A DNA stretch of 64,000 bases from Convolutriloba macropyga. Lineage: Eukaryota. The stretch covers positions 37,262,001 through 37,326,000 of the forward strand of contig NC_134474.1 of assembly GCF_964194025.1 (NCBI RefSeq). Direction: 5' to 3'. The translations under genes were made by a program, and so were the position numbers. Of this stretch, positions 1-64,000 are shown piece after piece (positions within the stretch are counted from its first letter, which is position 1; every line of letters begins with the position of its first letter). The notes beneath the pieces are model-generated. The model was not told the DNA's origin and ran no database searches. It saw only the letters and a program-made list of their open reading frames with translations.

Positions 1-116
1 GTCATGATTTGTTCGGTTGTGATAGTTTCATATCAAGTCCCACGGGCCGCTGAGGCCTGGCCATGGCCCACGAGGCATGGCCAAACGCGCTAAATGCGCA
101 GCTCTTTAATAGTAAA

Positions 117-240
117 GTGGGGGTTTATTTCCGCGGGGGTTTATTTCCGTGGGGGTTTATTTCCGTGGGGGTTTATTTCCGTGGGGGTTTATTTCTATCT
201 AAAACGAAGTGGGTTTTTTTCCGTGAGGGTTTCTTTCCGC
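117..240. repeat. 16-bp minisatellite (GTGGGGGTTTATTTCC)n
   Basis: Five near-perfect units at 117-196 plus two degenerate units to ~240. Confidence 0.9.
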
Positions 241-639
241 AACCGATTTATTATACAGCATATAACATGTTCTATTGTGATATTTTGTTCGATTGTGTAT
301 ATTTTCTAAACGTTCGGGAAGTATATTTTCTAAACAGGATTATATTGTCTCAATTCTGATTGGCCAGTCATAAAATTTCTATATTTGGTACTTCTGCCAT
401 TTTCACTAGCGCCAGATAAACATATTATCATGACGGAATCTGTCATCCGCTGTATTATGAGATTGTTAAATCTGATTGACAAACATGCAGCTTGAATGAT
501 TCCATTTTCAATCTTTTGTCCCAATTTTTGCTCCCATTTACTGCCGTTCGATCTATTGTCCTAGAACCGAGACGACCCGGTTCGAGAAGTTATCCCCAAA
601 ATAAACAGGAAAAGCGCAGAAACAGTGTAAAAATAAGAC

Positions 640-1075
640 GGATCTTTTCAACAATTGCCCCCCCCCCCTTTGGTACCTAGTAGAGAATCGCCACCCATTC
701 TGTGCTATACTTTACCACGATATTACAAGGCCTACACTTTAGATAGCCGAATATTAGTTTAAGCGCAATTGCGGACCGCTGTTCATGGCCATGCCTCTCA
801 TGCGCTGTGGGATGTAATCCGGAAATCGCGGGTCGGTTATCGCGACGAAGCGCGCCCACCGACCCGCCAGTCGGAAATTCTTTTCGCTTTGCATTCCGGT
901 TCGACTAGTTGCCATACTACGGTGTATTTTATTCTATTCAATTTAACATAGTATGTGCATGTGTGGAAAGTTATTAGTTGTCTCTGATTGGTTAATAAAT
1001 TGCTCGCTTAAACTCTATTCAAGAATACCCCCCCCCCTTTGCAAAAGGGGGGGGGGGCAATTGTTGAAAAGATCC
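640..1075. mobile_element. Non-autonomous inverted-repeat (MITE-like) element with GGATCTTTTC termini
   Basis: GGATCTTTTCAACAATTG-polyC-TTT at 640 is mirrored by AAA-polyG-CAATTGTTGAAAAGATCC ending at 1075. Related termini occur at 13568-13736. Confidence 0.65.
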
Positions 1076-1098
1076 AATAAGACTTTTAGTTAGCTTGC

Positions 1099-1349
1099 CT
1101 AAATGTTCGCAAATTTGTAGAGCTTCCTCAGGTGAGAAACACAGATCAAAAGCCCTGTGGAATGTAACAGGCTTTCCGTGGCATTTCTGTATCAAATTGG
1201 AACACACTTCAGCATCAACCATCAATCCAGTGTTTGAGTGGTGTCCCACTTTTACTGTCTTTAAACATCCAAACACAAATCCATCAGCACCTGCAGCTAA
1301 GAACATCTCTATTGATAGCTTCATCTCTTCAACTTCTGATTGACTGTAC
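1099..1349 (-). CDS. cutC: CutC homolog, second coding exon; remaining exons lie outside the window to the left
   Basis: Acceptor TTTTTGGTATAG|G completes the split codon GA+G (Glu), giving the in-frame join GDFE-YSQSEVEEMK...GADGFVFGCL...PVTFHRAFD...EHLG, which matches CutC motifs. Similarity stops at TTAG|GCAAGC. Confidence 0.9.
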
Positions 1350-1598
1350 CTATACCAAAAATCAACTCCCATGACCAAATGCAACTTCTGTATTTAAACC
1401 AAATCACACGTCTAATTGTGAGTCTCATTAGCCGAAAAATTCAACTGAAAACGAATAATTCTAAATCAAGTATCACTCACTATTTCTGGGTTGTGAAGAA
1501 CTTCCCCTCTAACTTACTGGACTCTAGAGCATGTTAAAATGTCAAAATTTGATAATCAAAACACGTTTTGATTATCGAATTCTGACCGTTTGTCAATT

Positions 1599-2704
1599 CC
1601 CAGGTTGAGGTCCAGACCCAAATTTGCTTCTGATCAGACTTTCCAGACTGAAATTATCTCTGATCAGAATTTGCAGACGGAAATTCACCCTGATCAGACT
1701 TTCCAGACCCAAGTGACCTCTGATCAGACCTTCCAGACACAGAAGGTCTCTGACCAGACTTTTCAGACCAAAGGTGTTCTGATCAGACCATCTTCAGACC
1801 ATGGCCCAGACTCAAATTCAGACCATTGCCCAGACCTTAATCAGACTATGATCAGACTCAAATGCGCTCGAAGAGGTTATGATCAGCCCAGTTGCGCTCG
1901 AAGCAGTTATGATCAGACCCAGTTGCGCTTGCAGCTATTTATGATCAGACTGAAGTGCGCTCCAAACCAGTTCTGATCAGACTCAAGTGCGCTCGAAATA
2001 GTCTGATCAGAGACAGATTTTACTTATGAAAAAATCTCCTAATTTTGCTATAATATATTCATTTCATAAAAACTGATGTTTGCTGTATTTAATTCATCTA
2101 AAGAAAAGTCAATTTTAAAAGTATTGCTAAAGAAAACAAAACCCAACTGTTGAGAACAAATTTTATTTAGTGTACCGATTAGTTTATAATTCTGACTCAA
2201 TGGATGAAATAAGACAGCTTTCCATAAGAAACGTCGTGGTCTCCAGTTGATCAAAATTTCTTCTAAAGGGGACCGGCCTCAGCTATCTGCTGGACTCTTT
2301 TTTCTGATCAGAGCTATCGGACTTTAGATGAGTCTCTGATCCGAAAGCTGCTTTTTGGCTGCCTCTTGGCAGAGCCAAGATCTTTCCGTAAAAAAACAAA
2401 AAAATGAAAAAAAATAATGCGCTCGAAATGGTCCCCGATCAGACCAATTGCGCTCGAAGTTGCCTCTGATCAGACAAAAGTGCGCTCGAAATTTCCTCTG
2501 ATCAGACCCAATTGCGCTCGAATCCGCCTATGATCAGACTTTTCAGACCAAAATGACCTCTGATCAGACCATCTCCAGACCATGATCAGACCGTAGTGCG
2601 CTCGAACTTCCGAAAAGACCCTGTAATTTCGGTCTGGGAACACACGGGTGTGCGCTCGACTGGGTCTGATCAGAAGTCAATTTGGGTCTGGACCTCAACC
2701 TGGG
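1599..2704. mobile_element. Non-autonomous DNA transposon, EnSpm/CMC-like (CCC...GGG ends, 2-bp TSD)
   Basis: TIR CCCAGGTTGAGGTCCAGACCCAAAT / ATTTGGGTCTGGACCTCAACCTGGG, flanked by TT on both sides. Subterminal ~30-bp tandem repeats carry the palindrome TCTGATCAGA. Confidence 0.8.
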
Positions 2705-2847
2705 TTCCGTATCGTGGAAAATATCTTACGTAAACCTGTGGATGCATAAAACCATACGTATCTTTACTAAGGAGTGAGTAAAAGTCATGATGTATATTTT
2801 AAAAGTCAGAAACCTGTTCGTGTTTCTTAAAAGTCAGAAACCTGTTG

Positions 2848-3734
2848 CCCAAGTTGAGGTCCAGACCCAAATTGGTTTATGATCAGACCCAGTCGAGCGC
2901 ACACCTGTGTGTTCCCAGACCGAAATTACAGGGTCTGGAAGGAAGTTCGAGCGCATTACAGTCTGGACGATGGTCTGGAGATGGTCTGATCAGAGGTCAA
3001 TTTAGTCTGAAAAGTCTGATCATAGGCGGATTCGAGCGCACTTGGGTCTGATCAGAGCCAACTTCGAGCGCAATTGGGTCTGATCATAACCTCTTCGAGA
3101 GCACTTTTGTCTGATCAGAGGCGACTTCGACCGCAATTGGGTCTGATCATAATCTCTTCGAGCGCACTTGGGTCTGATCAGAAATGTTTTCGAACGCAAT
3201 TGGGTCTGATCAGGGACCATTTCGAGCGCATTATTTTTTTTCAATTTTTTTGCTGTTTTTACTGAGAGATGTTGGCTCTGCCGAGAGGCAGCCACAAAGC
3301 AGCGTTCTGATCAGAGACCCATCATAAGTCCGATAGCTCTGATCAGAAAAAAGGAGTCCAACTGATAGCAGGGGCCGGTCCCCATCAGAAGAGACTTTGA
3401 TCAACTGGAGACCACGATGTTTTATATGGAACGCTGTCCAAACTCATCCATTGAGTCAGAAATAAACACTAAACTGTACACTAAAATTTGTTCTCAACAG
3501 TTGGGTTTCGTTTCCTTTAGCAATACTTTTATAATTGATTTTTTCTTAGATGAATTAAATACTGCAAACATCAGTTTTTATGAAAAGAATAAATTATAGC
3601 AAAACTAGGAGTTTTTTTCATGAGTAAAGTTTTCCTCTGATCAGACTATTTCGAGCGCACTTGAGTCTGATCAGAACTGGTTAAGTCTGGAAAGTCTGAT
3701 CAGACAAACATTTGGGTCTGGAGCTCAACCTGGG
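2848..3734. mobile_element. Second copy of the same EnSpm/CMC-like element, opposite orientation, internally deleted
   Basis: Same TIRs, flanked by TG on both sides. The interior is the reverse complement of 1599-2704 but lacks most of one subterminal repeat block. Confidence 0.8.
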
Positions 3735-4553
3735 TGTTCAAATTTGTTCAAAAAGAAGTCGGTAGAGCTCAATCACTTCAAAGCGATAGGAGCATATGGC
3801 CAAAAGTCATCTCTTGCTTAGGCAAAAAATGATTCGACTGAACTGGATGAAATAAAAAATCAATCCAAAACTTCTATTTTACAACAACTTTTACCGCACG
3901 TTGCCTTTAACACTTCATGGTAAATGTGTGAGCAACAAAAAATTACCACCGGAACTCACGCAATGGTTTTAAAGTGAGCTCAACAAGAGCCTAATGCACT
4001 CCCAAAGAACGACCGGCTAAGAGACAATCTGCAAAACATAACCAACTAACGCCAGGTGAATTTCTCATACGACAGGCGAGTGGTTGGCTCTGCTTTAGGA
4101 AGGCTATCTTTAGCTTATATGAGGTAGCAAGAAAAATTGCATAAAAGACCAGCAAGACTAATATAATTGCTATTCATTGGTTTGAGAGCAACTAAAAAAG
4201 AGAGAGACGCACGGAAACCGCATGCTCAACAAAAAACTAATATTGAGCCAAATAATTTAGTGATTTTATAGCGTGTCTTCAGAAAATGAATCGCTGACAT
4301 TGTCAGAAAAAATGTGGGGGCTAAGACCGGCATTTAAAAAAATACAAGAAAAAGTTCGCATAAACTTGCGTTTTTAAAACACAAGACGCATGCAACTATA
4401 AAGGATCTCGAGTAAAATTAGGTTTCCTCGGATTGCAGCAAAGACAAATCAAGACACTCGGTTAGAGTATACACTCCAGTAAGTTCTGATCATAAGATGG
4501 AGCTTAAAATGATAGCTCAATTCTAGAGAGCATAGTCAGACTTTCGCAGTGTG

Positions 4554-4628
4554 AGCCAGATGGCTCAGTGGAGAGAGCAGGATTGTAATCATTTAAGAGA
4601 CCTTGGGGTCGCAACCCACAAAGGTCCC
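4554..4628 (+). pseudogene. Degenerate tRNA-like sequence or tRNA-derived SINE head
   Basis: A-box TGGCTCAGTGG, then AGAGCA and an anticodon-arm-like GATTGTAATC. The B-box is decayed (GGGGTCGCAACCC) and there is no intact cloverleaf. Confidence 0.4.
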
Positions 4629-7600
4629 ATAGAATAGAATCACAAGTTGGTTGCTGGACTTTGAAAACCTAATCAGAGGAATCCAGAATCCACTCAAATA
4701 ACCAGACCAAAATAAAAGACAATTTACCTCCTAAACCAGTTTACTTGATAACATTAACCAATAAAAACAGAAGAAAAAATAGCTGGAATAAAAATGTCAA
4801 AATAAAATTGCTAACTGTTTTGAAATGTGAAAAATTCAAAGTATTTGACTCTAAAATATTTGCTCTCACTATACAGTGACAGAGTTAATTTTTGGTCAAT
4901 AAACGGGTTTGCATGAATACAAAAGACAGATTTATACAAAGGAAAAAGCACAAAGTGCAAAAAAGTCAAAACCTATATGTTAATTTTTTTATACCTTTCC
5001 TCGACAAAAATATCGCCCACAGATGATTGCCCCCAAACAGCGGATTAGGCTTAAGTAATGCAAAATAAAAATACCAATAGATACAGCACTGATTTGGTGA
5101 AGTTGGTGAAAAAACAAAAAATAACTTAAAAAAAACCTTTTCAAAGCTCTTTTGCGAAGAAAATTAAAATTCGCCATCCTGTAATATAGACTTCATTTAT
5201 CAGACTAGAGCCCCTAATTGACTTTGCGAGTGTTCAGAGTAACTTTGAGCGTAAAGTTTGATTCAGAGAGTGAGCTATGTCGAATATACTCAACAAAACT
5301 GCTCTTTTGTTTGGGGCGTAAAACTAAAAAGCACCAGACGATAAATAATAATAATTTTTGGTTCCTGCGTAATGGCAGCGGAACAGCATTGGGCTACTGC
5401 GGCCTGTTCTCAGCTGCCCTATTTCTTATTATTCCCCACATTTCAGACTGTTTTTTTATGAGCAGCATTGCTCTTTTTTGGTGACTATGGCCACTTTTTT
5501 GCGTCCGAAACTTTCAAGTGGTACCATTATTGCAGCCAACATTGGTCAGGCTATGGTCAGCCTGAAGGTATGGTTAAGTAAGAAAAAACAGGACATCTCC
5601 ATATTTACAAACCCAGGTCTCAAACAAATATAAAAATTTTGCAACCAGTTCCAATAGAGGAACGCCTTCAATAGTCAACAGAGCATAGAACACGTTTTGT
5701 TTTTAAAAATGCAAAAATAATCCGAAAAGAAACAGTGGAAAAGAAAAGTCAAACTGTGACACGCAAACATTGCTGTAAAAACTCAAGAAAAAATGTATCT
5801 CTGATAATGCCTCGCGAGGAAAATATTCTCTCTGCAGAAGAGAAAATTGTTGAAACAGTGTTTCCCCTCCACTTTAAAAAAAGTTCCAAAAAGTTTCAGG
5901 CAGGTGGAACTGCTTGTGTTTCATTTTTTATTTTTCAAAATCAAAACTCTAATTTGATTTCTCGTTGAAAACTAAATTTCGAAATAAAGCGTGAAAAGAT
6001 TGTAAAAACGATAGCGCCCCAATACAACTCAAATTCGAATTGTAAAAAGTAGGAGGACAAATCCTCAACTACAAGAATACAATAAAGAACATTCATTGTC
6101 GAAACAAAAACTAGACCAAGAAAAGAATAGGAATGGATTTAAAAAACACCTTGAAAAAATTCAAGAAACTAAAAGAAAACTAAATCATAGAAATCATATG
6201 GCCGCAAGTGATGGAAATTTTAGAAAACTGCTCTTAATTTAAAATAAATATTTAAAAGTGAAGAAAAACAAAAAGCTACTAACTGACACAATTAAAGGCC
6301 TTCAATTAAATTTAATCAAATAGTATATGACACCTGTTGTTAATCGGACTAAATAACTACAACAAGAAGAAATACGCAAATCTGTATATTTGAAAAAAAA
6401 AATAAACTCGAAGTCGTCAAAAGCGTTGCATATGATCTGAACAAATGAAATAAATTCAATTTTACTTCATTGGAAAAGCAGTGAGACCTCTCGTTAACAA
6501 GGATATGACCGGACAACAAAGAAACTACGAAGAAGTTTAACACTAAATCTTTTAAATACTGTCAAGAATTGGTAAACAGTTTTGCACGACTTTAAAACTT
6601 CAAGTGTTTCCATATATGAGCAATTAGAGAGCCCTTGGGAACTGTCATTTGCAAGACTGAGTCACAGGAAAAAAGTTACAAAAAGGCACAAAACTGAAAA
6701 AGCCAGATTTTTTGCAAGCACTTATTGCGAAAGTCGATACTAACATTAGATATGTTTGAAACAATAATTGAAAAAAGGGTCAAACTCAAAAAGTCACTAA
6801 TAACTTTTGACGACAAATTTTGCCGAAAAGGTTAAAACACGTCAAATGTAATACGAAACAAATAACGTAAAATACGCCACGACAGAGTGCCAATCTGACC
6901 ATTCATTAATGACACTGAGAGAGGTAAGACAAACAAAAGAGCTATAAAAACAACTAAAATCAAAAAATCAAAATTTTTATGAGATCAAATAATGTTAGAG
7001 ATCAACTATGACATGTGCCTCTTTCAAAAAGAATTAGTGAAAAAAGTGAGAAAAACAGCGCAAAGAGAACTCAAATTGCTGCGCCTAAAAAAATTCTATT
7101 AAAAACCAAAAATATTGTTCTCCCCTTCCACTTTAGAAGTAGTTTGAAAAAATTTTACGCTTTTACGCTAGTGGAACTAATTGCTCTTCAGTTTTGCATT
7201 ACTCCAAAATTGTAATCTCTAATTTGACTCCTCATTGAACACAAGATCTCGCAAGAGTTTGAACAAATCGTAAAAGAGTCCCTGCCCCAAGGCAATTCCT
7301 ATTCCTTGAATTGCAGAAAGTAGCAGGACAAGCCCTATCTACAATTTGAAGAATATTCATTTTTAAAAAAATAATTAGACAAAAAATACTAGGAATGGGA
7401 TTGAAAAACGAGTTTAAAACAAAAACTCGATAAAACTCAAAAAACGCAAATATACTGCTGCAAATTAAAAAAAACATAGCCAGCAGATTGCTGGAAAATA
7501 GCCGCGATAGACGCTGGCGGCCTTTCATGACATGAAAGAACTAAAGAAACAAGATTGACAGATCGACCACCAGTCCTTTAAGAGACCACTAGTCTTTTTG

Positions 7601-10600
7601 GGTTAGTTCGGACTGTCAATTTCACGACACATGTGGTCTATGAGGAAAACCATAAACAGGTTTTTCAAAACTGATATTCGAAATCAAAAACTCAAGACTA
7701 ATAGTCACGAATTAGGGCATATAAATTTGGCACTACTTAGATGCACACTAATGATCTTTAAATAGTACATGTTCAAAAAATTCAAAGTTTCATAAGGAGT
7801 TTACCAGTCATTTTTTTACTGAGGTAAGTCACACAACTGACCTAAAAGCAGAAATGACGGCACGCACACAAATTTTATCTGAAAAGCAGTGGAAGTCAGT
7901 GAAGTCATTGAAAAAGTCAATTCCAAGAAGTCAGGTCATAAGAATCATCGATGGAGACGACGAAGTAAAAAACATAGCATGACAAGTCCTGAAATACAAT
8001 CCAAAAAATTGTATTAATTTATGACCTAACAATCATTTACTCCGCTTTAAAAGGCAAATGAGAGCTTTTAGTAATGAGACTAAGCAATAAAACAACACCA
8101 GAACACGAAAAACAAGATTAAAAATTCAACTTTTTGTTTTGAAGACAGGATCAACATCAAAGAACAACTGCTAGGAACTCAAACTGCCAACTATATCCCT
8201 CTATTTCTCATTAGCAAACTGTCGATAAATGTCGATGAGTCTTCTCACTAATTATACTGAATGATACGAAAATAACCAAAAATCGCAATAAAACTCGTTG
8301 AAACTTTTTGAAAACAGTTAGTATAAATGGCACAGAACGCAACAGCTACTGAAGCATACAACAACATCAATTTATTGAGTCCTCAATGACCACTGTCGTG
8401 ACCCCTGTCATCAATGATATTAAGTGAAGGTACAACAAATACTAGCAAAAATAAAAAAAATCACTAAGTTTTGTAAAAAAACGAACAAACGTATAAGTAA
8501 CAAAAAGCAATAGCTGTAAATTGAAACGACTTGCTTTAATTGAAGCCTTTTCAGCAACCAATGAGACTAAGTTAAGACGACAAAGTCGAAAAGAAAAACT
8601 AGCAAAACTCGGAAAATTCGATAATTATTATTGATAACAAATAGTGTCAAACTCATAGAAAGTACTAGCTTTGAACAAAAACAAATAAATTGATTTACAT
8701 AACCCCTATTGGTAGCATCAGAGACCAGTCCTCAATGAGATTAAATGATATGCAATCAAAAAGTCCTATAAATACTTGGAGAAGTCAAAAAATCACTCAA
8801 AATTTTTGAACAAAGTGGTGTCAAAGTGATGAAAACCACTAGCTATTAACCCGAGCCATTAATCATGTTCTTTTGTGTCTCATTGGCAACCAATCAGACC
8901 TGCCATTGATGATACTAAGTGAAAAGACAACAGATAATTTTTAAAATAGGGGCAAAATATAAAATTCACCAATACTTTATGACAACAAATAGTGGCGAAG
9001 TCATAAATTGATTTAGCTGCCCCTTATTGAACTCAAGCAAAGCGAAATAAGCACAATTAGCACACATTGGTACCGTTTTAAAAGCACTGAAGGAGAGGAA
9101 ACTCTGAAAACAGAAGTCAAATTGAGGCACCTGAAAAAATCCATCTCAAAATCCGCCAAATTGTTCGAACACCAATTTCTCACTCCGTTTTAAAGGTATT
9201 TTGAAAAAAGTCACGCCTCAATCCTACTCGATTTTTTGCTGACTTTACTATTTCAGTGTGGCCAAAATCGCCACTCTAATTTGACTTCTCACTGACATGA
9301 AAAAGCCAAAAAAAGCGTGAACAGATCTTTAAAAAAAAACAGCGCACCAATAAAATTCAAATTCTTTGAATTGTAAAAACCACGACGTCCCCAATAATAG
9401 ACGCTTTAGCTTCGCAGCTACTAAAAAAAAACGATTGAAAAAGACAAATTTTGCTCAATCTCCGTTTTCTTACTCTACCTAAATTTCTTAAGAACATTTT
9501 TCACAACGCAAAGCCACTCAATTTTTTTTTGCTTCAATTCCTGATAGCGCGCAACCAAATTCACAAAATTAACTCAAATTTGACATCATAGTTCATTTAA
9601 AACCACAAAAAGATCTTCAAAACCGACAGCCCATCAAAACAAATTCTATGAACAATAAAAAACAAAGTACCGCAATATAGCAAGGCGCATTGTCGTACCG
9701 TAAAAATTCAAACAAGAATTACAAGTCACCGCAAAACCAACAAGAACTGTACTAATTATAATCAACAACATTCCTCATAGACTCTAAAATCCTGAAAAAA
9801 GCGCGATAATTATGGATAGATAATCATAGAACAAAACGGTCTTCTGAAAATATTGCCCGCGTTAAGTTTCAAAAACATTGAAGTTGAAACTTTTGATAAA
9901 TTCTAGCTACCATCATCTCTACTATTCGTTAGATTGAATGGCTCAAAAGTTTGCTAAATTTATTTTTGAAAAAACTTCGAAGCATTTTCAAAACAAATGG
10001 TTTTCCTCAAATATTTCGAAAACAATGTTTTGCAATTTTTACCTCGGAAATTTTGAATAAAAATATCTGCAAAAATAAGCCAAGCACCACCGTAATTTGC
10101 TTTGGAAAAAAAGGAATACCTCAATCAAAAACTCGCTAAAAACTTGCTAAAAAATTTTAATGTTTTTTTCTCGTTTAACCTCGAAAACTTAAAAAAAATA
10201 CTTTCTGAACTGTGATTCGAGATTATCGTATATTTTAATCAAGTACATCCGATCCAAAATATAGCTATTTAAGCTTATTATCTGTGAAAATAAAAGTTTC
10301 TATTTTGAAGTTTTCTAGAAGTTTCTAGAAAATTCTTGAATGTAACAAACAATCTAAAATTTTAATTGTCGTTTTAAATTACCTTTGGCAACTGTGACGG
10401 CCTTGAAGTTACTTGGTGTAATATTTAGGAAAGATATAGGGCATTGGGTATTTGACTTAAATTCAAAATTTTTGCTTAAATCTTGTACTAATACGGTGTG
10501 CCAATTTTGCATTTTATGAGTTAATGTTTAAAAAAAACTCTATGGTTCCATCAAAAAAGTTTTGTCATTCTGACTTTGTAAATTGAAGATCCTCCCAATT

Positions 10601-11059
10601 GAAGTTCAAAATTTATGTTTTTAGTGCGCCCAATAAAATGAGTGAATTGATAGCTTGGATAGCAGGCACACTCTTTAAGCATGAATTATACTATAGGGGC
10701 TGAGCTGACAAAAATGGACTTTTCTGCCATTTTCTTTTGGGCAATTATGATAACCCCCAAAATTTTTGAGTCCAAAAAACATCCTTTCAAGCAAGGGACC
10801 TTTCCATTCAAAAATTTGCTTTGGCCCCCGCGCGTTGTGTTTGAGATATTTGGAAAATACCCACTTGAGCGATATGACACTTAAGTACCAACATGCGCAA
10901 AATAGAAAACAGTCATGCCGTCAATAAGGCTTTTGCTTAGCTGCGTTGAGTAGTCCATGCAAAGCCAACAAGCATGTATAATGAAAATTTAATAAAAAAG
11001 CTTCGAAGTCCGTGCAACTAAAAATAATCCAAAATGCTCCGAAAAGTACATTTACTCAA

Positions 11060-11480
11060 AACATCACACTAACGTCGTGTGAGCTGCTCTCAAACGAATG
11101 GCTCGCGGTTGGCTTTTTTGAGATGCTTGAGAAGGCTGGATGAGGGGGATCCAGGCGCGTGTCGAGACGGGGTAACTGAGGAGGCGTGTGACTGAGGGGG
11201 TGGTCAAATTTTTAAGATTAAGAACCGTTCTTCATACCATGAAATTGCCTCCTCAAATTGTCTCCTCCACGGAATCGCATAATAAGAGACTAGTCAGACG
11301 TAAGCTTTAAGAGAGCTTTTCAGGACATTAATGCCCGCCGAGTTTTACCTGTTCATCCCATTTTTTGAGAACGAAAAGTTATGAGGGTCAGACGAAAAAT
11401 CTGTCAAGCACAAAAATTGCATAAGCCCACGGGACTAATATAACTGCTATAATTATATTTTGGAGAAATTACTAATATGT
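11060..11480. repeat. Old interspersed repeat family (fragments also at ~45255-45375, 46330-46510, 56225-56345, 56940-57220)
   Basis: Shared motifs CTAACGT..GCGAATTGCTCTCAAACGA, TACCTGTTTATCCC.TTTTT, GGGTCAGACGAAAAATC and GGGACTAATATAA.TGCTA. Confidence 0.65.
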
Positions 11481-11828
11481 CGCAAACCACTTCGGTCGCT
11501 AAAATTTAATGAATGTTAAATGAACTCTTTGGATAAGCTACCTTTCTCGCTTTCTTTGAAAACCTGTATGAACAAAATCATTACTCTCTTCTCGTGCTCA
11601 TCATTCGTTCAAAAGATTAAATGCAATGGCTACACGTGCGGCATTTGGACTGTTTATCATGTGAAAAATCGAAAGAACACGCCCTCATTTTATCGACATG
11701 CCTATTAGTATTCAACAATGTGGTTTTCTAGCGAAAGGCAAACTTTATTCTGTTTTCATTCAATCCGAAAACTATGAAAGAGATCGTGCTAACATGGCAA
11801 AACATGATTTAACAGTCATTTCTCTTAC

Positions 11829-12019
11829 TCGAAATCCCCTTCTCTTGGGCGAATCATGACAAACAGGGGAATGTGTGGGTATTTCAATTTAGTTAATCTG
11901 AACAAGGCCAGTGTTGGAGTCAATCCACCCAATGACAACGCAGAACATAGCTCTATCCTTGCTGCACCCGCCTCACAAGCATTCTTAACAGACTCAATAG
12001 AGTCCACACAGATCTCCAT
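11829..12019 (-). CDS. cutC: Copper homeostasis protein CutC homolog, first coding exon
   Basis: Translates MEICVDSIESVKNACEAGAARIELCSALSLGGLTPT...PLFVMIRPREGDF, the CutC N-terminal signature (EICVDS, RIELCS, GGLTP, MIRPRxGDF). It ends at a canonical donor TTCGA|GTAAGA (phase 2). Confidence 0.93.
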
Positions 12020-12227
12020 TCAGATGCTTCATTGGAATCGGAAAAAAATTGTTTCCCCAAGGAATAGTTTAGTTTATTTGAGATCAATTGATCCGTTTAA
12101 TCAGTCTTGCAAGGTAAGTAAACACAAAGATTAAACCTAAACTGACTAACGTCAGACGAATTGTTTTCGAACGACAGACGGGCAATTCAATTCAAAGGGG
12201 TGTGAAGCCTAGATAACTTTATGGGTG

Positions 12228-12285
12228 CAAGAAGGGTTCGAACCCGCGACCTCCCGCAAGAGGGGTTCAAACCAGCAACTTCCCG
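12228..12285 (-). repeat. Tandemly duplicated ~29-bp tRNA T-arm/B-box-like fragment
   Basis: CAAGAAGGGTTCGAACCCGCGACCTCCCG followed by CAAGAGGGGTTCAAACCAGCAACTTCCCG. The minus strand reads GGTCGCGGGTTCGAACCC. Confidence 0.45.
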
Positions 12286-12906
12286 ATTGGCAGTAGTCTA
12301 TGGCCTAAAGAAAATTATGCATAAAAAGACGCGCAGGTTTACAATAATTGCGTTTCAAACTTTCTTCGATATCAATTAATTGTGATTGTTTCCTAAATTG
12401 TTACAAATTTTATTACAAATTGTTTCCTTTTATTACAAGTTTATATACTATGCACAGCGCATCCACTCTCACGCACGAAACGGGTGAGCTTAAAATATTT
12501 TTTCTCTCTTCGCTTCTCTCGTCCTGAAAAATAACACTTTCCAAATAAAAGATTTTAATTAAATCATACAGAAGAGGGAACATTAAATATGTTAATCACG
12601 CAAGGACAAACAGAACTCATTAAAAATTACATAGAACAAACTAATACAAGAATTGCGTTCATTCATAATTTGCTTGCGCTCATTCAATGTAGGTTGTAGT
12701 TTGAGTTTATGTATTTTTTTAGGTAACAATAGGAATAATGACACAGGTAGACACTTAGGTAGACTATTAGCCGAAGATATCACATTTGTGAGGTGCTACA
12801 CGAGAGAATCTCGTGTAGCACCCCAATTTCACAGATAGTGAGGGTGAGCTCGAGTAATTGCGTCAGTTATCCAGAAGTACTTCAATGTGCATGATAGTGG
12901 AAAACT

Positions 12907-13091
12907 TTAATATGAATTGACTGCAGAGTGCTGGGTGTTACTGGGTCTGATGGAGTTGGTAAGAAATCTGTCGGGAATGTGCCACCCTCGCAGCAGCTCA
13001 TCTTCAACATGTGCGAATTCGTGACTCACAATCTCGAGAGATTCCCATTCCGATTTGAACAGTTTGTTCATGTCTTGACCCTGCTGCACAC
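12907..13091 (-). CDS. EMC3: ER membrane protein complex subunit 3 (EMC3/TMEM111) homolog, terminal coding exon
   Basis: Strong acceptor GTTTTTTTTTCAG|GT followed by VQQGQDMNKLFKSEWESLEIVSHEFAHVEDELL, resembling the EMC3 C-terminus (recalled human: [30 protein letters not shown]). TAA stop at 12909-12907. Confidence 0.85.
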
Positions 13092-13567
13092 CTGAAAAAA
13101 AAACAAAAACAATATTATTTAAGCCTCGTACAGTTATCAGAACTACAACAAAACGTCACCTATGTAATTATTGGCAGCCTGCTGGACCTCAAGCTGTTAC
13201 ATGCTGGACTTCAAACATTATTGCCTAAGGTTATTACATGATCGATTACATGATATTACGATATTCGAAAGCAACCAATGCACTGTATTCTGACACATGG
13301 AAAACAATCCAGCCAAAAATGGGAGGGGGATGCTGGCTTGATATGCATTTTGGCATTGGAAGCCCATGCTGCAAATTAAAGACCACGCGGCGCAAGACGT
13401 CTTTAAAACGCCAGACGTCTGTAGTGCCAACTTTTACTGAGCCAGATAATTCTACTATCAACATCGACAATTTTTTGTTCTAATTTCCACGCTAAGATTG
13501 AAACATAATCTAAGCAAAATCACCGAAATCAAGCAGACAAATGCCAAAGGCACGTGAAAGCAAAATG

Positions 13568-13736
13568 GGATCTTTTCGGTTTGTGCCCCCCCAGTACGTT
13601 ATGCGCCCCCCAGTTACAGAGCACGTGCCATTACATAGTAAATCATCATGTAAAAATATGGCAGGTGCGTCTGGGGGGTGCAAATAATATGCGCCCACTA
13701 AGCTGGGGGGGGGGGGGGCACAAACGGAAAAGATCC
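13568..13736. mobile_element. Short MITE-like foldback with GGATCTTTTC termini
   Basis: GGATCTTTTCGGTTTGTGCCCCCCC ... GGGGGGGCACAAACGGAAAAGATCC. Confidence 0.65.
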
Positions 13737-14394
13737 GTAAATTGAAGTAAACTTTTGGAAACCCAAGTAACTAATATTACCACGGTTGTTATCGCCACGA
13801 GAATTTATCAAACACCGAGGCAAAGCCGAGTTGTTATGATAACTTCGAGGACGATAACAACCATGTGGTAATTTTTTTAATCGAACCCTGTTGCGATCAT
13901 TTCAAAATTGAACACAGTCAAAATGAGTGACTCTTTTTTAAGCAAAAATTCCCGGCGTAATTTTTCATGGGTGTGTAAACTGATGAAACACTTTTGAAAG
14001 TATCTTTGGATAGCATTTTTGATACTTTTCCAGGAGCCACAAATAACTATTTGAAAATGTTCGTTAGTGAAGTCAAAACGAGCAATGGCGAAGAATTTTC
14101 ACCACAAACTCCACTACATTTTCAGAATTTGCAACAGAATTCAATTTTTTAATTAATTCAATTCAATTAATGTATTTGAAGGACCAATCAAAAAGGAAAA
14201 AGTTCCAATTGCTTTCTAATTTTTGTTAAATTTTTGATGAAATCATGGTTGTTTTTTTTAAGGAGGGATGGGTGGGTGGGGTAAACGGGTGGAGTAAAGG
14301 GTGGAAAAAAGTTTGAATTCTCAAAATATGACTGATCCACACACAATGAACTTGAGGGGGTGCAATTCTTGCTCTGAAAAACCTCCAAATAAAT

Positions 14395-15204
14395 TGGAAC
14401 ATGTTCTAGAAGTTGATGTTCTTCATGACGCAAATTACAGAGATTTTCAACTCGCACTTGACAAGCGGATGAAAAAACTTATCAGCTAGGCGTTTTAACG
14501 GGACCCCACGACAAGCTGCTATTGGGATAGTGTTTTTCTGGCAATATAAAACAATAGTTTTTTGCATCTGTAATTGAGCTCGGTAAAACAGGTGCATTTT
14601 CAGACGCTGAAACAATTGGACAACTAAAACACACACAACTGTGGTTCTTTATGATTAATTTGTCCAATTGTTTTCTACTTTTGTAACTGCTCTTTTTGTC
14701 AGAGTTATTTGGACGGATTATGTACAAACAACTGTTGTTTTTTGTGCGTAATTTGGCCAAAAGTTTCTTTCATTTTGTACAAAACCTTCAGAGCTCACCA
14801 CAGAATTTTTCCTAGTTTTGTCAAAAAAAAACTTTGTTCAGGACATCCTATTAGCGTCGTAAGTAACAGCACTCCTTGATGCTGGCCACAGTGAGCGCAA
14901 GGTTAAACAAATCTCGGGCCAAAGGAGTGATAGTGCTCTCAGAGTTTATAAAAGATCCACTTAAGCAAAGAAACGTATTAGTGCTACATTCGCGGGACCG
15001 AGCACTTCTAATTTTAATGATTTCCAAAGCTATAGTTCCATGGAACTTCAAATGTCCCAACTACCAATCGACGATTTTGATACCGACTCCACTTTGGAGT
15101 ATGAAATGACCCACATCCCCGATATTTGCGCACCTCCCCCGTCAAAGGCTTCGAAACAAATTAATGTCTTCAAGAACTGTACTGTTCATATAAATAACCA
15201 ATAA
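14395..15204 (+). pseudogene. Crypton/DUF3504-type tyrosine recombinase pseudogene
   Basis: Fragments VDVLHDANYRDFQLALDKRMKKL (~14410-14480) and VTALLDAGHSERKVKQISGQRSDSALRVYKRST* (14863-14964; YR box II pattern GH-x-S...L..Y with H>Q). In the same frame after the premature TAA the sequence runs to ...NVFKNCTVHINNQ* (15204), resembling the F-x-NCT-x-x-IN tail of DUF3504-type proteins. Frameshifts and stops lie between the fragments. Confidence 0.75.
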
Positions 15205-15225
15205 CCAAAAGCTTGATAGTACTCT

Positions 15226-15621
15226 TGTTTATTTTTCAGACTACAAGTTTATCAAACTGTTTCCATCATTAGACTACGACTTTATCACCACTCTTTTATC
15301 GCCACTGTCTACTTAATAACAATGGCGATAAAAGAGTGTGATAAACTCGTAGTCTAATGCTGAAGAGTTTTTCCATTGTCGATCGGGCATTAAAAATTTA
15401 ATCAACACCTGTTGCGATAATAGCAGTTAAATTAACTGCCAGTGTAATAAATTTTAATGCCCGATCGACACTTGAAAAAAACTTCAGCATTAGACTACGA
15501 GTTTATCAACTCTTTTATCGCCACTGTTACTAATTAAACAGTGGCGATAAAAGAGTGGTGATAAACTCGTAGTCTAGTGATGGAAACAGTTTGATAAACT
15601 TGTAGTCTAAAAAAACAAACA
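15226..15621. repeat. ~400-bp foldback with nested hairpins
   Basis: 15226-15400 is the reverse complement of ~15449-15621. Each arm contains its own hairpin TAGACTACGA..CTCTTTTATCGCCA / TGGCGATAAAAGAG..TCGTAGTCTA. Confidence 0.9.
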
Positions 15622-16581
15622 TGATCGCAACAGGCTTCGCCTCGGAACTTAATAACTTCTCGGTGGCGATAACAACCGTGCGGTAATATTCATTATTACA
15701 CTGGCAGTTTATTTAACTGCCATTATCGCAACAGAAGTTGATTAAAACTCGCATTTAAGACAGCGTACAAAGGCCCCCACCCCCTCCCCAATCCTCCTCG
15801 ATGGGCTACATCCTATTTACCAAAGCCAGAAATTAAAATGTTTATTTTAAAATGGTGACATAACTCTGTGTCATTTCAAAATTGCAGCTTAAATCTCGAA
15901 CCAGCATGACAGTATAGTACATTAATCAAAAACATTGCCATTAACATTGGATCTACGAAATGACCATTTGCCTTAAAATAAATTTTTATTGCAACCACAA
16001 ACGATCGGAATTTGGATTCGAAGAATCAGTATTTAATGAATGAGATCAATCAGGCAGGGATAATTAATGTAGGAAACCAGACGAAGTCAATAGTTACAGA
16101 TTGTCATTATATTTGCACATTAAAAAATTGAAAAATGTTATCGACAGGAAAACCAATCTCGAAATGCACTGGTCCTGTCTAGTTCAGGCTCAAGTTGATT
16201 GATACACAGGATTTGTTATCATTACTGCGTACTTTGAAATAACTAATAAGTTGGCTCTTTCCCAAAATTATAATCACCATTTTGGCATGTTTATATGTTG
16301 TATGACCACACTAAGGTGGAGAGGGGGTTTGAGAAAGACCCCAAAATATGCGATTAACAAAATACGGAAAACGCTAATTAAATTTTTGTCAAGTCAGTTG
16401 AAAACAATGCTGTCAGAAATAATCATGACCGCCGTTTGTCATGATATATAAATCTAGCAATTAAATAGTTGGTTAGAACAAAGGTAGTTAACATTTTCAA
16501 TTATGAATAATTTAAAATAGACAAATTCATACAACTGATGTACTCATAAAAAGAATACCGGCAGGCAATAATGGTGAAATT

Positions 16582-18890
16582 AAAACTCAATTGAACATTG
16601 TAACAAAATTGGGTACAAATGACTGGTTAGATAAATCACCCAGTGTGTCAACTCTCAGTAGAGCAAGAGTCTATTGTCATCTTCCGATAACTAGTGAGAT
16701 CAGACAAATATTTGAAATTCAAACAGGATCTCAAAAGTAATCAATAGTTCTCAAACAATTTAAAGGCGTCAGTTCTAATTTTGTTCACTCATTTATCAGA
16801 CAAGAGGTGTCAGAATACATCAGAGAACTTGATTTTAAATAAAACCTAATAAATCAGGATCAAAACAGCAGGTACAGCCGATCAACAATCAGATAGACAA
16901 CTAAGCTATAAGAAGGAAGCAAATAAATCCAGTGCCAAAAACTGAGTAACTCGGAGCAAGAACAATTTAAAGTTAATATTGAGGCGGAGTCTGCTATCTG
17001 CGTTACCTCTTACTTAACATAAACGAGAAATAAGTAATATGTAACTCCACAATAAATTAAAAACATCAAGTTTATATTGTTATTTCTCAGAGTTAAGTAT
17101 TGAAATTTGGATGTAAAACCAGAATCGTTTACAAAGATATTTGGGTCCACAGTCAGAGAGGGATAACTAACAAAGGACTCAGGACAAATCAACAAAAAAA
17201 ACAGTCATTATTAGAATTACAACAAAATCGATTTAGAGCCTACCTTGAGAATTTCACTGTCATTGAAAATTAAAAACGCAATTGAAAAAATGTCCTGAAA
17301 CATCAACTGAAACTAGGATTTAAACAATAACACCTCGTTCGAAAATGGTGACCAGCAAAACTCAATTCAACATTGTAACAAAATTGGGTACAAATGACTG
17401 GTTAGATAAATCACCCAGTTTGTCAACTCTCAGTAGAGCAAGAGTCTATTGTTATCGTCCGATAACTAGTGAGATCAGACAAATATTTGAAGTTCAAACA
17501 GGATCTCAAAAGTAATCAAAAGTTCTCAAAGTTTTAAGGCGTCAGTTCTAATTTTGTTCACTCATTTATCAGACAACAGGTGTCAGAATACATTACAGAA
17601 CTTGATTTTTAATAAAATCTAATAAATCAGGATCAAAACAGCAGGTACAGCCGATCAACAATCAGATAGACAGCTAAGCTATAAGAAGGAATCAATTACA
17701 TCCAGTGCCAAAAACTGAGTTACTCGGAGCAAGAACAATTTAAAGTTAATATTGAGGCGGAGTCTGCTATCTGCGTTACCTCTTACTTAACATAAACGAG
17801 AAATAAGTAATATGTAACTCCACAATAAATTAAAAACATCAAGTTTATATTGTTATTTCTCAGAGTTAAGTATTGAAATTTGGATGTAAAACCAGAATCG
17901 TTTACAAAGACATTTGGGTCCACACTCAGAGAGGGATAACTAACAAAGGACTCAGGACAAATCAACAAAAAAAACAGTCATTGTTAGAATTACAACAAAA
18001 TCGATTTAGAGCCTACCTTGAGAATTTCACTGTCATTGAAAATTAAAAACTCAATTGAAAAAATGTCCTGAAACATCAACTGAAACTAGGATTCAAACAA
18101 TAACACTTCGTTCGAAAAAGGTGACCAGCAAAACTCAATTCAACATTGTAACAAAATTGGGTACAAATGACTGCTTAGATAAATCACCCCGTTTGTCAAC
18201 TCTCAGTAGAGCAAGAGTCTAATGTTATCTTCCGATAACTAGTGAGATCAGACAAATATTTGAAGTTCAAACAGGATCTCAAAAGTAATCAAAAGTTCTC
18301 AAAGTTTTAAGGCGTCAGTTCTAATTTTGTTCACTCATTTATCAGACAACAGGTGTCAGAATACATTACAGAACTTGATTTTAAATAAAATCTAATAAAT
18401 CAGGATCAAACCAGCAGGTACAGCCGATCAACAATCAGATAGACAACTAAGCTATAAGAAGGAATCAATTACATCCAGTGCCAAAAACTGAATTACTCGG
18501 AGCAAGAACAATTTAAAGTTAATATTGAGGCCGAGTCTGCTATCTGCGTTACCTCTTACTTAACATAAACGAGAAATAAGTAATATGTAACTCCACAAAA
18601 AAAAATTAAAAACATCAAGTTTATATTGTTATTTCTCAGAGTTAAGTATTGAAATTTGGATGTAAAACCAACATTGTTTACAAAGATATTTGGGTCCACA
18701 GTCAGAGAGGGATAACTAACAAAGGACTCAGGACAAATCAACAAAATAACAGTGTCATCATTAGAATTACAACACAATCGATTTACAGCCCAGCTTGAGA
18801 ATCTCACAAAGTTAAAACAACTCAATTGCAAAAATGCCCTGAAACATCAACTGAAACTAGGATTCAAACCATAACACTTCGTTCGAAAAA
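16582..18890 (-). repeat. Tandem array, 773-bp unit x3; each unit has a Gm2791-type and a mutated snR38-type C/D snoRNA
   Basis: Identical landmarks at 17010/17783/18556. The units contain TCAGACAA(G/C)AGGTGTCAGAA and TCAGAGAGGGATAACT. Confidence 0.9.
16769..16823 (-). ncRNA. Box C/D snoRNA, Gm2791-type
   Basis: Minus strand: CTGATGT A TTCTGACACCTCTTG T CTGA ... ATGA ... CTGA. The 15-nt guide is complementary to LSU CAAGAGGUGUCAGAA. Confidence 0.7.
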
Positions 18891-21800
18891 AATACAACTA
18901 CAACTAAAATCGAGAAATTTAAGTCACACGAATCACAACAATAGAAAACAAATTGATCATAGGAAGGTTTAGATAGCGTCACCAAATCCGAAAGTTGTAA
19001 GAAATACCACCAAAAATTTTCCTGTCAAACAAGTAATATGACGAAAAACATTTCGCCTAACGAAGTGAAGCTAGAAGCCCAACCACAACCTAACCATTAA
19101 TTATATAATAGACCATGAACAACAATTTTCATACGGCAATTCAGTTTACATTTGAAAGCATCATCAAAAATCGGAAGAGGTGTCAGATATCATCCCGGCA
19201 ATATTTTGGCAAAATTGGTAAAAGAAAGGAGCAACGAACAATGAGAACAAAAACTCAAATTCAGATAAACTTAAAACGTCATTGTCAGTCAGAAGACCGT
19301 GGTGTCATAAAATTGCACAAACTTCATGCACAACATAAACGCACCATAGAAGCGAACAATTAAAAATTTTCCATTAAAACTGCTAAACCAATTGACATAC
19401 AAAAACTCTGAAGGATAGACTTCAAATGCCACCCATATATTCTACATTTTGAAGAATAAAAAATCTCCCAATTTTCATCAAAAGTTAAAACTTAAACATA
19501 TGAGCCCAATTTGCAATAAGCAGAGTCTGCTATCTGCGTTACCTCTCACTTAACATATACAAGAAATAATTAATATGTAACTCCACAAACATTAACTAAA
19601 ATTATCGCGTTTACAATCTAATTTATCAGAGTTAAATATTGAAATTTGGATGTAAAAGCAACGTCGTTTACAAAGAAATTTGGGTCCAGAATCAGAAAGG
19701 GATAACTAACAAAGGAATCAGGACAAATGAACAAAAAAACAGTGTCATTATTAGAACGACAACAAAACCGATTTACAGAATAGCTTGAGAATTTCACTAA
19801 GTCAAGAGAACATTCTAGAGAAAAATTTCAGAATTTCACTTGAAAATTGAAAACTCAATTAAAAAAATGTCCTGAAACATCAACTGAAACTCGGATTCAA
19901 ACCATAACACTTCGTTCGAGAAATATACAACTACAACTAAGTTTGAGAACTTTTAAGTCATACGACGCACATCAATGGAAAGAATGGACCATTATCGTCA
20001 ACAAAACCGGAGAGTTGTCAAAAAAACCAGAAAAGTTTTCCGTCTAAATTGTTTTAAGATGAATTAACAGTTCGCCTAACAAAGTGAAGCTAGGAGCACA
20101 ACTAAAACGTAACACTTGATTAAATAATCTGAAAAGGTGTCAGATAACATCACGGCAATATTTTGGCAAATTTTGATAAAAAAGAAAAACGAACAATGAG
20201 AACAAAAACTCAAATTCAGATGAATTTCAAGCGTCATTGTCAGTCAGAAGACCATCGAGAGTCATCGCATACAAGTACAAATTAAGCGCACACAAGAAAA
20301 GAGCAAGACTGCAATATTACAAAGATAAATCAGAAGGCAATAAAAAACATGAACTGCTAAGTTAGCCTTTTCATGGCAGCCGAGCATTATGACTCATAAG
20401 AATGTTCAAAATAATCGCAGATACTAGAATTCACCAGAGACAAATTCGTTTACAAACAAATTTGGTTCACACATCCGACAGGGATAACTAACGAAGGGAT
20501 TAGGTCAAATCAACAAAATAATACTGTCATCATTAGAATTACAATACAATCGATTTACAGCCGAGCTTGAGGAATTCACAGAGTCATTGAAAAATAAAAA
20601 CTCAATTGAAAAAAAGGCTTGAAACATCAACTGAAACTAGGATTCAAACCATAACACTTCGTTCGAGAAATATACAACCCAAACTAAGCTCGAGAAATTT
20701 AACTCATACGAATCACAACAATAGAAAACAAATTGATCGTTAGGAGGTTTAGATAGCGTCACTAAACCCGAAAAGTTTAGAAATACCACCAGTACAATTT
20801 CCTGTCGAACAAGTATGACGAAAAAGAATTCGTCCACCAAAAAGAAGCTAGAAGAACAATAACAATCTAACAATTGATTATATAGACCATGAACAACAAT
20901 TTTCATACGGCAATTCAGTTTACATTTGGCAACATCATAGAAAATCTGAAAAGGTGTCAGATATCACGGCAATATTTTGGCAAATTTAGTAAAAAAGGAG
21001 CAACGAACAATACGAAAAAAACTCAAATTCAGAAAATTTCAAGGCGTCACTGTCAGTCAGAAGACCGTCAAGAGTCATCACAAACAAGTACAATTTGAAC
21101 GCCACAAGAAAAGGGCAACACTTTAACATTACAAAGATAAATCTTATGGCAAAAGAAAACATTATCTGCTTTAACTCAGCCTAAGTTAGCCAAACTGTTT
21201 TTCATGGCAGCCGAGCATTCGAACTTAGAAGAATGTTCAAAACAATCGCAGATACTAGAATTGATTCTCAGTTACACTGCATTCACCAGAAACAAAGTTG
21301 TTTACAGACAAATTTGGGTTCACACATCAGACAGGGATAACTAACGAAGGGATCAGGTCAAATGAACAAAAAAACAGTGTCATCATTAGAATTACAACAC
21401 AATCGATTTACAGCCCAGCTTGAGAAAATCAAAGACATTCAAAATTAAAACCTTCAATTGAAAAAATGTCTTGAAACATCAACAGAAACTAGGATTCAAA
21501 CCATAACACTTCGTACGAGAAAAATACAATCACAACTAAGTTCGAGAAATTTAACTGACACGAATCACAGCAAAAGAAAACAAATTGATCATTAGAAGGT
21601 TTAGATAGCGTCACCAAAACCGAAAAGTTGTGAGAAATACCACCAGAACATATTCCTGTCGAACAAGTATTATGACGAAAAACAGCTCGTCTAACGAAGT
21701 GAAGTTAGAAGCACATCCACAACCTACCAATTGATTATATAATAGACCATGAACAACAATTTTCGTACGGCAATTTTCCATTTACATTTGAAAACATCAT

Positions 21801-24740
21801 CAAAAATCTGAAGAGGTGTCAGATATCACGGCAATATTTTGGCAAAGTTAGAAAAAAGGAGCAACGAACAATGCGAACAAAACTCAAATTCAGAAAATTT
21901 TAAAGCGTCACTGTCAGTCAGAAGACCGTCGAGAGTCATCACAAACAAGTACAAGTTGAACGCCACAAGAAACGAGCAACACTTTAACATTACAAAGATA
22001 AATCTTATGGCAAAATAAAACATTATCTGCTTTAACTCAACCTAAGTTAGCCAAACTGTTTTTCATGGCAGCCGAGCATTATAACTTAGAAGAATGTTCA
22101 AAATAATCGCAGATACTAGAAATGATTTTCAGTTACACTGCATTCACCAGAACAAAATCGTTTACAAACAAATTTGGGTTCACATATCAGACAGGGATAA
22201 CTAACGAAGGGATCAGGTCAAATCAACAAACAGTGTCATCACTAGAATTACAAAACAATTGGTTTACATTCCAGTTTGAGAATTTCACAAAGACACTCAA
22301 AATTAAAACCTCAAGAAAAAATGTCCCGAAACAACTGAAACTAGGATTCAAACCATAACTTTTCGATCGAGAAATATACAGCTACAACTAATTTCGAGAA
22401 ATTTAAGTCATAAGAATCACAACAATAGAAAATAAATTGATCATTAGAAGGTTTGATAGCTTTAAAAAATTCGAAAGTTGTAAGAAAAACCACCAGAACA
22501 TTTTACTGTCAAACAACTATTATGACGAAAAACATTTCGCCTAACGAAGTGCACCTAGAAGCACAACCACAACCTAGCCATTAATTATATAATAGACCAT
22601 GAACAACAATTTTTGTACGGCAATTTTCAGTTTACATTTGAAAACATCAAATATCTGAAGAGGTGTCAGATATCACGGCAATATTTTGGCGAAGTTAGAA
22701 AAAAGGAGCAACGAACAATGCGAACAAAACTCAAATTCAGAAAATTTTAAAGCGTCATTGTCAGTCAGAAGACCGTCGAGAGTCATCACAAACAATTAAA
22801 AGTTGAACGCCACAAGAAAAGAGCAACACTAACATTACAAAGATAAATCTTATGGCAAAAGAAAACATTATCTACTTTAACTCAGCCTAAGTTAGCCAAA
22901 CTGCTTTTCATGGCAGCCGAGCATTCGAACTTAGACGAATGTTCAAAACAATCGCAGATACTAGAATTGATTCAGAGTTACACTGCATTCACCAGAAACA
23001 AAGTCGTTTACAGACAAATTTGGGTTCACACATCAGACAGGGATAACTAACGAAGGGATCAGGTCAAATCAACAAACAGTGTCATCACTAGAATTACAAA
23101 ACAACCGATTTACATTCCAGTTTGAGAATTTTACAAAGACACTCAAATTTAAAACCTCAAGAAAAAATGTCTCGAACCAAGGATTCAAACCATAACTTTT
23201 CGATCGAGAAAAATACAACTACAACTAATTATGAGAAATTCAAGTCATAAGAATTACAACAATAGAAAATAAAATGATCATTAGAAGGTTTGATAGCTTC
23301 ACCAAATCCGAAAGTTGTAGGAAATACCACCAGAACAATTTACTGTCAAAAAAGTATTATGACAAAAAACATTTCGCCCAAAGGAGTGAAGCTAGAAGCA
23401 CAACCACAACATAACCATTAATTATATAATAGACCATGACCAACAATTTTCGTACGGCAATTCATTTTACATTTGAAAACATCACCAAAAATCTGAAGAG
23501 GTGTCAGATATCATCACGGCAAAGTTTTGACAAATTTGGAAAAGAAGCAACGAACAATGAGAACAAAAACTCAAACTCAGATAAATTTAAAGCGTCATTG
23601 TCAGTCAGAAGACCGTCGAGAGTCATCACAAACAAGTTCAAATTGAACGCACAAAAGAAAAGAGAAAGACTAACACTAAAAAGATAAATCATATGGCAGC
23701 ATAAAAGATGAACTGCTTTAACTCAGCCTAAGTTAGCCAAACTGTTTTTCAATGCAGCCGAGCATTATAAGTTAGAAGAATGTTCAAAATAATCGCAGAT
23801 ACTAGAATTGATTTTCAGTTCCACTGCATTCACAAGAAACAAATTCGTTTACAAACAAATTTGGGTTCACACATCAGACAGGGATAACTAACGAAGGGAT
23901 CAGGTCAAATCAGCAAAATAACGGTGTCATCATTAGAATTACAACACAATCGATTTACAGCCCAGCTTTAGAATTTCACAAAGTCATTGAAAATTAAAGA
24001 CTCAATTGAAAAGAAGTCCCGAAACATCAACTGAAACTAGGATTCAAACAATAACACATCGTTCGAAAAATATACAACTACAACTAAGTTCGAGAAATTT
24101 AAGTCATACGAATCACAACAATAGAAAACAAATTGAACATTAGAAGGTTTAGATAGCGTCAACAAATCCGAAAGTTGTAGGAAATACCACCAGAAAAATT
24201 TCCTAACGAACAAGTATTATGACGAAAAACAGCTCGTCTAACGAAGTGAAGCTAGAAGTACAACCACAACCTAACCATTGATTATATAATAGACCATAGA
24301 CAACAGCTTTCATACGGCAATTCAGTTTACATTTGAAAACATCATTGAAAATCTGAAGAGCTGTCAGATATTATCACGGCAAAGTTTTGACAAATTTGGA
24401 AAAGAAGGAGCAACAAACAATGAGAACAAAAACTTAAATTCAGATAAATTTAAAGCGTCATTGTCATTCAGAAGACCGTCGAGAATCATCACACACAAGT
24501 ACAAATTAAGTGCACACAAGAAAAGAGGGCAAGACTGTAAGATTACAAAGATAAATCTGAAGGCAATAAAAAACATGAACTGCTTTAACTCAGCCTAAGT
24601 TAGCCAAACTGTTTTTCACGGCAGCCGAGCATTATAACTCAGAAGAATGTTCAAAATAATTGCAGATACTAGAATTGATTTTCAGTTACACTCCATTCAG
24701 CAGAAACAAATTCGTTTACAAATAAATTTAGGTTCACACA

Positions 24741-24800
24741 TCAGACAGGGATAACTAACAAAGGGATCAGGTCAAATCAACAAAATAACAGTGTCATCAT
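24741..24800 (-). ncRNA. Box C/D snoRNA, snR38/SNORD1-like (LSU Gm2815 yeast numbering); representative copy of the 860-bp array
   Basis: Minus strand: box C ATGATGA ... internal CTGA (D') ... AGTTATCCCTGT-CTGA (box D). The 12-nt guide is complementary to LSU ACAGGGAUAACU, and D+5 pairs with the second G. Confidence 0.88.
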
Positions 24801-25189
24801 TAGAATTACAACACAATCGATTTACAGCTCAGCATGAGAATCTCACAAAGTCATTGAAAGTTAAAAAACTTAATTGCAAAAATGCCCGGAAACATCAACT
24901 GAAACTAGGATTCAAACCCTAAAACTTCGTTCGAGAAATATACAACCATAACTAAGTTAGAGAAATTTAACTCATACGAATCACAACAAAAGAAAACAAA
25001 TTAATCATTAGAAGGTTTAGATAGCGTCACCAAAGCCGAAAAATTAGGAGAAATACCCCCAGAACATATTCCTGTCGAACAAAATTATGACGAAAAACAG
25101 CTCGTCTAACGAAGTGAAGTTAGAAGCACAACAACAACCTACCAATTGATTATATAATAGACCATGAACAACAATTCTAATACGGCAAT

Positions 25190-25245
25190 TCAGTTTAGAT
25201 TTGAAAACATCATTGAAAATCTGAAGAGGTGTCAGATAACATCAC
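25190..25245 (-). ncRNA. Box C/D snoRNA, SNORD60/snR48-like (LSU Gm2793); representative copy
   Basis: Minus strand: GTGATGT (C variant) TA TCTGACACCTCT T CAGA (D') ... ATGATGT (C') ... CTGA (D). The guide is complementary to LSU AGAGGUGUCAGA. Confidence 0.8.
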
Positions 25246-25306
25246 GGCAAAGTTCTGTTAAATGAGGGAGCAACGAACACTGAGAACAAAAACAACACTG
25301 AGATTT

Positions 25307-25359
25307 TCAGATAATTTTAAAGCGTCATTGTCAGTCAGAAGACCGTCGAGAATCATCAC
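25307..25359 (-). ncRNA. Box C/D snoRNA, snR73/SNORD35-like (LSU Cm2959); representative copy
   Basis: Minus strand: GTGATGA (C) TTCTCGACGGTCT T CTGA (D') ... CAATGA (C'-like) ... CTGA (D). The guide matches LSU AGACCGUCGUGA at 11 of 12 positions. Confidence 0.8.
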
Positions 25360-28300
25360 ACACAAGTATAAATTAAGCGCACACAAGAAAAGAGCAAGAC
25401 TGTAAGATTACAAAGATAGATCCAAAGACAATATAAAACATGAACTGCTTTAACTCAGCCTTAGTTAGCCAAATTGTTTTTCATGGCAGCCGAGCATTAT
25501 AACTCAGAAGAATGTTCAAAATAATCGCAGAAACATGAATTGATTTTCAGTTACACTGCATTCACAAGAAACAAATTCGTTTACAAACAAATTTGGTTTC
25601 ACACATCCGACAGGGATAACTAACGAAGGGACCAGGTCAAATCAGCAAAATAACGGTGTCATCATTAGAATTACAATACAATCGATTTACAGCCCAGCTT
25701 TAGAATTTCACAAAGTCATTGAAAATTAAAGACTCAATTGAAAAGAAGTCCCGAAACATCAACTGAAACTAGGATTCAAACAATAACACATCGTTCGAAA
25801 AATATACAACTACAACTAAGTTCGAGAAATTTAAGTCATACGAATCACAACAATAGAAAACAAATTGAACATTAGAAGGTTTAGATAGCGTCACCAAAGC
25901 CAAAAAATAGGAGAAATACCACCAGAACATATTCCTGTCGAACAGAATTATGACGAAAAACAGCTCGTCTAACGAAGTGAAGTTAGAAGTACAACCACAA
26001 CCTAACCATTGATTATATAATAGACCATAAACAACAGCTTTCATACGGCAATTCAGTTTACATTTGAAAACATCATTGAAAATCTGAAGAGGTGACAGAT
26101 ATTATCACGGCAAAGTTTTGACAAATTTGGAAAAGAAGGAGCAACAAACAATGAGAACAAAAACTCAAATTCAGATAAATTTAAAGCGTCATTGTCATTC
26201 AGAAGACCGTCGAGAATCATCACACACAAGTACAAAATAAGCGCACACAAGAAAAGAGGGCAAGACTGTAAGATTAAAAAGATAAATCTGAAGGCAATAA
26301 AAAACATGAACTGCTTTAACTCAGCCTAAGTTAGCCAAACTCTTTTTCACGGCAGCCGAGCATTATAACTCAGAAGAATGTTCAAAATAATTGCAGATAC
26401 TAAAATTGATTTTCAGTTACACTGCATTCAGCAGAAACAAATTCGTTTACAAATAAATTTAGGTTCACACATCAGACAGGGATAACTAACAAAGGGATCA
26501 GGTCAAATCAACAAAATAACAGTGTCATCATTAGAATTACAACACAATCGATTTACAGCTCAGCATGAGAATCTCACAAAGTCATTAAAAGTTCAAAAAA
26601 AATCAATTGCAAAAATGCCCTGAAACATCAACTGAAACTAGGATTCAAACCATAACACTTCGTTCGAGAAATATACAACCACAACTAAGTTAGAGAAATT
26701 TAACTCATACGAATCACAACAAAAGAAAACAAATTAATCATTAGAAGGTTTAGATAGCGTCACCAAAGCCGAAAAAATAGGAGAAATACCCCCAGAACAT
26801 ATTCCTGTCGAACAAAATTATGACGAAAAACAGCTCGTCTAACGAAGTGAAGTTAGAAGCACAACAACAACCTACCAATTGATTATATAATAGACCATGA
26901 ACAACAATTCTAATACGGCAATTCAGTTTAGATTTGAAAACATCATTGAAAATCTGAAGAGGTGTCAGATAACATCACGGCAAAGTTCTGTTAAATGAGG
27001 GAGCAACGAACACTGAGAACAAAAACAACACTGAGATTTTCAGATAATTTTAAAGCGTCATTGTCAGTCAGAAGACCGTCGAGAATCATCACACACAAGT
27101 ATAAATTAAGCGCACACAAGAAAAAAAGAGCAAGACTGTAAGATTACAAAGATAAATCGGACGGCAATATAAAACATGCACTGCTTTAACTGGGCCTAAG
27201 TTAGCCAAACTGTTTTTCAAGGCAGCCGAGCATTATCACTTAGAAGAATGTTCAAAAAATAATCGCAGATACTAGAATTGGTTTTCAGTTACACTGCATT
27301 CAGCAGAAACAAACTCGTTTACAAACAAAATTGGGTTCACACATCAGACAGGGATAACTAACAAAGGGATCAGGTCAAATCAACAAAATAACAGTGTCAT
27401 CATTAGAATTACAACACAATCGATTTACAGCTCAGCATGAGAATCTCACAAAGTCATTGAAAGTTAAAAAACTCAATTGCAAAAATGCCCTGAAACATCA
27501 ACTGAAACTAGGATTCAAACCATAACACTTCGTTCGAGAAATATACAACCACAACTAAGTTAGAGAAATTTAACTCATACGAATCACAACAAAAGAAAAC
27601 AAATTAATCATTAGAAGGTTTAGATAGCGTCACCAAAGCCAAAAAATAGGAGAAATACCACCAGAACATATTCCTGTCGAACAGAATTATGACGAAAAAC
27701 AGCTCGTCTAACGAAGTGAAGTTAGAAGCACAACCACAACCTACCAATTGATTATATAATAGACCATGAAGAACAATTCTCATAGGTCAATTCAGTTTAG
27801 ATTTGAAAACATCATTGAAAATCTAAAGAGGTGTCAGATAACATCACGGCAAAGTTCTGGAAAATGAGGGAGCAACGAACACTGAGAACAAAAACTTAAA
27901 TTCAAATAATTTTAAAGCGTCATTGTCAGTCAGAAGACCGTCGAGAATCATCACACACAAGTATAAATTAAGCGCACACAAGAAAAAAGAGCAAGACTGT
28001 AAGATTACAAAGATAAATCGGACGGCAATATAAAACATGCACTGCTTTAACTGGGCCTAAGTTAGCCAAACTGTTTTTCAAGGCAGCCGAGCATTATAAC
28101 TTAGAAGAATGTTCAAAAAAAATAATCGCAGATACTAGAATTGATTTTCAGTTACACTGCATTCAGCAGAAACAAACTCGTTTACAAACAAAATTGGGTT
28201 CACACATCAGATAGGGATAACTAACGAAGGGATCAGGTCAAATCAACAAAAAAACACATTCATTATTAGAATTACAACACAATCAATTTACAGCCCAGCT

Positions 28301-31300
28301 TGAGAAATTCAAAGACAATCAAAATTAAAAATTTCAATTGAAAAAATGTCTTGAAACATCAACTGAAACTAGGATTCAAACCATAACACTCCGTTCGAGA
28401 AATATACAACCACAACTAAGTTCGAGAAAATTAACTCATACGAATCACAAGCATAGAAAACAATTTGATCATTAGAAATTTTAGATAGCGCCACCAAACC
28501 CGAAAAGATGTGAGAAATAATACCAGAACATATTCCTGTCGCACAAGCATTATGACGAAAAACAGCTCGTCTGACGAAGTGCAGCTAGAAGCACGGCCAC
28601 AACCTACCAATTGATTATATAATAGACCATGAACAACAATTCTCATAGGGCAATTCAGTTTAGATTTGAAAACATCATTGAAAATCTGAAGAGGTGTCAG
28701 ATAACATCACGGCAAAGTTCTGGAAAATGAGGGAGCAACGAACACTGAGAACAAAAACTTATATTCAGATAAATTTAAAGCATCATTGTCAGTCAGAAGA
28801 CCGTCGAGAATCATCACACACAAGTACAAATTAAGCGCACACAAGAAAAGAGAGCAAGACTGTAAGATTACAAAGATAGATCCAAAGACAATATAAAACA
28901 TGAACTGCTTTAACTCAGCCTAAGTTAGCCAAATTGTTTTTCATGGCAGCCGAGCATTATAACTCAGAAGAATGTTCAAAATAATCGCAGATACTAGAAT
29001 TGATTTTCAGTTACACTGCATTCAGAAGAAACAAATTCGTTTACAAACAAATTTTGTTTCACACATCAGACAGGGATAACTAACGAAGGGATCAGGTCAA
29101 ATCAACAAAAAAACACACTCATTATTAGAATTACAACACAATCAATTTACAGCCCAGCTTGAGAAATTCAAAGACAATCAAAATTAAAAAATTCAACTGA
29201 AAAAATGTCTTGAAACATCAACTGAAACTAGGATTCAAACCAAAACACTTCGTTCGAGAAATATACAACCACAACTAAGTTCGAGAAATTTAACTCACAC
29301 GAATCAAAGCAAAAGAAAACAAATTGATCATTAGAATGTTTAGATAGCGTCACCAAATCCGAAAAGTTGTGAGAAATACAACCAGAATATATTCCTGTCG
29401 AAAAACTATTATGACGAAAAACAGCTCGTCTAACGAAGTGAAGTTAGAAGCACAACCACAACCTACCAATTGATTATATAATAGACCATGAACAACAATT
29501 CTCATACGGCAATTCCGTTTAGATTTGAAAACATCATTGAAAATCCGAAGAGGTGTCAGATAACATCACGGCAAAGTTCTGGAAAATGAGGGAGCAACGA
29601 ACACGGAGAACAAAAACTTAAATTCAAATAATTTTAAAGCGTCATTGTCAGTCAGAAGACCGTCGACAATAATCACACAGAAGTACAAATTAAGCGCACA
29701 CAAGAAAAGAGAGCAAGACTGTAAGATTACAAAGATAGATCTGAAGGCAATATAAAACATGAACTTCTTTAACTCAGCCTAAGTTAGCCAAACTGTTTTA
29801 CATGGCAGCCGAGCATTATAACTTAGAATGTTCAAAATAATCGCAGATACTAGAATTAATTTTTAGTTACACTGCATTCACCAGAACAAATTCGTTTACA
29901 AACAAATTTGAGTTCACCACATCAGATAGGGATAACTAACGAAGGGATCAGGTCAAATGAACAAAATAACAGTGTCTTCATTAGACTTACAACACAATCG
30001 ATTTACAGCCCAGCTTGAGAAATTCAAAGAAATTCAAAATTAAAACCTTCAATTGAAAAAATATGTCTTGAAACATCAACAGAAACTAGGATTCAAACCA
30101 TAACACTTCGTACGAGAAAAATACAATCACAACTAAGTTCGAGAAATTTAACTGACACGAATCACAGCAAAAGAAAACAAATTGATCATTAGAAGGTTTA
30201 GATAGCGTCACCAAAACCGAAAAGTTGTGAGAAATACCACCAGAACATATTCCTGTCGAACAAGTATTATGACGAAAAACAGCTCGTCTAACGAAGTGAA
30301 GTTAGAAGCACATCCACAACCTACCAATTGATTATATAATAGACCATGAACAACAATTCTCATACGGCAATTCAGTTTAGATTTGAAAACATCATTGAAA
30401 ATCTGAAGAGGTGTCAGATAACATTACGGCAGAGTTCTGGAAAATGAGAGAGCAACGAACACGGAGAACAAAAACTTAAATTCAAATAATTTTAAAGCGT
30501 CTTTGTCAGTCAGAAGACCGTCGACAATCATCACACAGAAGTACAAATTAAGCGCACACAAGAAAAGAGAGCAAGACTGTAAGATTACAAAGATAGATCT
30601 GAAGGCAATATAAAATATGAACTTCTTTAACTCAGCCTAAGTTAGCCAAACTGTTTTACATGGCAGCCGAGCATTATAACTTAGAATGTTCAAAATAATC
30701 GCAGATACTAGAACTGATTTTTAGTTACACTGCATTCACCAGACCAAATTTGTTTACAAACAAATTTGAGCTCACCACACATCAGACAGGGATAACTAAC
30801 GAAGGGATCAGGTCAAATGAACAAAATAACAGTGTCATCATTAGAATTACAACACAATCGATTTACAGCCCAGCTTGAGAAATTCAAAGACATTCAAAAT
30901 TAAAACCTTCAATTGAAAAAATGTCTTGAAACATCAACTGAAACTAGGATTCAAACCAAAAACACTGCGTTCGAGAAATATACAACCACAACTAAGTTCG
31001 AGAAATTTAACTCACACGAATCACAGCAAAAGAAAACAAATTGATCATTAGAAGGTTTAGATAGCGTCACCAAATCCGAAAAGTTGTGAGAAATACCACC
31101 AGAACATTTTACTGTCAAACAAGTATTATGACGAAAAACTTTTGGCCTAACGAAGTGAAGCTAGAAGCACAACCACAACCTACCAATTGATTATATAATA
31201 GACCATGAACAACAATTCTCATACGGCAATTCAGTTTAGATTTGAAAACATCATTGAAAATCTGAAGAGGTGTCAGATAACATTACGGCAGAGTTCTGGA

Positions 31301-34300
31301 AAATGAGAGAGCAACGAACACGGAGAACAAAAACTTAAATTCAAATAATTTTAAAGCGTCTTTGTCAGTCAGAAGACCGTCGACAATCATCACACAGAAG
31401 TACAAATTAAGCGCACACAAGAAAAGAGAGCAAGACTGTAAGATTACAAAGATAGATCTGAAGGCAATATAAAATATGAACTTCTTTAACTCAGCCTAAG
31501 TTAGCCAAACTGTTTTACATGGCAGCCGAGCATTATAACTTGAATGTTCAAAATAATCGCAGATACTAGAACTAATTTTTAGTTACACTGCATTCACCAG
31601 ACCAAATTCGTTTACAAACAAATTTGAGCTCACCACACATCAGACAGGGATAACTAAGGAAGGGATCAGGTCAAATGAACAAAATAACAGTGTCATCATT
31701 AGAATTACAACACAATCGATTTACAGCCCAGCTTGAGAAATTCAAAGACATTCAAAATTAAAACCTTCAATTGAAAAAATGTCTTGAAACATCAACTGAA
31801 ACTAGGATTCAAACCAAAAACACTGCGTTCGAGAAATATACAACCACAACTAAGTTCGAGAAATTTAACTCACACGAATCACAGCAAAAGAAAACAAATT
31901 GATCATTAGAAGGTTTAGATAGCGTCACCAAATCCGAAAAGTTGTGAGAAATACCACCAGAACATTTTACTGTCAAACAAGTATTATGACGAAAAACATT
32001 TCGCCTAACGAAGTGAAGCTAGAAGCACAACCACAACCTAACCATTAATTATACAATAGACCATGAACAACAATTTTCGTACGGCAATTTTCCGTTTACA
32101 TTTGAAATTATCATCAAAAATCTGAAGAGGTGTCAGATATCACGGCAATATTTTGGCAAATTTAGAAAAAAAAGGAGCAACAAACAATGCGAACAAAACT
32201 CAAATTCAGAAAATTTTAAGGCGTCACTGTCAGTCAGAAGACCGTCGAGAGTCATCACACAAACAAGTACAAGTTGAACGCCACAAGAAAAGAGCAACAC
32301 TTTAACATTACAAAGATAAATCTTATGGCAAAATAAAACATTATCTGCTTTAACTCAACCTAAGTTAGCCAAACTGTTTTTCATGGCAGCCGAGCATTAT
32401 AACTTAGAAGAATGTTCAAAATAATCGCAGATACTAGAAATGATTTTCAGTTACACTGCATTCACCAGAACAAATTCGTTTACAAACAAATTTGGGTTCA
32501 CATATCAGACAGGGATAACTAACGAAGGGATCAGGTCAAATCAACAGAACAACATGTTCATCACTAGAATTACAACACAATCGATTTACAGCCCAGCTTG
32601 AGAAATTCAAAGACATCCAAAATTAAAAACTTCAATTGAAAAAATGTCTTGAAACATCAACAGAAACTAGGATTCAAACCAAAACACTTCGTTCGAGAAA
32701 AATACAATCACAACTAAGTTCGAAAAATTTAACTGACACGAATCACAGCAAAAGAAAACAAATTGATCATTAGAAGGTTTACATAGCGTCACCAAAACCG
32801 AAAAGTTGTGAGAAATACCACCAGAACATATTCCTGTCGAACAAGTATTATGACGAAAAACAGCTCGTCTAACGAAGTGAAGTTAGAAGCACAACCACAA
32901 CCTACCAATTGATTATATAATAGACCATGAAAACAATTCTCATAGGTCAATTCAGTTTAGATTTGAAAACATCATTGAAAATCTAAAGAGGTGTCAGATA
33001 ACATCACGGCAAAGTTCTGGAAAATGAGGGAGCAACGAACACTGAGAACAAAAATTTAAATTCAGATAAATTTAAAGCGTCATTGTCAGTCAGAAGACCG
33101 TCGAGAATCATCACACAGAAGTACAAATTAAGCGCACACAAGAAAAGAGCAAGACTGAAGATTACAAAGATAGATCTGAAGGCAATATAAAACATGAACT
33201 GCTTAAACTCAGCCTAAGTTCGCCAAACTGTTTTTCATGGCAGCCGAGCATTATAACTTAGAAGAATGTTCAAAATAATCGCAGATACTAGAAATGATTT
33301 TCAGTTACACTGCATTCACCAGAACAAATTCGTTTACAAACAAATTTGGGTTCACATATCAGACAGGGATAACTAACGAAGGGATCAGGTCAAAACAACA
33401 GAACAACATGTTCATCACTAGAATTACAACACAATCGATTTACAGCCCAGCTTGAGAAATTCAAAGACATCCAAAATTAAAAACTTCAATTGAAAAAATG
33501 TCTTGAAACATCAACAGAAACTAGGATTCAAACCAAAACACTTCGTTCGAGAAAAATACAATCACAACTAAGTTCGAAAAATTTAACTGACACGAATCAC
33601 AGCAAAAGAAAACAAATTGATCATTAGAAGGTTTACATAGCGTCACCAAAACCGAAAAGTTGTGAGAAATACCACCAGAACATATTCCTGTCGAACAAGT
33701 ATTATGACGAAAAACAGCTCGTCTAACGAAGTGAAGTTAGAAGCACAACCACAACCTACCAATTGATTATATAATAGACCATGAAGAACAATTCTCATAG
33801 GTCAATTCAGTTTAGATTTGAAAACATCATTGAAAATCTAAAGAGGTGTCAGATAACATCACGGCAAAGTTCTGGAAAATGAGGGAGCAACGAACACTGA
33901 GAACAAAAATTTAAATTCAGATAAATTTAAAGCGTCATTGTCAGTCAGAAGACCGTCGAGAATCATCACACACAAGTACAAATTAAGCGCACACAAGAAA
34001 AGAGAGCAAGACTGTAAGATTACAAAGATAGATCCAAAGACAATATAAAACATGAACTGCTTTAACTCAGCCTAAGTTAGCCAAATTGTTTTTCATGGCA
34101 GCCGAGCATTATAACTCAGAAGAATGTTCAAAATAATCGCAGATACTAGAATTGATTTTCAGTTACACTGCATTCAGAAGAAACAAATTCGTTTACAGAC
34201 AAATTTGAGTTCACCACACATCAGACAGGGATAACTAACGAAGGGATCACGTCAAATCAACAAAATAACAGTGTCATCATTAGAATTACAACACAATCGA

Positions 34301-37300
34301 TTTACAGACCAGCTTGAGAATCTCAGAAAGTCATTAAAAGTTAAAACTCAATTGAAAAAATGTCCTGAAACATCAACTGAAACTAGGATTCAAACCATAA
34401 CACTCCGTTCCAGAAATATACAACCACAAATAAGTTCGAGAAATTTAACTCACACGATTCACAGCAAAAGAAAACAAATTGATCATTAAAAGGTTTAGAT
34501 AGCGTCACCAAATCCGAAAAGTTGTGAGAAATACCACCAGAACATTTTACTGTCAAACAAGTATTATGACGAAAAACATTTCGCCTAACGAAGTGAAGCT
34601 AGAAGCACAACCACAACATAACCATTAATTATATAATAGACCATGAACAACAATTTTCGTACGGCAATTTTCAGTTTACATTTGAAAACATCATCAAAAA
34701 TCTGAAGAGGTGTCAGATATCACGGCAATATTTTGGCAAATTTAGAAAAAAAAGAGCAACAAACAATGCGAACAAAACTCAAATTCAGAAAATTTTAAAG
34801 CGTCACTGTCAGTCAGAAGACCGTCGAGAGTCATCACAAACAAGTACAAGTTGAACGCCACAAGAAAAGAGCAACACTTTAACAATAAAGATAAATCTTA
34901 TGGCAAAACAAAACATTATCTGCTTTAACTCGGCCTAAGTTAGCCAAACTGTTTTTCATGGCAGCCGAGCATTATAACTTAGAAGAATGTTCAAAATAAT
35001 CGCAGATACTAGAATTGATTTTCAGTTACACTGCATTCACCAGAACAAATTTGTTTACATACAAATTTGAGTTCACCACACATCAGACAAGGGATAACTA
35101 ACGAAGGGATCAGGTCAAATCAACAAAATAACAGTGTCATCATTAGAATTACAACACAATCGATTTACAGCCCAGCTTGAGAAATTCAAAGACATTCAAA
35201 ATTAAAAACTTCAATTGAAAAAATGTCTTGAAACATCAACTGAAATTAGGATTCAAACCAAAAACACTTCGTTCGAGAAATATACAACCACAACTAAGTT
35301 CGAGAAATTCAACTCACACGAATCACAGCAAAAGAAAACAAATTGATCATTAGAAGGTTTAGATAGCATCACCAAATCCGAAAAGTTGTGAGAAATACCA
35401 CCAGAACATTTTACTGTCAAACAAGTATTATGACGAAAAACATTTCGCCTAACGAAGTGAAGCTAGAAGCACAACCACAACCTAACCATTAATTATATAA
35501 TAGACCATGAACAACAATTTTCGTACGGCAATTTTCCATTTACATTTGAAATCATCAAAAATCTGAAGAGGTGTCAGATATCACGGCAATATTTTGGCAA
35601 ATTTAGAAAAAAAGGAGCCACAAACAATGCGAACAAAACTCAAATTCAGAAAATTTTAAGGCGTCACTGTCAGTCAGAAGACCGTCGAGAGTCATCACAC
35701 AAACAAGTACAAGTTGAACGCCACAAGAAAAAAGCAACACTTTAACATTACAAAGATAAATCTTATGGCAAAATAAAACATTATCTGCTTTAACTCAGCT
35801 TAAGTCAGCCAAACTGTTTTTCATGGCAGCCGAGCATTAGAACTGAAGAATGTTCAAAATAATCGCAGAAACTAGAATTTATTTTCAGTTATACTGCATT
35901 CACCAGAAACAAATTCGTTTACAGACAAATTTGAGTTCACCACACATCAGACAGGGATAACTAACGAAGGGATCACGTCAAATCAACAAAATAACAGTGT
36001 CATCATTAGAATTACAACACAATCGATTTACAGCCCCGCTTGAGAATCTCACAAAGTCATTGAAAGTTAAAAACTCAATTGAAAAAATGTCCCGAAACAT
36101 CAACTGAAACTAGGATTCAAACCATAACACTCCGTTCGAGAAATATACAACCACAACTAAGTTCGAGAAATTTAACTCATACGAATGACAACAATAGAAA
36201 ACAATTTGATCATTAGAAATTTTAGATAGCGTCACCAAATCCGAAAAGTTGTGATTTTCCTGTCGAACAACTATTATGACGAAAAACAATTCGTTTGACG
36301 AAGTGCAGCTAGAAGCACGGCCACAACCTACCAATTGATTACATAATAGACCATGAACAACAATTCTCATAGGGCAATTCAGTTTAGATTTGAAAACATC
36401 ATTGAAAATCTGAAGAGGTGAAGAGGTGTCAGATTACATCACGGCAAAGTTCTGGAAATGAGGGAGCAACGAACACTGAGAACAATAACTTAAATTCAGA
36501 TAAATTTAAAGCGTCATTGTCAGTCAGAAGACCGTCGAGAATCATCACACACAAGTACAAATTAAGCGCACACAAGAAAAGAGAGCAAGACTGTAAGATT
36601 ACAAAGATAGATCTGAAGGCAAAATAAAACATGAACTGCTTTAACTCAGCCTCAGTTAGCCAAACTGTTTTTCATGGCAGCCGAGCATTATAACTTAGAA
36701 GAATGTTCAAAATAATCGCAGATACTAGAATTGATTTTCAGTTACACTGCATTCACCAGAACAATTTCGTTTACAAACAAATTTGAGTTCACCACAGAAC
36801 AGACAGGGATAACTAACGAAGGGATCGGGTCAAATCAACAAAATAACAGTGTCATCATTAGAATTACAACACAATCGATTTACAGACAAGCTTGAGAATC
36901 TCAGAAAGTCATTAAAAGTTAAAACTCAATTGAAAAAATGTCCTGAAACATCAACTGAAACTAGGATTCAAACCATAACACTCCGTTCGAGAAATATACA
37001 ACCACAACTAAGTTCGAGAAATTTAACTCATACGAATCACAACAATAGAAAACAAATTGATCATTAGAAATTTTAGATAGCGTCACCAAATCCGAAAGTT
37101 GTAGGAAATACCACCAGAAAAAGTTCCTAACGAACAAGTATTATGACGAAAAACAGCTCGTCTAACGAAGTGCAGCTAGAAGCACGAGCCCAACCTAAAA
37201 ATTGATTTTACAGCAGACCGTAAACAACAATTTTCAAACGGCAATTCAGTTTACATTTGGAAACATTATTGAAAATCTGAAGAGGTGTCAGATAACATTA

Positions 37301-39259
37301 CGGCAAAGTTTTGGCAAATTTGGAAAAGAAGGAAAAACGAACACTGAGAACAAAAAGTCAAATTCAGACAAATTTAAAGCGCCATTGTCAGTCAGAAGAC
37401 CGTCGAGAGTCATCACAAACAAGTACAAATTAAATGCACACAAGAAACGAGCAAGACTAACATTAAAAAGATAAATCTTATGGCAATATAAAAAATGAAC
37501 TGCTTTAACTCAGCCTAAGTTAGCCAAATTGTTTTTCATGGCAGCCGAGCATTGTAACTTAGAAGAATGTTCAAAACAATCGCAGATACTAGAATTGATT
37601 TTCAGTTACACTGCATTCACCAGAAACAAATTCGTTTACGAACAAATTCGGGTTCACACATCAGACAGGGATAACTAACGAAGGGATCAGGTCAAATCAA
37701 CAAAACAACATATTCATCATTAGAATTACAACACAATCGATTTACAGCCCAGCTTGAGAAATTCAAACCAAAACACTTGGTTCGAGAAATATACAACCAC
37801 AACTAAGTTCGAGAAATTTAACTCACACGAATCACAGCAAAAGAAAACAAATTGATCATTAGAAGGTTTAGATAGCGTCACCAAATCCGAAAAGTTGTGA
37901 GAAATACAACCAGAACATTTTCCTGTCGAACATGTATTATGACGAAAAATAGTTTGTCTAACGAAATGCAGCTAGAAGCACAACCCCAAACTAAAAATTG
38001 ATTTTAAAATAGAACATGAACAACAATTTTCATATCGCAATTCAGTTTACATTGGTAAACATCATTGAAAATCTGAAGAGGTGTCAGATAACATCACGGC
38101 AATATATTGGCACATTTGGGAAAAAAAGGAGCAACGAGCAATGAGAACAAAAATAGAGTACCAATTAAAAGCACACTAAAAAATATAGCAAGACTGTAAG
38201 ATTAAAAAGATAAACCTGATGGCAATATAACACACGAACTGCTGTAATTCAGCCTAAGTTAGCCAAACTGTTTTTCATGGCAGCCGATCATTAGAACTTA
38301 AAAGAATGTTCAAAAAAATCGCAGATACCTAATTCATTTTCAGTTACACTGCATTCGCCAGAGCAATATCGGACAACAGGTGTCAAAATTTATTACCCCA
38401 AGAAAGGAAAACGTAACCACTGCTAAAGAGATACTGTAACCAAGCATGAGAATTCAACCGTTCTGGAGCCCATTCCGAACAAGAACTACAAGTCTGTTCA
38501 AATCAAAAATCTTCTCTTTCTATCTGAGAGTGATAGCATGGATCTGAAAAGTAAGCAATAGTTCTCGAACAATTTAAAGACCTCAATTCTAATTCTGCTC
38601 ACTCATTTATCAGACAACAGGTCTCAGAACACATCACAAATTTTGATTTTAAATATTAACAGCTCAAAAAACTCAGGCTCTAAATACAGCAGTTTCCAGC
38701 GATCGACAAGCGAAGACATAACTAAGATATCAGTGGCAATTAATTACATCCAGTGTCAACAAAAAGTAAATCGGAGCTGGAACAATTTAAAGTTGCTGAT
38801 CAGTCAGAATGTTTGGAAAATTACATTAAAAATCGTCTTGACATCATAAAGATCAAACAATTATCTCAAATTGTGCATGAAGAGCACATGTGCCGAAAAG
38901 CTTCAGCTTCGATTAAAAAATGAACTAAATTTATCTCCTCTGATCACAAAATGCCAACTAACAGAAGTACCAATAAATCTATGAGATCGAAACACTGAAC
39001 TCAAACACGGCCCAATTTTTCCGTTTCGCGATGTTGTAGATGTGAGGTGTTGGAATATTATATTCAAATTCATATCACGGAGACTCCTTTGTGAGGCAGC
39101 AGCCTATCAGAAAATTTAAAGACATCTTATCCTTAGGATTTGATGCCTGATAACAGTGCGCTCATTTAACTCAAGTCTACCAAGGACTATCACAATGTAA
39201 GAACTTTCCGGGCCCGTGCAGAAATGCACGACTCCCCTTGATGCTATGCAAAAAAAAAC

Positions 39260-39320
39260 TCAGACAGGGATAACTTGTATCAGCAATCAGGTTTAGTCAA
39301 CTGAAATAAGTTGTCATCAT
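39260..39320 (-). ncRNA. Box C/D snoRNA, snR38-type, divergent paralog (second copy at 47654-47714)
   Basis: ATGATGA ... CTGA ttg CTGATA ... AGTTATCCCTGT CTGA. The interior differs from the 860-bp-array type. Confidence 0.8.
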
Positions 39321-39883
39321 TAGAAGAACTCTTTGTTAAACGCAGTCTTAAAAATTAGATGCTAAGTTAATTGGTTGCATATTCAGACAAACTTTTCAGC
39401 ACATTCAATAAAAGAAAGTAGTGGGAAACACATATTCACAACATAAACCACCGCCAGATCAGTTTATATTCAAATTTCTCATAGCTTAAAAATAAAATTC
39501 TGGATGTAAAAAAGCATCGTTCACAATCCAATTTGAGTTCGCAAATCAGACAGGGATAACTAACAAAGTAATCAAGGCAAATCGACAAGGTGATGTGATA
39601 GTGTCACCATTAGAGTTACAAAATCAATTCATACATCTGATGTACCCATAAAAGCATAGAAGCAGGGAGTAAAGGCATACAAGCAGTGTGATAGACAAAA
39701 CCTCAAGTGAACATTATAACAAAAATGGGTAAAAAATTACTGGTTAAACAAGTCTATTAGTGTGTCAACTCAGTAGTACAAAAGTCGATTGTTATCTTCC
39801 AATAACTAGTGAGGTCAGAAAAATATTCGAATTTTCCACAGGATCTGAAAATTAATCAACAGCTTTCAAATAATTTAATGACG

Positions 39884-39938
39884 TCAGTTCTAATTTTGTT
39901 CACTCATTTATCAGACAAGAGGTGTCAGAATACATCAC
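39884..39938 (-). ncRNA. Box C/D snoRNA, Gm2791-type (best-preserved copy)
   Basis: GTGATGT A TTCTGACACCTCTTG T CTGA taa ATGA ... CTGA. Confidence 0.8.
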
Positions 39939-40325
39939 AGAACTTGATTTTAAATTAAACTTAAAAATCCGGATCAAAATACAGCTATCAAACCCATGAA
40001 AATTACATCCTGTGCCAAAAACGAGTAAATCGGAGCAAGAACAATTTAAAGTTAATGATGAGGCCGATTATTTGAAATTTGCAACAATAAAAGAAAACAT
40101 CGCGGCGTCATAACGATCACATAGTTATTGCAAATAATGCATGATGAGCAACTGTTCAGAGAAGCTTGCGCTTCGATTATATATCAGAACTTGACAATTT
40201 CTCTAATCACAATGAAATGACAACGCACAGAAGTAATTATTGAACGCCAAATTAGATAGATGCCTCAAAAAGAAAAAAGCAATGCAGTGCTTCGAACACA
40301 AATTATCACATAAAACTACTACATG

Positions 40326-40378
40326 TCAGAGCTACTCACATCTTCAGGAGAAATCAGAAGACCGTCGTGTGTCATCAA
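40326..40378 (-). ncRNA. Box C/D snoRNA, snR73/U35-type
   Basis: TTGATGA CA CACGACGGTCT T CTGA ... AAGATG ... CTGA. Perfect 11-nt guide to AGACCGUCGUG. Confidence 0.75.
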
Positions 40379-40439
40379 AAAATTGTATAAATTTCATGCA
40401 CAAAATACATGCACTATAAAAGCGAATAATTAAAGTTTT

Positions 40440-43400
40440 CCATTAAAATTAAAAATCAAGCTAACCTAATTGAGAGGCAAAAACCCTGCAAGATAGAATC
40501 CAAATATCAACCATCAATTCTACATTTTGGCAGAAAACAAATCTCCCGAATTTCACCAAAAGTTGTTGAACCTGAAAAAATATATGAGTCCGATTTGCAA
40601 AAAGCGGAGTCTGCTATGTGCTTCACCACTTACTTAACATAAACAAGAAGACTTAATTATAACGTAATTCCAAAAATATTAACTTATAAAAAATCACGTT
40701 TAACAGAGTAAATATTGAAATTTGGATGTCAAATCAACGTTAACAATCACATTTGGGTCCACAAATCAGACAGGGATAACTAACAAAGGAACTCAAAAAA
40801 TGCCCAAAACAAACTGAAACCAGGATTCAAACTTCAATTTTCTGCGAGAACTATACAGCCAAAACTAAGTTAGAGAACTTTAAGTCATACGAAGCACAAC
40901 GATAGAAAACAAATTGATCATTAGAAGGTTTATATAGCGTCACCAAATCCAAAAATATGTCAAAAATACAACCAAAACAATTTCCTGTCGAAAAAGTATT
41001 GAAGAAAAACCGTCGTCTAACGAAGTGAAGCTGGAGCACAGCCAAAACCTAACAATTATATATTAGACCATGAACTACAATTTTCATATCGCAATTCAGT
41101 GTACAATTGGAGAAATCATTAAAAATCTGAAGAGGTGTCAGATAACATCACGGCAATATTTTGGCAAATTTGGAAAAAAAGAGCAACGAACAAGAAAAAC
41201 ACGAATTCAGATGATTTTAAAGCGTCATTGTCAGTCAGAAGACCGTCGGGAGCCAGCACAAACCAGTACAAATTCAATGCGACAAAGTTCTCCATTAAAA
41301 TTAAAAATCAAGCTAACCTAATTGAGAGGCAAAAACCCTGCAGGATAGAATCCAAATATCAATCATCAATTCTACATTTTGACAGAAAACAAATCTCCCG
41401 AATTTCACCAAAAGTTGTTGAATCTGAAAAAATATATGAGTCCCATTTGCAAAAAGCGGAGTCTGCTATGTGCTTCACCACTTACTTAACATAAACAAGA
41501 AGACTTAATTATAACGTAATTCCAAAAATATTAACTTATAAAAAATCACGTTTAACAGAGTAAATATTGAAATTTGGATGTCAAATCAACGTTAACAATC
41601 ACATTTGGGTCCACAAATCAGACAGGGATAACTAACAAAGGAACTCTAACTAACACAATCGATTTACAGTCTAGCTTGAGAATTTTACAAAGCTATTGAG
41701 AATTAAGAAAAATAGAAAAAATGCCCAGAACTAACTGAAACCAGGATTCAAACTTTAATTTTCTGCGAGAACTATACAGCCAAAACTAAGTTAGAGAACT
41801 TTAAGTCAAACGAAGCACAACGATAGAAAACAAATTAATCATTAGAAGGTTTATATAGCGTCACCAAATCTAAAAATCTGTCAAAAATACCACCAGAACA
41901 TTTTCATGACGAAAAAGTATTGAAGAAAAACCGTCGTCTAACGAAGTGAAGCTAGGAGCACAGCCAAAACCTAACAATTATATATTAGACCATGAACTAC
42001 AATTTTCATATCGCAATTCAGTGTACATTTGGAGAAATCATTGAAAATCTGACGAGGTGTCAGATAACATCACGGCAATATTTTGGCAAATTTGGAAAAG
42101 AGCAACGAACAAGGAGAACAAAAACTCGAATTCAGATGATTTTAAAGCGTTATTGTCAGTCAGAAGACCGTCGGGAGTCACCACAAACCAGAACAAATTC
42201 AATGCAGACAAAGTTTTACATCAAAATTAAAAATCAAGCTAACCTAATTGAGACGCAAAAACCCTGCAGGATAGAATCCAAATATCAACCATCAATTCTA
42301 CATTTTGACAGAAAACAAATCTCCCGAATTTCACCAAAAGTTGTTGAACCTGAAAAAATATATGAGTCCGATTCGCAAAAAGCGGAGTCTGCTATGTGCT
42401 TCACCACTTACTTAACATAAACCAGACTTAATTATAACGTAATTCCAAAAATATTAACTTATAAAAAATCACGTTTAACAGAGTAAATATTGAAATTTGG
42501 ATGTCAACTCAACGTTAACAATCACATTTGGGTCCACAAATCAGACAGGGATAACTAACAAAGGAACTCTAACTAACACAATCGATTTACAGTCTAGCTT
42601 GAGAATTTTACAAAGCTATTGAGAATTAAGAAAAATAGAAAAAATGCCCAAAACTAACTGAAACCAGGATTCAAACTTTAATTTTCTGCGAGAACTATAC
42701 AGCCAAAACTAAGTTAGAGAACTTTAAGTCAAACGAAGCACAACGATAGAAAACAAATTAATCATTAGAAGGTTTATATAGCGTCACCAAATCTAAAAAT
42801 CTGTCAAAAATACCACCAGAACATTTTCATGACGAAAAAGTATTGAAGAAAAACCGTCGTCTAACGAAATGAAGCTAGGAGCACAGCCAAAACCTAACAA
42901 TTATATATTAGACCATGAACTACAATTTTCATATCGCAATTCAGTGTACATTTGGAGAAATCATTGAAAATCTGACGAGGTGTCAGATAACATCACGGCA
43001 ATATTTTGGCAAATTTGGAAAAGAGCAACGAACAAGGAGAACAAAAACTCGAATTCAGATGATTTTAAAGCGTTATTGTCAGTCAGAAGACCGTCGGGAG
43101 TCACCACAAACCAGTACAAATTCAATGCAGACAAAGTTTTACATCAAAATTAAAAATCAAGCTAACCTAATTGAGACGCAAAAACCCTGCAGGATAGAAT
43201 CCAAATATCAACCATCAATTCTACATTTTGACAGAAAACAAATCTCCCGAATTTCACCAAAAGTTGTTGAACCTGAAAAAATATATGAGTCCGATTCGCA
43301 AAAAGCGGAGTCTGCTATGTGCTTCACCACTTACTTAACATAAACAAGACTTAATTATAACGTAATTCCAAAAATATTAACTTATAAAAAATCACGTTTA

Positions 43401-45170
43401 ACAGAGTAAATATTGAAATTTGGATGTCAAATCAACGTTAACAATCACATTTGGGTCCACAAATCAGACAGGGATAACTAACAAAGGAACTCTAACTAAC
43501 ACAATCGATTTACAGTCTAGCTTGAGAATTTTACAAAGCTATTGAGAATTAAGAATAATAGAAAAAATGCCCAAAACTAACTGAAACCAGGATTCAAACT
43601 TTAATTTTCTGCGAGAACTATACAGCCAAAACTAAGTTAGAGAACTTTAAGTCAAACGAAGCACAACGATAGAAAACAAATTAATCATTAGAAGGTTTAT
43701 ATAGCGTCACCAAATCTAAAAATCTGTCAAAAATACCACCAGAACATTTTCATGACGAAAAAGTATTGAAGAAAAACCGTCGTCTAACGAAGTGAAGCTA
43801 GGAGCACAGCCAAAACCTAACAATTATATATTAGACCATGAACTACAATTTTCATATCGCAATTCAGTGTACATTTGGAGAAATCATTGAAAATCTGACG
43901 AGGTGTCAGATAACATCACGGCAATATTTTGGCAAATTTGGAAAAGAGCAACGAACAAGGAGAACAAAAACTCGAATTCAGATGATTTTAAAGCGTTATT
44001 GTCAGTCAGAAGACCGTCGGGAGTCACCACAAACCAGTACAAATTCAATGCAGACAAAGTTTTACATCAAAATTAAAAATCAAGCTAACCTAATTGAGAC
44101 GCAAAAACCCTGCAGGATAGAATCCAAATATCAACCATCAATTCTACATTTTGACAGAAAACACATCTCCCGAATTTCACCAAAAGTTGTTGAACCTGAA
44201 AAAATATATGAGTCCGATTCGCAAAAAGCGGAGTCTGCTATGTGCTTCACCACTTACTTAACATAAACAAGACTTAATTATAACGTAATTCCAAAAATAT
44301 TAACTTATAAAAAATCACGTTTAACAGAGTAAATATTGAAATTTGGATGTCAAATCAACTTTAACAATCACATTTGGGTCCACAAATCAGACAGGGATAA
44401 CTAATAAAGGAACTCTAACTAACACAATCGATTTACAGTCTAGCTTGAGAATTTTAAAGTTATTGAGAATTAAGAATAATAGAAAAAATGCCCAAAACTA
44501 ACTGAAACCAGGATTCAAACTTTAATTTTCTGCGACAACTATACAGCCAAAATTAAGTTAGAGAACTTTAAGTCATACGAAGCACAACGATAGAAAACAA
44601 ATTGATCATTAGAAGGTTTCTATAGCGTCACTAAATCGAAAAATCTGTCAAAAATACCACCAGAACATTTTCATGACGAAAAAGTATTGAAGAAAAACCG
44701 TCGTCTAACGAAGTGAAGCTAGGAGCACAGCCAAAACCTAACAATTATATATTAGACCATGAACTACAATTTTCATATCGCAATTCAGTGTACATTTGGA
44801 GAAATCATTGAAAATCTGACGAGGTGTCAGATAACATCACGGCAATATTTTGGCAAATTTGAAAAAGAGCAACGAACAAGGAGAACAAAAACTCGAATTC
44901 AGATGATTTTAAAGCGTCATTGTCAGTCAGAAGACCGTCGGGAGTCACCACAAACCAGTACAAATTCAATGCAAACAAAAAAAGATAGCAACACTGTTGA
45001 TTAAAAAGATAAATCTGATGGCAACATCATAAATGAACTGCTTTAACTCAAGCTAAGTTAGCGAAACCGTTTTTCATGCCAGCAGAATATTAGCAGAACT
45101 TAAGAAAATTTATAATAATCGCAGATACTTGAATCGATCTTCAGTTACACTGAATTCACGAAAAAGTTAG
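40440..45170 (-). repeat. Tandem array, 923-bp unit x~5, nearly identical; carries U60-type, box-C-mutated U35-type and truncated snR38-type copies
   Basis: TCAGACAGGGATAACT at 41618, 42541, 43464 and 44387, with exact 923-bp spacing. Confidence 0.93.
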
Positions 45171-47944
45171 GCTAATCAAGGAAACTAAAAGAAGCAACCG
45201 AAGAAATTGAAGTGCGCTCAACTTAGACATTTAATCAATTTTGCCAAAAAAAGATGAAACTAACGTCGGGCGAATTGCTCTCAAACGACCGGCGAGCAGT
45301 TGGCTTTGTCAGTAGCTAGCCATGTATTAGTGAGGCCAGCTCTAGCTTAATTGAAGGAGCGTGAGGTGAGGGCAATAGATGATGACATCAAGCCACATAA
45401 CAGCAGCTGAAGTGAGGAATCCAAAAAAGAGTTAAGAAAGACAGAGAGAGAGAGAGAAAGGGTGCGAGAGATAAAACGTTAACGAGAAAGAGAAGGAAAG
45501 AAGCCCCAACGAACAGAGGGCGAGAGAGCTAGAAATATTTTCCATAACGAGATTCGACTCTGCAACTTCTAGTTCTCTAGACTTGTTGGAAATTAAATCA
45601 TAGAAAAAACTGAAAGTACAAAAAAATTCAAAATTTCGCAGTGAAAATTTCAAAACCAAATTTTGTCTCTGGAGTTTTCCCATGCAACACATCAGCAAGA
45701 CTTAAAGTTTTGTTGGCCAGTAATGATCGTTAAACTCTTTTAAACAAAGATATTCAAAAACTCTAAAAGCAATTGCAAATTTTAAAATTGTGCTAAAATT
45801 TGTAATTTTAATCTCTTCAGGGCCATTTCATTGAATTAAGAGACTATCTATGATTCCTATTTCAAGCCTTAAATAGTTTCGGTGGCTCATTAAGATTCAA
45901 GATAATAAGGGAAAAAAATTTATCAAAAAATTGCAAAAACTCGAGTCATTAAAATATTGATAACCAATCCATTAACTCTAGAAACTATGCAGCAACTTAT
46001 TATCAACCTCGGAGGAGGTCCCTGATGCCAATGAAGAAAAAATTCAAGTATTAAAAAAACTTGAAAACAATATTTTGAAATTCCTTAAACTCGTGAAAGT
46101 AAAATCTTAAAGATTCATTTACATCTAGAAAATATGTGGTAACTTATTATAAGAGCCTAGAGCAGGTTCCTGAGCTCTTGAGGTTGGAGAATTCTAAAAC
46201 AATGACAAATTTTTCGTTCATCAACTTAACCAACCTCAATTTTAGTCTGGTCCAACAAAAAATTCAAAAAAATGAAAAAAACAAAAAATTGCAACACTTG
46301 GGCTCAAAAACTCCTTAAAACCGTTTAACCTTAAACTATGGCCTTCCCGGTAGCTTCATCACACTAAGCGGCTGAGGGCTTCTAATGAAACTTGATGCCC
46401 GCTGGGCGCTACCTGTTTATCCCGTTTTTAAGCAAGAAAAGTCAAATGGGTCAGACGAAAAATCGGTCAAGCGAAAAACCGCATAAGAAAAGACCAAAAG
46501 AACTAATAACATACCCGGTAGATTGCCGGAAAATAGCCGCCTTTGATTCTAATAAGCATGATTGGGATTGAAAGAATAGAAGATATTGAAAAAAAAAATT
46601 TTGTACAAAAACATTTTTTAAGTACGATTTATTTTGATGGCATTTCATAGTTGAACATACTTCTGTTTCTTAGAGAGAGGCTACAGGGGCTATTATCAAT
46701 ACCAATAAGCATTAGAGATGTTAAATAAGACTTATGGGAACGACGATCAAATAGCGGGCATCTAAAGTTGGGCTTTATGGGTTTATCCCGTTTCTATTTC
46801 TGACTTCAATTTTTATACTGACTCTGTTCATTTTGATTTGTTTTGCTGAGCAACTGATGTTCAAAATCACTTTTAGCAGAATGAGAGAAACTAGCCTAGA
46901 GAAGTCAAAGATTTCACGCGAAATCTTGAAAAAGCGGCAAAATGAGGTAAAGCGAAACATTTTTTTTTGTTCGACGACGTAAAAAAAAAAACAGGAGCGC
47001 TATAATAGCTGACTGAGAAGATGAGGGCGGCTATTAATAATTGCTACAAACTTCGCTTGAGAGCACCTAAAAATCTTAAAAATCAGGGCCCAAAAATTTG
47101 CCTGAACACCTGGCACACAATGTACAAACTTTACACCGTTAAATATGAGAAACGAGTCGTGATAGCAGCAAGGTTTTCTCTATTGGAGAAAAAATACGCC
47201 AAACATGTGACAAAATCAGGCATAGACAATAAGAACGTCATCACTTGAAAAAGGCAACCTTTGCAATAAATCCCCCGTCTACTTTATGATCATTGAAAAT
47301 CGTGCAATAGATACAGAACTGTCAATTCAACGGTCAGTTCTATTTGTTCAATCATTTATCAGACAAGAAGTGTCAAATACATCACAAAATTCGATTTAAA
47401 TAGTAAGAGCTAAAAACTCAGTGTCCAAATGCAGGATCAAAATTCAAGCAGAGACAGACGACTAAGCTAACAGAGGCAAGCAATTACATCTAGTGTCAAC
47501 AAGTAAACCGGAGCAAGAACAATTTGAAGTTACTAATCAGACCGAATATTCGGAAAAAAACGTCGTGACATCATAAGGACCAAACAATTTTGATAAATAA
47601 TGCATGAAGAGTACCAAGAAATGCACGACTCCTTTTGATGGCATGCATAAAACTCAGACAGGGATAACTTGTATCAGCAATCAGGTTAAGTGAATTCAAT
47701 AATGTTTTCATCATTAGAAGAACTCTTAGTTAAACGCAGTCTTAAAAATTAGATGATAGGTTAATTGTTTGGATATTAAGACAAAGTTTTCAGCACATTC
47801 AGCAGAAGAAAGTAACCAGGCGCTTCACACACATTCATAACATAAAACAACACCATAGAGTTCACATTCAAATTTCTCATAGCTGAACATTGAAAATCTG
47901 AATAAAAAACAAACATCATTCACAATCAACTTTGCGTTCGCAAA

Positions 47945-48004
47945 TCAGACAGGGATAACTAATAAAGTAATCAAATCAAATCAACAAGGTGATATTGTCA
48001 TCAT
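47945..48004 (-). ncRNA. Box C/D snoRNA, snR38-type (older single copy)
   Basis: ATGATGA at 48004-47998 and AGTTATCCCTGT-CTGA ending at 47945. Confidence 0.78.
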
Positions 48005-48859
48005 TAGAGTTACAAAACAATCGATTTACAGCCTAGCTTGAGAATTGCACACAAGCTCATTGAAAATTAACTCACTTGAAAAGTTGTTCAAAATCAACTG
48101 AACCTAGGATTCAAACTATAACGTCGGTCCAGAAATATAAGACTAGAACAACGGTCGAGAACCCAGTGATACCAAGCACAACAGACAAAAAATTGATCAT
48201 TAGAAAGTTTAGATAGAAATTCCAGCAGATATTACTGTCTGAAAAAGTATTAAGACGACAAACAGTTCATCTAACAAGTCAAGCCAGGAATACAACCAAC
48301 ACCTAACAATTAATTGTATGGTTGATAATGAACAACAAAAATCAAAAAGCAATTCAGTTTACATAAGGAAACATCATTGAAAATCTGAAGAGGTGTCAGA
48401 TAACATCCCGTCAAAATTTTTGACCGTCTTATTTTTATCCCTGGCGGTCGATTATGAGTACACATCGCTTGGAACTCAAGTAGGCTTCTGGTCTTTAACA
48501 GTTTCTGTAACGTCAGAAACTTAATTTATTAATTTCAATGGTAGAAGCAACCGATCTTGTTAACCAACTTAAACATCTATTTGATTAATTTTGACAAATA
48601 GACGAAAACCTGAACATTCATGTAAAAAAATTCAGCTTCACACCTCGTAGACTCAATAAAGGCAATTTACAGTATGAAATATGAGAACCTAAACACAGGC
48701 GTAACATAGGCAAAAAGTTCTCTATCGAGGTATAGTCAAGACGTCATGATTAGAAAAACGCAACCTCTACAATAAATCCAATGAATTCACTATACATTAA
48801 GTTCACAGAACAGATAAATAGATAAAGAACAAAAACTATCCCAAATGGGCACTTTCAAA

Positions 48860-48913
48860 TCAGAAAAATTTTACATCTTCAGGAAAAATCAGAAGACCGT
48901 CGTGTCTCATCAC
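48860..48913 (-). ncRNA. Box C/D snoRNA, snR73/U35-type
   Basis: GTGATGA GA CACGACGGTCT T CTGA ... AAGATG ... CTGA. Confidence 0.8.
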
Positions 48914-49191
48914 AAAACACAACCCTAACAAACTTAAAACTACAGCGATCAGATCGAAAACTTTGGAAGAGTGGTAACGATGTCGCTATTCATAAAAACT
49001 AAGTCAGATGAAATCTGAAGCGTCACTATTAACAGAAGACCGTCGTGACTGAAGTCAACCAGTCATATATTGAATGCAAATGAGTCCAAAGCGAACCAAT
49101 TGCTGATCTTGTTTGATATCTTATTTCACTAAGAATGGAGGAAAATAAAAAGCATATAGTTTGAAAGACTCGCGAAAAACTTGAGGCACAC

Positions 49192-49247
49192 TCAGTTTCA
49201 GTAATTTAACATCATTGATAATCTGAAGAGGTGTCAGGTATCATCAC
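49192..49247 (-). ncRNA. Box C/D snoRNA, U60-type with canonical box C
   Basis: GTGATGA TAC CTGACACCTCT T CAGA ttatca ATGATGT ... CTGA. Confidence 0.8.
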
Positions 49248-50439
49248 GCAAAAAGTTCGAGAGAGTGGTAACGGTCTGACTACGGATTAGAAACTATAAA
49301 ACCAAGTAAGATCAAAGATATAAGCGTCATTATAAAAAAGAAGACCGTCGTGTATCATCATAATAAGTTGGTTGAACTCAACCAGACACCATTGAATTCA
49401 ATTCAATGCAAATGATCCCCAAGGGAACAAATTGATCGTTTTTTGATATCTTATTTCACTCAGAATGGAGGTAGTGTTCTCATGACAAAAGGAACTTCAC
49501 GGCGGAAACAGAACTCAGCGATAGAGTCAATTTCTGACGAAGTGTCAGAATTACTTTAAAAAATCATCAAAACATCGGGAATTATAGAAGAAATATCTAC
49601 AGCCAATAGAGTGCGAACACTACGAAACCTATTTGATCTGAGCCTCTATCCATGTGCATTGCAGCTAACACTTAATTTGAGAGCAAAGATACCATATTGT
49701 TGAGCGGGTAAAAAGAAAACAGTCCGATGTAGAAATCCTGAAGGTCCCTTCCTGAGCGGAAAATCAAGTATCAGGTACTGCATTCTATACACAAGCATTA
49801 ATCACTCGACTATCAGTGCCTTGCAACTTCCTACATTACTATCGCTTTTTTAGCATCAACCATTTTTTGAATGAACTCAATTTAGATCACGCATATATCG
49901 AGAAGTGAAGCGTGAATAAGTCACCGCAGAAGTGAAATCGAAAGCATCGAGAATAAACTGGTGAAAGCCGACCAGAAGACTATCATAATAATGTTCAACA
50001 GACAACCTCTCTAATCGGACAAAAGCGTTTAAAAAACTCTCGTCAGATGGTTATAATCGCGATAAAAGTATTTGCTGTAAGCATTTTAAGAGAAACCGCC
50101 ACTCCACGGCTGAGGAAAAAGGAAGAAGAGTTCTCGTCCATCCGATTAGATAAGTTTAATTAGATTAGATCAATAAGCTTCAGCCAGCCTTTAAAATGTG
50201 AACAGAAAAAGCTCCCTACAAAGACGAATTTGCTTTTAACTTTTTAACCCAAATAACCCTATAACTTAACGACCGGGTTTACTAGCACTCATAGACGTAA
50301 AGCCAAACGAACGCACGCACAAAAGCAACCTAAAATACATTCAAAAGCACATGCTTACGCATATGCCTCATATTCATATTAATGTAATTGTCATCAAATT
50401 CTATTTGAGGAGCACATACCATTTGACTAGAAAAAAAGA

Positions 50440-50910
50440 ATTCAACACCTCAGACATTTCCGATCATTAATCATAATGAAACCTTTTGACCGGCAATAAT
50501 TTATGAACAAACGAAAAAGAACAGTTCTGAGTCGTCTTAGGCCACCCTCGCTCATTGAGTGATGCGCACTAATCTGATAGACACAGAAACTATTCTTTAT
50601 CACGCTCACCTTCGAGTCGCGCCCATAGAAGGGAAGACCTAAAAAGCAGGCCCAAATCGCCTGCAAAAGAATACCTAATGTTAAAACACAGGCAAAAGAT
50701 TTGCTCAAAGTTAATATGTGTTGTCATCACAGGTGTTGAAAAATAGTTCGTAAAATACAGTTACATATAAAATGACAAAGAATTCAATGATCAAACCGAA
50801 TAAAGGTGTGCATCATTGTGTACCATGACAATCTGTTTTAAAAAAATTGAAATAAATTTTAGCCGTTGACAAAATCAAATAGCTAAATTCAAAAATTATA
50901 GAGCTCCAAT
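50440..50910. repeat. Dispersed repeat with conserved hairpin core (copies ~51174, 56430-56895, ~61427, ~62991)
   Basis: GAACAGTTCTGAGTCGTCTTAGGCCACCCTCGCTCATTGAGTGATGCGCACTAATCTGATAGACACAGAAAC recurs five times, with variation, in the same orientation. Confidence 0.8.
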
Positions 50911-51763
50911 TAGTAATAACAACTTCAAAGCGCAAGCACAAATTCAACTCACAGCAGAGATCCATTCTGTAGAGTGAGCACAAAAAAGACTCCAATGCCG
51001 TCGTAAACTTTTTGAGTTATCTTCATGCGCTTCTCTGCTGACCGCCCAACAAAGTACCAAGAATAAAAAATATGAATAGTAGAAAAAAATGGAACACCTC
51101 AGATTTATCAAAATATTCATATTTATCAAACTTAATCTTTTGCCTGAAAAAAGTTTCTTAATACCTAAGTAAAGAACAGTACTGAATCGTCTTAGGTCAC
51201 CCTCGCATTTTGAGCGATGACACTAAGCTGATAGAAACAAACTATTCTGAATCACGCTCCATCATTGAGTCGTGCCCATGAAAGGGAAAAGATGATGAAG
51301 CTTAACAGTTAAACAACAGGCAAAAGATTTGCTTCGAGAATCGTCTCATCAGGGGTGGGCCAAAAAACGATAGTCGGGAACAGAATACTATGCAACCAAT
51401 TTTCAGAACTCCACTTAAATTTGGACCTAAGGCGTCATTCAGTGAAAAAGGTAGCTTACGCTGCGATTAAGGGTTTAATTCATGAAACCCTTTACGCTCA
51501 ACAACATTTCGGCTCTTTGCAGCTCGGATTAAAATATTCGAGAATATAGCGTGACCGCGTAGCCAAAATTAAACAGGTAATACACACCTCAGAGCGCTCA
51601 AGCTAAAAAAGAGCTCCAATTGGAAACATTCAAAAAATCAAAGGACAACCTCAAACCGCTGAAAATAAGCATCAGAACTTCAATGAGTCATCCACAGCAT
51701 TCAACACTTAATACTAATTTGGAACACAAACACAACAGACAAAAACCACAACGAACACCTAAT

Positions 51764-51818
51764 TCAGATACTCGCAGGTCGTCATTGCAAATCAGAAGAC
51801 CGTCGTGCTTTTCATCAT
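51764..51818 (-). ncRNA. Box C/D snoRNA, snR73/U35-type, intact singleton
   Basis: ATGATGA AAAG CACGACGGTCT T CTGA tttg CAATGA ... CTGA. Confidence 0.85.
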
Positions 51819-53009
51819 AACCGCTAACAGTAGGACCGAACTAAAGAGAGGGTCGCTGGTCACAAACAATACGAGCCAAATTTGACAAGACACCACTTTT
51901 ATCTCCATTTGCAATAGGAGCACGAAAACATCTTGGATAATTCACAAAAAAACCTTCCGAATGCAAGCAAAGTGAAATCATGATTAAAACGAGAGTAAAA
52001 AATCCAACATAAGAAAATGCAAACCAGATAAACACAAATTACAATAAGCTAACCGTCAAACAGCAATTATTCAAAACACTCAATCATTTCAGGAGCTGTT
52101 ACTGTTTTTATCATATGATGCTTATAAGAACAAAGTTTTAAGAGCGGGCATCTGAAATTGGGCTTTATGGATTTAAACCGTTTCTATTTTTAATTTCGTT
52201 CTTTTTATGAATCGGTTCATTTCAGATTGCTTTCATTAGCAACTGCTGCTTAAAAGTACTTTAGAGCCGAACAAGCAAAGAATGAAACTACCCCAGAAAA
52301 ATCAAATGCCGAAAAAGCGGCAAAATAAGGTAATGCGAAACAAATTTTTATTCGATTAAGTAAAAATTAAACAAAATAGGGCCGCTACAATAGATGGCTG
52401 TTAAGATGAGGGCGGATAGAAAAAAAAATCTGGCGAAATGCTCTCAATCTTTTAAGGTTTTAATTAGCGAAAATCAGACAGGGATAACTCATCAATCAGT
52501 AAACTTAGCTGGCAGATTGCCAGAAAAAAGCTGCAATAGCTTCGTAGATCTGCAGCCTCAAAAAAAAAACAATAAAAAAGACAGACCAAAAAAATTCGTC
52601 TTTTCAATGAAAGCTGATATGTTATATTTTGATTAAAAACCTGTATAAGTTCTTGCTGCCTCTCTCTATTAGCTGCTCTCGAATAACCTTCATTTAGAGT
52701 GACACACGCCCATATGACCTCATCTCTTTGAATTAAAGTAAATAAAAGTCAATTTCAAAGTGAGGAAGTCATTTCTGAGAGTGAGGTAAGTCAAGTGTGA
52801 CCAAAAACTTAATCACGCGCATGAACAAAAAAACTCGCTCCACTAAGAGTTAAAAATGATGTCACACATGCAATTCTGTTGAAATTGCATGAACGAATGA
52901 ACAAAAAGTGGCTGTGACGTCATATGGTCGTAACAAAAATCGTGACGACGAAACAAAAAACCAAGAGAAGGCCGGTAATAGCACCAGCTTTCCCTGTTCG
53001 GCTATTACA

Positions 53010-55255
53010 AATCATTTACCAGTCAAGTCATCATCACCACAACTCTCTACTCAAAAACGAAAGTGAGCTCTTTACACCATGAAACCTCAAACATAAACAT
53101 CAATCTAGAAAGCTTATCTCAGTAGCCTTAAAATTTAAGCAAGAATCAGACAGGGATAACTCATCAATCAGTAAAATCATTTACCAGTAAAGTCATCATC
53201 ATTACAACTCAGTTCTCAAAAAGAAAGTGAGCTCTTTACACCATGAAAACTCAAACATCAATCTAGAAAGCTTATTTCAGTAGCCTTAAAATTTAAACAA
53301 GAATCAGACAGGGATAACTCATCAATCAGTAAAAATCATTTACCAGTAAAGTCATCATCATCATCATCGCAACTCTCTACTCAAAAAAGAAAGCGAGCTC
53401 TTTACACCACGAAAACTCTAACATCAATCTAGAAAGCTTATTTCAGTAGCCTTAAAATTTAAACAAGAATCAGACAGGGATAACTAATCAATCAGTAAAA
53501 ATCATTTACCAGCAAAGTCATCATCATTACAACTCTCTACTCAAAAAAGAAAGTGAGCTCTTTACATCATGAAACCTCAAACATCAATCTAGAAAACTTA
53601 TTTCAGAAGCCTTAAAATTTAAACAGGAGTCAGACAGGGATAACTCATCAATCAGTAAAAATCATTTACCAGTAAAGTCATCATCATCATCATCGCAACT
53701 CTCTACTCAAAAAAGAAAGCGGGCTCTTTACACCATGAAACCTCAAACACCAATCTAGAAAGCTTACTTCAGCAGCCTTAAAATTTAAGCAAGAATCAGA
53801 CAGGGATAACTCATCAATCAGTAAAAATCATTTACCAATAAAAGTAATCATCATCGCAACTCTCTACTCAAAAAAGAAAGCGAGCTCTTTACACCATGAA
53901 ACCTCAAACATCAATCTAGAAAGCTTATTTCAGCAGCCTTAAAAATTAAGCAAGAATCAGACAGGGATAACTCATCAATCAGTAAAAAACATTTACCATT
54001 AAAAGTAATCATCATCACAACTCTCTACTCAAAAAAGAAAGTGAGCTCTTTACACAATGAAACCTCAAACATCAATCTAGAAAGCTTATTTCAGTAGCCT
54101 TAAAATTTAAACAAGAATCAGACAGGGATAACTAATCAATCAGTAAAAATCATTTACCAGCAAAGTCATCATCATCACAACTCCTGTACTCAAAAACGAA
54201 AGTGAGCTCTTTACACCATGAAACCTCAAATTTCAATCTAGAAAACTTATTTCAGTAGCCTTAAAATTTAAACAAGAATCAGACAGGGATAACTCATCAA
54301 TCAGTAAAACTCATTTACCAGTAAAGTATCATCATTAAAACTCTCTACTCAAAAAAGAAAGTGAGCTCTTTACATCATGAAACCTCAAACATCAATCTAG
54401 AAAGCTTATTTCAGAAGCCTTAAAATTTAAACAGGAATCAGACAGGGATAACTCATCAATCAGTAAAAATCATTTACCAGTAAAGTCATCATCATCATCA
54501 TCGCAACTCTCTACTCAAAAAAGAAAGCGAGCTCTTTACACCATGAAACCTCAAACATCAATCTAGAAAGCTTATTTCAGCAGCCTTAAAATTTAAGCCA
54601 GAATCAGACAGGGATAACTCATCAATCAGTAAAAATCATTTACCAGTAAAAGTAATCATCATCGCAACTCTCTTCTCAAAAAAGAAAGCGAGCTCTTTAC
54701 AGCATGAAACCTCAAACATCAATCTAGAAAGCTTATTCCAGCAGCCTTAAAATTTAAGCAAGAATCAGACAGGGATAACTCATCAATCAGTAAAAATCAT
54801 TTACCAGTAAAAGTAATCATCATCACAACTCTCTACTCAAAAAAGAAAGTGAGCTCTTTACACCATGAAACCTCAAACATCAATCTAGAAAGCTTATTTC
54901 AGTAGCCTTAAAATTTAAACAAGAATCAGACAGGGATAACTGATCTATCAGTGAAAGTCATTTACCAGTACAGTCATCATCACAACTCTCAACAGAGGAT
55001 AGTTTAACTCTACACGATCGAACCTCGACATATAATTAAAACTGAAACAAGAATGAGAACTGGATAACTCAAAAATAATTAAAAATCATTTACCAGCACA
55101 GTCACCATCGCTACTCAATTAGGGAGAAACCTCAGTCCTAACTCAATTAAATCATCAGCAGAACTTAATTCAGAAGCCTTAAACTCAAACGAAAATCAGA
55201 CAGGGATAACACATAAATCAGTAAAAAATCGTTAACCATCGCAGTCATCATAATC
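53010..55255 (-). repeat. Tandem array, ~160-bp unit x12 plus 2 diverged units; each unit is one snR38-type snoRNA
   Basis: TCAGACAGGGATAACT at 53146, 53304, 53470, 53630, 53796, 53957, 54118, 54279, 54438, 54604, 54765, 54926 and 55196. Confidence 0.95.
53304..53358 (-). ncRNA. Box C/D snoRNA, snR38/SNORD1-like; representative copy of the 160-bp array
   Basis: All four boxes are canonical: ATGATGA (C) ... CTGA (D') T TGATGA (C', overlapping the guide by 1 nt) GTTATCCCTGT CTGA (D). Confidence 0.92.
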
Positions 55256-57295
55256 CTATACAGAAACAAAAATTAAGAGCTATTAATAATTCAACGTTTA
55301 CCAATAAATTTATCTGTTGCCTTTTCTGCGCAATTTCAAGCTTTAAAATTAAATTTCTGCAATCAAAGGTCTCGAAATAATTCACACGCGGTGAATTTTT
55401 ACGATAACAATCATTGCAACCACAAATTTTCATTAAGAAAAATTAACCCTAATGAACATAAAAGGTTTTTAGTGGCACTCTCAAAACAAGTAAACAACCA
55501 AGATTCGACACAAACTTACTTTTGAGTCAAAAGCTGGAAACCAAGAATCTTAATAGAGAACAACATTCGACTGAAACATATCACACACAACCAACCGTAT
55601 TCAAAACTCGGGCAGGCATAAAGGATAATTACCATCATCGCAAAAAAGTTCGAGCTATGTCAATTAGGAAAATTTTGAGAAGTTAGGTCAGCAAGGAGTT
55701 TCACGCCCTTTTTATTCAATCAATTAATTTACAGAAAAAAAACTAACAAAGTTTCTACTGTGGAAGAAATTCAAGCAATGAGGAGACCCAAAACCGAAGA
55801 GACTAGGAGGCGACCACTCCTGAAATGACCACTCTCAAACCTTAAGACGCGTAAATTCTCATATGTGATAATATGTAACATATTCTCATACAACATAAAT
55901 GCGAGGTAACCAAACACCAAAAAGACATGAAAAATAAATAGTCTTAGAGTGATCCGCACTAAATTGAAAGAAACAGAAATTGTTCTGCACCCTCCAAGTT
56001 TTGAGGCGCGGAAGGGGAAAATTGATAGTAAAATTAAATAGACAATCGATTTGTTCAAAGATTTCTAAGCTAAAAAAACATGCAATTTGTTTGTTAAAAT
56101 ATTTGATTTTTTAACTTTCGACTGACCGTTCAAAACGTCACTGATTGCTGCGTCGAGTACGTGACAAAAAAGAGAGTTACAAAAACATTTTCAACGAATT
56201 GGCTGGTCCTGAAATTTAAAACATAACAGACTAACGTGGGCGAATTGCTCTCAAACAACCCCTGAGCGCTTGGCTTCGCCAGTAGATAGCCAAGGTTTAA
56301 TAAGACTAGCTTTAGCTTAATTGAAGGGGCGTGAGGTGAGCGCAGCGGGGGGTGGGGGTGCAACGGTGGGAGTGGAGTCTTTGGCTGCTCGGGGAGCACA
56401 TACAATTTGACTTGAAAAAAAAAAAAAGAGTTCAACATCTCAGACATTTGGGATCTTCAATCATGAAATCTTTTGACCGGCAATAATTTATGAACAAACG
56501 AGCAAAAAAGAACAGTTCTGAGTTGTCTTAGGCCACCCTCGCTCATTGAGTGATGCGCACTAATCTGATAGACACAGAAACTATTCTCTACCACGCTCAC
56601 CTTCGAGTCGTGCCCATAGAAGGGAAGAACTTAAAAGCAGGCTCAATTCGCCTGCAAAAGAATACATAATGTTAAAAAACAGGCAAAAGAATTGCTCAAA
56701 GTTATGATGTGTTGTCTGTTGAGAAATATTTCACGTAAAATAGAGTTACATATAAGATGACAAACAATTCAACGATCAAAACGAATAATGGCGTGCATGA
56801 TTGTGTAACATGACAATCTGTTTAAAAAATTAAAATAAATCTAAGCCGTTGACGGAAACCGACTTGATACATTCAAAAGTTCTAGAGCTCCAATCTACAG
56901 CTTCAGGCGGCGAAATTTTATTCAGAGGACTGTATTTTTGGGATAGGGGTGAAGTGGGGGGAGGGTGTCAAACTTTAAGAACCGCCCTGCACCTCATGAT
57001 TGTACGCATCCCAAAACAGTCTCTGTGAATCGCATACATGGAGACAAGTGAGCTGAATGGCTCTAAGATAACTTAATGCCCTTCGGGCGCTACCTGTTTA
57101 TCCCATTTTTGAGGACCATAAGTCAAATGGGTCAGACAAAAAATCGGTCACGCGAAAAATCGCATATAAAAAGTCCAATGGGACTAATATAATTGCTACA
57201 AACTTCGTTTGAGTGCAATTAAATGCTGTAACTTGATGCGTTCAACTGACCCAAATTTGACAAAACCTAATTCTAATTTTTTTGAATTTTACCGC

Positions 57296-57371
57296 GTAAG
57301 GCCGTGCCTCGAGGGCCATGGCTATGTCTCAGCGGCCCGTGGGACTTGATATTAATCTATCACAACCGAAC
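57296..57371. repeat. Inverted copy of the repeat at window positions ~11-80
   Basis: CTCAGCGGCCCGTGGGACTTGATA...CTATCACAACCGAAC is the reverse complement of 11-54. Confidence 0.8.
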
Positions 57372-57974
57372 GTGAGATCACAAGACACATTTTTCTCTTT
57401 CAGCTTAATTCGAATTCCAAAAAAATACGTTTATATTTATATCCTATTTTAAAACGTGGATCAAAACATCAATCAGCCAATCAGAAAACAGTATTAAAAT
57501 TTTCCCAGCAATAAAATATCTATATTTTGTACGTCTGCCGTTTTCACTAGCTCAGTTGCATCAATCCACAAACAGTGCCGTACATCATCGTTAAAATCGT
57601 CATATCAGAAGACTATTTTCGAGTCAAATCTGTACTTCCTGAATGATGTCAATCAGAAACATTTATAGCACACAATCCACCAGAAATCAACAATTGAGGA
57701 ATCAATAGAGAAAATCTTTTCAAAGCAAATTGAATTCAGATAACAACCGGCCTCATTTACGTGAGAAGACCGTGGTCCAACAAACTCATTAATAACAGGT
57801 CATTATTAAATAACCCCCAAAATTTATTAAATGCACAATTATTTTCCTTACTCAACACAGTAAAACCTAATGATCTACAGCTGACTCGCATGACAACGGC
57901 GCAATCATACTTTAAATTCCCGTTAAATTCTTCAACGAATCATGTAACTGTAAGAAGATTCACAGCACAAAAGG

Positions 57975-58032
57975 TCAGACAGGGATAACTCGCAATCACA
58001 CAGAATCAATCAATTTCCAAAGGTGTCATCAT
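57975..58032 (-). ncRNA. Box C/D snoRNA, snR38-type singleton
   Basis: ATGATGA at 58032-58026 and AGTTATCCCTGT-CTGA ending at 57975, in otherwise unrelated flanks. Confidence 0.8.
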
Positions 58033-58409
58033 TTAGATACACAAAGATTCATATCGAATTTTTCTCCTAATGGTTGCATATGATGATCTATGATGAATAT
58101 ATGTACGCTCCTATTATGCTATATAAAACGTTTAGTGGTTAATAAGACATTACAAACTTGTCCATTCTAAGACGAGGTTGAACTAAGCATGGGCCACTCC
58201 TTCACACCAGGAATTTATGTCTCCTCAACAGTTTTAGTGAATCGCATACTTAGAGACTAGTAACCATGACCAAAGACGTTGTAATCTAAATTTAAAATAT
58301 ATGTCAGGAAATCAGAAGACCGTTGTGTGAATCAAGTCTCAGCTCCTGGGAAGAACAACTTGAATATTTTGAATGACATGGACTAGAACAGTTACCAGGT
58401 GACATAAAA

Positions 58410-58463
58410 TCAGACAGGGATAACTTCGCAATCAAAGATAATCTTTTCTAACAGCGTCATCAT
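58410..58463 (-). ncRNA. Box C/D snoRNA, snR38-type singleton
   Basis: ATGATGA at 58463-58457 and AGTTATCCCTGT-CTGA ending at 58410. Confidence 0.8.
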
Positions 58464-60528
58464 TTCGTAAAGGTAATCATAATATGCATAAACAATCTTC
58501 TACCAACAACAGAGTCGACTATAGCACCATTTATTTAGCAGATTAAACCAAAAATAGCCGAAAATAGCCACCGTTGACGCGCCTGAAGCCCATCGTGATC
58601 GAAACATAAAAAAAGGAAGAGAGAAAATGACAGATTTTTTCCTAAAGTGTTTAATTCGGTGTGCAGTTTTAGTTAGATTCTCAAACTATACTTATTTCAG
58701 CATCTACACTGAAAGCTATTAAGCTTATTACAAATGATAGCTAGCAATGGCTCAAACGAACTTGGGTAATCTAAAGCACTGACTTAATGAACGGGCTTTA
58801 TCGTTTTATCCCGTTTTTGATTCTACTCTTTTGACACGGACCATATTCACTAGATTGCCCAATTCATTGAGTGAAAGCATTTTAAAAATACATTCGGTTG
58901 AAACAGTGAGTGAAGTAAGTCAAGAGTCAAACATGAAAATCGTGACTTTTGTAACGACAAACGTGATCAAAAGGTAAAGCAAATTTAGATGTAACAGAAG
59001 AGGTCCCGAAATACAATCCAAAGAAGTGAATGCAAAACATTTAACTACTGTATCTGACCAGCGGATGAAAATAAAAATGCCAGCCAAAAAGACAGAGTCT
59101 CAAAAGTGGTGAAACTAAAATAATCCAACTAAATGAACAAAAATATAAATATTTCTAAAGCTTCTGAAGCTCTAATAACCCACCCACAAGCCCTGAAAGG
59201 GGTTAATTAGCCACTAAAGCTACAAAAACTCCGAAAAAAACTGAAAAAACTAAAAAAAAAATTAATATATATTTACAAATTTCGCGAAATTGATATGTTC
59301 AAAACAATTTTTGTCTTTAGAATCTGTGCAGGAAGCCACCTGCCAGACCTAAAAAAAAGTCATTGGCCCTTAAAAACCAATAAACTCAGAAAATGACTTA
59401 AAAAATTTTTAAAAAAATGGCAAATTTTGTTGAAAAGTTTAAACTTTAAAATTCGTAAAATCTTAATATCTTCAGAACCATTTCATTGTCGCTAGTAATC
59501 CAATTTTAAGCTCAGAAAATTTTGAGTGGCCTAGAAAGATTGACAAATCCGAAATAGGATGAAAAATTTTCATCAGAAAATTTGAAAGAATTTTCACATT
59601 TATCAAATTTAAAAAATTTGTGATATTAAAAATTGAAAACCATTCCATTGCACCTATCAAATGTAATAATAACTGTTAAAACATTCTAAAAACTTCGAAA
59701 AAAAGCGAAAAAATAGTATCATTTTTCTTGTTTATGTTCGGAGTACGAAAACATATAGCTCATAAATGGTCACAAAAAGTACCTATATCTTGTTTGAAAA
59801 AGCTTTATCAACTTTGACAAACGTCAATTCAAGACTAATTGACAAAAATGACAAAAAAACGTAGAAAATTGCACTCTATGAGCAAAACAATTTTTTACAA
59901 AATCCAAATAACCGACTAATATTGGACGAATTGCACTTGAACAGCGCAAGGGCGCTCAATTCTATTGCAGCCTGCTTCAGACCTTTTTTGATTGATAGAG
60001 AAAATTTTTTCTGATGCAATATATAAGCTTGCAAGAGATCTATTCCCTAATTCCACAAAACATAATTGTTTTGTTCTACAAAAAAACAACAAAACAAATC
60101 AAAACCAAATTCGGCAGTTGAGCGTTAAAAATACCAGACAAAACAGAACGTCAAATAGATGTACTGATGGCACTTGACGCATATTAACAACAAAATTCTT
60201 CGTTTTGAGCAGCTGATATTGACAATTAAATGATTTTCGGTACTAATAGTGGCAAAAACCCGTGATCAATTTAAAGCAGTAAAGATTCCGATGCTCTTCG
60301 CACCAAAAATTGGGGATGTGCGATCATCGCCCATAGCAAAAAGTGACAGACTAGATAACGACAACTAAAAACAAAATTATAAACTCATAACGACAACTGA
60401 AAACAAAATTATAAAATCAAAACTAAAATTATTTACAAAAAATTAACATAGCTGACAGAATTTTAGAATGCCAGAAAAAATCCGCAACGGCTTCGCAGAT
60501 CTGCAGTCTCAAAAAATAGTAAATATTA

Positions 60529-60580
60529 TCAGTAGCTGCGTTATTTTCATGTTCATCAAACAAGAGGTATCAGACATCAT
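60529..60580 (-). ncRNA. Box C/D snoRNA-like, Gm2791-type variant (also 61993-62046 and 63539-63592)
   Basis: ATGATGT (last T shared with the guide) CTGATACCTCTTG T TTGA (D') ... ATGA ... CTGA. The guide pairs with CAAGAGGUGUCAGA with one G-U wobble. Confidence 0.65.
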
Positions 60581-60826
60581 AGCAGACAGAAGAAAATACC
60601 CAAATTGATTGTTATCCAATAAAACACGTACAATTACTTTTCGGACTGAAGACAACAATAAAATACAACTGTAAACCACTTGAAACATTTGAAGTATAGA
60701 GGTATTTACGTGGATGAAGGGATTTACATGATTTGAAAGGATGAAGACATTTACAACATTGCTCTATGACGCGCCACTACTTCAAGGATTATCCCGAAGA
60801 ACAGACTGCCAGATTTCCCCTTTTGC

Positions 60827-61269
60827 CACCGGCAAAAGTAAGTCAACCCCCTAGTTTTACGAAAACTATTTTTAAAGCAATATTACTTCACCTTAAAATT
60901 ACATTTTGAAACCAATTTTTACACCATTGATCCCCTGCACTAGTACTCTAGCCTACCTATGAAATTCAGATAAAACACAACGTTCACCTACCAGAAATCC
61001 CAATAAAAAATATGAAAACATATCACATCTTGTCACAACCTTCTGTTTGCTGTAATACTTTGATGGAGTTCCTCGACTTTACATTGGGATCTCTGGTAAG
61101 TGAATGTTGCGTTTTATCTAAATTTCATAGGTAGGCGAGAATTTAAGGGATCAATGTTGTCTGAAAAATGTTTTAAAATTATTTAAAAATGTGATTTTAA
61201 ATTGAAGTACAAATGCCTCAAAAAATTTTACTTCGTGAAAATAGGGAGTGCTACCTTATTTTGGCAGTT
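60827..61269. mobile_element. Foldback MITE-like element inside the 1.5-kb unit (also 62267-62822, and 63815 to window end)
   Basis: Long imperfect inverted arms, e.g. GCCTACCTATGAAATTCAGATAAAAC / GTTTTATCTAAATTTCATAGGTAGGC. Ends are CACCGGCAAAAGTAAG ... CTTACTTTTGCAG (right end clearest in the second copy). Confidence 0.75.
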
Positions 61270-64000
61270 CAGTACACCAACGAAGCACGGGACGCAAAGA
61301 AAATCAGAAAGCGCAGAATTAGATTCCAGAGGCAGAAATCAACACTTCAAACAATTTTAACATTTTAAAACATTCATTATGTCGATATCTTTTGAAGACT
61401 ATAAACTTCTCACATAAACAAAATAGAACAGTTCTGAATAGTCTTCATTTTAGGCCACCCTCGCTCATTGAGTGATGAGCACTAACCAGACAGAAACAAA
61501 CTTCTCTACCACGGTCACAATCGACACGTCTCAATGGAAGGGAAGACCTAAAAAGTAGGCCTTAAATGGCCTGGAATAGAAGACCTTAAAGGTTATACAG
61601 AAGACAAAGAACTCCTCGTTGTTTTTGTGTTTTGTCAGCACAGGTGTTGGCAAATAGTTCATGACAAGTAGATGCACAAAACAGACAATAAAATGAACAA
61701 GATATGGAATCGTACGCGTGGTTATGTACCATATATAGCCAACTTGAGCGAAACAAGTACACTCAAAATCAGCCGAACATTGTAAATCTAGTTGTCAAAT
61801 CTACCGTTTCAGAGGTAACGTTTAAAAGACGTAGGGATGAAGGTAATGAATGTGCAACAGGCAATCTCAACCACCGTACGAATTAATGAGCTCTGGTAGT
61901 AACATCTTTTTCTTGACGAGAGATACAAATCAGACCAAGTTCTAGATCTTCTTTAATCAGAATCTAAATTTTGTTGACCTAAAGTTCAGATATCAGTAAC
62001 TGCGTTGTATTTTCATGTTAATCAAACAAGAGGTATCTGACATCATTGCAGCCAGAAAAAAATACCAAAATTGATTGGTGTCCACTAAAACACGTATAAT
62101 TACTTTTCGAACTGAAGATAACAAAAAAACACAACTAAACCACTTCAAAGGCTTGAAGTATAAAGGGACAGCCTTAAGGACAGTAAGACAATTACAACAA
62201 CGCTTTACGACGCGCCACTACGTCAAAAGTTATCCAGAAAAACCGACTGCTGGATTTCCTTTTTACCACCGCCAAATGTAAGTTAACACCCCCAAGTTTT
62301 ACGAAGTAAAAACTATTTTTTAAGGCAAAATTACTTCAGCTCAAACTCACATTTTGAAACCAAATTTTACACCATTGATTCATTACACTAGTACACCCAC
62401 CTTCCTGTAAAAATCAGATAAATCACAACGTTCACCAACCAGAAATCCCTATGTAAAATTGAGGAACTCCATGTTTTACAGTAAACAGAAAGTTGTCACA
62501 AGATCCTATGTAATCACATTTTTCTCTAATATTTAACAAACTTAGCCATAGTTGAAAAGATTTGTAAACATATCACATCTTGTGACAACTTTCTGTTTAC
62601 TGTAATACTTTGATGGAGTTCAACGACTTTTCATTGGGATCTCTGGTGAGCGAATGTTGCATTTTCTCTAATTTTCAAAGGTAGGCGAGAGTGTAAGGGA
62701 TCAATGTTGTTTAAATTTTTTAAAATGATTTGAAAATCTGAGTTAAAGTTGAAATACAATTGCCTCAAAAAATAGAAATTTTACTTCGTGAAAATAGGGG
62801 GTGCTATCTTACTTTTGCAGTTCAGCACACCAACAAAGCATGAGACGCAAAGAAGATCAAAAGAAGCAGACTTAGATTCAAAAAGGAGAAATCAACACCT
62901 CAGACAATTTTAACATGCCGAAAACATGTCGAAACAATTTTAAACATGTCGAAATCTTTTGCACACTATAAACTTCTCACATAAAAAATAGAACAGTTCT
63001 GAACCGTCTTCGCCCTCGCTCATTGAAAGATGAGCACTAATCAGACAGAAACAGAAACTAATCTCTACAACGGTCACAATCGACACGTCTCCATGGAACA
63101 GAAGACCTAAAACGTAGGCTTTAAATGGCCTGGAGTGGAAGGCCTAAAGCTTAGCCAAAAGATTTCCTGGTAATTTCTGTGTTTTCTCATCACAGGTGTT
63201 GGCAAATAGTTCAGGACAAGTAGATGCACAAAACAGACAAAAGCAACAAGATATGGAATCGAAAGCGTAGTTATGTATCATATATAGTCAACTTGGACCA
63301 AAAAAAGGACACTCAAAAACAGCCGGACATTGTAAATCTAGTTGTCAAATCTACCCTTTCAGAGGTAATTTTCAAAAGACATACGGATGAAAATAATGAA
63401 TGTGCAACAGGCAATTTCAACCACCATACGAACTTATCAGCTCTAGTAACATATTCTCAGGACGAGAGATACTAATCATACCAAGTTCTAGATCGTCTAA
63501 AATCACAATCTAATTTTTGTTGATAAAAAGTTCAGATATCAGTAACTTCATTGTATTTTCATGTTAATCAAACAAGAGGTATCAGACATCATAGCAGCCA
63601 GAATAAAATACCCAAATTGATTGGTTTCCAATAAAACACGTACAATTGATTTTCGAACTGAACATAACAAGAAAATACAACTGTTAACCACTTGAAACGT
63701 TTGAAGTATGAAGGGACAGCCTTAAGGACAGTAAGACAATTAAAACATCGCTTTACGACGCGCAATTACGTCAAGAGTTATTCAGAAAAACAGACTGCTA
63801 GATTTCCCTTTTACCACCGGCAAATGTAAGTTAACACCCCTAGTTTTACGAAGTAAAAACTATTTTTTAAGGCAAAATTATTTTACCTTAAACTCACATT
63901 TTGAAACCAATTTTTACACTACTGATTCACTACACTAGTACACCCACCTTCCAATTAAAATCAGATAAATCACAACGTTCACCTACCAGAAATCCCAATG

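Follow-up and report, generated by a model that had tools for sequence, protein, structure and literature searches.

The question raised by this locus is whether DNA with the appearance of a satellite can be read as a cluster of box C/D snoRNA genes. The window, i.e. the 64,000-nucleotide stretch of Convolutriloba macropyga DNA that was analyzed, was searched for four plus-strand guide words, and 123 were found in all: 50 of the snR38 type, 34 of the U35 type, 31 of the U60 type and 8 of the Gm2791 type. The snR38-type word was matched 49 times in the window with at most one mismatch and 50 times with at most two; the corresponding numbers were 32 and 34 for the U35-type word and 29 and 31 for the U60-type word. 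The Gm2791-type word gave 5 matches when used as a 20-nt word and 8 when used as a 19-nt word, both with at most two mismatches. In shuffled sequences, 0.00-0.02 guide-word matches were expected. The original prediction had counted ~50, ~34, ~30 and ~9 copies, respectively, in good agreement with this recount (50/34/31/8 at up to two mismatches).

The genes were on the minus strand in all 123 copies, and the opposite strand contained a single stray U35 word with two mismatches. Similarly, RUGAUGA words numbered 83 on the sense strand and 7 on the antisense strand. Repeat units and word counts confirmed the predicted organization, namely co-oriented copies with plus-strand words, arranged as five tandem families and, in addition, roughly 25 non-tandem copies. 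The tandem families are the following:

16570..18889, minus strand: tandem family of about 773 bp, 3 copies, with one Gm2791-type (snoR1/snR48-like) and one snR38-type unit per copy
18890..38366, minus strand: tandem family of about 860 bp, about 22 copies, mean pairwise unit identity 0.90
40432..45159, minus strand: tandem family of about 922 bp, 5 copies, 96-99.5% identity
53006..54993, minus strand: 161-bp minisatellite, 12 copies, each monomer made of one intact snR38-type gene and a spacer of ~100 nt
60542..64000, minus strand: tandem family of about 1548 bp, about 2.3 copies, with decayed Gm2791-type units, running off the window

Neither protein genes nor transposon ORFs were found between 16.5 and 64 kb, and the remaining RUGAUGA words in the cluster yielded no convincing unit of a further box C/D species. 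Between 16.0 and 64.0 kb, the window is likely to hold box C/D snoRNA genes, amplified in tandem and all pointing the same way, together with copies of them that have decayed; this cluster probably continues past the window.

When read on the minus strand, each word corresponds to a guide followed by a box D or D', with a box C at a fixed distance. The order box C, D', C', guide and D is kept at fixed spacings in every family, and a terminal box D CUGA is present in the units. Three copies from the 860-bp array illustrate this organization:

30782..30841, minus strand: representative intact snR38-type gene, with AUGAUGA (box C), ~22 nt, CUGA (D'), 10 nt, the 12-nt guide and CUGA (D)
28765..28817, minus strand: representative intact U35/snR73-type gene of 53 nt, with GUGAUGA, the guide leading to D' CUGA, C' AAUGACG and a terminal CUGA
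28655..28710, minus strand: representative U60-type gene, with GUGAUGU, the guide followed by D' CAGA, C' AAUGAUG and a terminal CUGA

A copy was considered intact when it had a perfect guide together with the core of box C and the two D-type boxes. On this basis, the "about 120 gene copies" of the original prediction stand as guide words, and only 59 of the 123 have all their parts intact. In these intact copies, the distance from box C to box D is 50-61 nt, which matches the predicted cores of 50-62 nt ending in the guide and box D or D'. An exact RUGAUGA box C was found in 31 of the 50 snR38-type copies and in 17 of the 34 U35-type copies; in the U60 and Gm2791 types, box C reads GUGAUGU, with the UGAU core kept. 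In the other 64 copies, the defects include D/D' boxes that are altered or missing and, in box C, G-to-A changes or outright deletion.

Inspection by eye of the flanks of representative copies revealed no terminal stem of 4-5 bp adjoining the boxes. Furthermore, the second spacers, located upstream of the other D-type box, differ among lineages and gave no match to any conserved rRNA; the units were treated as single-guide RNAs. A longer snR38 form ending at a downstream CUGG/CUGA, suggested by the Rfam snoR38 alignment, was also considered; it was rejected because the downstream box is missing in most lineages, whereas the upstream box C is common to them. Each unit is unusually compact and probably carries one working guide.

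The composition of the arrays is as follows. The 860-bp units (82-95% identical to a reference unit) contain, in minus-strand order, a U60-type unit, a spacer of ~390 nt, a snR38-type unit, a spacer of ~240 nt, a U35-type unit and a spacer of ~60 nt. In the 773-bp family, box C is weakened (AUAAUGA, GUAAUGU) or the guide is changed in most units. In the 922-bp family, the U60-type guide reads CCUCGU, the U35-type box C is GUGGUGA, and box C is deleted in 5 out of 5 snR38-type copies, which all keep a perfect guide. All 12 monomers of the 161-bp array (90-98% identity) are intact and carry box C, D' CUGA, C' UGAUGA, guide and D. The decay of the Gm2791-type units in the 1548-bp family is apparent from the guide (GAUACC) and from D' (UUGA).

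Outside the arrays, the copies are distributed as follows:

38500..40430, minus strand: non-tandem segment, paralogous to 47.3-48.9 kb
47300..49650, minus strand: single-copy segment in which the four types are present
51764..51818, minus strand: lone, fully canonical U35/snR73-type gene with unrelated flanks and 11-12 contiguous pairs to its LSU target
52470..52505, minus strand: snR38-type copy, truncated upstream of the D'/C' part
55196..55271, minus strand: isolated snR38-type copy with intact boxes, the guide differing by one change at its far (5') end
57735..58485, minus strand: two intact snR38-type genes, with guides at 57975 and 58410 and unrelated flanks

The first of these segments contains two Gm2791-type copies (the intact one at 39884-39938), two of the snR38 type (39260 and 39546) and one of the U35 type (40354). 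In the second, a decayed Gm2791-type copy and two intact snR38-type units are accompanied by three U35-type copies (one intact, at 48889) and three U60-type copies (two decayed). In the truncated copy at 52470..52505, a high-copy dispersed repeat starts at the place expected for box C, and at 57735..58485 each snR38-type gene is followed by a decayed U35-type unit. Reads from four independent sequencing runs, recognised as DNA by their flat depth and half-depth variants, reproduced the region from 47.3 to 52.0 kb with a flat, single-copy depth. They also revealed, at about half depth, a deletion allele without 47633-48063, in which two intact snR38 genes are removed. For the 860-bp array, only 26-30% of the sampled words were present in independent DNA runs. 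Of the array words, 10% were also present in a run from a second organism.

With regard to their targets, the guides were found to be complementary to conserved LSU domain V over 9-15 contiguous pairs, the LSU sequences used here being taken from metagenomes. With these metagenome sequences, the snR38-type duplex comprises 12-15 contiguous pairs, that of the U35 type 9-12 (only 9 in the array copies), and those of the U60 and Gm2791 types at least 13. The complement of the snR38 guide was found in 120 of the 120 LSU loci fetched, and the outer two targets were 144 nt apart in 79 of 87 eukaryotic LSU sequences from metagenomes; the 2- and 22-nt offsets can be read within the conserved LSU word itself. 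Application of the fifth-nucleotide (D+5) rule leads to predicted sites spaced by 2, 22 and 144 nt, as are yeast Gm2791, Gm2793, Gm2815 and Cm2959 (methylation sites and guide assignments in PMC5199042; orthology table of the guides in PMC3511168). As far as base pairing goes, the fifth nucleotide upstream of D/D' is shown to fall on the predicted equivalents of yeast G2815, C2959, G2793 and G2791, and the match to domain V and the four yeast sites that had been put forward were thus recovered.

When the Rfam covariance models were run on the window, no match reached the gathering thresholds. In E-value scans, the best sub-threshold matches were the expected orthologous families. These top families were snoR38 (RF00213) and snoR09 (RF01586) for the snR38 type, snoZ161_228 (RF00328, clan CL00056) and plasmodium_snoR20 (RF01596) for the U35 type, SNORD60 (RF00271) for the U60 type, and snoR1 (RF00345, clan CL00066) for the Gm2791 type. 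The best scores were 29.2 for snoR38 (gathering score 45), 22.8 for SNORD60 (42), 20.1 for snoR1 (49) and 21.2 for Z161_228 (45). The cluster units agree with the Rfam families in their guide words, in the order of the boxes and in the predicted target sites, and the 16-nt guide of the Gm2791 type is identical to the snoR1 consensus guide. They differ from the models in being 20-35 nt shorter, in showing no terminal stem to the eye and in reaching 18-29 bits against gathering scores of 42-50. Homology to these families is indicated by the identity of the guides, not by a threshold score. The cluster members can probably be assigned to four guide families of ancient origin: snR38/SNORD1, U35/snR73, U60/SNORD60 and snoR1/snR48.

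The variability of the 860-bp array was followed on 21 contiguous units, i.e. without ascertainment bias. The better conservation anticipated for boxes and guides relative to their flanks was observed for the guides: the guide-plus-box blocks had a pi of 0.027 versus 0.131 overall (block-permutation p = 6e-5), the guide blocks being about five times less variable than the rest among units that are about 90% alike. It was not observed for boxes C and D, which were no better conserved than the spacer (for box C, pi was 0.11-0.26 in the snR38 and U60 types). Between families, about 79% conservation extends over the entire unit, the 390-nt spacer included. In addition, in at least 7 lineages with diverged intervening and flanking sequences, the snR38 guide is preceded at a distance of 31-38 nt by an exact RUGAUGA. 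The chance of a RUGAUGA placed in this way is ~0.002 per lineage, and the placement of box C played no part in finding the copies. At the level of sequence comparison, selection on the putative guides is visible, both in their low variability and in a box C kept amid unrelated flanks.

How such a cluster might be expressed can be outlined as follows. One long non-coding precursor, or a few of them, would be made from the minus strand; fibrillarin-type snoRNP proteins would assemble on the box C/D pairs, and nucleases would trim the spacers, freeing RNAs of ~55-65 nt able to guide 2'-O-methylation at the four LSU sites. The upstream sequences of 17 lineage representatives had only AT-rich k-mers in common, and none that could correspond to a promoter for each gene. 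The lack of both protein ORFs and a common upstream motif fits processing from a long precursor. The arrays may have expanded through unequal crossing-over and segmental duplication, with selection holding the guides in many copies while single copies decay. A bolder and less likely reading is that, in this animal, the four guides moved from the usual one-per-intron organization into a "snoRNA factory" that resembles a satellite and extends over more than 47 kb. Dozens of active copies of 55-65 nt, processed from long unspliced precursors, might there provide an extra dose for four neighbouring positions of LSU domain V, with a copy number varying between individuals. If this is true, copy-number variation could tune ribosome methylation.

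Other explanations of the cluster have to be weighed against that of tandemly amplified snoRNA genes. The words could be chance matches, antisense rDNA fragments or an assembly artefact, with no snoRNA gene at all. The zero Rfam matches at gathering thresholds and the 26-30% of array words recovered in independent runs point in that direction. Against it, shuffles gave practically no matches, the match to the LSU stops with the 12-nt guide and is bounded by CUGA, box C stands at a fixed distance, and the stretch at 47.3-52.0 kb is recovered at single-copy depth from independent DNA runs; this explanation is therefore extremely improbable. It is less improbable, though still rather unlikely, that the arrays are mostly a dead, decaying satellite derived from an amplified piece of a snoRNA locus, the working guides being supplied by a few singletons or from elsewhere in the genome. 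The defects in 64 of the 123 copies are in line with this, as is the 922-bp family: this youngest array was amplified with all five snR38 copies devoid of box C and with a perfect guide, which implies that amplification needs no function. Furthermore, the boxes of the 860-bp array do not surpass its spacer in conservation, the non-coding spacers are as conserved between families as the genes, and the half-depth deletion of two intact snR38 genes indicates that single copies are dispensable. A dead satellite does not account for guide blocks that are the least variable part of an array with ~10% unit divergence (p = 6e-5), for the 12 intact monomers out of 12 in the 161-bp array at 90-98% identity, or for intact copies persisting amid unrelated flanks.

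The genes could also be functional and be released from the spliced introns of a repeated non-coding host gene with small exons in each repeat, as SNORD115/116 are in SNHG14. This is possible, if doubtful. Intronic snoRNAs are the rule in animals (PMC6562600), and the organism is reported to be an animal; all copies are co-oriented, the sense strand is T-rich throughout the cluster, as is often the case in introns, and the spacers contain GTAAGT-like and pyrimidine-tract-AG words. These candidate splice words are, however, not conserved across families. Moreover, only ~60 nt separate the U35-type from the U60-type genes, and in the 161-bp unit an exon with its splice signals would have to fit into ~100 nt; both speak against release from introns.

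The locus is missed by both repeat masking and Rfam thresholds, so that routine annotation would report satellite DNA and list four conserved guides as absent or rare. Two questions are made testable here: whether methylation of individual rRNA sites is limited by the dose of snoRNA genes, and in what way concerted evolution and selection combine on a multi-copy RNA gene in which guides are kept and boxes decay copy by copy. The deletion allele of two intact copies offers a natural copy-number variation to work with.

No animal with rRNA-guide snoRNAs in tandem or satellite-like arrays came up in the literature searched, and a search on snoRNA clusters of Drosophila contributed nothing further. 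Short genes in high demand, such as the 5S rRNA, U1/U2 snRNA and histone repeats, are known to form head-to-tail, satellite-like arrays subject to concerted evolution; each unit of these has its own promoter, whereas none is recognisable in the present cluster. In mammals, the SNORD115/116 and SNORD113/114 arrays are described as the only two known snoRNA gene clusters (PMC2766290). Like the cluster described here, these arrays (in SNHG14 and DLK1-DIO3, respectively) consist of tens of co-oriented tandem box C/D copies in an animal, with copy-specific decay, and they lie within a long non-coding transcription unit. The mammalian imprinted arrays contain orphan guides, one per host-gene intron in units of ~2 kb, with brain-specific, imprinted expression, whereas the guides of the present cluster are ancient ones for rRNA, with as many as three in each 860-bp unit and one in each 161-bp monomer.

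In trypanosomatids, Euglena and plants, snoRNA genes occur in polycistronic, tandemly repeated clusters. These clusters share with this locus many co-oriented guide genes 60-400 nt apart, the absence of a protein-coding host and of a recognisable promoter per gene, canonical rRNA sites and head-to-tail repetition. The present cluster differs from them in occurring in what is reported to be an animal, in a far higher copy number (123 in 47 kb, half of them decayed) and in its restriction to four guide species directed to one 169-nt stretch of LSU domain V. If expressed, it would be an animal example of the tandem polycistronic snoRNA organization known from trypanosomatids, Euglena and plants, with guides directed to a single region of the large subunit that is central to its function.

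When the window was scanned for the four short plus-strand words which on the minus strand read as guide plus box D or D', all of them were recovered, in 123 copies, with 0.00-0.02 word matches expected from dinucleotide-preserving shuffles. The snR38-type word matched 49 times with at most one mismatch and 50 times with at most two; the corresponding numbers were 32 and 34 for the U35 type (U35/snR73) and 29 and 31 for the U60 type. The Gm2791-type word (snoR1/snR48-like) matched, with at most two mismatches, five times in its 20-nt form and eight times in its 19-nt form. The predicted co-orientation held for 123/123 counted copies, the opposite strand containing a single stray U35 word with two mismatches. 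Self-comparison of the window, in which no N occurs, likewise recovered the five tandem families and the isolated copies that had been proposed, the families being named after their unit length.

Tandem families and non-tandem copies in the cluster (copies on the minus strand)
16570-18889: ~773-bp family, three units
18.9-38.4 kb: ~860-bp family, about 22 units
40.4-45.2 kb: ~922-bp family, five units
53006-54993: 161-bp family, 12 units
60.5 kb to window end: ~1548-bp family, about 2.3 units
16.05, 38.5-40.4, 47.3-49.6, 51.8, 52.5, 55.2 and 57.7-58.5 kb: non-tandem copies, roughly 25

In every family, a compact box C/D unit could be read on the minus strand, with the following layouts.

Unit layouts (minus strand, 5' to 3')
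snR38 type: AUGAUGA, ~22 nt, CUGA (D'), ~10 nt (holding UGAUGA as C' in the 161-bp family), 12-nt guide, CUGA (D)
U35 type: GUGAUGA, 4 nt, guide up to D' CUGA, C' AAUGACG, 12 nt, CUGA
U60 type: GUGAUGU, guide up to D' CAGA, C' AAUGAUG, 14 nt, CUGA
Gm2791 type: GUGAUGU, guide up to D' CUGA, C' AUGAGUG, then CUGA

A copy was counted as intact when it had a box C core (UGAU), an adjacent D or D' box, a terminal CUGA and a perfect guide. This was the case for 59/123 copies, namely 31/50 of the snR38 type, 18/34 of the U35 type, 8/31 of the U60 type and 2/8 of the Gm2791 type. The original prediction of a cluster of about 120 box C/D snoRNA gene copies was thus right at sequence level but overstated the number of working genes. 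Intact copies measure 50-61 nt from box C to box D, a short span by the standards of animal box C/D snoRNAs, and no terminal stem beside the boxes was seen by eye.

This shortness explains why archaeal, Giardia and Plasmodium families are among the weak Rfam hits. No match was obtained at gathering thresholds, but in E-value mode the expected families came out on top for each of the four types: snoR38 (a maximum of 29.2 bits, threshold 45) and Plasmodium snoR09, which shares this layout, its guide likewise lying at box D, for the snR38 type; Z161_228 (U35 clan) and Plasmodium snoR20 for the U35 type; SNORD60 (22.8 bits, threshold 42) for the U60 type; and snoR1, of the same clan as SNORD60, for the Gm2791 type, whose guide is exactly the 16-nt guide of the snoR1 consensus. 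These sub-threshold hits indicate homology without formal Rfam membership.

The rRNA targets were examined on 120 eukaryotic LSU loci from metagenomes, retrieved by a 36-nt conserved word. The complement of the snR38 guide was found in 120/120 loci. With partners placed at guide position 5, the U35-target cytidine lay 144 nt downstream of the snR38-target guanosine in 79/87 loci, and the U60 and Gm2791 targets preceded that guanosine by 22 and 24 nt, in the same conserved LSU word. These offsets are those among yeast Gm2793, Gm2791, Gm2815 and Cm2959, in agreement with the four predicted sites; in yeast, snR48 guides Gm2793 and Gm2791, snR38 guides Gm2815 and snR73 guides Cm2959 (PMC5199042), and an orthology table of plant, human and yeast guides of this set is available (PMC3511168). 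Against the same loci, the snR38 type formed duplexes of 12-15 contiguous pairs and lone U35-type genes 11-12 pairs, while array U35 copies formed nine pairs, one mismatch and three further pairs. The other spacer of each unit varied across lineages and had no conserved-rRNA match, so that the units are taken to be single-guide RNAs.

As the copies were located by guide and D box alone, box C provides an independent feature. At least seven lineages, no longer alignable in their spacers and flanks, have an exact RUGAUGA at 31-38 nt upstream of the snR38 guide, the chance of such a placement being ~0.002 per lineage; over the cluster, this word occurred 83 times on the sense strand versus 7 on the antisense strand. 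Among 21 contiguous units of the 860-bp array, chosen regardless of content and of 90% mean identity, pairwise diversity was 0.027 in the three guide-plus-box blocks versus 0.131 over the whole unit (block-permutation p = 6e-5). The expected conservation above the flanks was therefore seen for the guide blocks of this array, but its boxes C and D were conserved no better than spacer. Two further points run counter to simple selection: the 390-nt U60-snR38 spacer is ~79% retained between families, and the youngest array (922 bp) multiplied snR38 copies already devoid of box C. Overall, the copies very likely represent genuine box C/D snoRNA genes, together with pseudogenes, belonging to the four families named; expression and function of a good part of the cluster seem probable.

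The 390-nt spacer (114-500 of the 860-bp consensus), which contains no recognisable RNA gene, is ~79-85% conserved across the 860-, 922- and 773-bp families and the segment at 48 kb, as well as the genes are; its conservation may mean an exon or a processing element, or may reflect recent common origin. A conserved block that immediately follows the snR38 D box, GRACCCAAAU...UUGUAAACGA (562-600 of the 860-bp consensus; e.g. 30745-30781, minus strand), is common to the 860-, 773- and 922-bp families and not present in lineages beyond them. It can form a hairpin of ~10 bp in the 860-bp family and may be a processing signal.

No shared motif was found upstream of the copies and no ORF of note in the cluster region; given also the strict co-orientation over 47 kb and the T-rich sense strand, we infer that the copies would be cut out of one or a few long minus-strand precursors. 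An unspliced polycistron is favoured over one snoRNA per intron, because the U35 and U60 genes are spaced by 60 nt and the 161-bp array has one monomer per 161 bp. The plus-strand A-over-T skew is strong (AT skew 0.16-0.32) at 4000-10000 and 16000-64000 and not at 10-16 kb; the richness of the minus strand in T may point to a transcription unit reaching past the cluster.

Sequencing runs, all of one study, showed flat depth over 47.3-52.6 kb with variants at half depth, and hence represent genomic DNA. By these reads, this section of the cluster is confirmed to be real and present in single copy. In 4/4 runs (two samples), a contig at about half the local depth joined 47632 to 48064 via CTG. 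This is an allele lacking 47633-48063 and, with it, two intact snR38-type genes; cluster copy number therefore varies. A very high-copy dispersed repeat occupies 52079-52255 and ~52505-52565 (summed contig depth ~300x and ~3000x the single-copy level, respectively) and lies where the box C half of the snR38 copy at 52.5 kb would be expected. It has short hairpins (CTGGCA-ATC-TGCCAG), and a related word lies at 60490-60506. In run X5, from a second organism, 10% of the 31-mers sampled from the 860-bp array (28600-31300) were present, so part of the unit is near-identical in a relative.

Neighbouring and embedded elements
1019-1384, minus strand: exon-like ORF with a Pfam CutC family match (E = 2e-11), hence a copper-homeostasis CutC homologue that shares the strand of the cluster and lies downstream of it
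1629-3230: several 30-32-bp minisatellites around GATCAGAC and TTCGAGCGCA words, in both orientations (1629-2539 versus 3014-3230)
15300-15760: inverted copies of a ~150-nt MITE-like element (both strands carry words like CTACGAGTTTATCA and CGATAAAAGAG), immediately beyond the last decayed snR38 copy (16050)
60926-61155, plus strand, inside the 1548-bp repeat: long imperfect hairpin (arms 60947-61009 and 61078-61140, 87% complementary) with a sub-threshold MIR7723 match (43 bits, threshold 200), probably a palindromic repeat and not a microRNA

In a literature search of incomplete coverage, no animal was found for which satellite-like arrays of canonical rRNA guides had been described. Euglena and plants have snoRNA clusters that are polycistronic and tandemly repeated. 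Those of trypanosomatids are of this kind too (PMC6562600), and the present cluster would work in a similar way. The likeness to the mammalian SNORD115/116 arrays (PMC2766290) is superficial, since the latter consist of orphan guides, one per host intron.

Follow-up and report, generated by a model that had tools for sequence, protein, structure and literature searches.

In mammals, SNORD115 and SNORD116 are tandemly arrayed at the Prader-Willi locus (PMC4063771, PMC8789076, PMC12429941, PMC3413130). Each unit of these arrays carries one snoRNA inside the introns of a long host transcript, and the snoRNAs are imprinted, eutherian-specific orphans without rRNA targets. Polycistronic snoRNA clusters are found in plants (PMC2875012) and trypanosomatids (PMC6562600). 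Precursor transcripts of the plant and protist clusters have been demonstrated. Tandemly repeated snoRNA clusters are present in Euglena gracilis.

A head-to-tail array of ~860-bp units occupies 19.5 kb of chromosome 7 in the acoel Convolutriloba macropyga (Table 1). The array lies in a 64,000-nt stretch of DNA that was analyzed as a whole (the window) and contains no N. Each unit carries three snoRNA-like box C/D genes on the minus strand, separated by spacers of ~190, 55 and 390 nt, the last of which reaches the first gene of the next unit. The locus is probably a real tandem array of three-snoRNA box C/D cassettes that provide LSU rRNA guides and evolve by birth and death under dosage-type selection. 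Like SNORD115 and SNORD116, it consists of dozens of head-to-tail box C/D units in an animal genome. Unlike them, the C. macropyga unit combines three different predicted guides to canonical, deeply conserved rRNA sites, and only splice-site-like motifs are observed for a host gene. The array resembles the plant, trypanosomatid and Euglena clusters in that different snoRNA genes share one orientation with short spacers, and in the whole-cluster duplication, gene fragments and mutated guides among related clusters. It differs from them in belonging to a bilaterian animal, in repeating the cassette ~22 times and in that its precursor is a predicted one. A full-text search returned no paper treating snoRNAs in acoels (in each of the 15 papers that contain both words, one of the two is incidental), and thus this may be the first look at snoRNA gene organization in Xenacoelomorpha.

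The period and copy number proposed in a sequence-only reading of the window (~860 bp, ~22 copies) were reproduced by 16-mer spacing and unit boundaries. Repeated 16-mers recur most frequently at spacings of 852–870 bp over ~20–38 kb, and boundaries anchored on the snR38-type (R38-type) guide delimit 22 units from 18876 to 37834. The homology of an additional stump stops exactly at 38360. In the identity matrix, the 20 core units exhibit pairwise identities of 84–97%, and identity falls to 71–87% for the two units at the low-coordinate end. The minus-strand gene order of that reading, snR38-type, U35-type and U60-type, is also present in every unit; the 16-nt snR38 guide plus box has 52 matches on the minus strand versus one on the plus strand (three errors or fewer). 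No recurrent open reading frame was found across the compared units, and the array is non-coding. The array is part of a larger same-strand snoRNA cluster at ~16–58.5 kb of the window, and a CutC gene, with exons at 11816–12022, is located 4 kb downstream on the same strand.

Table 1. Coordinates and condition of the array, its units and their snoRNA-like genes (window positions; "consensus", all boxes and the guide match the array consensus).
Feature	Position	Strand	R38-type	U35-type	U60-type	Description
Whole tandem array	18876–38360	minus				22 units of ~860 bp plus stump (16-mer spacing, unit boundaries, identity matrix, upper boundary 38360)
Unit 1	18876–19865	minus	19573–19752 (long form)	19261–19308	19141–19196	990 bp, diverged, 71–77% to core units; three genes damaged: R38 box C ATAATGA and guide TTT, U35 box C lost, U60 D' CCGA
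Unit 2	19866–20647	minus	20432–20534	20216–20268	20129–20153 (truncated)	782 bp; three genes damaged: R38 post-guide box CGGA and 3' part deleted, U35 box C GCGATGA and guide CGATGG, U60 3' half deleted
Unit 3	20648–21500	minus	21268–21387	21029–21081	20915–20967	subfamily A; R38 consensus; U35 guide C>T (would give G-U); U60 3-nt box C deletion and guide C>T
Unit 4	21501–22360	minus	22129–22243	21890–21942	21775–21829	subfamily A; R38, U35 consensus; U60 3-nt deletion and box D TGGA; snoR38 27.0 bits (Rfam)
Unit 5	22361–23206	minus	22974–23089	22737–22789	22625–22676	subfamily A; R38 distal box shifted by 2-nt insertion; U35 consensus; U60 3-nt deletion; snoZ161_228 23.1 bits
Unit 6	23207–24047	minus	23815–23934	23577–23629	23462–23517	R38, U35 consensus; U60 box C canonical GTGATGA but box D ATGA
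Unit 7	24048–24914	minus	24682–24801	24440–24492	24322–24377	R38, U35 consensus; U60 box C GTGATAA and guide C>G; snoR38 29.9 bits; 96% identical to unit 9
Unit 8	24915–25779	minus	25547–25666	25307–25359	25190–25245	R38 post-guide box CGGA; U35, U60 consensus; 95% identical to unit 10
Unit 9	25780–26645	minus	26413–26532	26171–26223	26053–26108	R38, U35 consensus; U60 box C GTGATAA and guide A>T; snoR38 30.2 bits, best of array
Unit 10	26646–27517	minus	27285–27404	27040–27092	26923–26978	consensus in all three genes (sole unit)
Unit 11	27518–28380	minus	28148–28267	27902–27954	27792–27847	R38 box C ATAATGA and guide G>A; U35 box D TTGA; U60 D' TAGA
Unit 12	28381–29239	minus	29007–29126	28765–28817	28655–28710	R38 box C ATAATGA; U35, U60 consensus
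Unit 13	29240–30095	minus	29863–29982	29624–29676	29514–29569	most damaged core unit; R38 box C ATGAAGA, guide G>A, distal box CTAA; U35 box C GTGATTA, box D TTGA; U60 D' CGGA, D CGGA
Unit 14	30096–30955	minus	30721–30842	30482–30534	30372–30427	R38 distal box CTAA; U35 box D TTGA; U60 box C GTAATGT; snoR38 21.8 bits
Unit 15	30956–31813	minus	31579–31700	31341–31393	31231–31286	the three lesions of unit 14 (R38 CTAA, U35 TTGA, U60 GTAATGT); 97% identical to unit 14
Unit 16	31814–32678	minus	32447–32565	32206–32258	32089–32143	subfamily A; R38, U35 consensus; U60 3-nt deletion, box C' ATGATAA, box D CGGA
Unit 17	32679–33532	minus	33301–33419	33062–33114	32952–33007	mosaic; R38, U35 consensus; U60 D' TAGA
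Unit 18	33533–34394	minus	34159–34281	33917–33969	33807–33862	R38, U35 consensus; U60 D' TAGA
Unit 19	34395–35257	minus	35022–35144	34785–34837	34669–34723	subfamily A; R38 guide 1-nt insertion; U35 consensus; U60 3-nt deletion only; SNORD60 19.6 bits at 34666–34741
Unit 20	35258–36120	minus	35885–36007	35646–35698	35533–35584	subfamily A; R38, U35 consensus; U60 3-nt deletion, box C' deletion, box D TGGA
Unit 21	36121–36972	minus	36738–36859	36496–36548	36379–36442	R38 post-guide box CTGT; U35 consensus; U60 guide with 8-nt internal duplication
Unit 22	36973–37834	minus	37602–37721	37364–37416	37246–37301	R38, U35 consensus; U60 box C GTAATGT and box C' ATAATGT; snoR38 28.3 bits
Stump (upstream end of array)	37835–38360	minus	38340–38360 (last 21 nt of gene)	absent	38042–38097	U60 consensus

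A CTGA or CAGA box immediately follows each guide. The LSU rRNA of the genome was located by pattern search, and target positions follow its own numbering. In the pairing with this rRNA, the nucleotide five positions upstream of the box lies opposite G2944 in the R38-type, C3088 in the U35-type and G2922 in the U60-type gene. The R38-type guide forms 15 base pairs with the G2944 region, two of them G-U, and the U60-type guide forms 13 base pairs at its target. The U35-type guide forms nine contiguous base pairs at C3088, followed by a U-U mismatch and three further base pairs. This mismatch at guide position 11 is present in all U35 guides of the array, and the perfect U35 guides, at 40370, 48905 and 51808, all lie beyond the array. 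A compensating rRNA variant was sought, but A, C and G are absent from the mismatched position in all rDNA copies. With ~10 nt or more expected of a box C/D antisense element, those of the R38- and U60-type genes are adequate, and that of the U35-type gene is borderline. No convincing rRNA target above chance was obtained for second guides upstream of the distal boxes or for the 23-nt stretch after the R38 box C. A search of the whole 1.18-Gb assembly located exact U35- and U60-type guide-plus-box words in the window only, which makes this locus the sole source of those guides. Dispersed R38-like words (seven loci) and CTGACACCTCTTCTGA (three loci, without box C) were rejected as other guide sources because they lie in near-identical interspersed repeats.

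The three genes of the array represent snR38/SNORD1, snR73/SNORD35 and the SNORD60 half of snR48 in this genome. Based on rRNA context and spacings, their predicted target nucleotides are the same as those of snR38/SNORD1/snoR38, snR73/SNORD35/snoZ161_228 and SNORD60/snR48. The targets in the C. macropyga LSU rRNA are spaced by 22 and 144 nt, equal to the spacings of the yeast snR38, snR48 and snR73 sites and of the human SNORD1, SNORD60 and SNORD35 sites. They reside in the 3' part of the LSU rRNA, presumably domains V–VI by homology. The family identities first suggested for the genes are upheld by the LSU pairing, the site spacings and the best, although sub-threshold, Rfam families. The R38-type gene has the snoR38 layout (box C, ~40-nt spacer, guide, D', degenerate C', short gap and D) but is ~120 nt long and contains an extra internal CTGA. 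The U60-type gene differs from SNORD60 (RF00271) and yeast snR48 in its box C (GTGATGT) and D' (CAGA), and the U35-type gene differs from the SNORD35 family in its position 11 mismatch. Here, the two sites of yeast snR48 each have a guide family of their own, one for 2920 and one for 2922.

No sequence in the whole window matches an Rfam family at the gathering threshold; the array genes score 18–30 bits versus cut-offs of 42–45. The expected families ranked best, always on the minus strand, and every score remained below threshold. snoR38 (RF00213) is the top family for each listed R38-type copy, always on the minus strand, with 20.8–30.2 bits for 14 copies among the matches listed (cut-off 45). 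The SNORD35 clan CL00056 (snoZ161_228, RF00328) scores 19.1–23.1 bits (cut-off 45), and a single copy among the matches listed scores for SNORD60 (cut-off 42). The folding energy of the array snoRNA genes is no better than that of shuffled sequence, and no convincing terminal stems were found in them. As read from the sequence, the U35-type flanks offer eight possible pairs with one mismatch and two G-U pairs, and the R38- and U60-type genes are flanked by direct, not inverted, repeats.

The genes carry box C near the 5' end and box D near the 3' end, as is general for box C/D snoRNAs. The R38-type box C is ATGATGA or GTGATGA in 18 of the 22 units, and the distal CTGA is retained in 16, with one more displaced by 2 nt. 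The U35-type genes retain GTGATGA in 19 and CTGA in 18 units. In the U60-type consensus box C, GTGATGT, the G-A core is retained and the last A is not; this box is, like the CAGA D', non-canonical. CTGA is present in 15 units. A U60-type copy outside the array, at ~49240, has a canonical box C. The consensus is matched in all three genes in only one of the 22 units, and at least one box or guide departs from it in the remaining 21.

The lesions described in the sequence-only reading are all present. The 3-nt deletion in the U60-type box C (GATAACATCAC to GATATCAC) occurs at 20959, 21821, 22668, 32135, 34715 and 35576, that is, in six units, two beyond the four examples given originally. Because the deletion leaves the G-A core of box C, the gene need not be inactivated. 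The reported substitution in the snR38 guide is a G>A change in the units at ~28207 and ~29922, the insertion in this guide comprises 1 nt at ~35083, and the partial duplication of the U60 guide is an 8-nt duplication inside the guide at 36411–36430. The loss of box D reported at ~36799 corresponds to a genuine CTGA to CTGT change, but the affected box directly follows the guide in the snoR38 layout and is D', not the terminal D.

The units are mosaics. In a nearest-neighbor analysis of unit thirds, the nearest relative shifts along the unit; unit 17 shows 100% identity to unit 16 in its first third and to unit 18 in its last third. One subfamily (99/99 support) is non-contiguous, with members at 20.6–23.2 kb and at 31.8–36.1 kb. 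Adjacent units have lesions in common, as in three neighbors with both the CTAA and TTGA boxes, and the three common lesions of the highly similar units 14 and 15 indicate that lesions were copied along with the unit. The array thus combines head-to-tail units, mixed subfamilies and decayed copies beside intact ones. BLAST detected no long near-identical multi-unit blocks and recovered only a one-unit register for the 860-bp array. The mosaic units, the scattered subfamily and the neighbor-shared lesions support the earlier proposal of birth-and-death evolution by unequal crossing-over. The pattern fits unequal crossing-over combined with gene conversion, through which the array would grow, shrink and homogenize.

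A neighboring array of 923-bp units contains copies that are 96–99% identical, and two of its three genes look dead, with the U35 box C (GTGGTGA) and the R38 box C lost. Amplification without function therefore does occur at this locus. A 142-residue frame in the 923-bp units yielded only a weak, sub-threshold Pfam match.

RNA polymerase II would produce long precursors from the minus strand of the 860-bp array, and the snoRNAs would be freed by snoRNP assembly and exonucleolytic trimming. T5–T6 runs are found inside every unit and argue against a single long polymerase III transcript. Box C/D snoRNAs in general are stable small RNAs that associate with fibrillarin, Nop56, Nop58 and Snu13, and with the predicted guides fibrillarin would add 2'-O-methyl groups at G2944, C3088 and G2922 of the LSU rRNA. 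A doubtful variant, which touches the mode of expression only and is compatible with the cassette array proposed here, is that each unit is an intron-exon repeat within a long non-coding host gene, as for SNORD116, and that the snoRNAs derive from spliced introns. A GTAAAT motif ~25 nt upstream of the R38 box C is kept in the array and in diverged paralogues, at 47963 and in the 923-bp units. In the consensus, an AG also follows the R38 distal box at a distance of 72 nt and the U60 box D at 70 nt. These distances are close to the spacing of vertebrate intronic box C/D snoRNAs, but AG dinucleotides are expected there by chance, and the candidate acceptor after the R38-type gene lacks a pyrimidine tract. 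The spacer downstream of the R38-type gene is as conserved as the gene itself, and the CutC gene lies downstream on the same strand, both of which favor a host gene. The ~55-nt gap between the U35- and U60-type genes leaves no room for an exon, and these two genes would have to share one intron. No spliced reads or joints were seen in the short-read runs, which look like DNA.

Boxes and guides change less often than the rest of the unit. Parsimony yields 0.44 events per site in the 99 box and guide sites versus 0.87 in the other 763 sites (Poisson, 3.6e-7; Mann-Whitney, 0.0024), counts that are not fully independent because the copies are related. The three guides underwent 8 events in 40 sites (random-window p = 0.0008), approximately a quarter of the rate in the rest of the unit, and this constraint holds although change is overall more rapid at G/C than at A/T sites. 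The snoRNA segments have a nucleotide diversity of 0.085 and the spacers one of 0.128 (permutation p = 0.045). Of the three genes, the U35-type shows the strongest conservation (10 events versus 29.7 expected). In its guide, the pairable positions 2–10 are constant and positions 11–14 vary between subfamilies, as would be expected of a used guide.

A purely neutral satellite of snoRNA pseudogenes, in which one ancestral cluster was amplified, the array is silent or has no use and only a few singletons at 39–58 kb are working genes, is disfavored by the low rate of change in boxes and guides. This explanation is unlikely, although it accommodates the mismatched U35 guides of the array and the three perfect ones outside it, the external U60-type copy with canonical box C, the departures in 21 units with lesions copied along, the recent amplification of the 923-bp array despite its lost boxes and the sub-threshold Rfam scores. 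The approximately fourfold slower change of the guides, the strongest conservation falling on the suspect U35-type gene and a U35 guide that is constant only where it can pair speak against it. Under birth and death with dosage-type selection, individual copies would decay while selection on the pooled output would keep the guides intact in many of them.

We tentatively extend this interpretation to a situation in which three conserved LSU methylation guides would be supplied mainly by a satellite-like array, with selection acting on the pooled output of partly decayed copies and not on single intronic genes. A euglenid- or kinetoplastid-style organization would then have evolved independently in a bilaterian animal, and the number of array copies could determine how strongly the rRNA is methylated. 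For two conserved rRNA methylation guides, the genome has no locus other than this stretch, which repeat masking would call satellite. With 22 dated copies of three genes and clear lesions that can be compared with the expression of each copy, the array provides a compact natural test of selection on multi-copy RNA genes, and it represents a non-mammalian, presumably non-imprinted counterpart to SNORD115 and SNORD116.

An assembly artefact, in which a shorter repeat was wrongly expanded or haplotypes were stacked in tandem, is highly improbable: the assembly has many gaps and a high heterozygosity of 3.65% (PMC13650328), but the units differ by 3–16% in a structured, mosaic manner in a window free of N, and contigs of other samples match the unit variants and the array edge at no less than 99% identity. 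Short-read contigs of other samples cover 30 of 30 bins at this identity or higher, including the array boundary. The four short-read runs look like DNA because their short contigs extend over spacers and genes alike and the per-run totals are near genome size. The array is real, with its unit variants and edge reproduced in these contigs. The junction sequence just past 38360 is also the loose end of a short-read contig from another sample.

On the minus strand, each unit of the main array contains three box C/D-like genes, always in the same order. The sequence-only reading described about 22 copies of an ~860-bp unit with the minus-strand order snR38-type (R38-type), U35-type and U60-type, and both features were recovered. 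The commonest spacing of repeated 16-mers at ~20–38 kb of the window is 852–870 bp, and cutting the minus strand at a constant offset from the R38-type guide yielded 22 units and a stump that ends at the coordinate proposed in that reading. The 20 core units exhibit 84–97% identity among themselves; identity to them falls to 71–87% in the two lowest-coordinate units. In every unit, the R38-type and U60-type genes are flanked by direct repeats (AATTCTA and TTGCCGT, respectively) where inverted repeats forming a terminal stem are expected; the direct repeats are possibly old insertion or recombination scars.

The guides were paired with the LSU and SSU rRNAs of C. macropyga's own genome. The R38-type guide forms 15 pairs with the LSU rRNA, including two G-U pairs, with G2944 facing the fifth nucleotide upstream of the box. 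The U60-type guide, with 13 pairs, is directed at G2922, and the U35-type guide at C3088. The predicted sites G2922, G2944 and C3088 are thus spaced by 22 and 144 nt, the same spacings as between the corresponding sites of yeast (G2793, snR48; G2815, snR38; C2959, snR73) and human (G4340, SNORD60; G4362, SNORD1; C4506, SNORD35), which indicates that the three family names first proposed are right. In Rfam, no match in the window reaches the gathering score. The best sub-threshold matches are to the expected families, all on the minus strand, and agree weakly with the assignments; covariance-model scoring of the copies, suggested earlier, therefore ranked the right families best but left all of them below the gathering cut-offs. 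We hold the array anatomy and the family assignments with high confidence. The 18S, 5.8S and 28S rRNAs of C. macropyga are very divergent (5.8S, 87.7 bits in Rfam), and the rDNA on C20 and C3 comprises ~600 copies with an ITS1 of ~3.7 kb and an ITS2 of ~1.7 kb.

Coordinates of the cassette array and surrounding features (window positions)
Feature	Position	Strand	Description
Main array	18876–37834	−	22 units, then a stump; stump homology ends exactly at 38360
R38-type gene		−	~120 nt; box C ATGATGA or GTGATGA, 23 nt, internal CTGA, 10 nt, guide GTTAGTTATCCCTGT, CTGA, degenerate C′, distal CTGA
U35-type gene		−	53 nt; GTGATGA, guide ending CGACGGTCTT, CTGA, AATGACG, CTGA
U60-type gene		−	56 nt; GTGATGT, guide TCTGACACCTCTT, CAGA, ATGATGT, CTGA
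snoR38 (Rfam)		−	20.8–30.2 bits; gathering cut-off 45
snoZ161_228 (SNORD35 clan, Rfam)		−	19.1–23.1 bits; gathering cut-off 45
SNORD60 (Rfam)		−	19.6 bits; gathering cut-off 42
AATTCTA repeats (example)	27400–27415 with 27268–27284		flank R38-type gene
TTGCCGT repeats (example)	26979–26985 with 26915–26922		flank U60-type gene
Slow spacer (example)	~27212–27284		unit consensus 236–307
3-nt box C deletion	20959, 21821, 22668, 32135, 34715, 35576		U60-type; six units
Guide substitution	~28207, ~29922		R38-type; G>A
Guide insertion	~35083		R38-type; 1 nt
Partial guide duplication	36411–36430		U60-type; 8 nt
923-bp array	40795–44979		921–923-bp units; 96–99% identity between copies, ~73% to 860-bp units
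161-bp tandem repeat	53009–54982		12 copies; ATGATGA, 24 nt, CTGA, TGATGA, guide, CTGA
774-bp units	16570–18890		three units (~774 bp); 95–96% identity among themselves, ~60% to 860-bp units
G2920-type guides	16799, 39914, 60559, 62025, 63571		guide ending ...CACCTCTTGT before CTGA or TTGA
Perfect U35-type copies	40370, 48905, 51808		canonical boxes C and D at 48905 and 51808
CutC-family exons	11816–12022, 1097–1351	−	third exon just below window
32-bp tandem repeat	3031–3230		also read as 63-bp
Endonuclease–reverse-transcriptase frame	1590–1973	+	weak match

The lesions listed in the sequence-only reading are present in the U60-type box C, the R38-type guide and the U60-type guide, and many more are scattered across the units. 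The reported loss of box D at ~36799 stands as a change, with the CTGA after the R38 guide reading CTGT, but the affected box is D′ in the snoR38 layout and not the terminal D. The intactness of boxes C, D′ and D and the guide was scored against the array consensus in the 22 units. The R38-type gene matches the consensus in 11 units (one more has the distal box displaced by 2 nt), the U35-type gene in 15 and the U60-type gene in three (three more differ by TAGA for CAGA alone and two more by the 3-nt deletion alone), consistent with the mix of intact and damaged copies described earlier. All three genes are at consensus only in the unit at 26646–27517. The 3-nt deletion changes the U60-type box C into GTGATAT. 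Since the G-A core of box C is retained, the deletion, judging from C/D kink-turn geometry, need not inactivate the gene.

All snoRNA-like genes between 16 and 58.5 kb of the window lie on the minus strand, which suggests that the cluster is transcribed in common, and T5–T6 runs inside each unit (consensus) argue against a single long polymerase III transcript. Contigs from four mapped runs are fragmented and cover spacers as well as genes; the contig total per run approaches the genome size in three runs, and the runs thus look like DNA. In one 2016 run, a 340-nt contig matching a singleton U60-type copy (~49240) has a depth of 16.7 versus 4–5 for array-matching contigs, which could represent a difference in copy number if the run is DNA or expression if it is RNA. 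Release of the snoRNAs from the introns of a host gene made of repeated units, rather than from an unspliced precursor, seems somewhat unlikely. In its favor are a conserved GTAAAT located 25 nt upstream of the R38-type gene, AG dinucleotides 70–72 nt downstream of two genes and a spacer block that follows the R38-type gene and matches it in conservation; these features could be due to chance. Within this slowly changing spacer, one 16-nt window has a single event; the spacer could correspond to an intron 3′ region or to a processing signal. A gene of the CutC family (copper homeostasis), located on the minus strand 4 kb downstream of the cluster, could be a mere neighbor or a host with the cluster in its upstream intron.

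A substantial share of the array is probably made up of genes under selection that work now or did so recently. The assembly searched (1,175,981,408 bases, 4,694 sequences) corresponds to the published genome (1,175.98 Mb, 4,694 scaffolds; PMC13650328), and the exact U35- and U60-type guide-plus-box words occur nowhere in it outside the cluster. The R38-like words found elsewhere lie in near-identical interspersed repeats. The cluster is thus the only locus able to supply the U35 and U60 guides. By parsimony on a tree of the 20 core units, boxes and guides accumulated 44 substitution events at 99 sites (0.44 per site) versus 666 events at the 763 remaining sites (0.87 per site), and the three guides alone accumulated 8 events at 40 sites (0.20 per site). 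The deficit in boxes and guides (Poisson P = 3.6e-7, Mann-Whitney P = 0.0024) and the rarity of guide-length random windows with so few events (0.08% of trials) are approximate because the copies are related and recombining; despite this, the direction and size of the constraint are clear. G/C sites change faster overall than A/T sites, and the G/C content of the guides therefore cannot explain their slow change. Nucleotide diversity follows the same trend more weakly (0.085 in snoRNA segments versus 0.128 in spacers, permutation p = 0.045).

Both the sole-locus status of the U35 and U60 guides and the low event rate in boxes and guides argue against a neutral satellite, a useless or silent array derived from an amplified ancestral cluster, which we consider improbable. 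Consistent with such a satellite, all U35-type guides of the array are mismatched at position 11 (counted from the box), which leaves nine contiguous pairs; a compensating base occurs in no rDNA copy, and perfect U35 guides occur only outside the array. Moreover, the near-identical 923-bp units carry defective genes, and units with dead genes can thus be amplified at this locus. On the other side, conservation among the three genes is highest in the U35-type gene (10 events versus 29.7 expected), and only the pairing part of its guide is constant, with positions 11–14 differing between subfamilies. This pattern suggests that the U35-type guide works with a short duplex. An assembly artefact as the source of the array is ruled out, since the window contains no N and short-read contigs from other samples cover each of the 30 bins into which a 6-kb test stretch was divided, many with ≥99% identity, and reproduce the junction at the upper array edge.

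The monomer tree proposed in the earlier reading, built by maximum likelihood, contains a six-unit subfamily (subfamily A, 99/99 support) composed of the units with the 3-nt deletion. Its members are located at 20.6–23.2, 31.8–32.7 and 34.4–36.1 kb, interleaved with the other subfamily. When unit thirds are compared, the nearest relative shifts along the unit. The first and last thirds of the unit at 32679–33532 are 100% identical to its left and right neighbors, respectively, and the unit at 21501–22360 has its closest relatives in subfamily A for the middle and in subfamily B for the end. Pairs of units with one other unit between them are 95–96% identical, and 16-mer spacings of 1731–1733 and 2579–2581 bp are common, which suggests that two and three units were duplicated at a time. 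Lesions move with units, as CTAA (R38-type) and TTGA (U35-type) are common to three adjacent units at 29240–31813. These patterns fit an array shaped by unequal crossing-over and gene conversion, in which damaged copies would be duplicated as readily as intact ones. The mosaic units, the scattered subfamily and the lesions common to neighbors support the birth-and-death evolution by unequal crossing-over proposed at the outset.

From its sequence, the main array is a tandemly amplified multi-snoRNA cassette of a known kind, found in this case in a bilaterian and directed at canonical rRNA sites. Among animal systems, it most resembles the SNORD115/116 arrays of placental mammals; these likewise evolve by birth-and-death and conversion (PMC4063771, PMC8789076). 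The mammalian units each contain one orphan snoRNA and are intronic and imprinted, whereas the C. macropyga units contain three rRNA guides. In gene content, the tandemly repeated snoRNA clusters of Euglena are among the closest. Plants and trypanosomatids have polycistronic clusters (PMC2875012, PMC6562600) that share that place. A full-text literature search on acoel and snoRNA returned texts in each of which one of the two words is no more than a passing mention.

Related copies surround the main array. In the 923-bp array, a largely dead cassette seems to have been amplified recently: the U35-type box C is GTGGTGA, the R38-type gene lacks box C and the U60-type guide has a T>G change beside the box. 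A 142-residue plus-strand frame recurs in these units, with a sub-threshold Pfam match only. The 161-bp monomer looks like a compact R38-type snoRNA. The 774-bp units, called older, have a mutated R38 guide (CCCTCT) and a replaced U35-type gene, and a G2920-type guide occupies the place of the U60-type gene. The G2920-type guides form a separate family that targets LSU G2920, two nucleotides from the U60-type target, and each of the two sites of yeast snR48 thus seems to have a gene of its own in C. macropyga. The perfect U35-type copies have 11-nt rRNA complementarity and are the only perfect C3088 guides in the genome.

Elsewhere, the R38 guide and CTGA occur in near-identical interspersed repeats at seven loci (six chromosome-scale sequences and one small contig), with a CTGATGA motif 66 nt upstream; a mobile element appears to carry a snoRNA-like module there. 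In a second family of repeats (three loci), CTGACACCTCTTCTGA occurs without box C. The 32-bp repeat and the adjoining endonuclease–reverse-transcriptase frame are probably a retroelement remnant. In mitochondrial cox1, TGA encodes Trp, AGA/AGG occur at serine positions and ATA occurs at methionine positions.

Follow-up and report, generated by a model that had tools for sequence, protein, structure and literature searches.

In yeast, a single snoRNA, snR48, directs both Gm2791 and Gm2793 of the LSU rRNA (PMC5199042, PMC5389607), by means of one guide, a 6-nt D′ region (AUGUUA) and two alternative C′/D′ structures (PMC5389607). Yeast, Arabidopsis and Drosophila all methylate both of these Gs, which are separated by one nucleotide (PMC5199042, PMC8583080, PMC11014333). 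They belong to helix 88 of domain V. In the fly, Gm3326 is ~3.5 Å from the E-site tRNA, and CD55 is assigned to Gm3324 and CD33a/b (plus CD55) to Gm3326 (PMC11014333). Separate guides for the two Gs are not new, as the Drosophila split has already been reported (PMC11014333). In the same paper, the conservation label of Gm3324 (DmYADd) is without the letters H and X that are present in the label of Gm3326; taking H as human and X as Xenopus, vertebrates appear to be without the G2791-equivalent mark (PMC11014333). Human SNORD60 has the G2793 equivalent as its predicted target (28S G4340, newer Gm4370; PMC10520360, PMC8583080). For Arabidopsis, the papers on SnoR1 and At3gCDbox101.1 differ over the guide of Gm2794: one study gives separate snoRNAs for Gm2792 and Gm2794 (PMC8583080), and in another SnoR1 is predicted for both (PMC8053127). 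No described snoRNAs from the phylum of the acoel Convolutriloba macropyga were found in the literature searched.

The stretch of the C. macropyga genome that we analyzed (hereafter the window) comprises 64,000 nt, and its minus strand holds ~39 short (52–56 nt) box C/D snoRNA-like genes with the guide CTGACACCTCTT. When at most one mismatch was allowed, TCTGACACCTCTT had 36 matches in the window versus 0.10 expected, and 36/36 were on the minus strand. The cluster holds three sequence families of such genes: A (n = 30), B (n = 6) and C-type (n = 3 in the window, with 5 further copies of its array beyond it). The original prediction had correctly located its examples of A, B and variants of B, all of which are on the minus strand, and the two families that it described are real. 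However, rather than the handful of copies it had listed, there are 30 of A and 6 of B, mostly in tandem arrays with periods of 860, 922 and 773 bp, and the supposed B variants at 60529, 61993 and 63539, whilst present, belong to the separate C-type family. In a whole-genome pattern search, which could miss copies whose boxes differ or whose guides have additional wobble changes, this cluster on chromosome 7 was the sole site of strict or exact matches to the guide plus D′. Dispersed TGACACCTCTTCTGA matches elsewhere were considered as guides and rejected, being coding-like or low-copy repeats without a box C at the right spacing. One dispersed TGACACCTCTTCTGA family does have an upstream ATGATGT, but the motif is lost in an 85%-identical copy and was rejected as chance.

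Box C/D snoRNAs are recognized by two terminal motifs, box C (RUGAUGA) close to the 5′ terminus and box D (CUGA) at the other end. Intact copies in the cluster match this pattern, with box C GTGATGT, GTGATGA or ATGATGT plus box D CTGA, and the unusual box C RTGATGT that had been noted for A and B holds for intact copies of all three families. Position 7 of box C is U, not A, in most copies; an A precedes box D, and U7 could pair with it. The D′ boxes are CAGA (A), CTGA (B) and TTGA (C-type), those of A and C-type being non-consensus, and the candidate C′ boxes are ATGATGT (A) and ATGAGTG (B), C-type having no clear C′. No terminal stem was predicted in the 5′ and 3′ flanks (folding z-scores −0.5 to +0.7), and a clear terminal stem is also missing in many animal snoRNAs. 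An Rfam scan at gathering thresholds gave no match, and under relaxed settings all matches to A, B and C-type were below threshold. The one same-target Rfam family matched by any of the three was plant SnoR1 (RF00345, clan CL00066), with 20.1 bits for B, 13.7 for C-type and 12.6 for A versus a threshold of 49; like family B, SnoR1 reaches the G2791 equivalent (Gm2792) by the canonical rule. The acoel families had no Rfam match to snR48, or to SNORD60 at E up to 10; family A has the same predicted target as the human snoRNA.

The acoel's own LSU rRNA reads AAACAAGAGGTGTCAGAAAAG at the target, and A, B and C-type are each complementary to it over at least 10 bp, in a stretch that ends at D′ and whose fifth pair falls on a known Nm site. 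As originally predicted, the nucleotide at D′+5 differs between the two larger families: family A, with D′ CAGA, pairs over 13 contiguous bp and puts G2922 (the equivalent of yeast G2793) in this position, whereas family B, with D′ CTGA, pairs over 16 bp with 0 mismatches and puts G2920 (yeast G2791) there. C-type pairs over 14 bp plus one G·U, and its fifth pair is also G2920. The GA of D′ starts 3 nt after CTCTT in A, where CAGA directly adjoins the guide, and 5 nt after CTCTT in B and C-type, in which two additional guide bases, GT, precede CTGA or TTGA. The 16-bp duplex of B takes in the AC dinucleotide that immediately precedes the AAGAGG core; judging by the yeast sequence, these two bases are not known to be conserved across eukaryotes. 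Support for equating G2920 and G2922 with yeast G2791 and G2793 comes from neighboring guides in the cluster, which match conserved Nm sites at the acoel's own G2944 (+22) and C3088 (+166), offsets that agree with those of G2815 and C2959 in yeast (PMC5199042, PMC8583080). The reality of the two registers is supported at the sequence level, and by the D′+5 rule they would address both of the Gs for which yeast relies on snR48.

Given the sequences, their registers, the pairing with the acoel's own rRNA, the confinement of the pattern matches and the conservation described below, all of which were observed directly, we consider it probable that these are three families of single-guide snoRNA genes, and that G2920 and G2922 each have their own conventional guide and are both predicted to be 2′-O-methylated. 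The genes would be expressed as stable RNAs of ~55 nt and assembled with fibrillarin, Nop56, Nop58 and Snu13 into snoRNPs, in which the box C-to-D′ spacer of each family would pair with helix 88 of the LSU rRNA. Points against this reading are that no terminal stem is predicted, that the D′ boxes of A and C-type are non-consensus, that Rfam scores stay below threshold, that the sequencing runs over the locus look like DNA, and that many copies are damaged and box C is variable, as described below. With family A, fibrillarin would methylate the acoel's own G2922 (yeast G2793, human G4340/4370), and with B and C-type its G2920 (yeast G2791).

Family A is dominated by a main array of 23 units with a period of ~860 bp (19141..38097, minus strand), whose unit comprises box C GTGATGT, guide TATCTGACACCTCTT, D′ CAGA, C′ ATGATGT and box D CTGA; intact examples are at 25190–25245 and 38042–38097. 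A second array of 5 units with a 922-bp period lies at 41096..44840 (minus strand) and has a G at guide position 2 in 4/5 units. Two further copies, also on the minus strand, are solitary: the one at 48354..48409 has box C GGGATGT, and the one at 49192..49247 has the canonical box C GTGATGA and flanks that cannot be aligned to those of other A copies.

The only fully intact B copy is at 39884..39938 (minus strand), with GTGATGT, a 16-nt guide, D′ CTGA, a C′-like ATGAGTG and box D CTGA. Three others form a mini-array with a 773-bp period (16769..18403, minus strand): the copy at 16769–16823 retains an intact guide and has box C CTGATGT, and those near 17575 and 18348 are taken as dead, as guide position 5 forms a G:G mismatch and box C reads GTAATGT. 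The copy at 38583..38637 (minus strand) is degenerate: its guide mismatches the target twice, and its box D reads TTGA. The diverged copy at 47334..47386 (minus strand; hereafter Bv) has intact boxes and the B register; its guide has two changes, both C-to-T with pairing kept as G·U, and ~230 nt of its upstream flank are homologous to other B modules. The three C-type copies in the window (60529–60580, ~61993–62046 and 63539–63592, all on the minus strand) have the B register (G2920). In this family, box C ATGATGT abuts guide CTGATACCTCTTGT, which includes one G·U pair and is followed by D′ TTGA, and the array, with a period of roughly 1.6 kb, continues past the window, with 6–7 of its 8 copies intact.

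Damage affects over half of the copies of A and B: boxes are broken or guides mismatched in 17/30 A and 3–5 of the 6 B copies, and all boxes plus the guide are intact in about 6–10 A and 1–3 B copies. Such decay, together with the single fully intact B copy and the non-consensus D′ of A and C-type, would fit a reading in which one register is functional and the other family is a decaying by-product of array amplification, guiding nothing. We regard this as unlikely, however, as the copies do not drift uniformly. Across five diverged A lineages, 0/16 columns are variable in the guide plus D′ versus 11/13 in the C′–D spacer (Fisher p = 2e-6). In a 28-copy alignment, the minor-allele fraction is 0.019 in the guide versus 0.11–0.15 in the flanks. 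Against function, box C is as variable as the flanks within the main A array. Within families, snoRNA bodies are 85–98% identical and flanks 52–78%. The G2920 register is likewise retained across three diverged lineages (B, Bv and C-type), and among G2920-register copies with intact boxes the guide changes are all wobble-compatible C-to-T except one distal mismatch in the copy near 62028. Both registers have survived in copies whose flanks have diverged past alignment, the B duplex is perfect over 16 bp, most C-type copies are intact, and fly, yeast and plant methylate both sites. No complement to the C′–D spacers was found in rRNA when a second guide target was searched for, which fits the free drift of that spacer. 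The constancy of guide and D′, set against a drifting second spacer and flanks, argues for selection on both registers, as judged from these sequence comparisons.

The yeast precedent raises another explanation, that one family behaves as snR48 does and methylates both Gs, the other being redundant. In yeast, D′ boxes without a 5′ C lead to multi-site or shifted methylation (PMC5389607), and by analogy the UUGA D′ of C-type suggests that this family may direct methylation at two sites; in addition, fly CD55 is assigned to both Gm3324 and Gm3326 (PMC11014333). Like snR48, the acoel elements use the same rRNA segment, a guide upstream of D′ and the same two Gs. However, they are separate genes with 4-nt D′ boxes offset by 2 nt, the long non-consensus D′ region of the snR48 type is absent from them, and each contains just one GA dinucleotide that could serve D′. 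The 5′ C, which in the yeast work favors a single site, is also kept in A (CAGA) and B (CUGA), and an invariant guide and D′ would be unexpected in a redundant family. Dual specificity of this kind is therefore highly improbable, and with a conventional guide for each G the acoel arrangement is predicted to be closer to that of the fly than to that of yeast, with its one dual-specificity snR48. Drosophila offers an animal in which both helix 88 Gs are methylated and have different C/D snoRNA genes assigned to them (CD33a/b and CD55); as in the acoel cluster, a dedicated multi-copy guide (CD6a-c) serves the +22 site (PMC11014333). The fly genes differ in being present in 1–3 copies, outside arrays of tens, and in that CD55 is assigned to both sites, whereas the B and C-type guides of the acoel have a conventional single register (PMC11014333).

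The original prediction had also proposed that A and B are paralogous, having arisen by duplication followed by a register shift. In its recent form, this would mean that in this lineage, inside a fast-evolving array, an indel of 2 nt where guide and D′ meet produced both registers from one gene, with subsequent subfunctionalization. The raw copies would come from amplification of the array, and the copy at 36421, which has an 8-bp duplication at the guide/D′ junction, indicates that junction indels occur in the array and that a mutational route exists. A and B also share the unusual box C GTGATGT, a 55–56 nt architecture and a 3-nt distance from box C to CTGACACC, and their D′-to-D segments align slightly above shuffles, a marginal similarity (p = 0.012–0.019) in a test that includes the constrained C′ box. 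However, using blastn and MAFFT, flanks align inside each family (67–83% identity) but not between A and B, and a recent register shift is therefore unsupported. Apart from guide and boxes, C-type resembles neither A nor B in the shuffle test (p = 0.5–0.6). The shared U7 of box C may be convergent, as in each of the three families it could pair with the A-run that follows the target, and the split itself may be old, given that Drosophila has separate guides for the two Gs (PMC11014333). We therefore doubt strongly that the two registers arose from one gene in this way; were it true, a methylation site would have been caught “walking” along the rRNA by register shift.

If, as we favor, each G has its own conventional guide, an acoel would be predicted to keep both marks by means of ordinary single-site guides and not by the dual-site trick of yeast. 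Separate guide sets for neighboring Gs in this animal are a sound but fairly ordinary find, which adds one data point on how this modification pair is encoded across eukaryotes and changes no current view; exact candidate genes and positions are now defined for the methylation pair. The locus is contained in five sequencing runs, none of which is recorded as RNA. Over positions 38000–42000, the contigs from these runs appear DNA-like, with flat depth, no splice joints and totals near genome size; they break at the repeated guide, and the sole joint is the 922-bp tandem repeat. In DNA sequenced in 2016 for a different study, one contig spans the intact B copy at 39884..39938 with no change.

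As the pairing target we used the animal's own rRNA, with the LSU and 5.8S taken from one rDNA stretch of the assembly (L009:3983-7504 and L009:2148-2299, respectively) and the SSU from another (L011). Own LSU positions 2914-2934 read AAACAAGAGGTGTCAGAAAAG. Family B pairs with positions 2916-2931 over 16 bp with zero mismatches, and the fifth pair from its CTGA, the predicted methylation position, is G2920; family A forms a 13-bp duplex with positions 2918-2930, in which the fifth pair counted from its CAGA is G2922. The C-type elements pair as family B does, except for one G.U pair. Each element contains a single GA dinucleotide usable as D', so the registers are unambiguous, and the two registers 2 nt apart that were originally predicted from the DNA are recovered on the animal's own LSU. 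No complement of the second spacer was found in the rRNA. With regard to the rDNA itself, 5.8S and LSU recur at 8,086-bp spacing in the units on contig C20:1-23500, where Rfam found no SSU within positions 1-17999; SSU and LSU occur together on contig C751, and ITS2 is ~1.68 kb long.

G2920 and G2922 are taken as the equivalents of yeast G2791 and G2793, on three points. First, the yeast residues are likewise two Gs with one nucleotide between them (PMC5389607). Second, other guides of the cluster match own G2944 (+22) and C3088 (+166), a spacing shared with yeast G2815 and C2959, Arabidopsis G2816 and C2960, and fly G3348 (PMC5199042, PMC8583080, PMC11014333). Third, human Gm4370 (G4340 in the old numbering) is the SNORD60 site and is aligned with yeast Gm2793, in agreement with the human assignment made in the original prediction (PMC8583080, PMC10520360). 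The guides for C3088 (yeast C2959), which consist of CACGACGGTCTT followed by CTGA, lie at 40322-40403, 48853-48935 and ~51795 (minus strand), and a mismatched form of this guide, TTGTCGACGGTCTT, occurs in the third snoRNA of the 860-bp cassette.

Family A comprises 30 copies, in the order GTGATGT-TAT-CTGACACCTCTT-CAGA-TTTTCA-ATGATGT-13 nt-CTGA. On the minus strand, they form a main array of 23 units with a period of ~860 bp (19.1-38.1 kb), a second array of 5 units with a period of 922 bp (41.1-44.8 kb), and single copies at 48354-48409 and 49192-49247. Checking of boxes and guides left ~6 copies with everything intact and 4 more whose sole defect is a mismatch at position 2; the remainder are damaged in box C (GTGATAT, GTAATGT, GTGATAA), D' or D. 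In the copy at 36380-36440 (minus), guide and D' are separated by an 8-bp tandem duplication, CACCTCTT, so indels at the guide/D' junction do occur in this array. At 25222-25240, and in all A copies, AUCUGA, which makes up the 5' part of the guide, can pair with its reverse complement UCAGAU, formed by D' and one further base; this pairing is the sole hairpin of the predicted centroid fold.

Family B has six copies, in the order GTGATGT-ATT-CTGACACCTCTTGT-CTGA-TAA-ATGAGTG-13 nt-CTGA, also on the minus strand: an array of 3 units with a period of 773 bp (16.8-18.4 kb) and single copies at 38583-38637, 39884-39938 and 47334-47386. By the same check, the copy at 39884-39938 is fully intact and was found unchanged in a 2016 sequencing run from another study (X5), that at 47334-47386 is likewise intact, two of its guide pairs being G.U, and that at 16769-16823 has CTGATGT as its box C. 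Three of the six copies are dead, two of them with a mismatch on the methylation position itself. The C-type order is ATGATGT-CTGATACCTCTTGT-TTGA-...-CTGA, and 6-7 of the 8 copies are intact. The unusual box C, RTGATGT, noted at the outset is thus present in all three layouts. The C-type elements had been regarded as variants of family B; they do share its register, but their bodies differ from those of A and B and they form an array of their own (period ~1.6 kb), with five copies beyond the window end.

Every A, B and C-type element in the window is on the minus strand. At ≤1 mismatch, TCTGACACCTCTT gave 36 matches, 36/36 on the minus strand, versus 0.10 expected, and a looser scan of the window yielded 39 guide-bearing elements; from box C to box D the elements measure 52-56 nt. 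The window is ~35% G+C and contains no ORF of ≥150 aa on either strand over its whole 64 kb. The cluster is embedded in an extended non-coding region, with no host gene identified. Genome-wide, matches to strict A/B patterns (27-29 nt, ≤3 mismatches) and to exact guide-plus-D' patterns were confined to this stretch of chromosome 7. We rejected two loose TAGA matches at other places in the genome, which lacked boxes. A gapped TGACACCTCTTCTGA pattern gave 37 matches, versus 18 for a reversed-pattern control; the dispersed sites are repeats without box C at the right distance and were also rejected. A dispersed low-copy repeat (C7:38941380-38941680, C9:27663021-27663321, C15:43917101-43917401; 99-100% identity over 301 nt) contains ATGATGT, then 24 nt including ATCTGACACCTCTT, then CTGA. 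We rejected it as a SNORD60-type gene and attribute the motif to chance; a fourth copy on C16 (85% identical) lacks it.

Among five A lineages with diverged flanks, 0/16 columns vary in guide plus D', compared with 11/13 in the C'-D spacer (Fisher p 2e-6). Across 28 aligned A units, the minor-allele fraction is 0.019 in the guide versus 0.11-0.15 in the flanks. In these units box C varies to the same extent as the flanks, and its variants are common to sub-families, so few mutational events are involved. Within families, snoRNA bodies are 85-98% identical, versus 52-78% for 200-nt flanks. Guide changes in copies with intact boxes are C-to-T, which retains pairing as G.U, with one exception (the C-type copy near 62028, which has a distal mismatch). 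These patterns are consistent with purifying selection acting on single-guide snoRNAs in both registers, and the lack of an rRNA complement to the second spacer agrees with its free drift. None of the sequencing runs found to cover the locus is recorded as RNA. Four of them, mapped over 38000-42000, showed flat depth, zero splice joints and contig totals near genome size, and are therefore DNA. No terminal stems were predicted for the elements, and every Rfam family scored below its threshold for A, B and C-type; plant snoR1, the only same-target family seen, gave 12.6, 20.1 and 13.7 bits, respectively (threshold 49).

The proposal that A and B arose by duplication followed by a register shift fared less well. 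The cluster is built as a mosaic, with A and B modules interleaved with common G2944 and C3088 modules. B modules have ~230 nt of upstream flank in common and A modules ~300 nt of downstream flank, and no alignment was found between A and B flanks. D'-to-D segments of A and B are alike slightly above shuffles (p 0.012-0.019), over a segment that contains the constrained C' box. Outside guide and boxes, C-type elements are unrelated to either family. The shared terminal U of box C could reflect common descent; it may also be convergent, given that in all three families it can lengthen pairing into the A-run past the target. A recent register shift between A and B is thus no more than a possibility.

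In yeast, both marks are directed by snR48 alone, as had been stated, and this single snoRNA does so via an unusual 6-nt D' region (PMC5199042, PMC5389607). Arabidopsis has a separate snoRNA for each mark in one study (PMC8583080), and SnoR1 is predicted for both in another (PMC8053127). In Drosophila, which has both marks, CD55 is the guide listed for Gm3324, and CD33a/b together with CD55 for Gm3326 (PMC11014333), so that the use of a separate conventional guide for each G has already been reported in an animal. The acoel arrangement is therefore of a known kind, and is unusual in its copy number and in being set in arrays.

What the first reader, a model, noticed from the sequence alone, without database searches (positions are those of the whole stretch)
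53010..55255. Minisatellite whose 160-bp monomer is one complete snR38/SNORD1-type snoRNA
Seen: 12 regular units each read C (ATGATGA/GTGATGA) - D' (CTGA) - C' (TGATGA) - AGTTATCCCTGT - D (CTGA) on the minus strand, with ~100 nt spacers. The 16-nt guide+D word is invariant in all 12 units and in the diverged unit at 55196, while the spacers carry substitutions and indels. Inference: selection or very recent homogenisation keeps a head-to-tail snoRNA polycistron, which would need endonucleolytic cutting or micro-exon splicing between units.
Basis: partly seen in the sequence, partly recalled or inferred. Interest (0 to 1): 0.85.

Follow-up and report, generated by a model that had tools for sequence, protein, structure and literature searches.

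The report
Tandem array of rRNA-methylation guide snoRNAs
A 161-bp repeat in an invertebrate genome carries, in each of 12 intact copies, one small RNA gene that should direct methylation of a universally conserved base next to the ribosome's catalytic centre. The array is real, but no RNA data exist to show how, or whether, the copies are expressed.

Summary
On the minus strand, 53009-54982 is a 161-bp repeat with 12.2 copies. Older decayed units reach 55251, and a 13th unit is split by a high-copy mobile element. All 12 intact units have box C, D', a guide and box D. The 12-nt guide is perfectly complementary to this genome's own 28S rRNA. It is identical to the guide of the snR38/SNORD1/snoR38 family, which directs Gm2815 in yeast.

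Membership of that family is not shown. Rfam scores are 21-29 bits against a cut-off of 45. The guide also sits at the terminal D box here, not at D' as in the family.

Evidence for selection inside the array is modest (about P = 0.01). The array is young and grew partly by duplication of a block of about 808 bp. Selection is clear across seven diverged backbones in the window, which share only box C, a D' core and the last 15 nt.

Processing is unresolved because the organism has no RNA runs. My best guess (0.4) is that each unit is a roughly 138-nt intron plus a 23-nt non-coding micro-exon. The acceptor fits this genome's real introns; the donor is weak. A splicing-independent polycistron (0.3) and a largely inert amplification (0.2) remain open.

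The scan noted the surrounding snoRNA supercluster on this same window, not on other DNA.

The parts
53009..54982 (-). Regular tandem array: 161-bp period (158-166), 12 intact units plus the 5' part of a 13th
   Evidence: TRF. Unit alignment and identity matrix. The only such locus in the genome.
53146..54983 (-). Twelve intact box C/D snoRNA genes, 57-64 nt from box C to box D. Layout: C, about 22 nt, D' CTGA, 1 nt, C', 12-nt guide AGTTATCCCTGT, D CTGA.
   Evidence: The guide pairs perfectly with own 28S 2940-2951 and predicts Gm at G2944.
55196..55251 (-). Older diverged unit u00: box C ATGATGA, D' CTGA, C' lost, 11-nt guide, D CTGA
55054..55111 (-). Dead unit: box C reads ATGGTGA, the guide is mutated (GAGTTATCCAGTT) and box D is lost
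53009..53040 (-). 5' part of the 13th unit, which ends inside the D' guide region
   Evidence: A 133-nt contig from a DNA run crosses the junction at 52945-53077 without a difference.
52504..53008 (.). Insertion of about 515 bp from a very high-copy dispersed element that splits the 13th unit
   Evidence: Summed contig depth is about 4x10^5 to 1.5x10^6 here, against 40-100 in unique flanks.
52468..52503 (-). 3' part of the 13th unit: D', C', guide, D and the first flank bases
53076..54884 (-). Twelve candidate non-coding micro-exons, one per spacer (inferred). Eleven are 23 nt and one is 29 nt, each lying between TTTCTAG| and |GTAAAG. Spans: 54884-54862, 54723-54701, 54562-54540, 54396-54374, 54237-54215, 54076-54054, 53915-53893, 53754-53732, 53588-53566, 53428-53406, 53262-53240, 53104-53076.
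   Evidence: Both motifs lie in invariant blocks of the spacer. Acceptor score is 5.2, inside the range of real sites; donor score is -0.4, below it. No RNA evidence.
55520..55570 (-). Candidate canonical exon just upstream of the array on the same strand (tttcag|...|GTAAGT) (inferred)
56601..56651 (-). Second candidate canonical exon (ttttgcag|...GAAG|GTGAGC). A duplicate lies at 50660-50610 (inferred).

Best explanation
The region is a young tandem amplification of one compact box C/D snoRNA gene in an invertebrate animal.

Shown or directly readable:
- Each copy carries a guide that would direct fibrillarin to 2'-O-methylate the second G of ACAGGGAUAAC in 28S rRNA. This is G2944 in this genome's numbering.
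- That is the site methylated through snR38 in yeast (Gm2815) and through SNORD1 in human.
- The array sits in a supercluster of snoRNA genes that all lie on the minus strand.

Inferred mechanism, to which I commit:
- The cluster is transcribed by RNA polymerase II as a long non-coding host transcript.
- Each 161-bp unit consists of a 23-nt non-coding micro-exon and an intron of about 138 nt. The snoRNA begins 35 nt after the 5' splice site GTAAAG and ends 41 nt before the 3' splice site TTTCTAG.
- Splicing releases each intron. Debranching and exonucleolytic trimming down to the assembled snoRNP then give a snoRNA of about 65-75 nt.
- This is a miniature form of the Drosophila Uhg and mammalian SNORD116 layout.
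For: Gene identity:
- Boxes and guide are intact in 12 of 12 units.
- The guide is a 12-nt perfect complement to the genome's own 28S. Its last 11 nt plus the adjoining box are identical to the RF00213 consensus.
- snR38 directs Gm2815 (PMC5027498). RF00213 links AtsnoR38Y, human snR38A and yeast snR38 (PMC3511168).

Selection:
- Seven diverged backbones in the window share only ATGATGA, TGAT at D' and the last 15 nt. Their interiors are about 51% identical.
- All 40 copies of the guide word in the window are on the minus strand.
- Within the array, the spacer shows 0.29 events per column. That predicts about 4.6 changes in the 16-nt guide plus D, and none is seen (Poisson about 0.01, from the numbers).

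RNA polymerase III is unlikely, because each snoRNA contains TTTTT and each spacer contains TTTTTT.

Host-gene layout:
- Canonical exon-like segments lie upstream on the same strand at 56651-56601 and 55570-55520.
- A 14-nt segment between ctctacag| and |GTGAGT lies near 50960, and a 22-nt one between ttcag| and |GTGAGT near 48090.
- Intact paralogues have a pyrimidine-rich AG 41-52 nt after box D. In the copies that lack box C, that AG is mutated.
- All 12 spacers keep TTTCTAG|ATTG and GTAAAG, and both lie in invariant blocks. The substitutions and a 6-nt insert fall between them.
- In 15 real introns of this genome, 12 acceptors end in TAG and the shortest intron is 116 nt.
- The one-snoRNA-per-intron rule and the Uhg lncRNA hosts in animals are described in PMC1821038 and PMC11014333.
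Against: - No RNA run exists for this organism, so neither a small RNA nor splicing is shown.
- The donor candidates are weak. GGT|GTAAAG scores -0.4 and GAG|GTTTCA scores 2.9 on a matrix built from 15 real donors that themselves score 4.0-11.4.
- The only donor-like site in the unit (CTG|GTAAAT, 8.8) lies inside the snoRNA.
- The 41 nt from box D to the 3' splice site is shorter than the roughly 70 nt reported as optimal in vertebrates and flies (PMC8162545, PMC1821038).
- Three invariant runs of 10-11 nt in a 100-nt spacer are about what chance gives when 24% of columns vary.
- The terminal stem is poor. It is an offset GAGAG/UUCUU helix with two G-U pairs and no covariation.
- The genome holds no retrocopy carrying an exon-exon junction.
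Confidence: 0.4

Rival explanations
1. Splicing-independent polycistron. The whole array lies in one long intron or unspliced precursor. Individual snoRNAs are freed by endonucleolytic cuts in the U-rich spacers followed by exonuclease trimming, as in plant, yeast and trypanosomatid snoRNA clusters and the multi-snoRNA introns of Drosophila H/ACA genes.
For: - Spacers of only about 100 nt contain no donor site inside the range of this genome's real donors.
- All copies lie on one strand with no sign of a promoter per unit.
- The 41 nt between box D and the putative 3' splice site is not the usual animal spacing (PMC1821038).
- Multi-snoRNA introns exist in flies (Huang et al. 2004, listed in the references of PMC5932544).
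Against: - The spacer folds no better than shuffled sequence (z = +1.06), so there is no RNase III-type hairpin.
- Acceptor-like and GTAAAG motifs are kept in all 12 spacers.
- Exon-like segments with canonical sites flank the array.
Confidence: 0.3
2. Largely inert recent amplification. An intronic or intergenic snoRNA copy was multiplied by unequal crossing-over. Most copies are not productively processed, and the uniform guide reflects youth, not selection.
For: - Units are 88-98% identical, and a block of about 808 bp was duplicated recently.
- The share of variable columns is the same in snoRNA and spacer, 25% against 24%.
- One unit is dead, one is broken by a mobile element, and copies lacking box C persist elsewhere in the cluster.
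- The window holds 28 further copies of the same guide outside this locus, so the array is redundant.
- The terminal stem is weak.
Against: - There is no change in 16 nt x 12 copies where about 4.6 events are expected (about P = 0.01).
- Box C, D' and D are intact in all 12 units, although the neighbouring old units show what decay looks like.
- The guide is held invariant across seven backbones that are otherwise about 51% identical, so copies at this locus have been under selection over the long term.
Confidence: 0.2
3. Each unit is an independent gene with its own promoter in the 100-nt spacer, either an RNA polymerase II snRNA-type promoter or an RNA polymerase III promoter.
For: Three invariant spacer blocks of 10-11 nt lie at about -88 to -79, -66 to -56 and -37 to -28 relative to box C.
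Against: - T5 inside the snoRNA and T6 in the spacer would terminate RNA polymerase III.
- There is no TATA-like element near -30.
- The blocks are not shared with the other backbones.
- This number of invariant runs is close to the chance expectation.
Confidence: 0.05

Closest known systems
Rfam RF00213 snoR38 (yeast snR38, human SNORD1A-C/snR38A-C, Arabidopsis snoR38Y)
   Same: The antisense element GUUAUCCCUGU abutting a CUGA box is identical. It therefore predicts the same target G in the peptidyl-transferase-centre region of LSU rRNA, which is Gm2815 in yeast (PMC5027498; PMC3511168).
   Different: - Scores are only 21-29 bits against the gathering score of 45.
- In the family the guide precedes D' in the 5' half. 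Here, and in all seven local backbones, it precedes the terminal D box.
- The RNA is shorter, 57-64 nt from C to D against a 91-nt model.

It does the same job, but homology is not shown.
[quoted passage not shown]
   Same: Head-to-tail repeats each carry one box C/D snoRNA on one strand. Those snoRNAs are processed from the introns of a long non-coding transcript (PMC8162545).
   Different: - Those units are of kilobase size (from my own knowledge), their snoRNAs are orphans and their loci are imprinted.
- This unit is 161 bp, its guide targets a universally conserved rRNA site, and its splicing is not shown.
Drosophila Uhg host genes and the DmSnR60 tandem cluster
   Same: These are invertebrate non-coding hosts with one C/D snoRNA per short intron. 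They include tandem isoforms made by local duplication (PMC1821038, PMC11014333).
   Different: - The fly snoRNAs lie about 70 nt upstream of the 3' splice site and are present in a few copies.
- Here the distance is 41 nt, there are 12-13 copies, and the putative exons are only 23 nt long with weak donors.
Polycistronic snoRNA clusters of plants, yeast and trypanosomatids
   Same: Many snoRNAs lie on one strand, separated by short U-rich spacers with no promoter for each gene. In trypanosomatids the clusters are often tandemly repeated (PMC6562600).
   Different: - Those clusters are in plants, fungi and protists, whereas the host here is an animal.
- No RNase III-type spacer hairpin is present.
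- Those clusters usually mix different snoRNAs, while here a single snoRNA is repeated.

Membership tests
Box C/D snoRNA (generic) | Box C RUGAUGA near the 5' end and box D CUGA at the 3' end | tested here: met
   Both are present in 12 of 12 intact units and in u00. Box C is also invariant across seven backbones.
Box C/D snoRNA (generic) | An antisense element of at least 10 nt ending next to box D, pairing with a known 2'-O-methylated rRNA position at the 5th paired nucleotide | tested here: met
   There are 12 contiguous Watson-Crick pairs with own LSU 2940-2951, and the 5th pair is G2944. 5 of 300 shuffled guides reach the same score. The site equals the RF00213 target.
Box C/D snoRNA (generic) | A terminal 5'/3' stem that brings C and D into a kink-turn | tested here: inconclusive
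   Only an offset GAGAG/UUCUU helix with two G-U pairs is found, 3-5 nt away from box C. Fold z-scores are -1.3 and +0.06, and there is no covariation among units.
Box C/D snoRNA (generic) | Accumulates as a stable small RNA bound by fibrillarin, Nop56, Nop58 and Snu13 | not testable with these tools
   No RNA runs for this organism.
Rfam RF00213 snoR38 / snR38 / SNORD1 | Covariance-model score at or above the gathering score (45 bits) | tested here: not met
   13 matches score 21.1-29.2 bits. None appears at the gathering threshold.
Rfam RF00213 snoR38 / snR38 / SNORD1 | Guide GUUAUCCCUGU directing Gm at the yeast G2815 equivalent | tested here: met
   The guide is identical to the model consensus over the guide and its adjoining CUGA. 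It is complementary to own 28S.
Rfam RF00213 snoR38 / snR38 / SNORD1 | Guide placed upstream of D' in the 5' half, followed by C' and a separate D box | tested here: not met
   Seven local backbones have box C 54-61 nt upstream and no conserved CUGA downstream, so the CUGA after the guide is the terminal D box. The cmscan alignment had to treat C' as box C.
Tandem intron-encoded snoRNA array in a non-coding host gene (SNORD116 / Uhg type) | Each repeat unit carries one snoRNA | tested here: met
Tandem intron-encoded snoRNA array in a non-coding host gene (SNORD116 / Uhg type) | Each unit contains an exon bounded by usable splice sites, with the snoRNA inside the intron | tested here: inconclusive
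   - The acceptor TTTCTAG scores 5.2; real acceptors score 4.9-12.5, and 12 of 15 end in TAG.
- The donors GTAAAG (-0.4) and GTTTCA (2.9) fall below the real donors at 4.0-11.4.
- The predicted intron of 138 nt is longer than the shortest real intron seen, 116 nt.
Tandem intron-encoded snoRNA array in a non-coding host gene (SNORD116 / Uhg type) | A spliced host transcript exists | not testable with these tools
   There are no RNA runs. The indirect test for a retrocopy with an exon-exon junction was negative.
Polycistronic snoRNA cluster (plant / yeast / trypanosomatid type) | Several snoRNAs on one strand, separated by short spacers without a promoter for each | tested here: met
   Spacers are 100 nt, all copies are on the minus strand, and no promoter-like element is shared with the paralogues.
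Polycistronic snoRNA cluster (plant / yeast / trypanosomatid type) | Spacer stem-loops that serve as RNase III (Rnt1-type) cleavage sites | tested here: not met
   The spacer's minimum free energy is -17.6 kcal/mol against -21.0 for shuffles, z = +1.06. A two-unit fold gives z = +1.10.

The most novel reading that the evidence does not exclude
The 161-bp unit is a complete miniature host-gene module: a 23-nt non-coding micro-exon plus an intron of about 138 nt that holds one snoRNA. Iterated 12-13 times, it would to my knowledge be the most compact tandem snoRNA host gene described. Unlike the mammalian imprinted arrays, it would multiply a guide for a universally conserved methylation at the peptidyl-transferase centre. 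Together with the surrounding cluster, that points to dosage amplification of ribosome-core modification guides in an invertebrate.
Probability: 0.35. Interest if true: 0.65.

Novelty: new variant of a known kind. Interest (0 to 1): 0.5.

Why it matters
Tandem snoRNA arrays in animals are known mainly from the imprinted mammalian loci, whose snoRNAs are orphans, and from a few small fly clusters. This array is different in two ways. It multiplies a housekeeping guide for one of the most conserved rRNA methylations, and it does so with a unit barely twice the length of the RNA itself.

If the copies are expressed, the locus is a natural test of three questions. How short can an exon-intron-snoRNA module be? 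Do animals also process box C/D polycistrons without splicing? Is snoRNA gene dosage tuned by local amplification?

The locus also shows birth-and-death evolution in one place. Intact, TE-broken and decayed copies lie side by side, and a block duplication is still visible.

Tried and rejected
- Rfam at gathering thresholds found nothing in the window. In E-value mode it found only sub-threshold snoR38 hits.
- I considered two other boundary models for the snoRNA. In one, C' is the real box C and a CTGA 23 nt downstream is box D, as in the cmscan alignment. In the other, the upstream box C pairs with that downstream D. I rejected both for two reasons. The internal box degenerates in 3 of the 12 array units and in the diverged unit u00, as a C' box would. 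None of the other backbones has a conserved downstream CTGA.
- Two searches for RNA runs returned only DNA holders from one study. Laying four of them showed contigs at 40-100x depth. No splice-like joints were listed in the array, and two flanks are high-copy repeats. The runs confirm the DNA but say nothing about expression.
- I searched the genome for retrocopies of a spliced host RNA using both possible exon-exon junctions. One query gave nothing. The other gave one hit with 3 mismatches that proved unrelated.
- The D' guide has no convincing target. Its best match is 12 bp with two G-U pairs at LSU 223-234. 18 of 300 shuffles do as well, and it is not conserved in u00.
- Folding of the snoRNA, the spacer and two units gave no significant structure.
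- The isolated guide-word hit on contig C9 lies antisense inside a 348-aa open reading frame and is probably chance.
- The first rDNA locus I fetched (C20) was a repeat containing only 28S, so I used C426 instead.
- I did not pin down the species. COX1 has 11 in-frame TGA codons and translates cleanly with the invertebrate mitochondrial code.
Full report
**Observation**

Tandem Repeats Finder reports one array at 53009-54982: period 161, 12.2 copies, 90% matches, score 3155.

Read on the minus strand, every unit has the same order of elements:
- box C (A/GTGATGA, next to a variable (GAT)n run)
- about 22 nt
- CTGA (D')
- 1 nt
- a C'-like hexamer
- AGTTATCCCTGT
- CTGA (D)
- a spacer of about 100 nt

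Anchoring on GTTATCCCTGTCTGA gives 12 intact units, with D-box ends from 54926 down to 53146. It also picks up an older unit at 55251-55196. A dead unit with mutated box C, guide and box D lies between them at 55111-55054.

At the 3' end a 13th unit is split. Its 5' part ends at 53009 and its 3' part resumes at 52503. About 515 bp lie in between. That stretch has a summed contig depth near 10^6 in public DNA runs, against 40-100 in unique flanks, so it is a very abundant mobile element.

The array occurs once in the 1.18-Gb assembly. Contigs from public DNA runs cover both of its edges. A second individual differs at 10 sites and one indel across 54912-55711. None of those changes touches a box or the guide.

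**What each unit encodes**

The 12-nt element is a perfect complement of the genome's own 28S rRNA, LSU 2940-2951 in locus L017. The box D rule (5th paired nucleotide) selects G2944, in the sequence ACAG-G-GAUAAC.

The 11-nt guide GUUAUCCCUGU plus the adjoining CUGA is letter-for-letter the consensus of Rfam RF00213 snoR38. That family joins yeast snR38, human snR38A/SNORD1 and Arabidopsis snoR38Y (PMC3511168). Deleting snR38 removes Gm2815 in yeast (PMC5027498).

So the predicted job is the snR38 job. Family membership is not shown, for three reasons:
- Nothing reaches the gathering score. The 13 local hits score 21-29 bits against 45.
- The model could only be aligned by treating C' as box C.
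- In the family the guide precedes D', whereas here it precedes the terminal D.

I settled the boundaries by comparing paralogues. The 15-mer occurs 40 times in the window, always on the minus strand, in at least seven different backbones. All of them have ATGATGA 54-61 nt upstream of the box that follows the guide. None shares a downstream CTGA.

The box next to the guide varies in the array (TGATGA in 9 units, TGATTA in 2, AGATCA in 1) and is lost in u00. That is how a C' box behaves, not a C box.

The D' guide has no convincing rRNA target.

**Selection or youth**

24% of spacer columns vary, against 25% of snoRNA columns. Most of the snoRNA variation is (GAT)n slippage at box C.

The guide plus D is the longest invariant run, at 16 nt. 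Fisher's test against the spacer gives 0.04. With 0.29 events per spacer column, about 4.6 events are expected in those 16 columns and none is seen, so the Poisson probability is about 0.01.

The array is young. Units five apart are 96-98% identical (u02/u07, u03/u08, u04/u09, u05/u10), while neighbours are 88-97% identical. This shows that a block of about 808 bp was duplicated.

The strong evidence for purifying selection lies outside the array. Seven backbones have interiors only about 51% identical. They still share box C, a TGAT core at D' and the last 15 nt without a single change.

Genome-wide the 15-mer has 48 exact hits:
- 40 are in this window.
- 7 sit in a young dispersed repeat that carries its own C-guide-D module.
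- 1 lies antisense in a coding frame and is probably chance.

**How the copies could be expressed**

The organism is an invertebrate animal:
- COX1 has 11 in-frame TGA codons and reads cleanly with the invertebrate mitochondrial code.
- The rDNA is eukaryotic, with long ITS regions.

No RNA run exists for this organism, so everything below is inference.

RNA polymerase III is unlikely. Each snoRNA contains T5 and each spacer contains T6.

To judge splice sites, I recovered 15 introns from this genome's myosin genes:
- Acceptors end in TAG in 12 of 15.
- Donors are GTAAG, GTATG or GTGAG-like, with A at +3 in 11, A at +4 in 11 and G at +5 in 10.
- The shortest intron is 116 nt.

Every one of the 12 spacers keeps TTTCTAG|ATTG and, 23 nt later (29 nt in one spacer), GTAAAG. 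Both motifs lie in invariant blocks. The substitutions and a 6-nt insert fall between them.

This gives a module with a 23-nt non-coding exon and an intron of about 138 nt. The snoRNA sits 35 nt from the 5' site and 41 nt from the 3' site.

Four observations support this layout:
- Exon-like segments with canonical sites lie just upstream on the same strand, at 56651-56601 and 55570-55520.
- Tiny segments between an AG and GTGAGT occur elsewhere in the cluster, near 50960 and 48090.
- Intact paralogues carry a pyrimidine-rich AG 41-52 nt after box D. That AG is mutated in the copies that lack box C.
- Animals generally keep one box C/D snoRNA per intron, often in non-coding Uhg-type hosts (PMC1821038, PMC11014333, PMC8162545).

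Four observations count against it:
- On a matrix built from the 15 real sites, the acceptor scores 5.2, at the low end of the real range (4.9-12.5).
The only good donor-like site, CTG|GTAAAT at 8.8, lies inside the snoRNA.
- The distance to the 3' site is shorter than the roughly 70 nt reported for vertebrates and flies.
- Three invariant runs of 10-11 nt in a spacer are near the chance expectation, and no retrocopy with an exon-exon junction exists in the genome.

The main rival is a splicing-independent polycistron or a multi-snoRNA intron. It explains the weak donors. But the spacer folds no better than shuffled sequence (z = +1.06), so an RNase III-type signal is absent.

A third reading is a mostly inert recent amplification. 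It fits the youth of the array, the redundancy and the broken copies. It fits the in-array constraint and the intact boxes of all 12 units less well.

**Verdict**

- It is a tandem array of box C/D snoRNA genes that do the snR38/SNORD1 job. I hold this with high confidence.
- It is not shown to be homologous to that family.
- It was made by recent unit and block duplication inside a long-lived, selected snoRNA supercluster.
- I put micro-exon splicing per unit at 0.4, splicing-independent processing at 0.3, largely inert copies at 0.2 and a promoter per unit at 0.05.

Compared with known systems, it is a new variant of the tandem snoRNA array: very compact, in an invertebrate, and carrying a conserved rRNA guide rather than an orphan one.

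Earlier notes of this scan describe the surrounding cluster on this same window. I verified part of that context, namely the 40 same-strand guide copies and the singleton paralogues.

Noticed in passing
L020-L024, L026, L027 (G000 C3:46132482, C4:72423713, C5:54559289, C6:66075035, C7:635692, C12:32242643, C4135:7939): A young dispersed repeat carries its own snoRNA-like module with the same guide: GCTGATGA, then 62 nt, then GTTATCCCTGT and CTGA. It has at least 19 copies. Seven are 98-100% identical and lie on different chromosomes. It could be a mobile element that captured a snoRNA, or a snoRNA-derived retroposon.
   Followed up: partly
window 52504-53008: An element of about 515 bp is inserted into the 13th array unit. 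Its summed contig depth in DNA runs is about 10^6, against 40-100 for unique sequence, so it is one of the most abundant repeats of this genome. It begins with an 8-bp inverted repeat (GTAATAGC...GCTATTAC).
   Followed up: partly
window 53146-54983, inside each snoRNA: The best donor-like motif of the whole unit (CTG|GTAAAT, score 8.8 on a matrix from 15 real donors) lies inside the snoRNA's D' guide region. If it were used, the snoRNA would be destroyed.
   Followed up: no
window 53146-54826 (5' end of each snoRNA): Box C overlaps a (GAT)n microsatellite whose length differs between units, from 2 to 5 repeats. As a result, the distance between the flanking purine stem and the functional box C varies.
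   Followed up: no
window 51764-51818 (-): A single-copy box C/D candidate reads ATGATGA, then ...ACGACGGTCTT + CTGA, then a terminal CTGA. Its guide is complementary to the 28S sequence AGACCGTCGT. The same guide core recurs in the 860-bp cassette (about 31390) and near 58310.
   Followed up: no
window 56601-56651 and 50610-50660 (-), degenerate third copy near 51300: An exon-like segment (ttttgcag|...GAAG|GTGAGC) is duplicated together with about 150 nt of flank. This shows segmental duplication of larger blocks within the cluster.
   Followed up: no
L015 (G000 C20:13500-23400): A tandem repeat with a period of 8,086 bp contains only the 3' two-thirds of 28S rRNA, without 18S or 5.8S. The 28S target word has about 600 hits on hundreds of small contigs. 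A complete rDNA unit (C426) is about 17 kb long, with an ITS1 of about 2.96 kb and an ITS2 of about 1.68 kb.
   Followed up: partly
G000 C13:6185865-6187742: A nuclear copy of mitochondrial COX1 fragments (a NUMT) lies here. The mitochondrial contig itself is C315.
   Followed up: no
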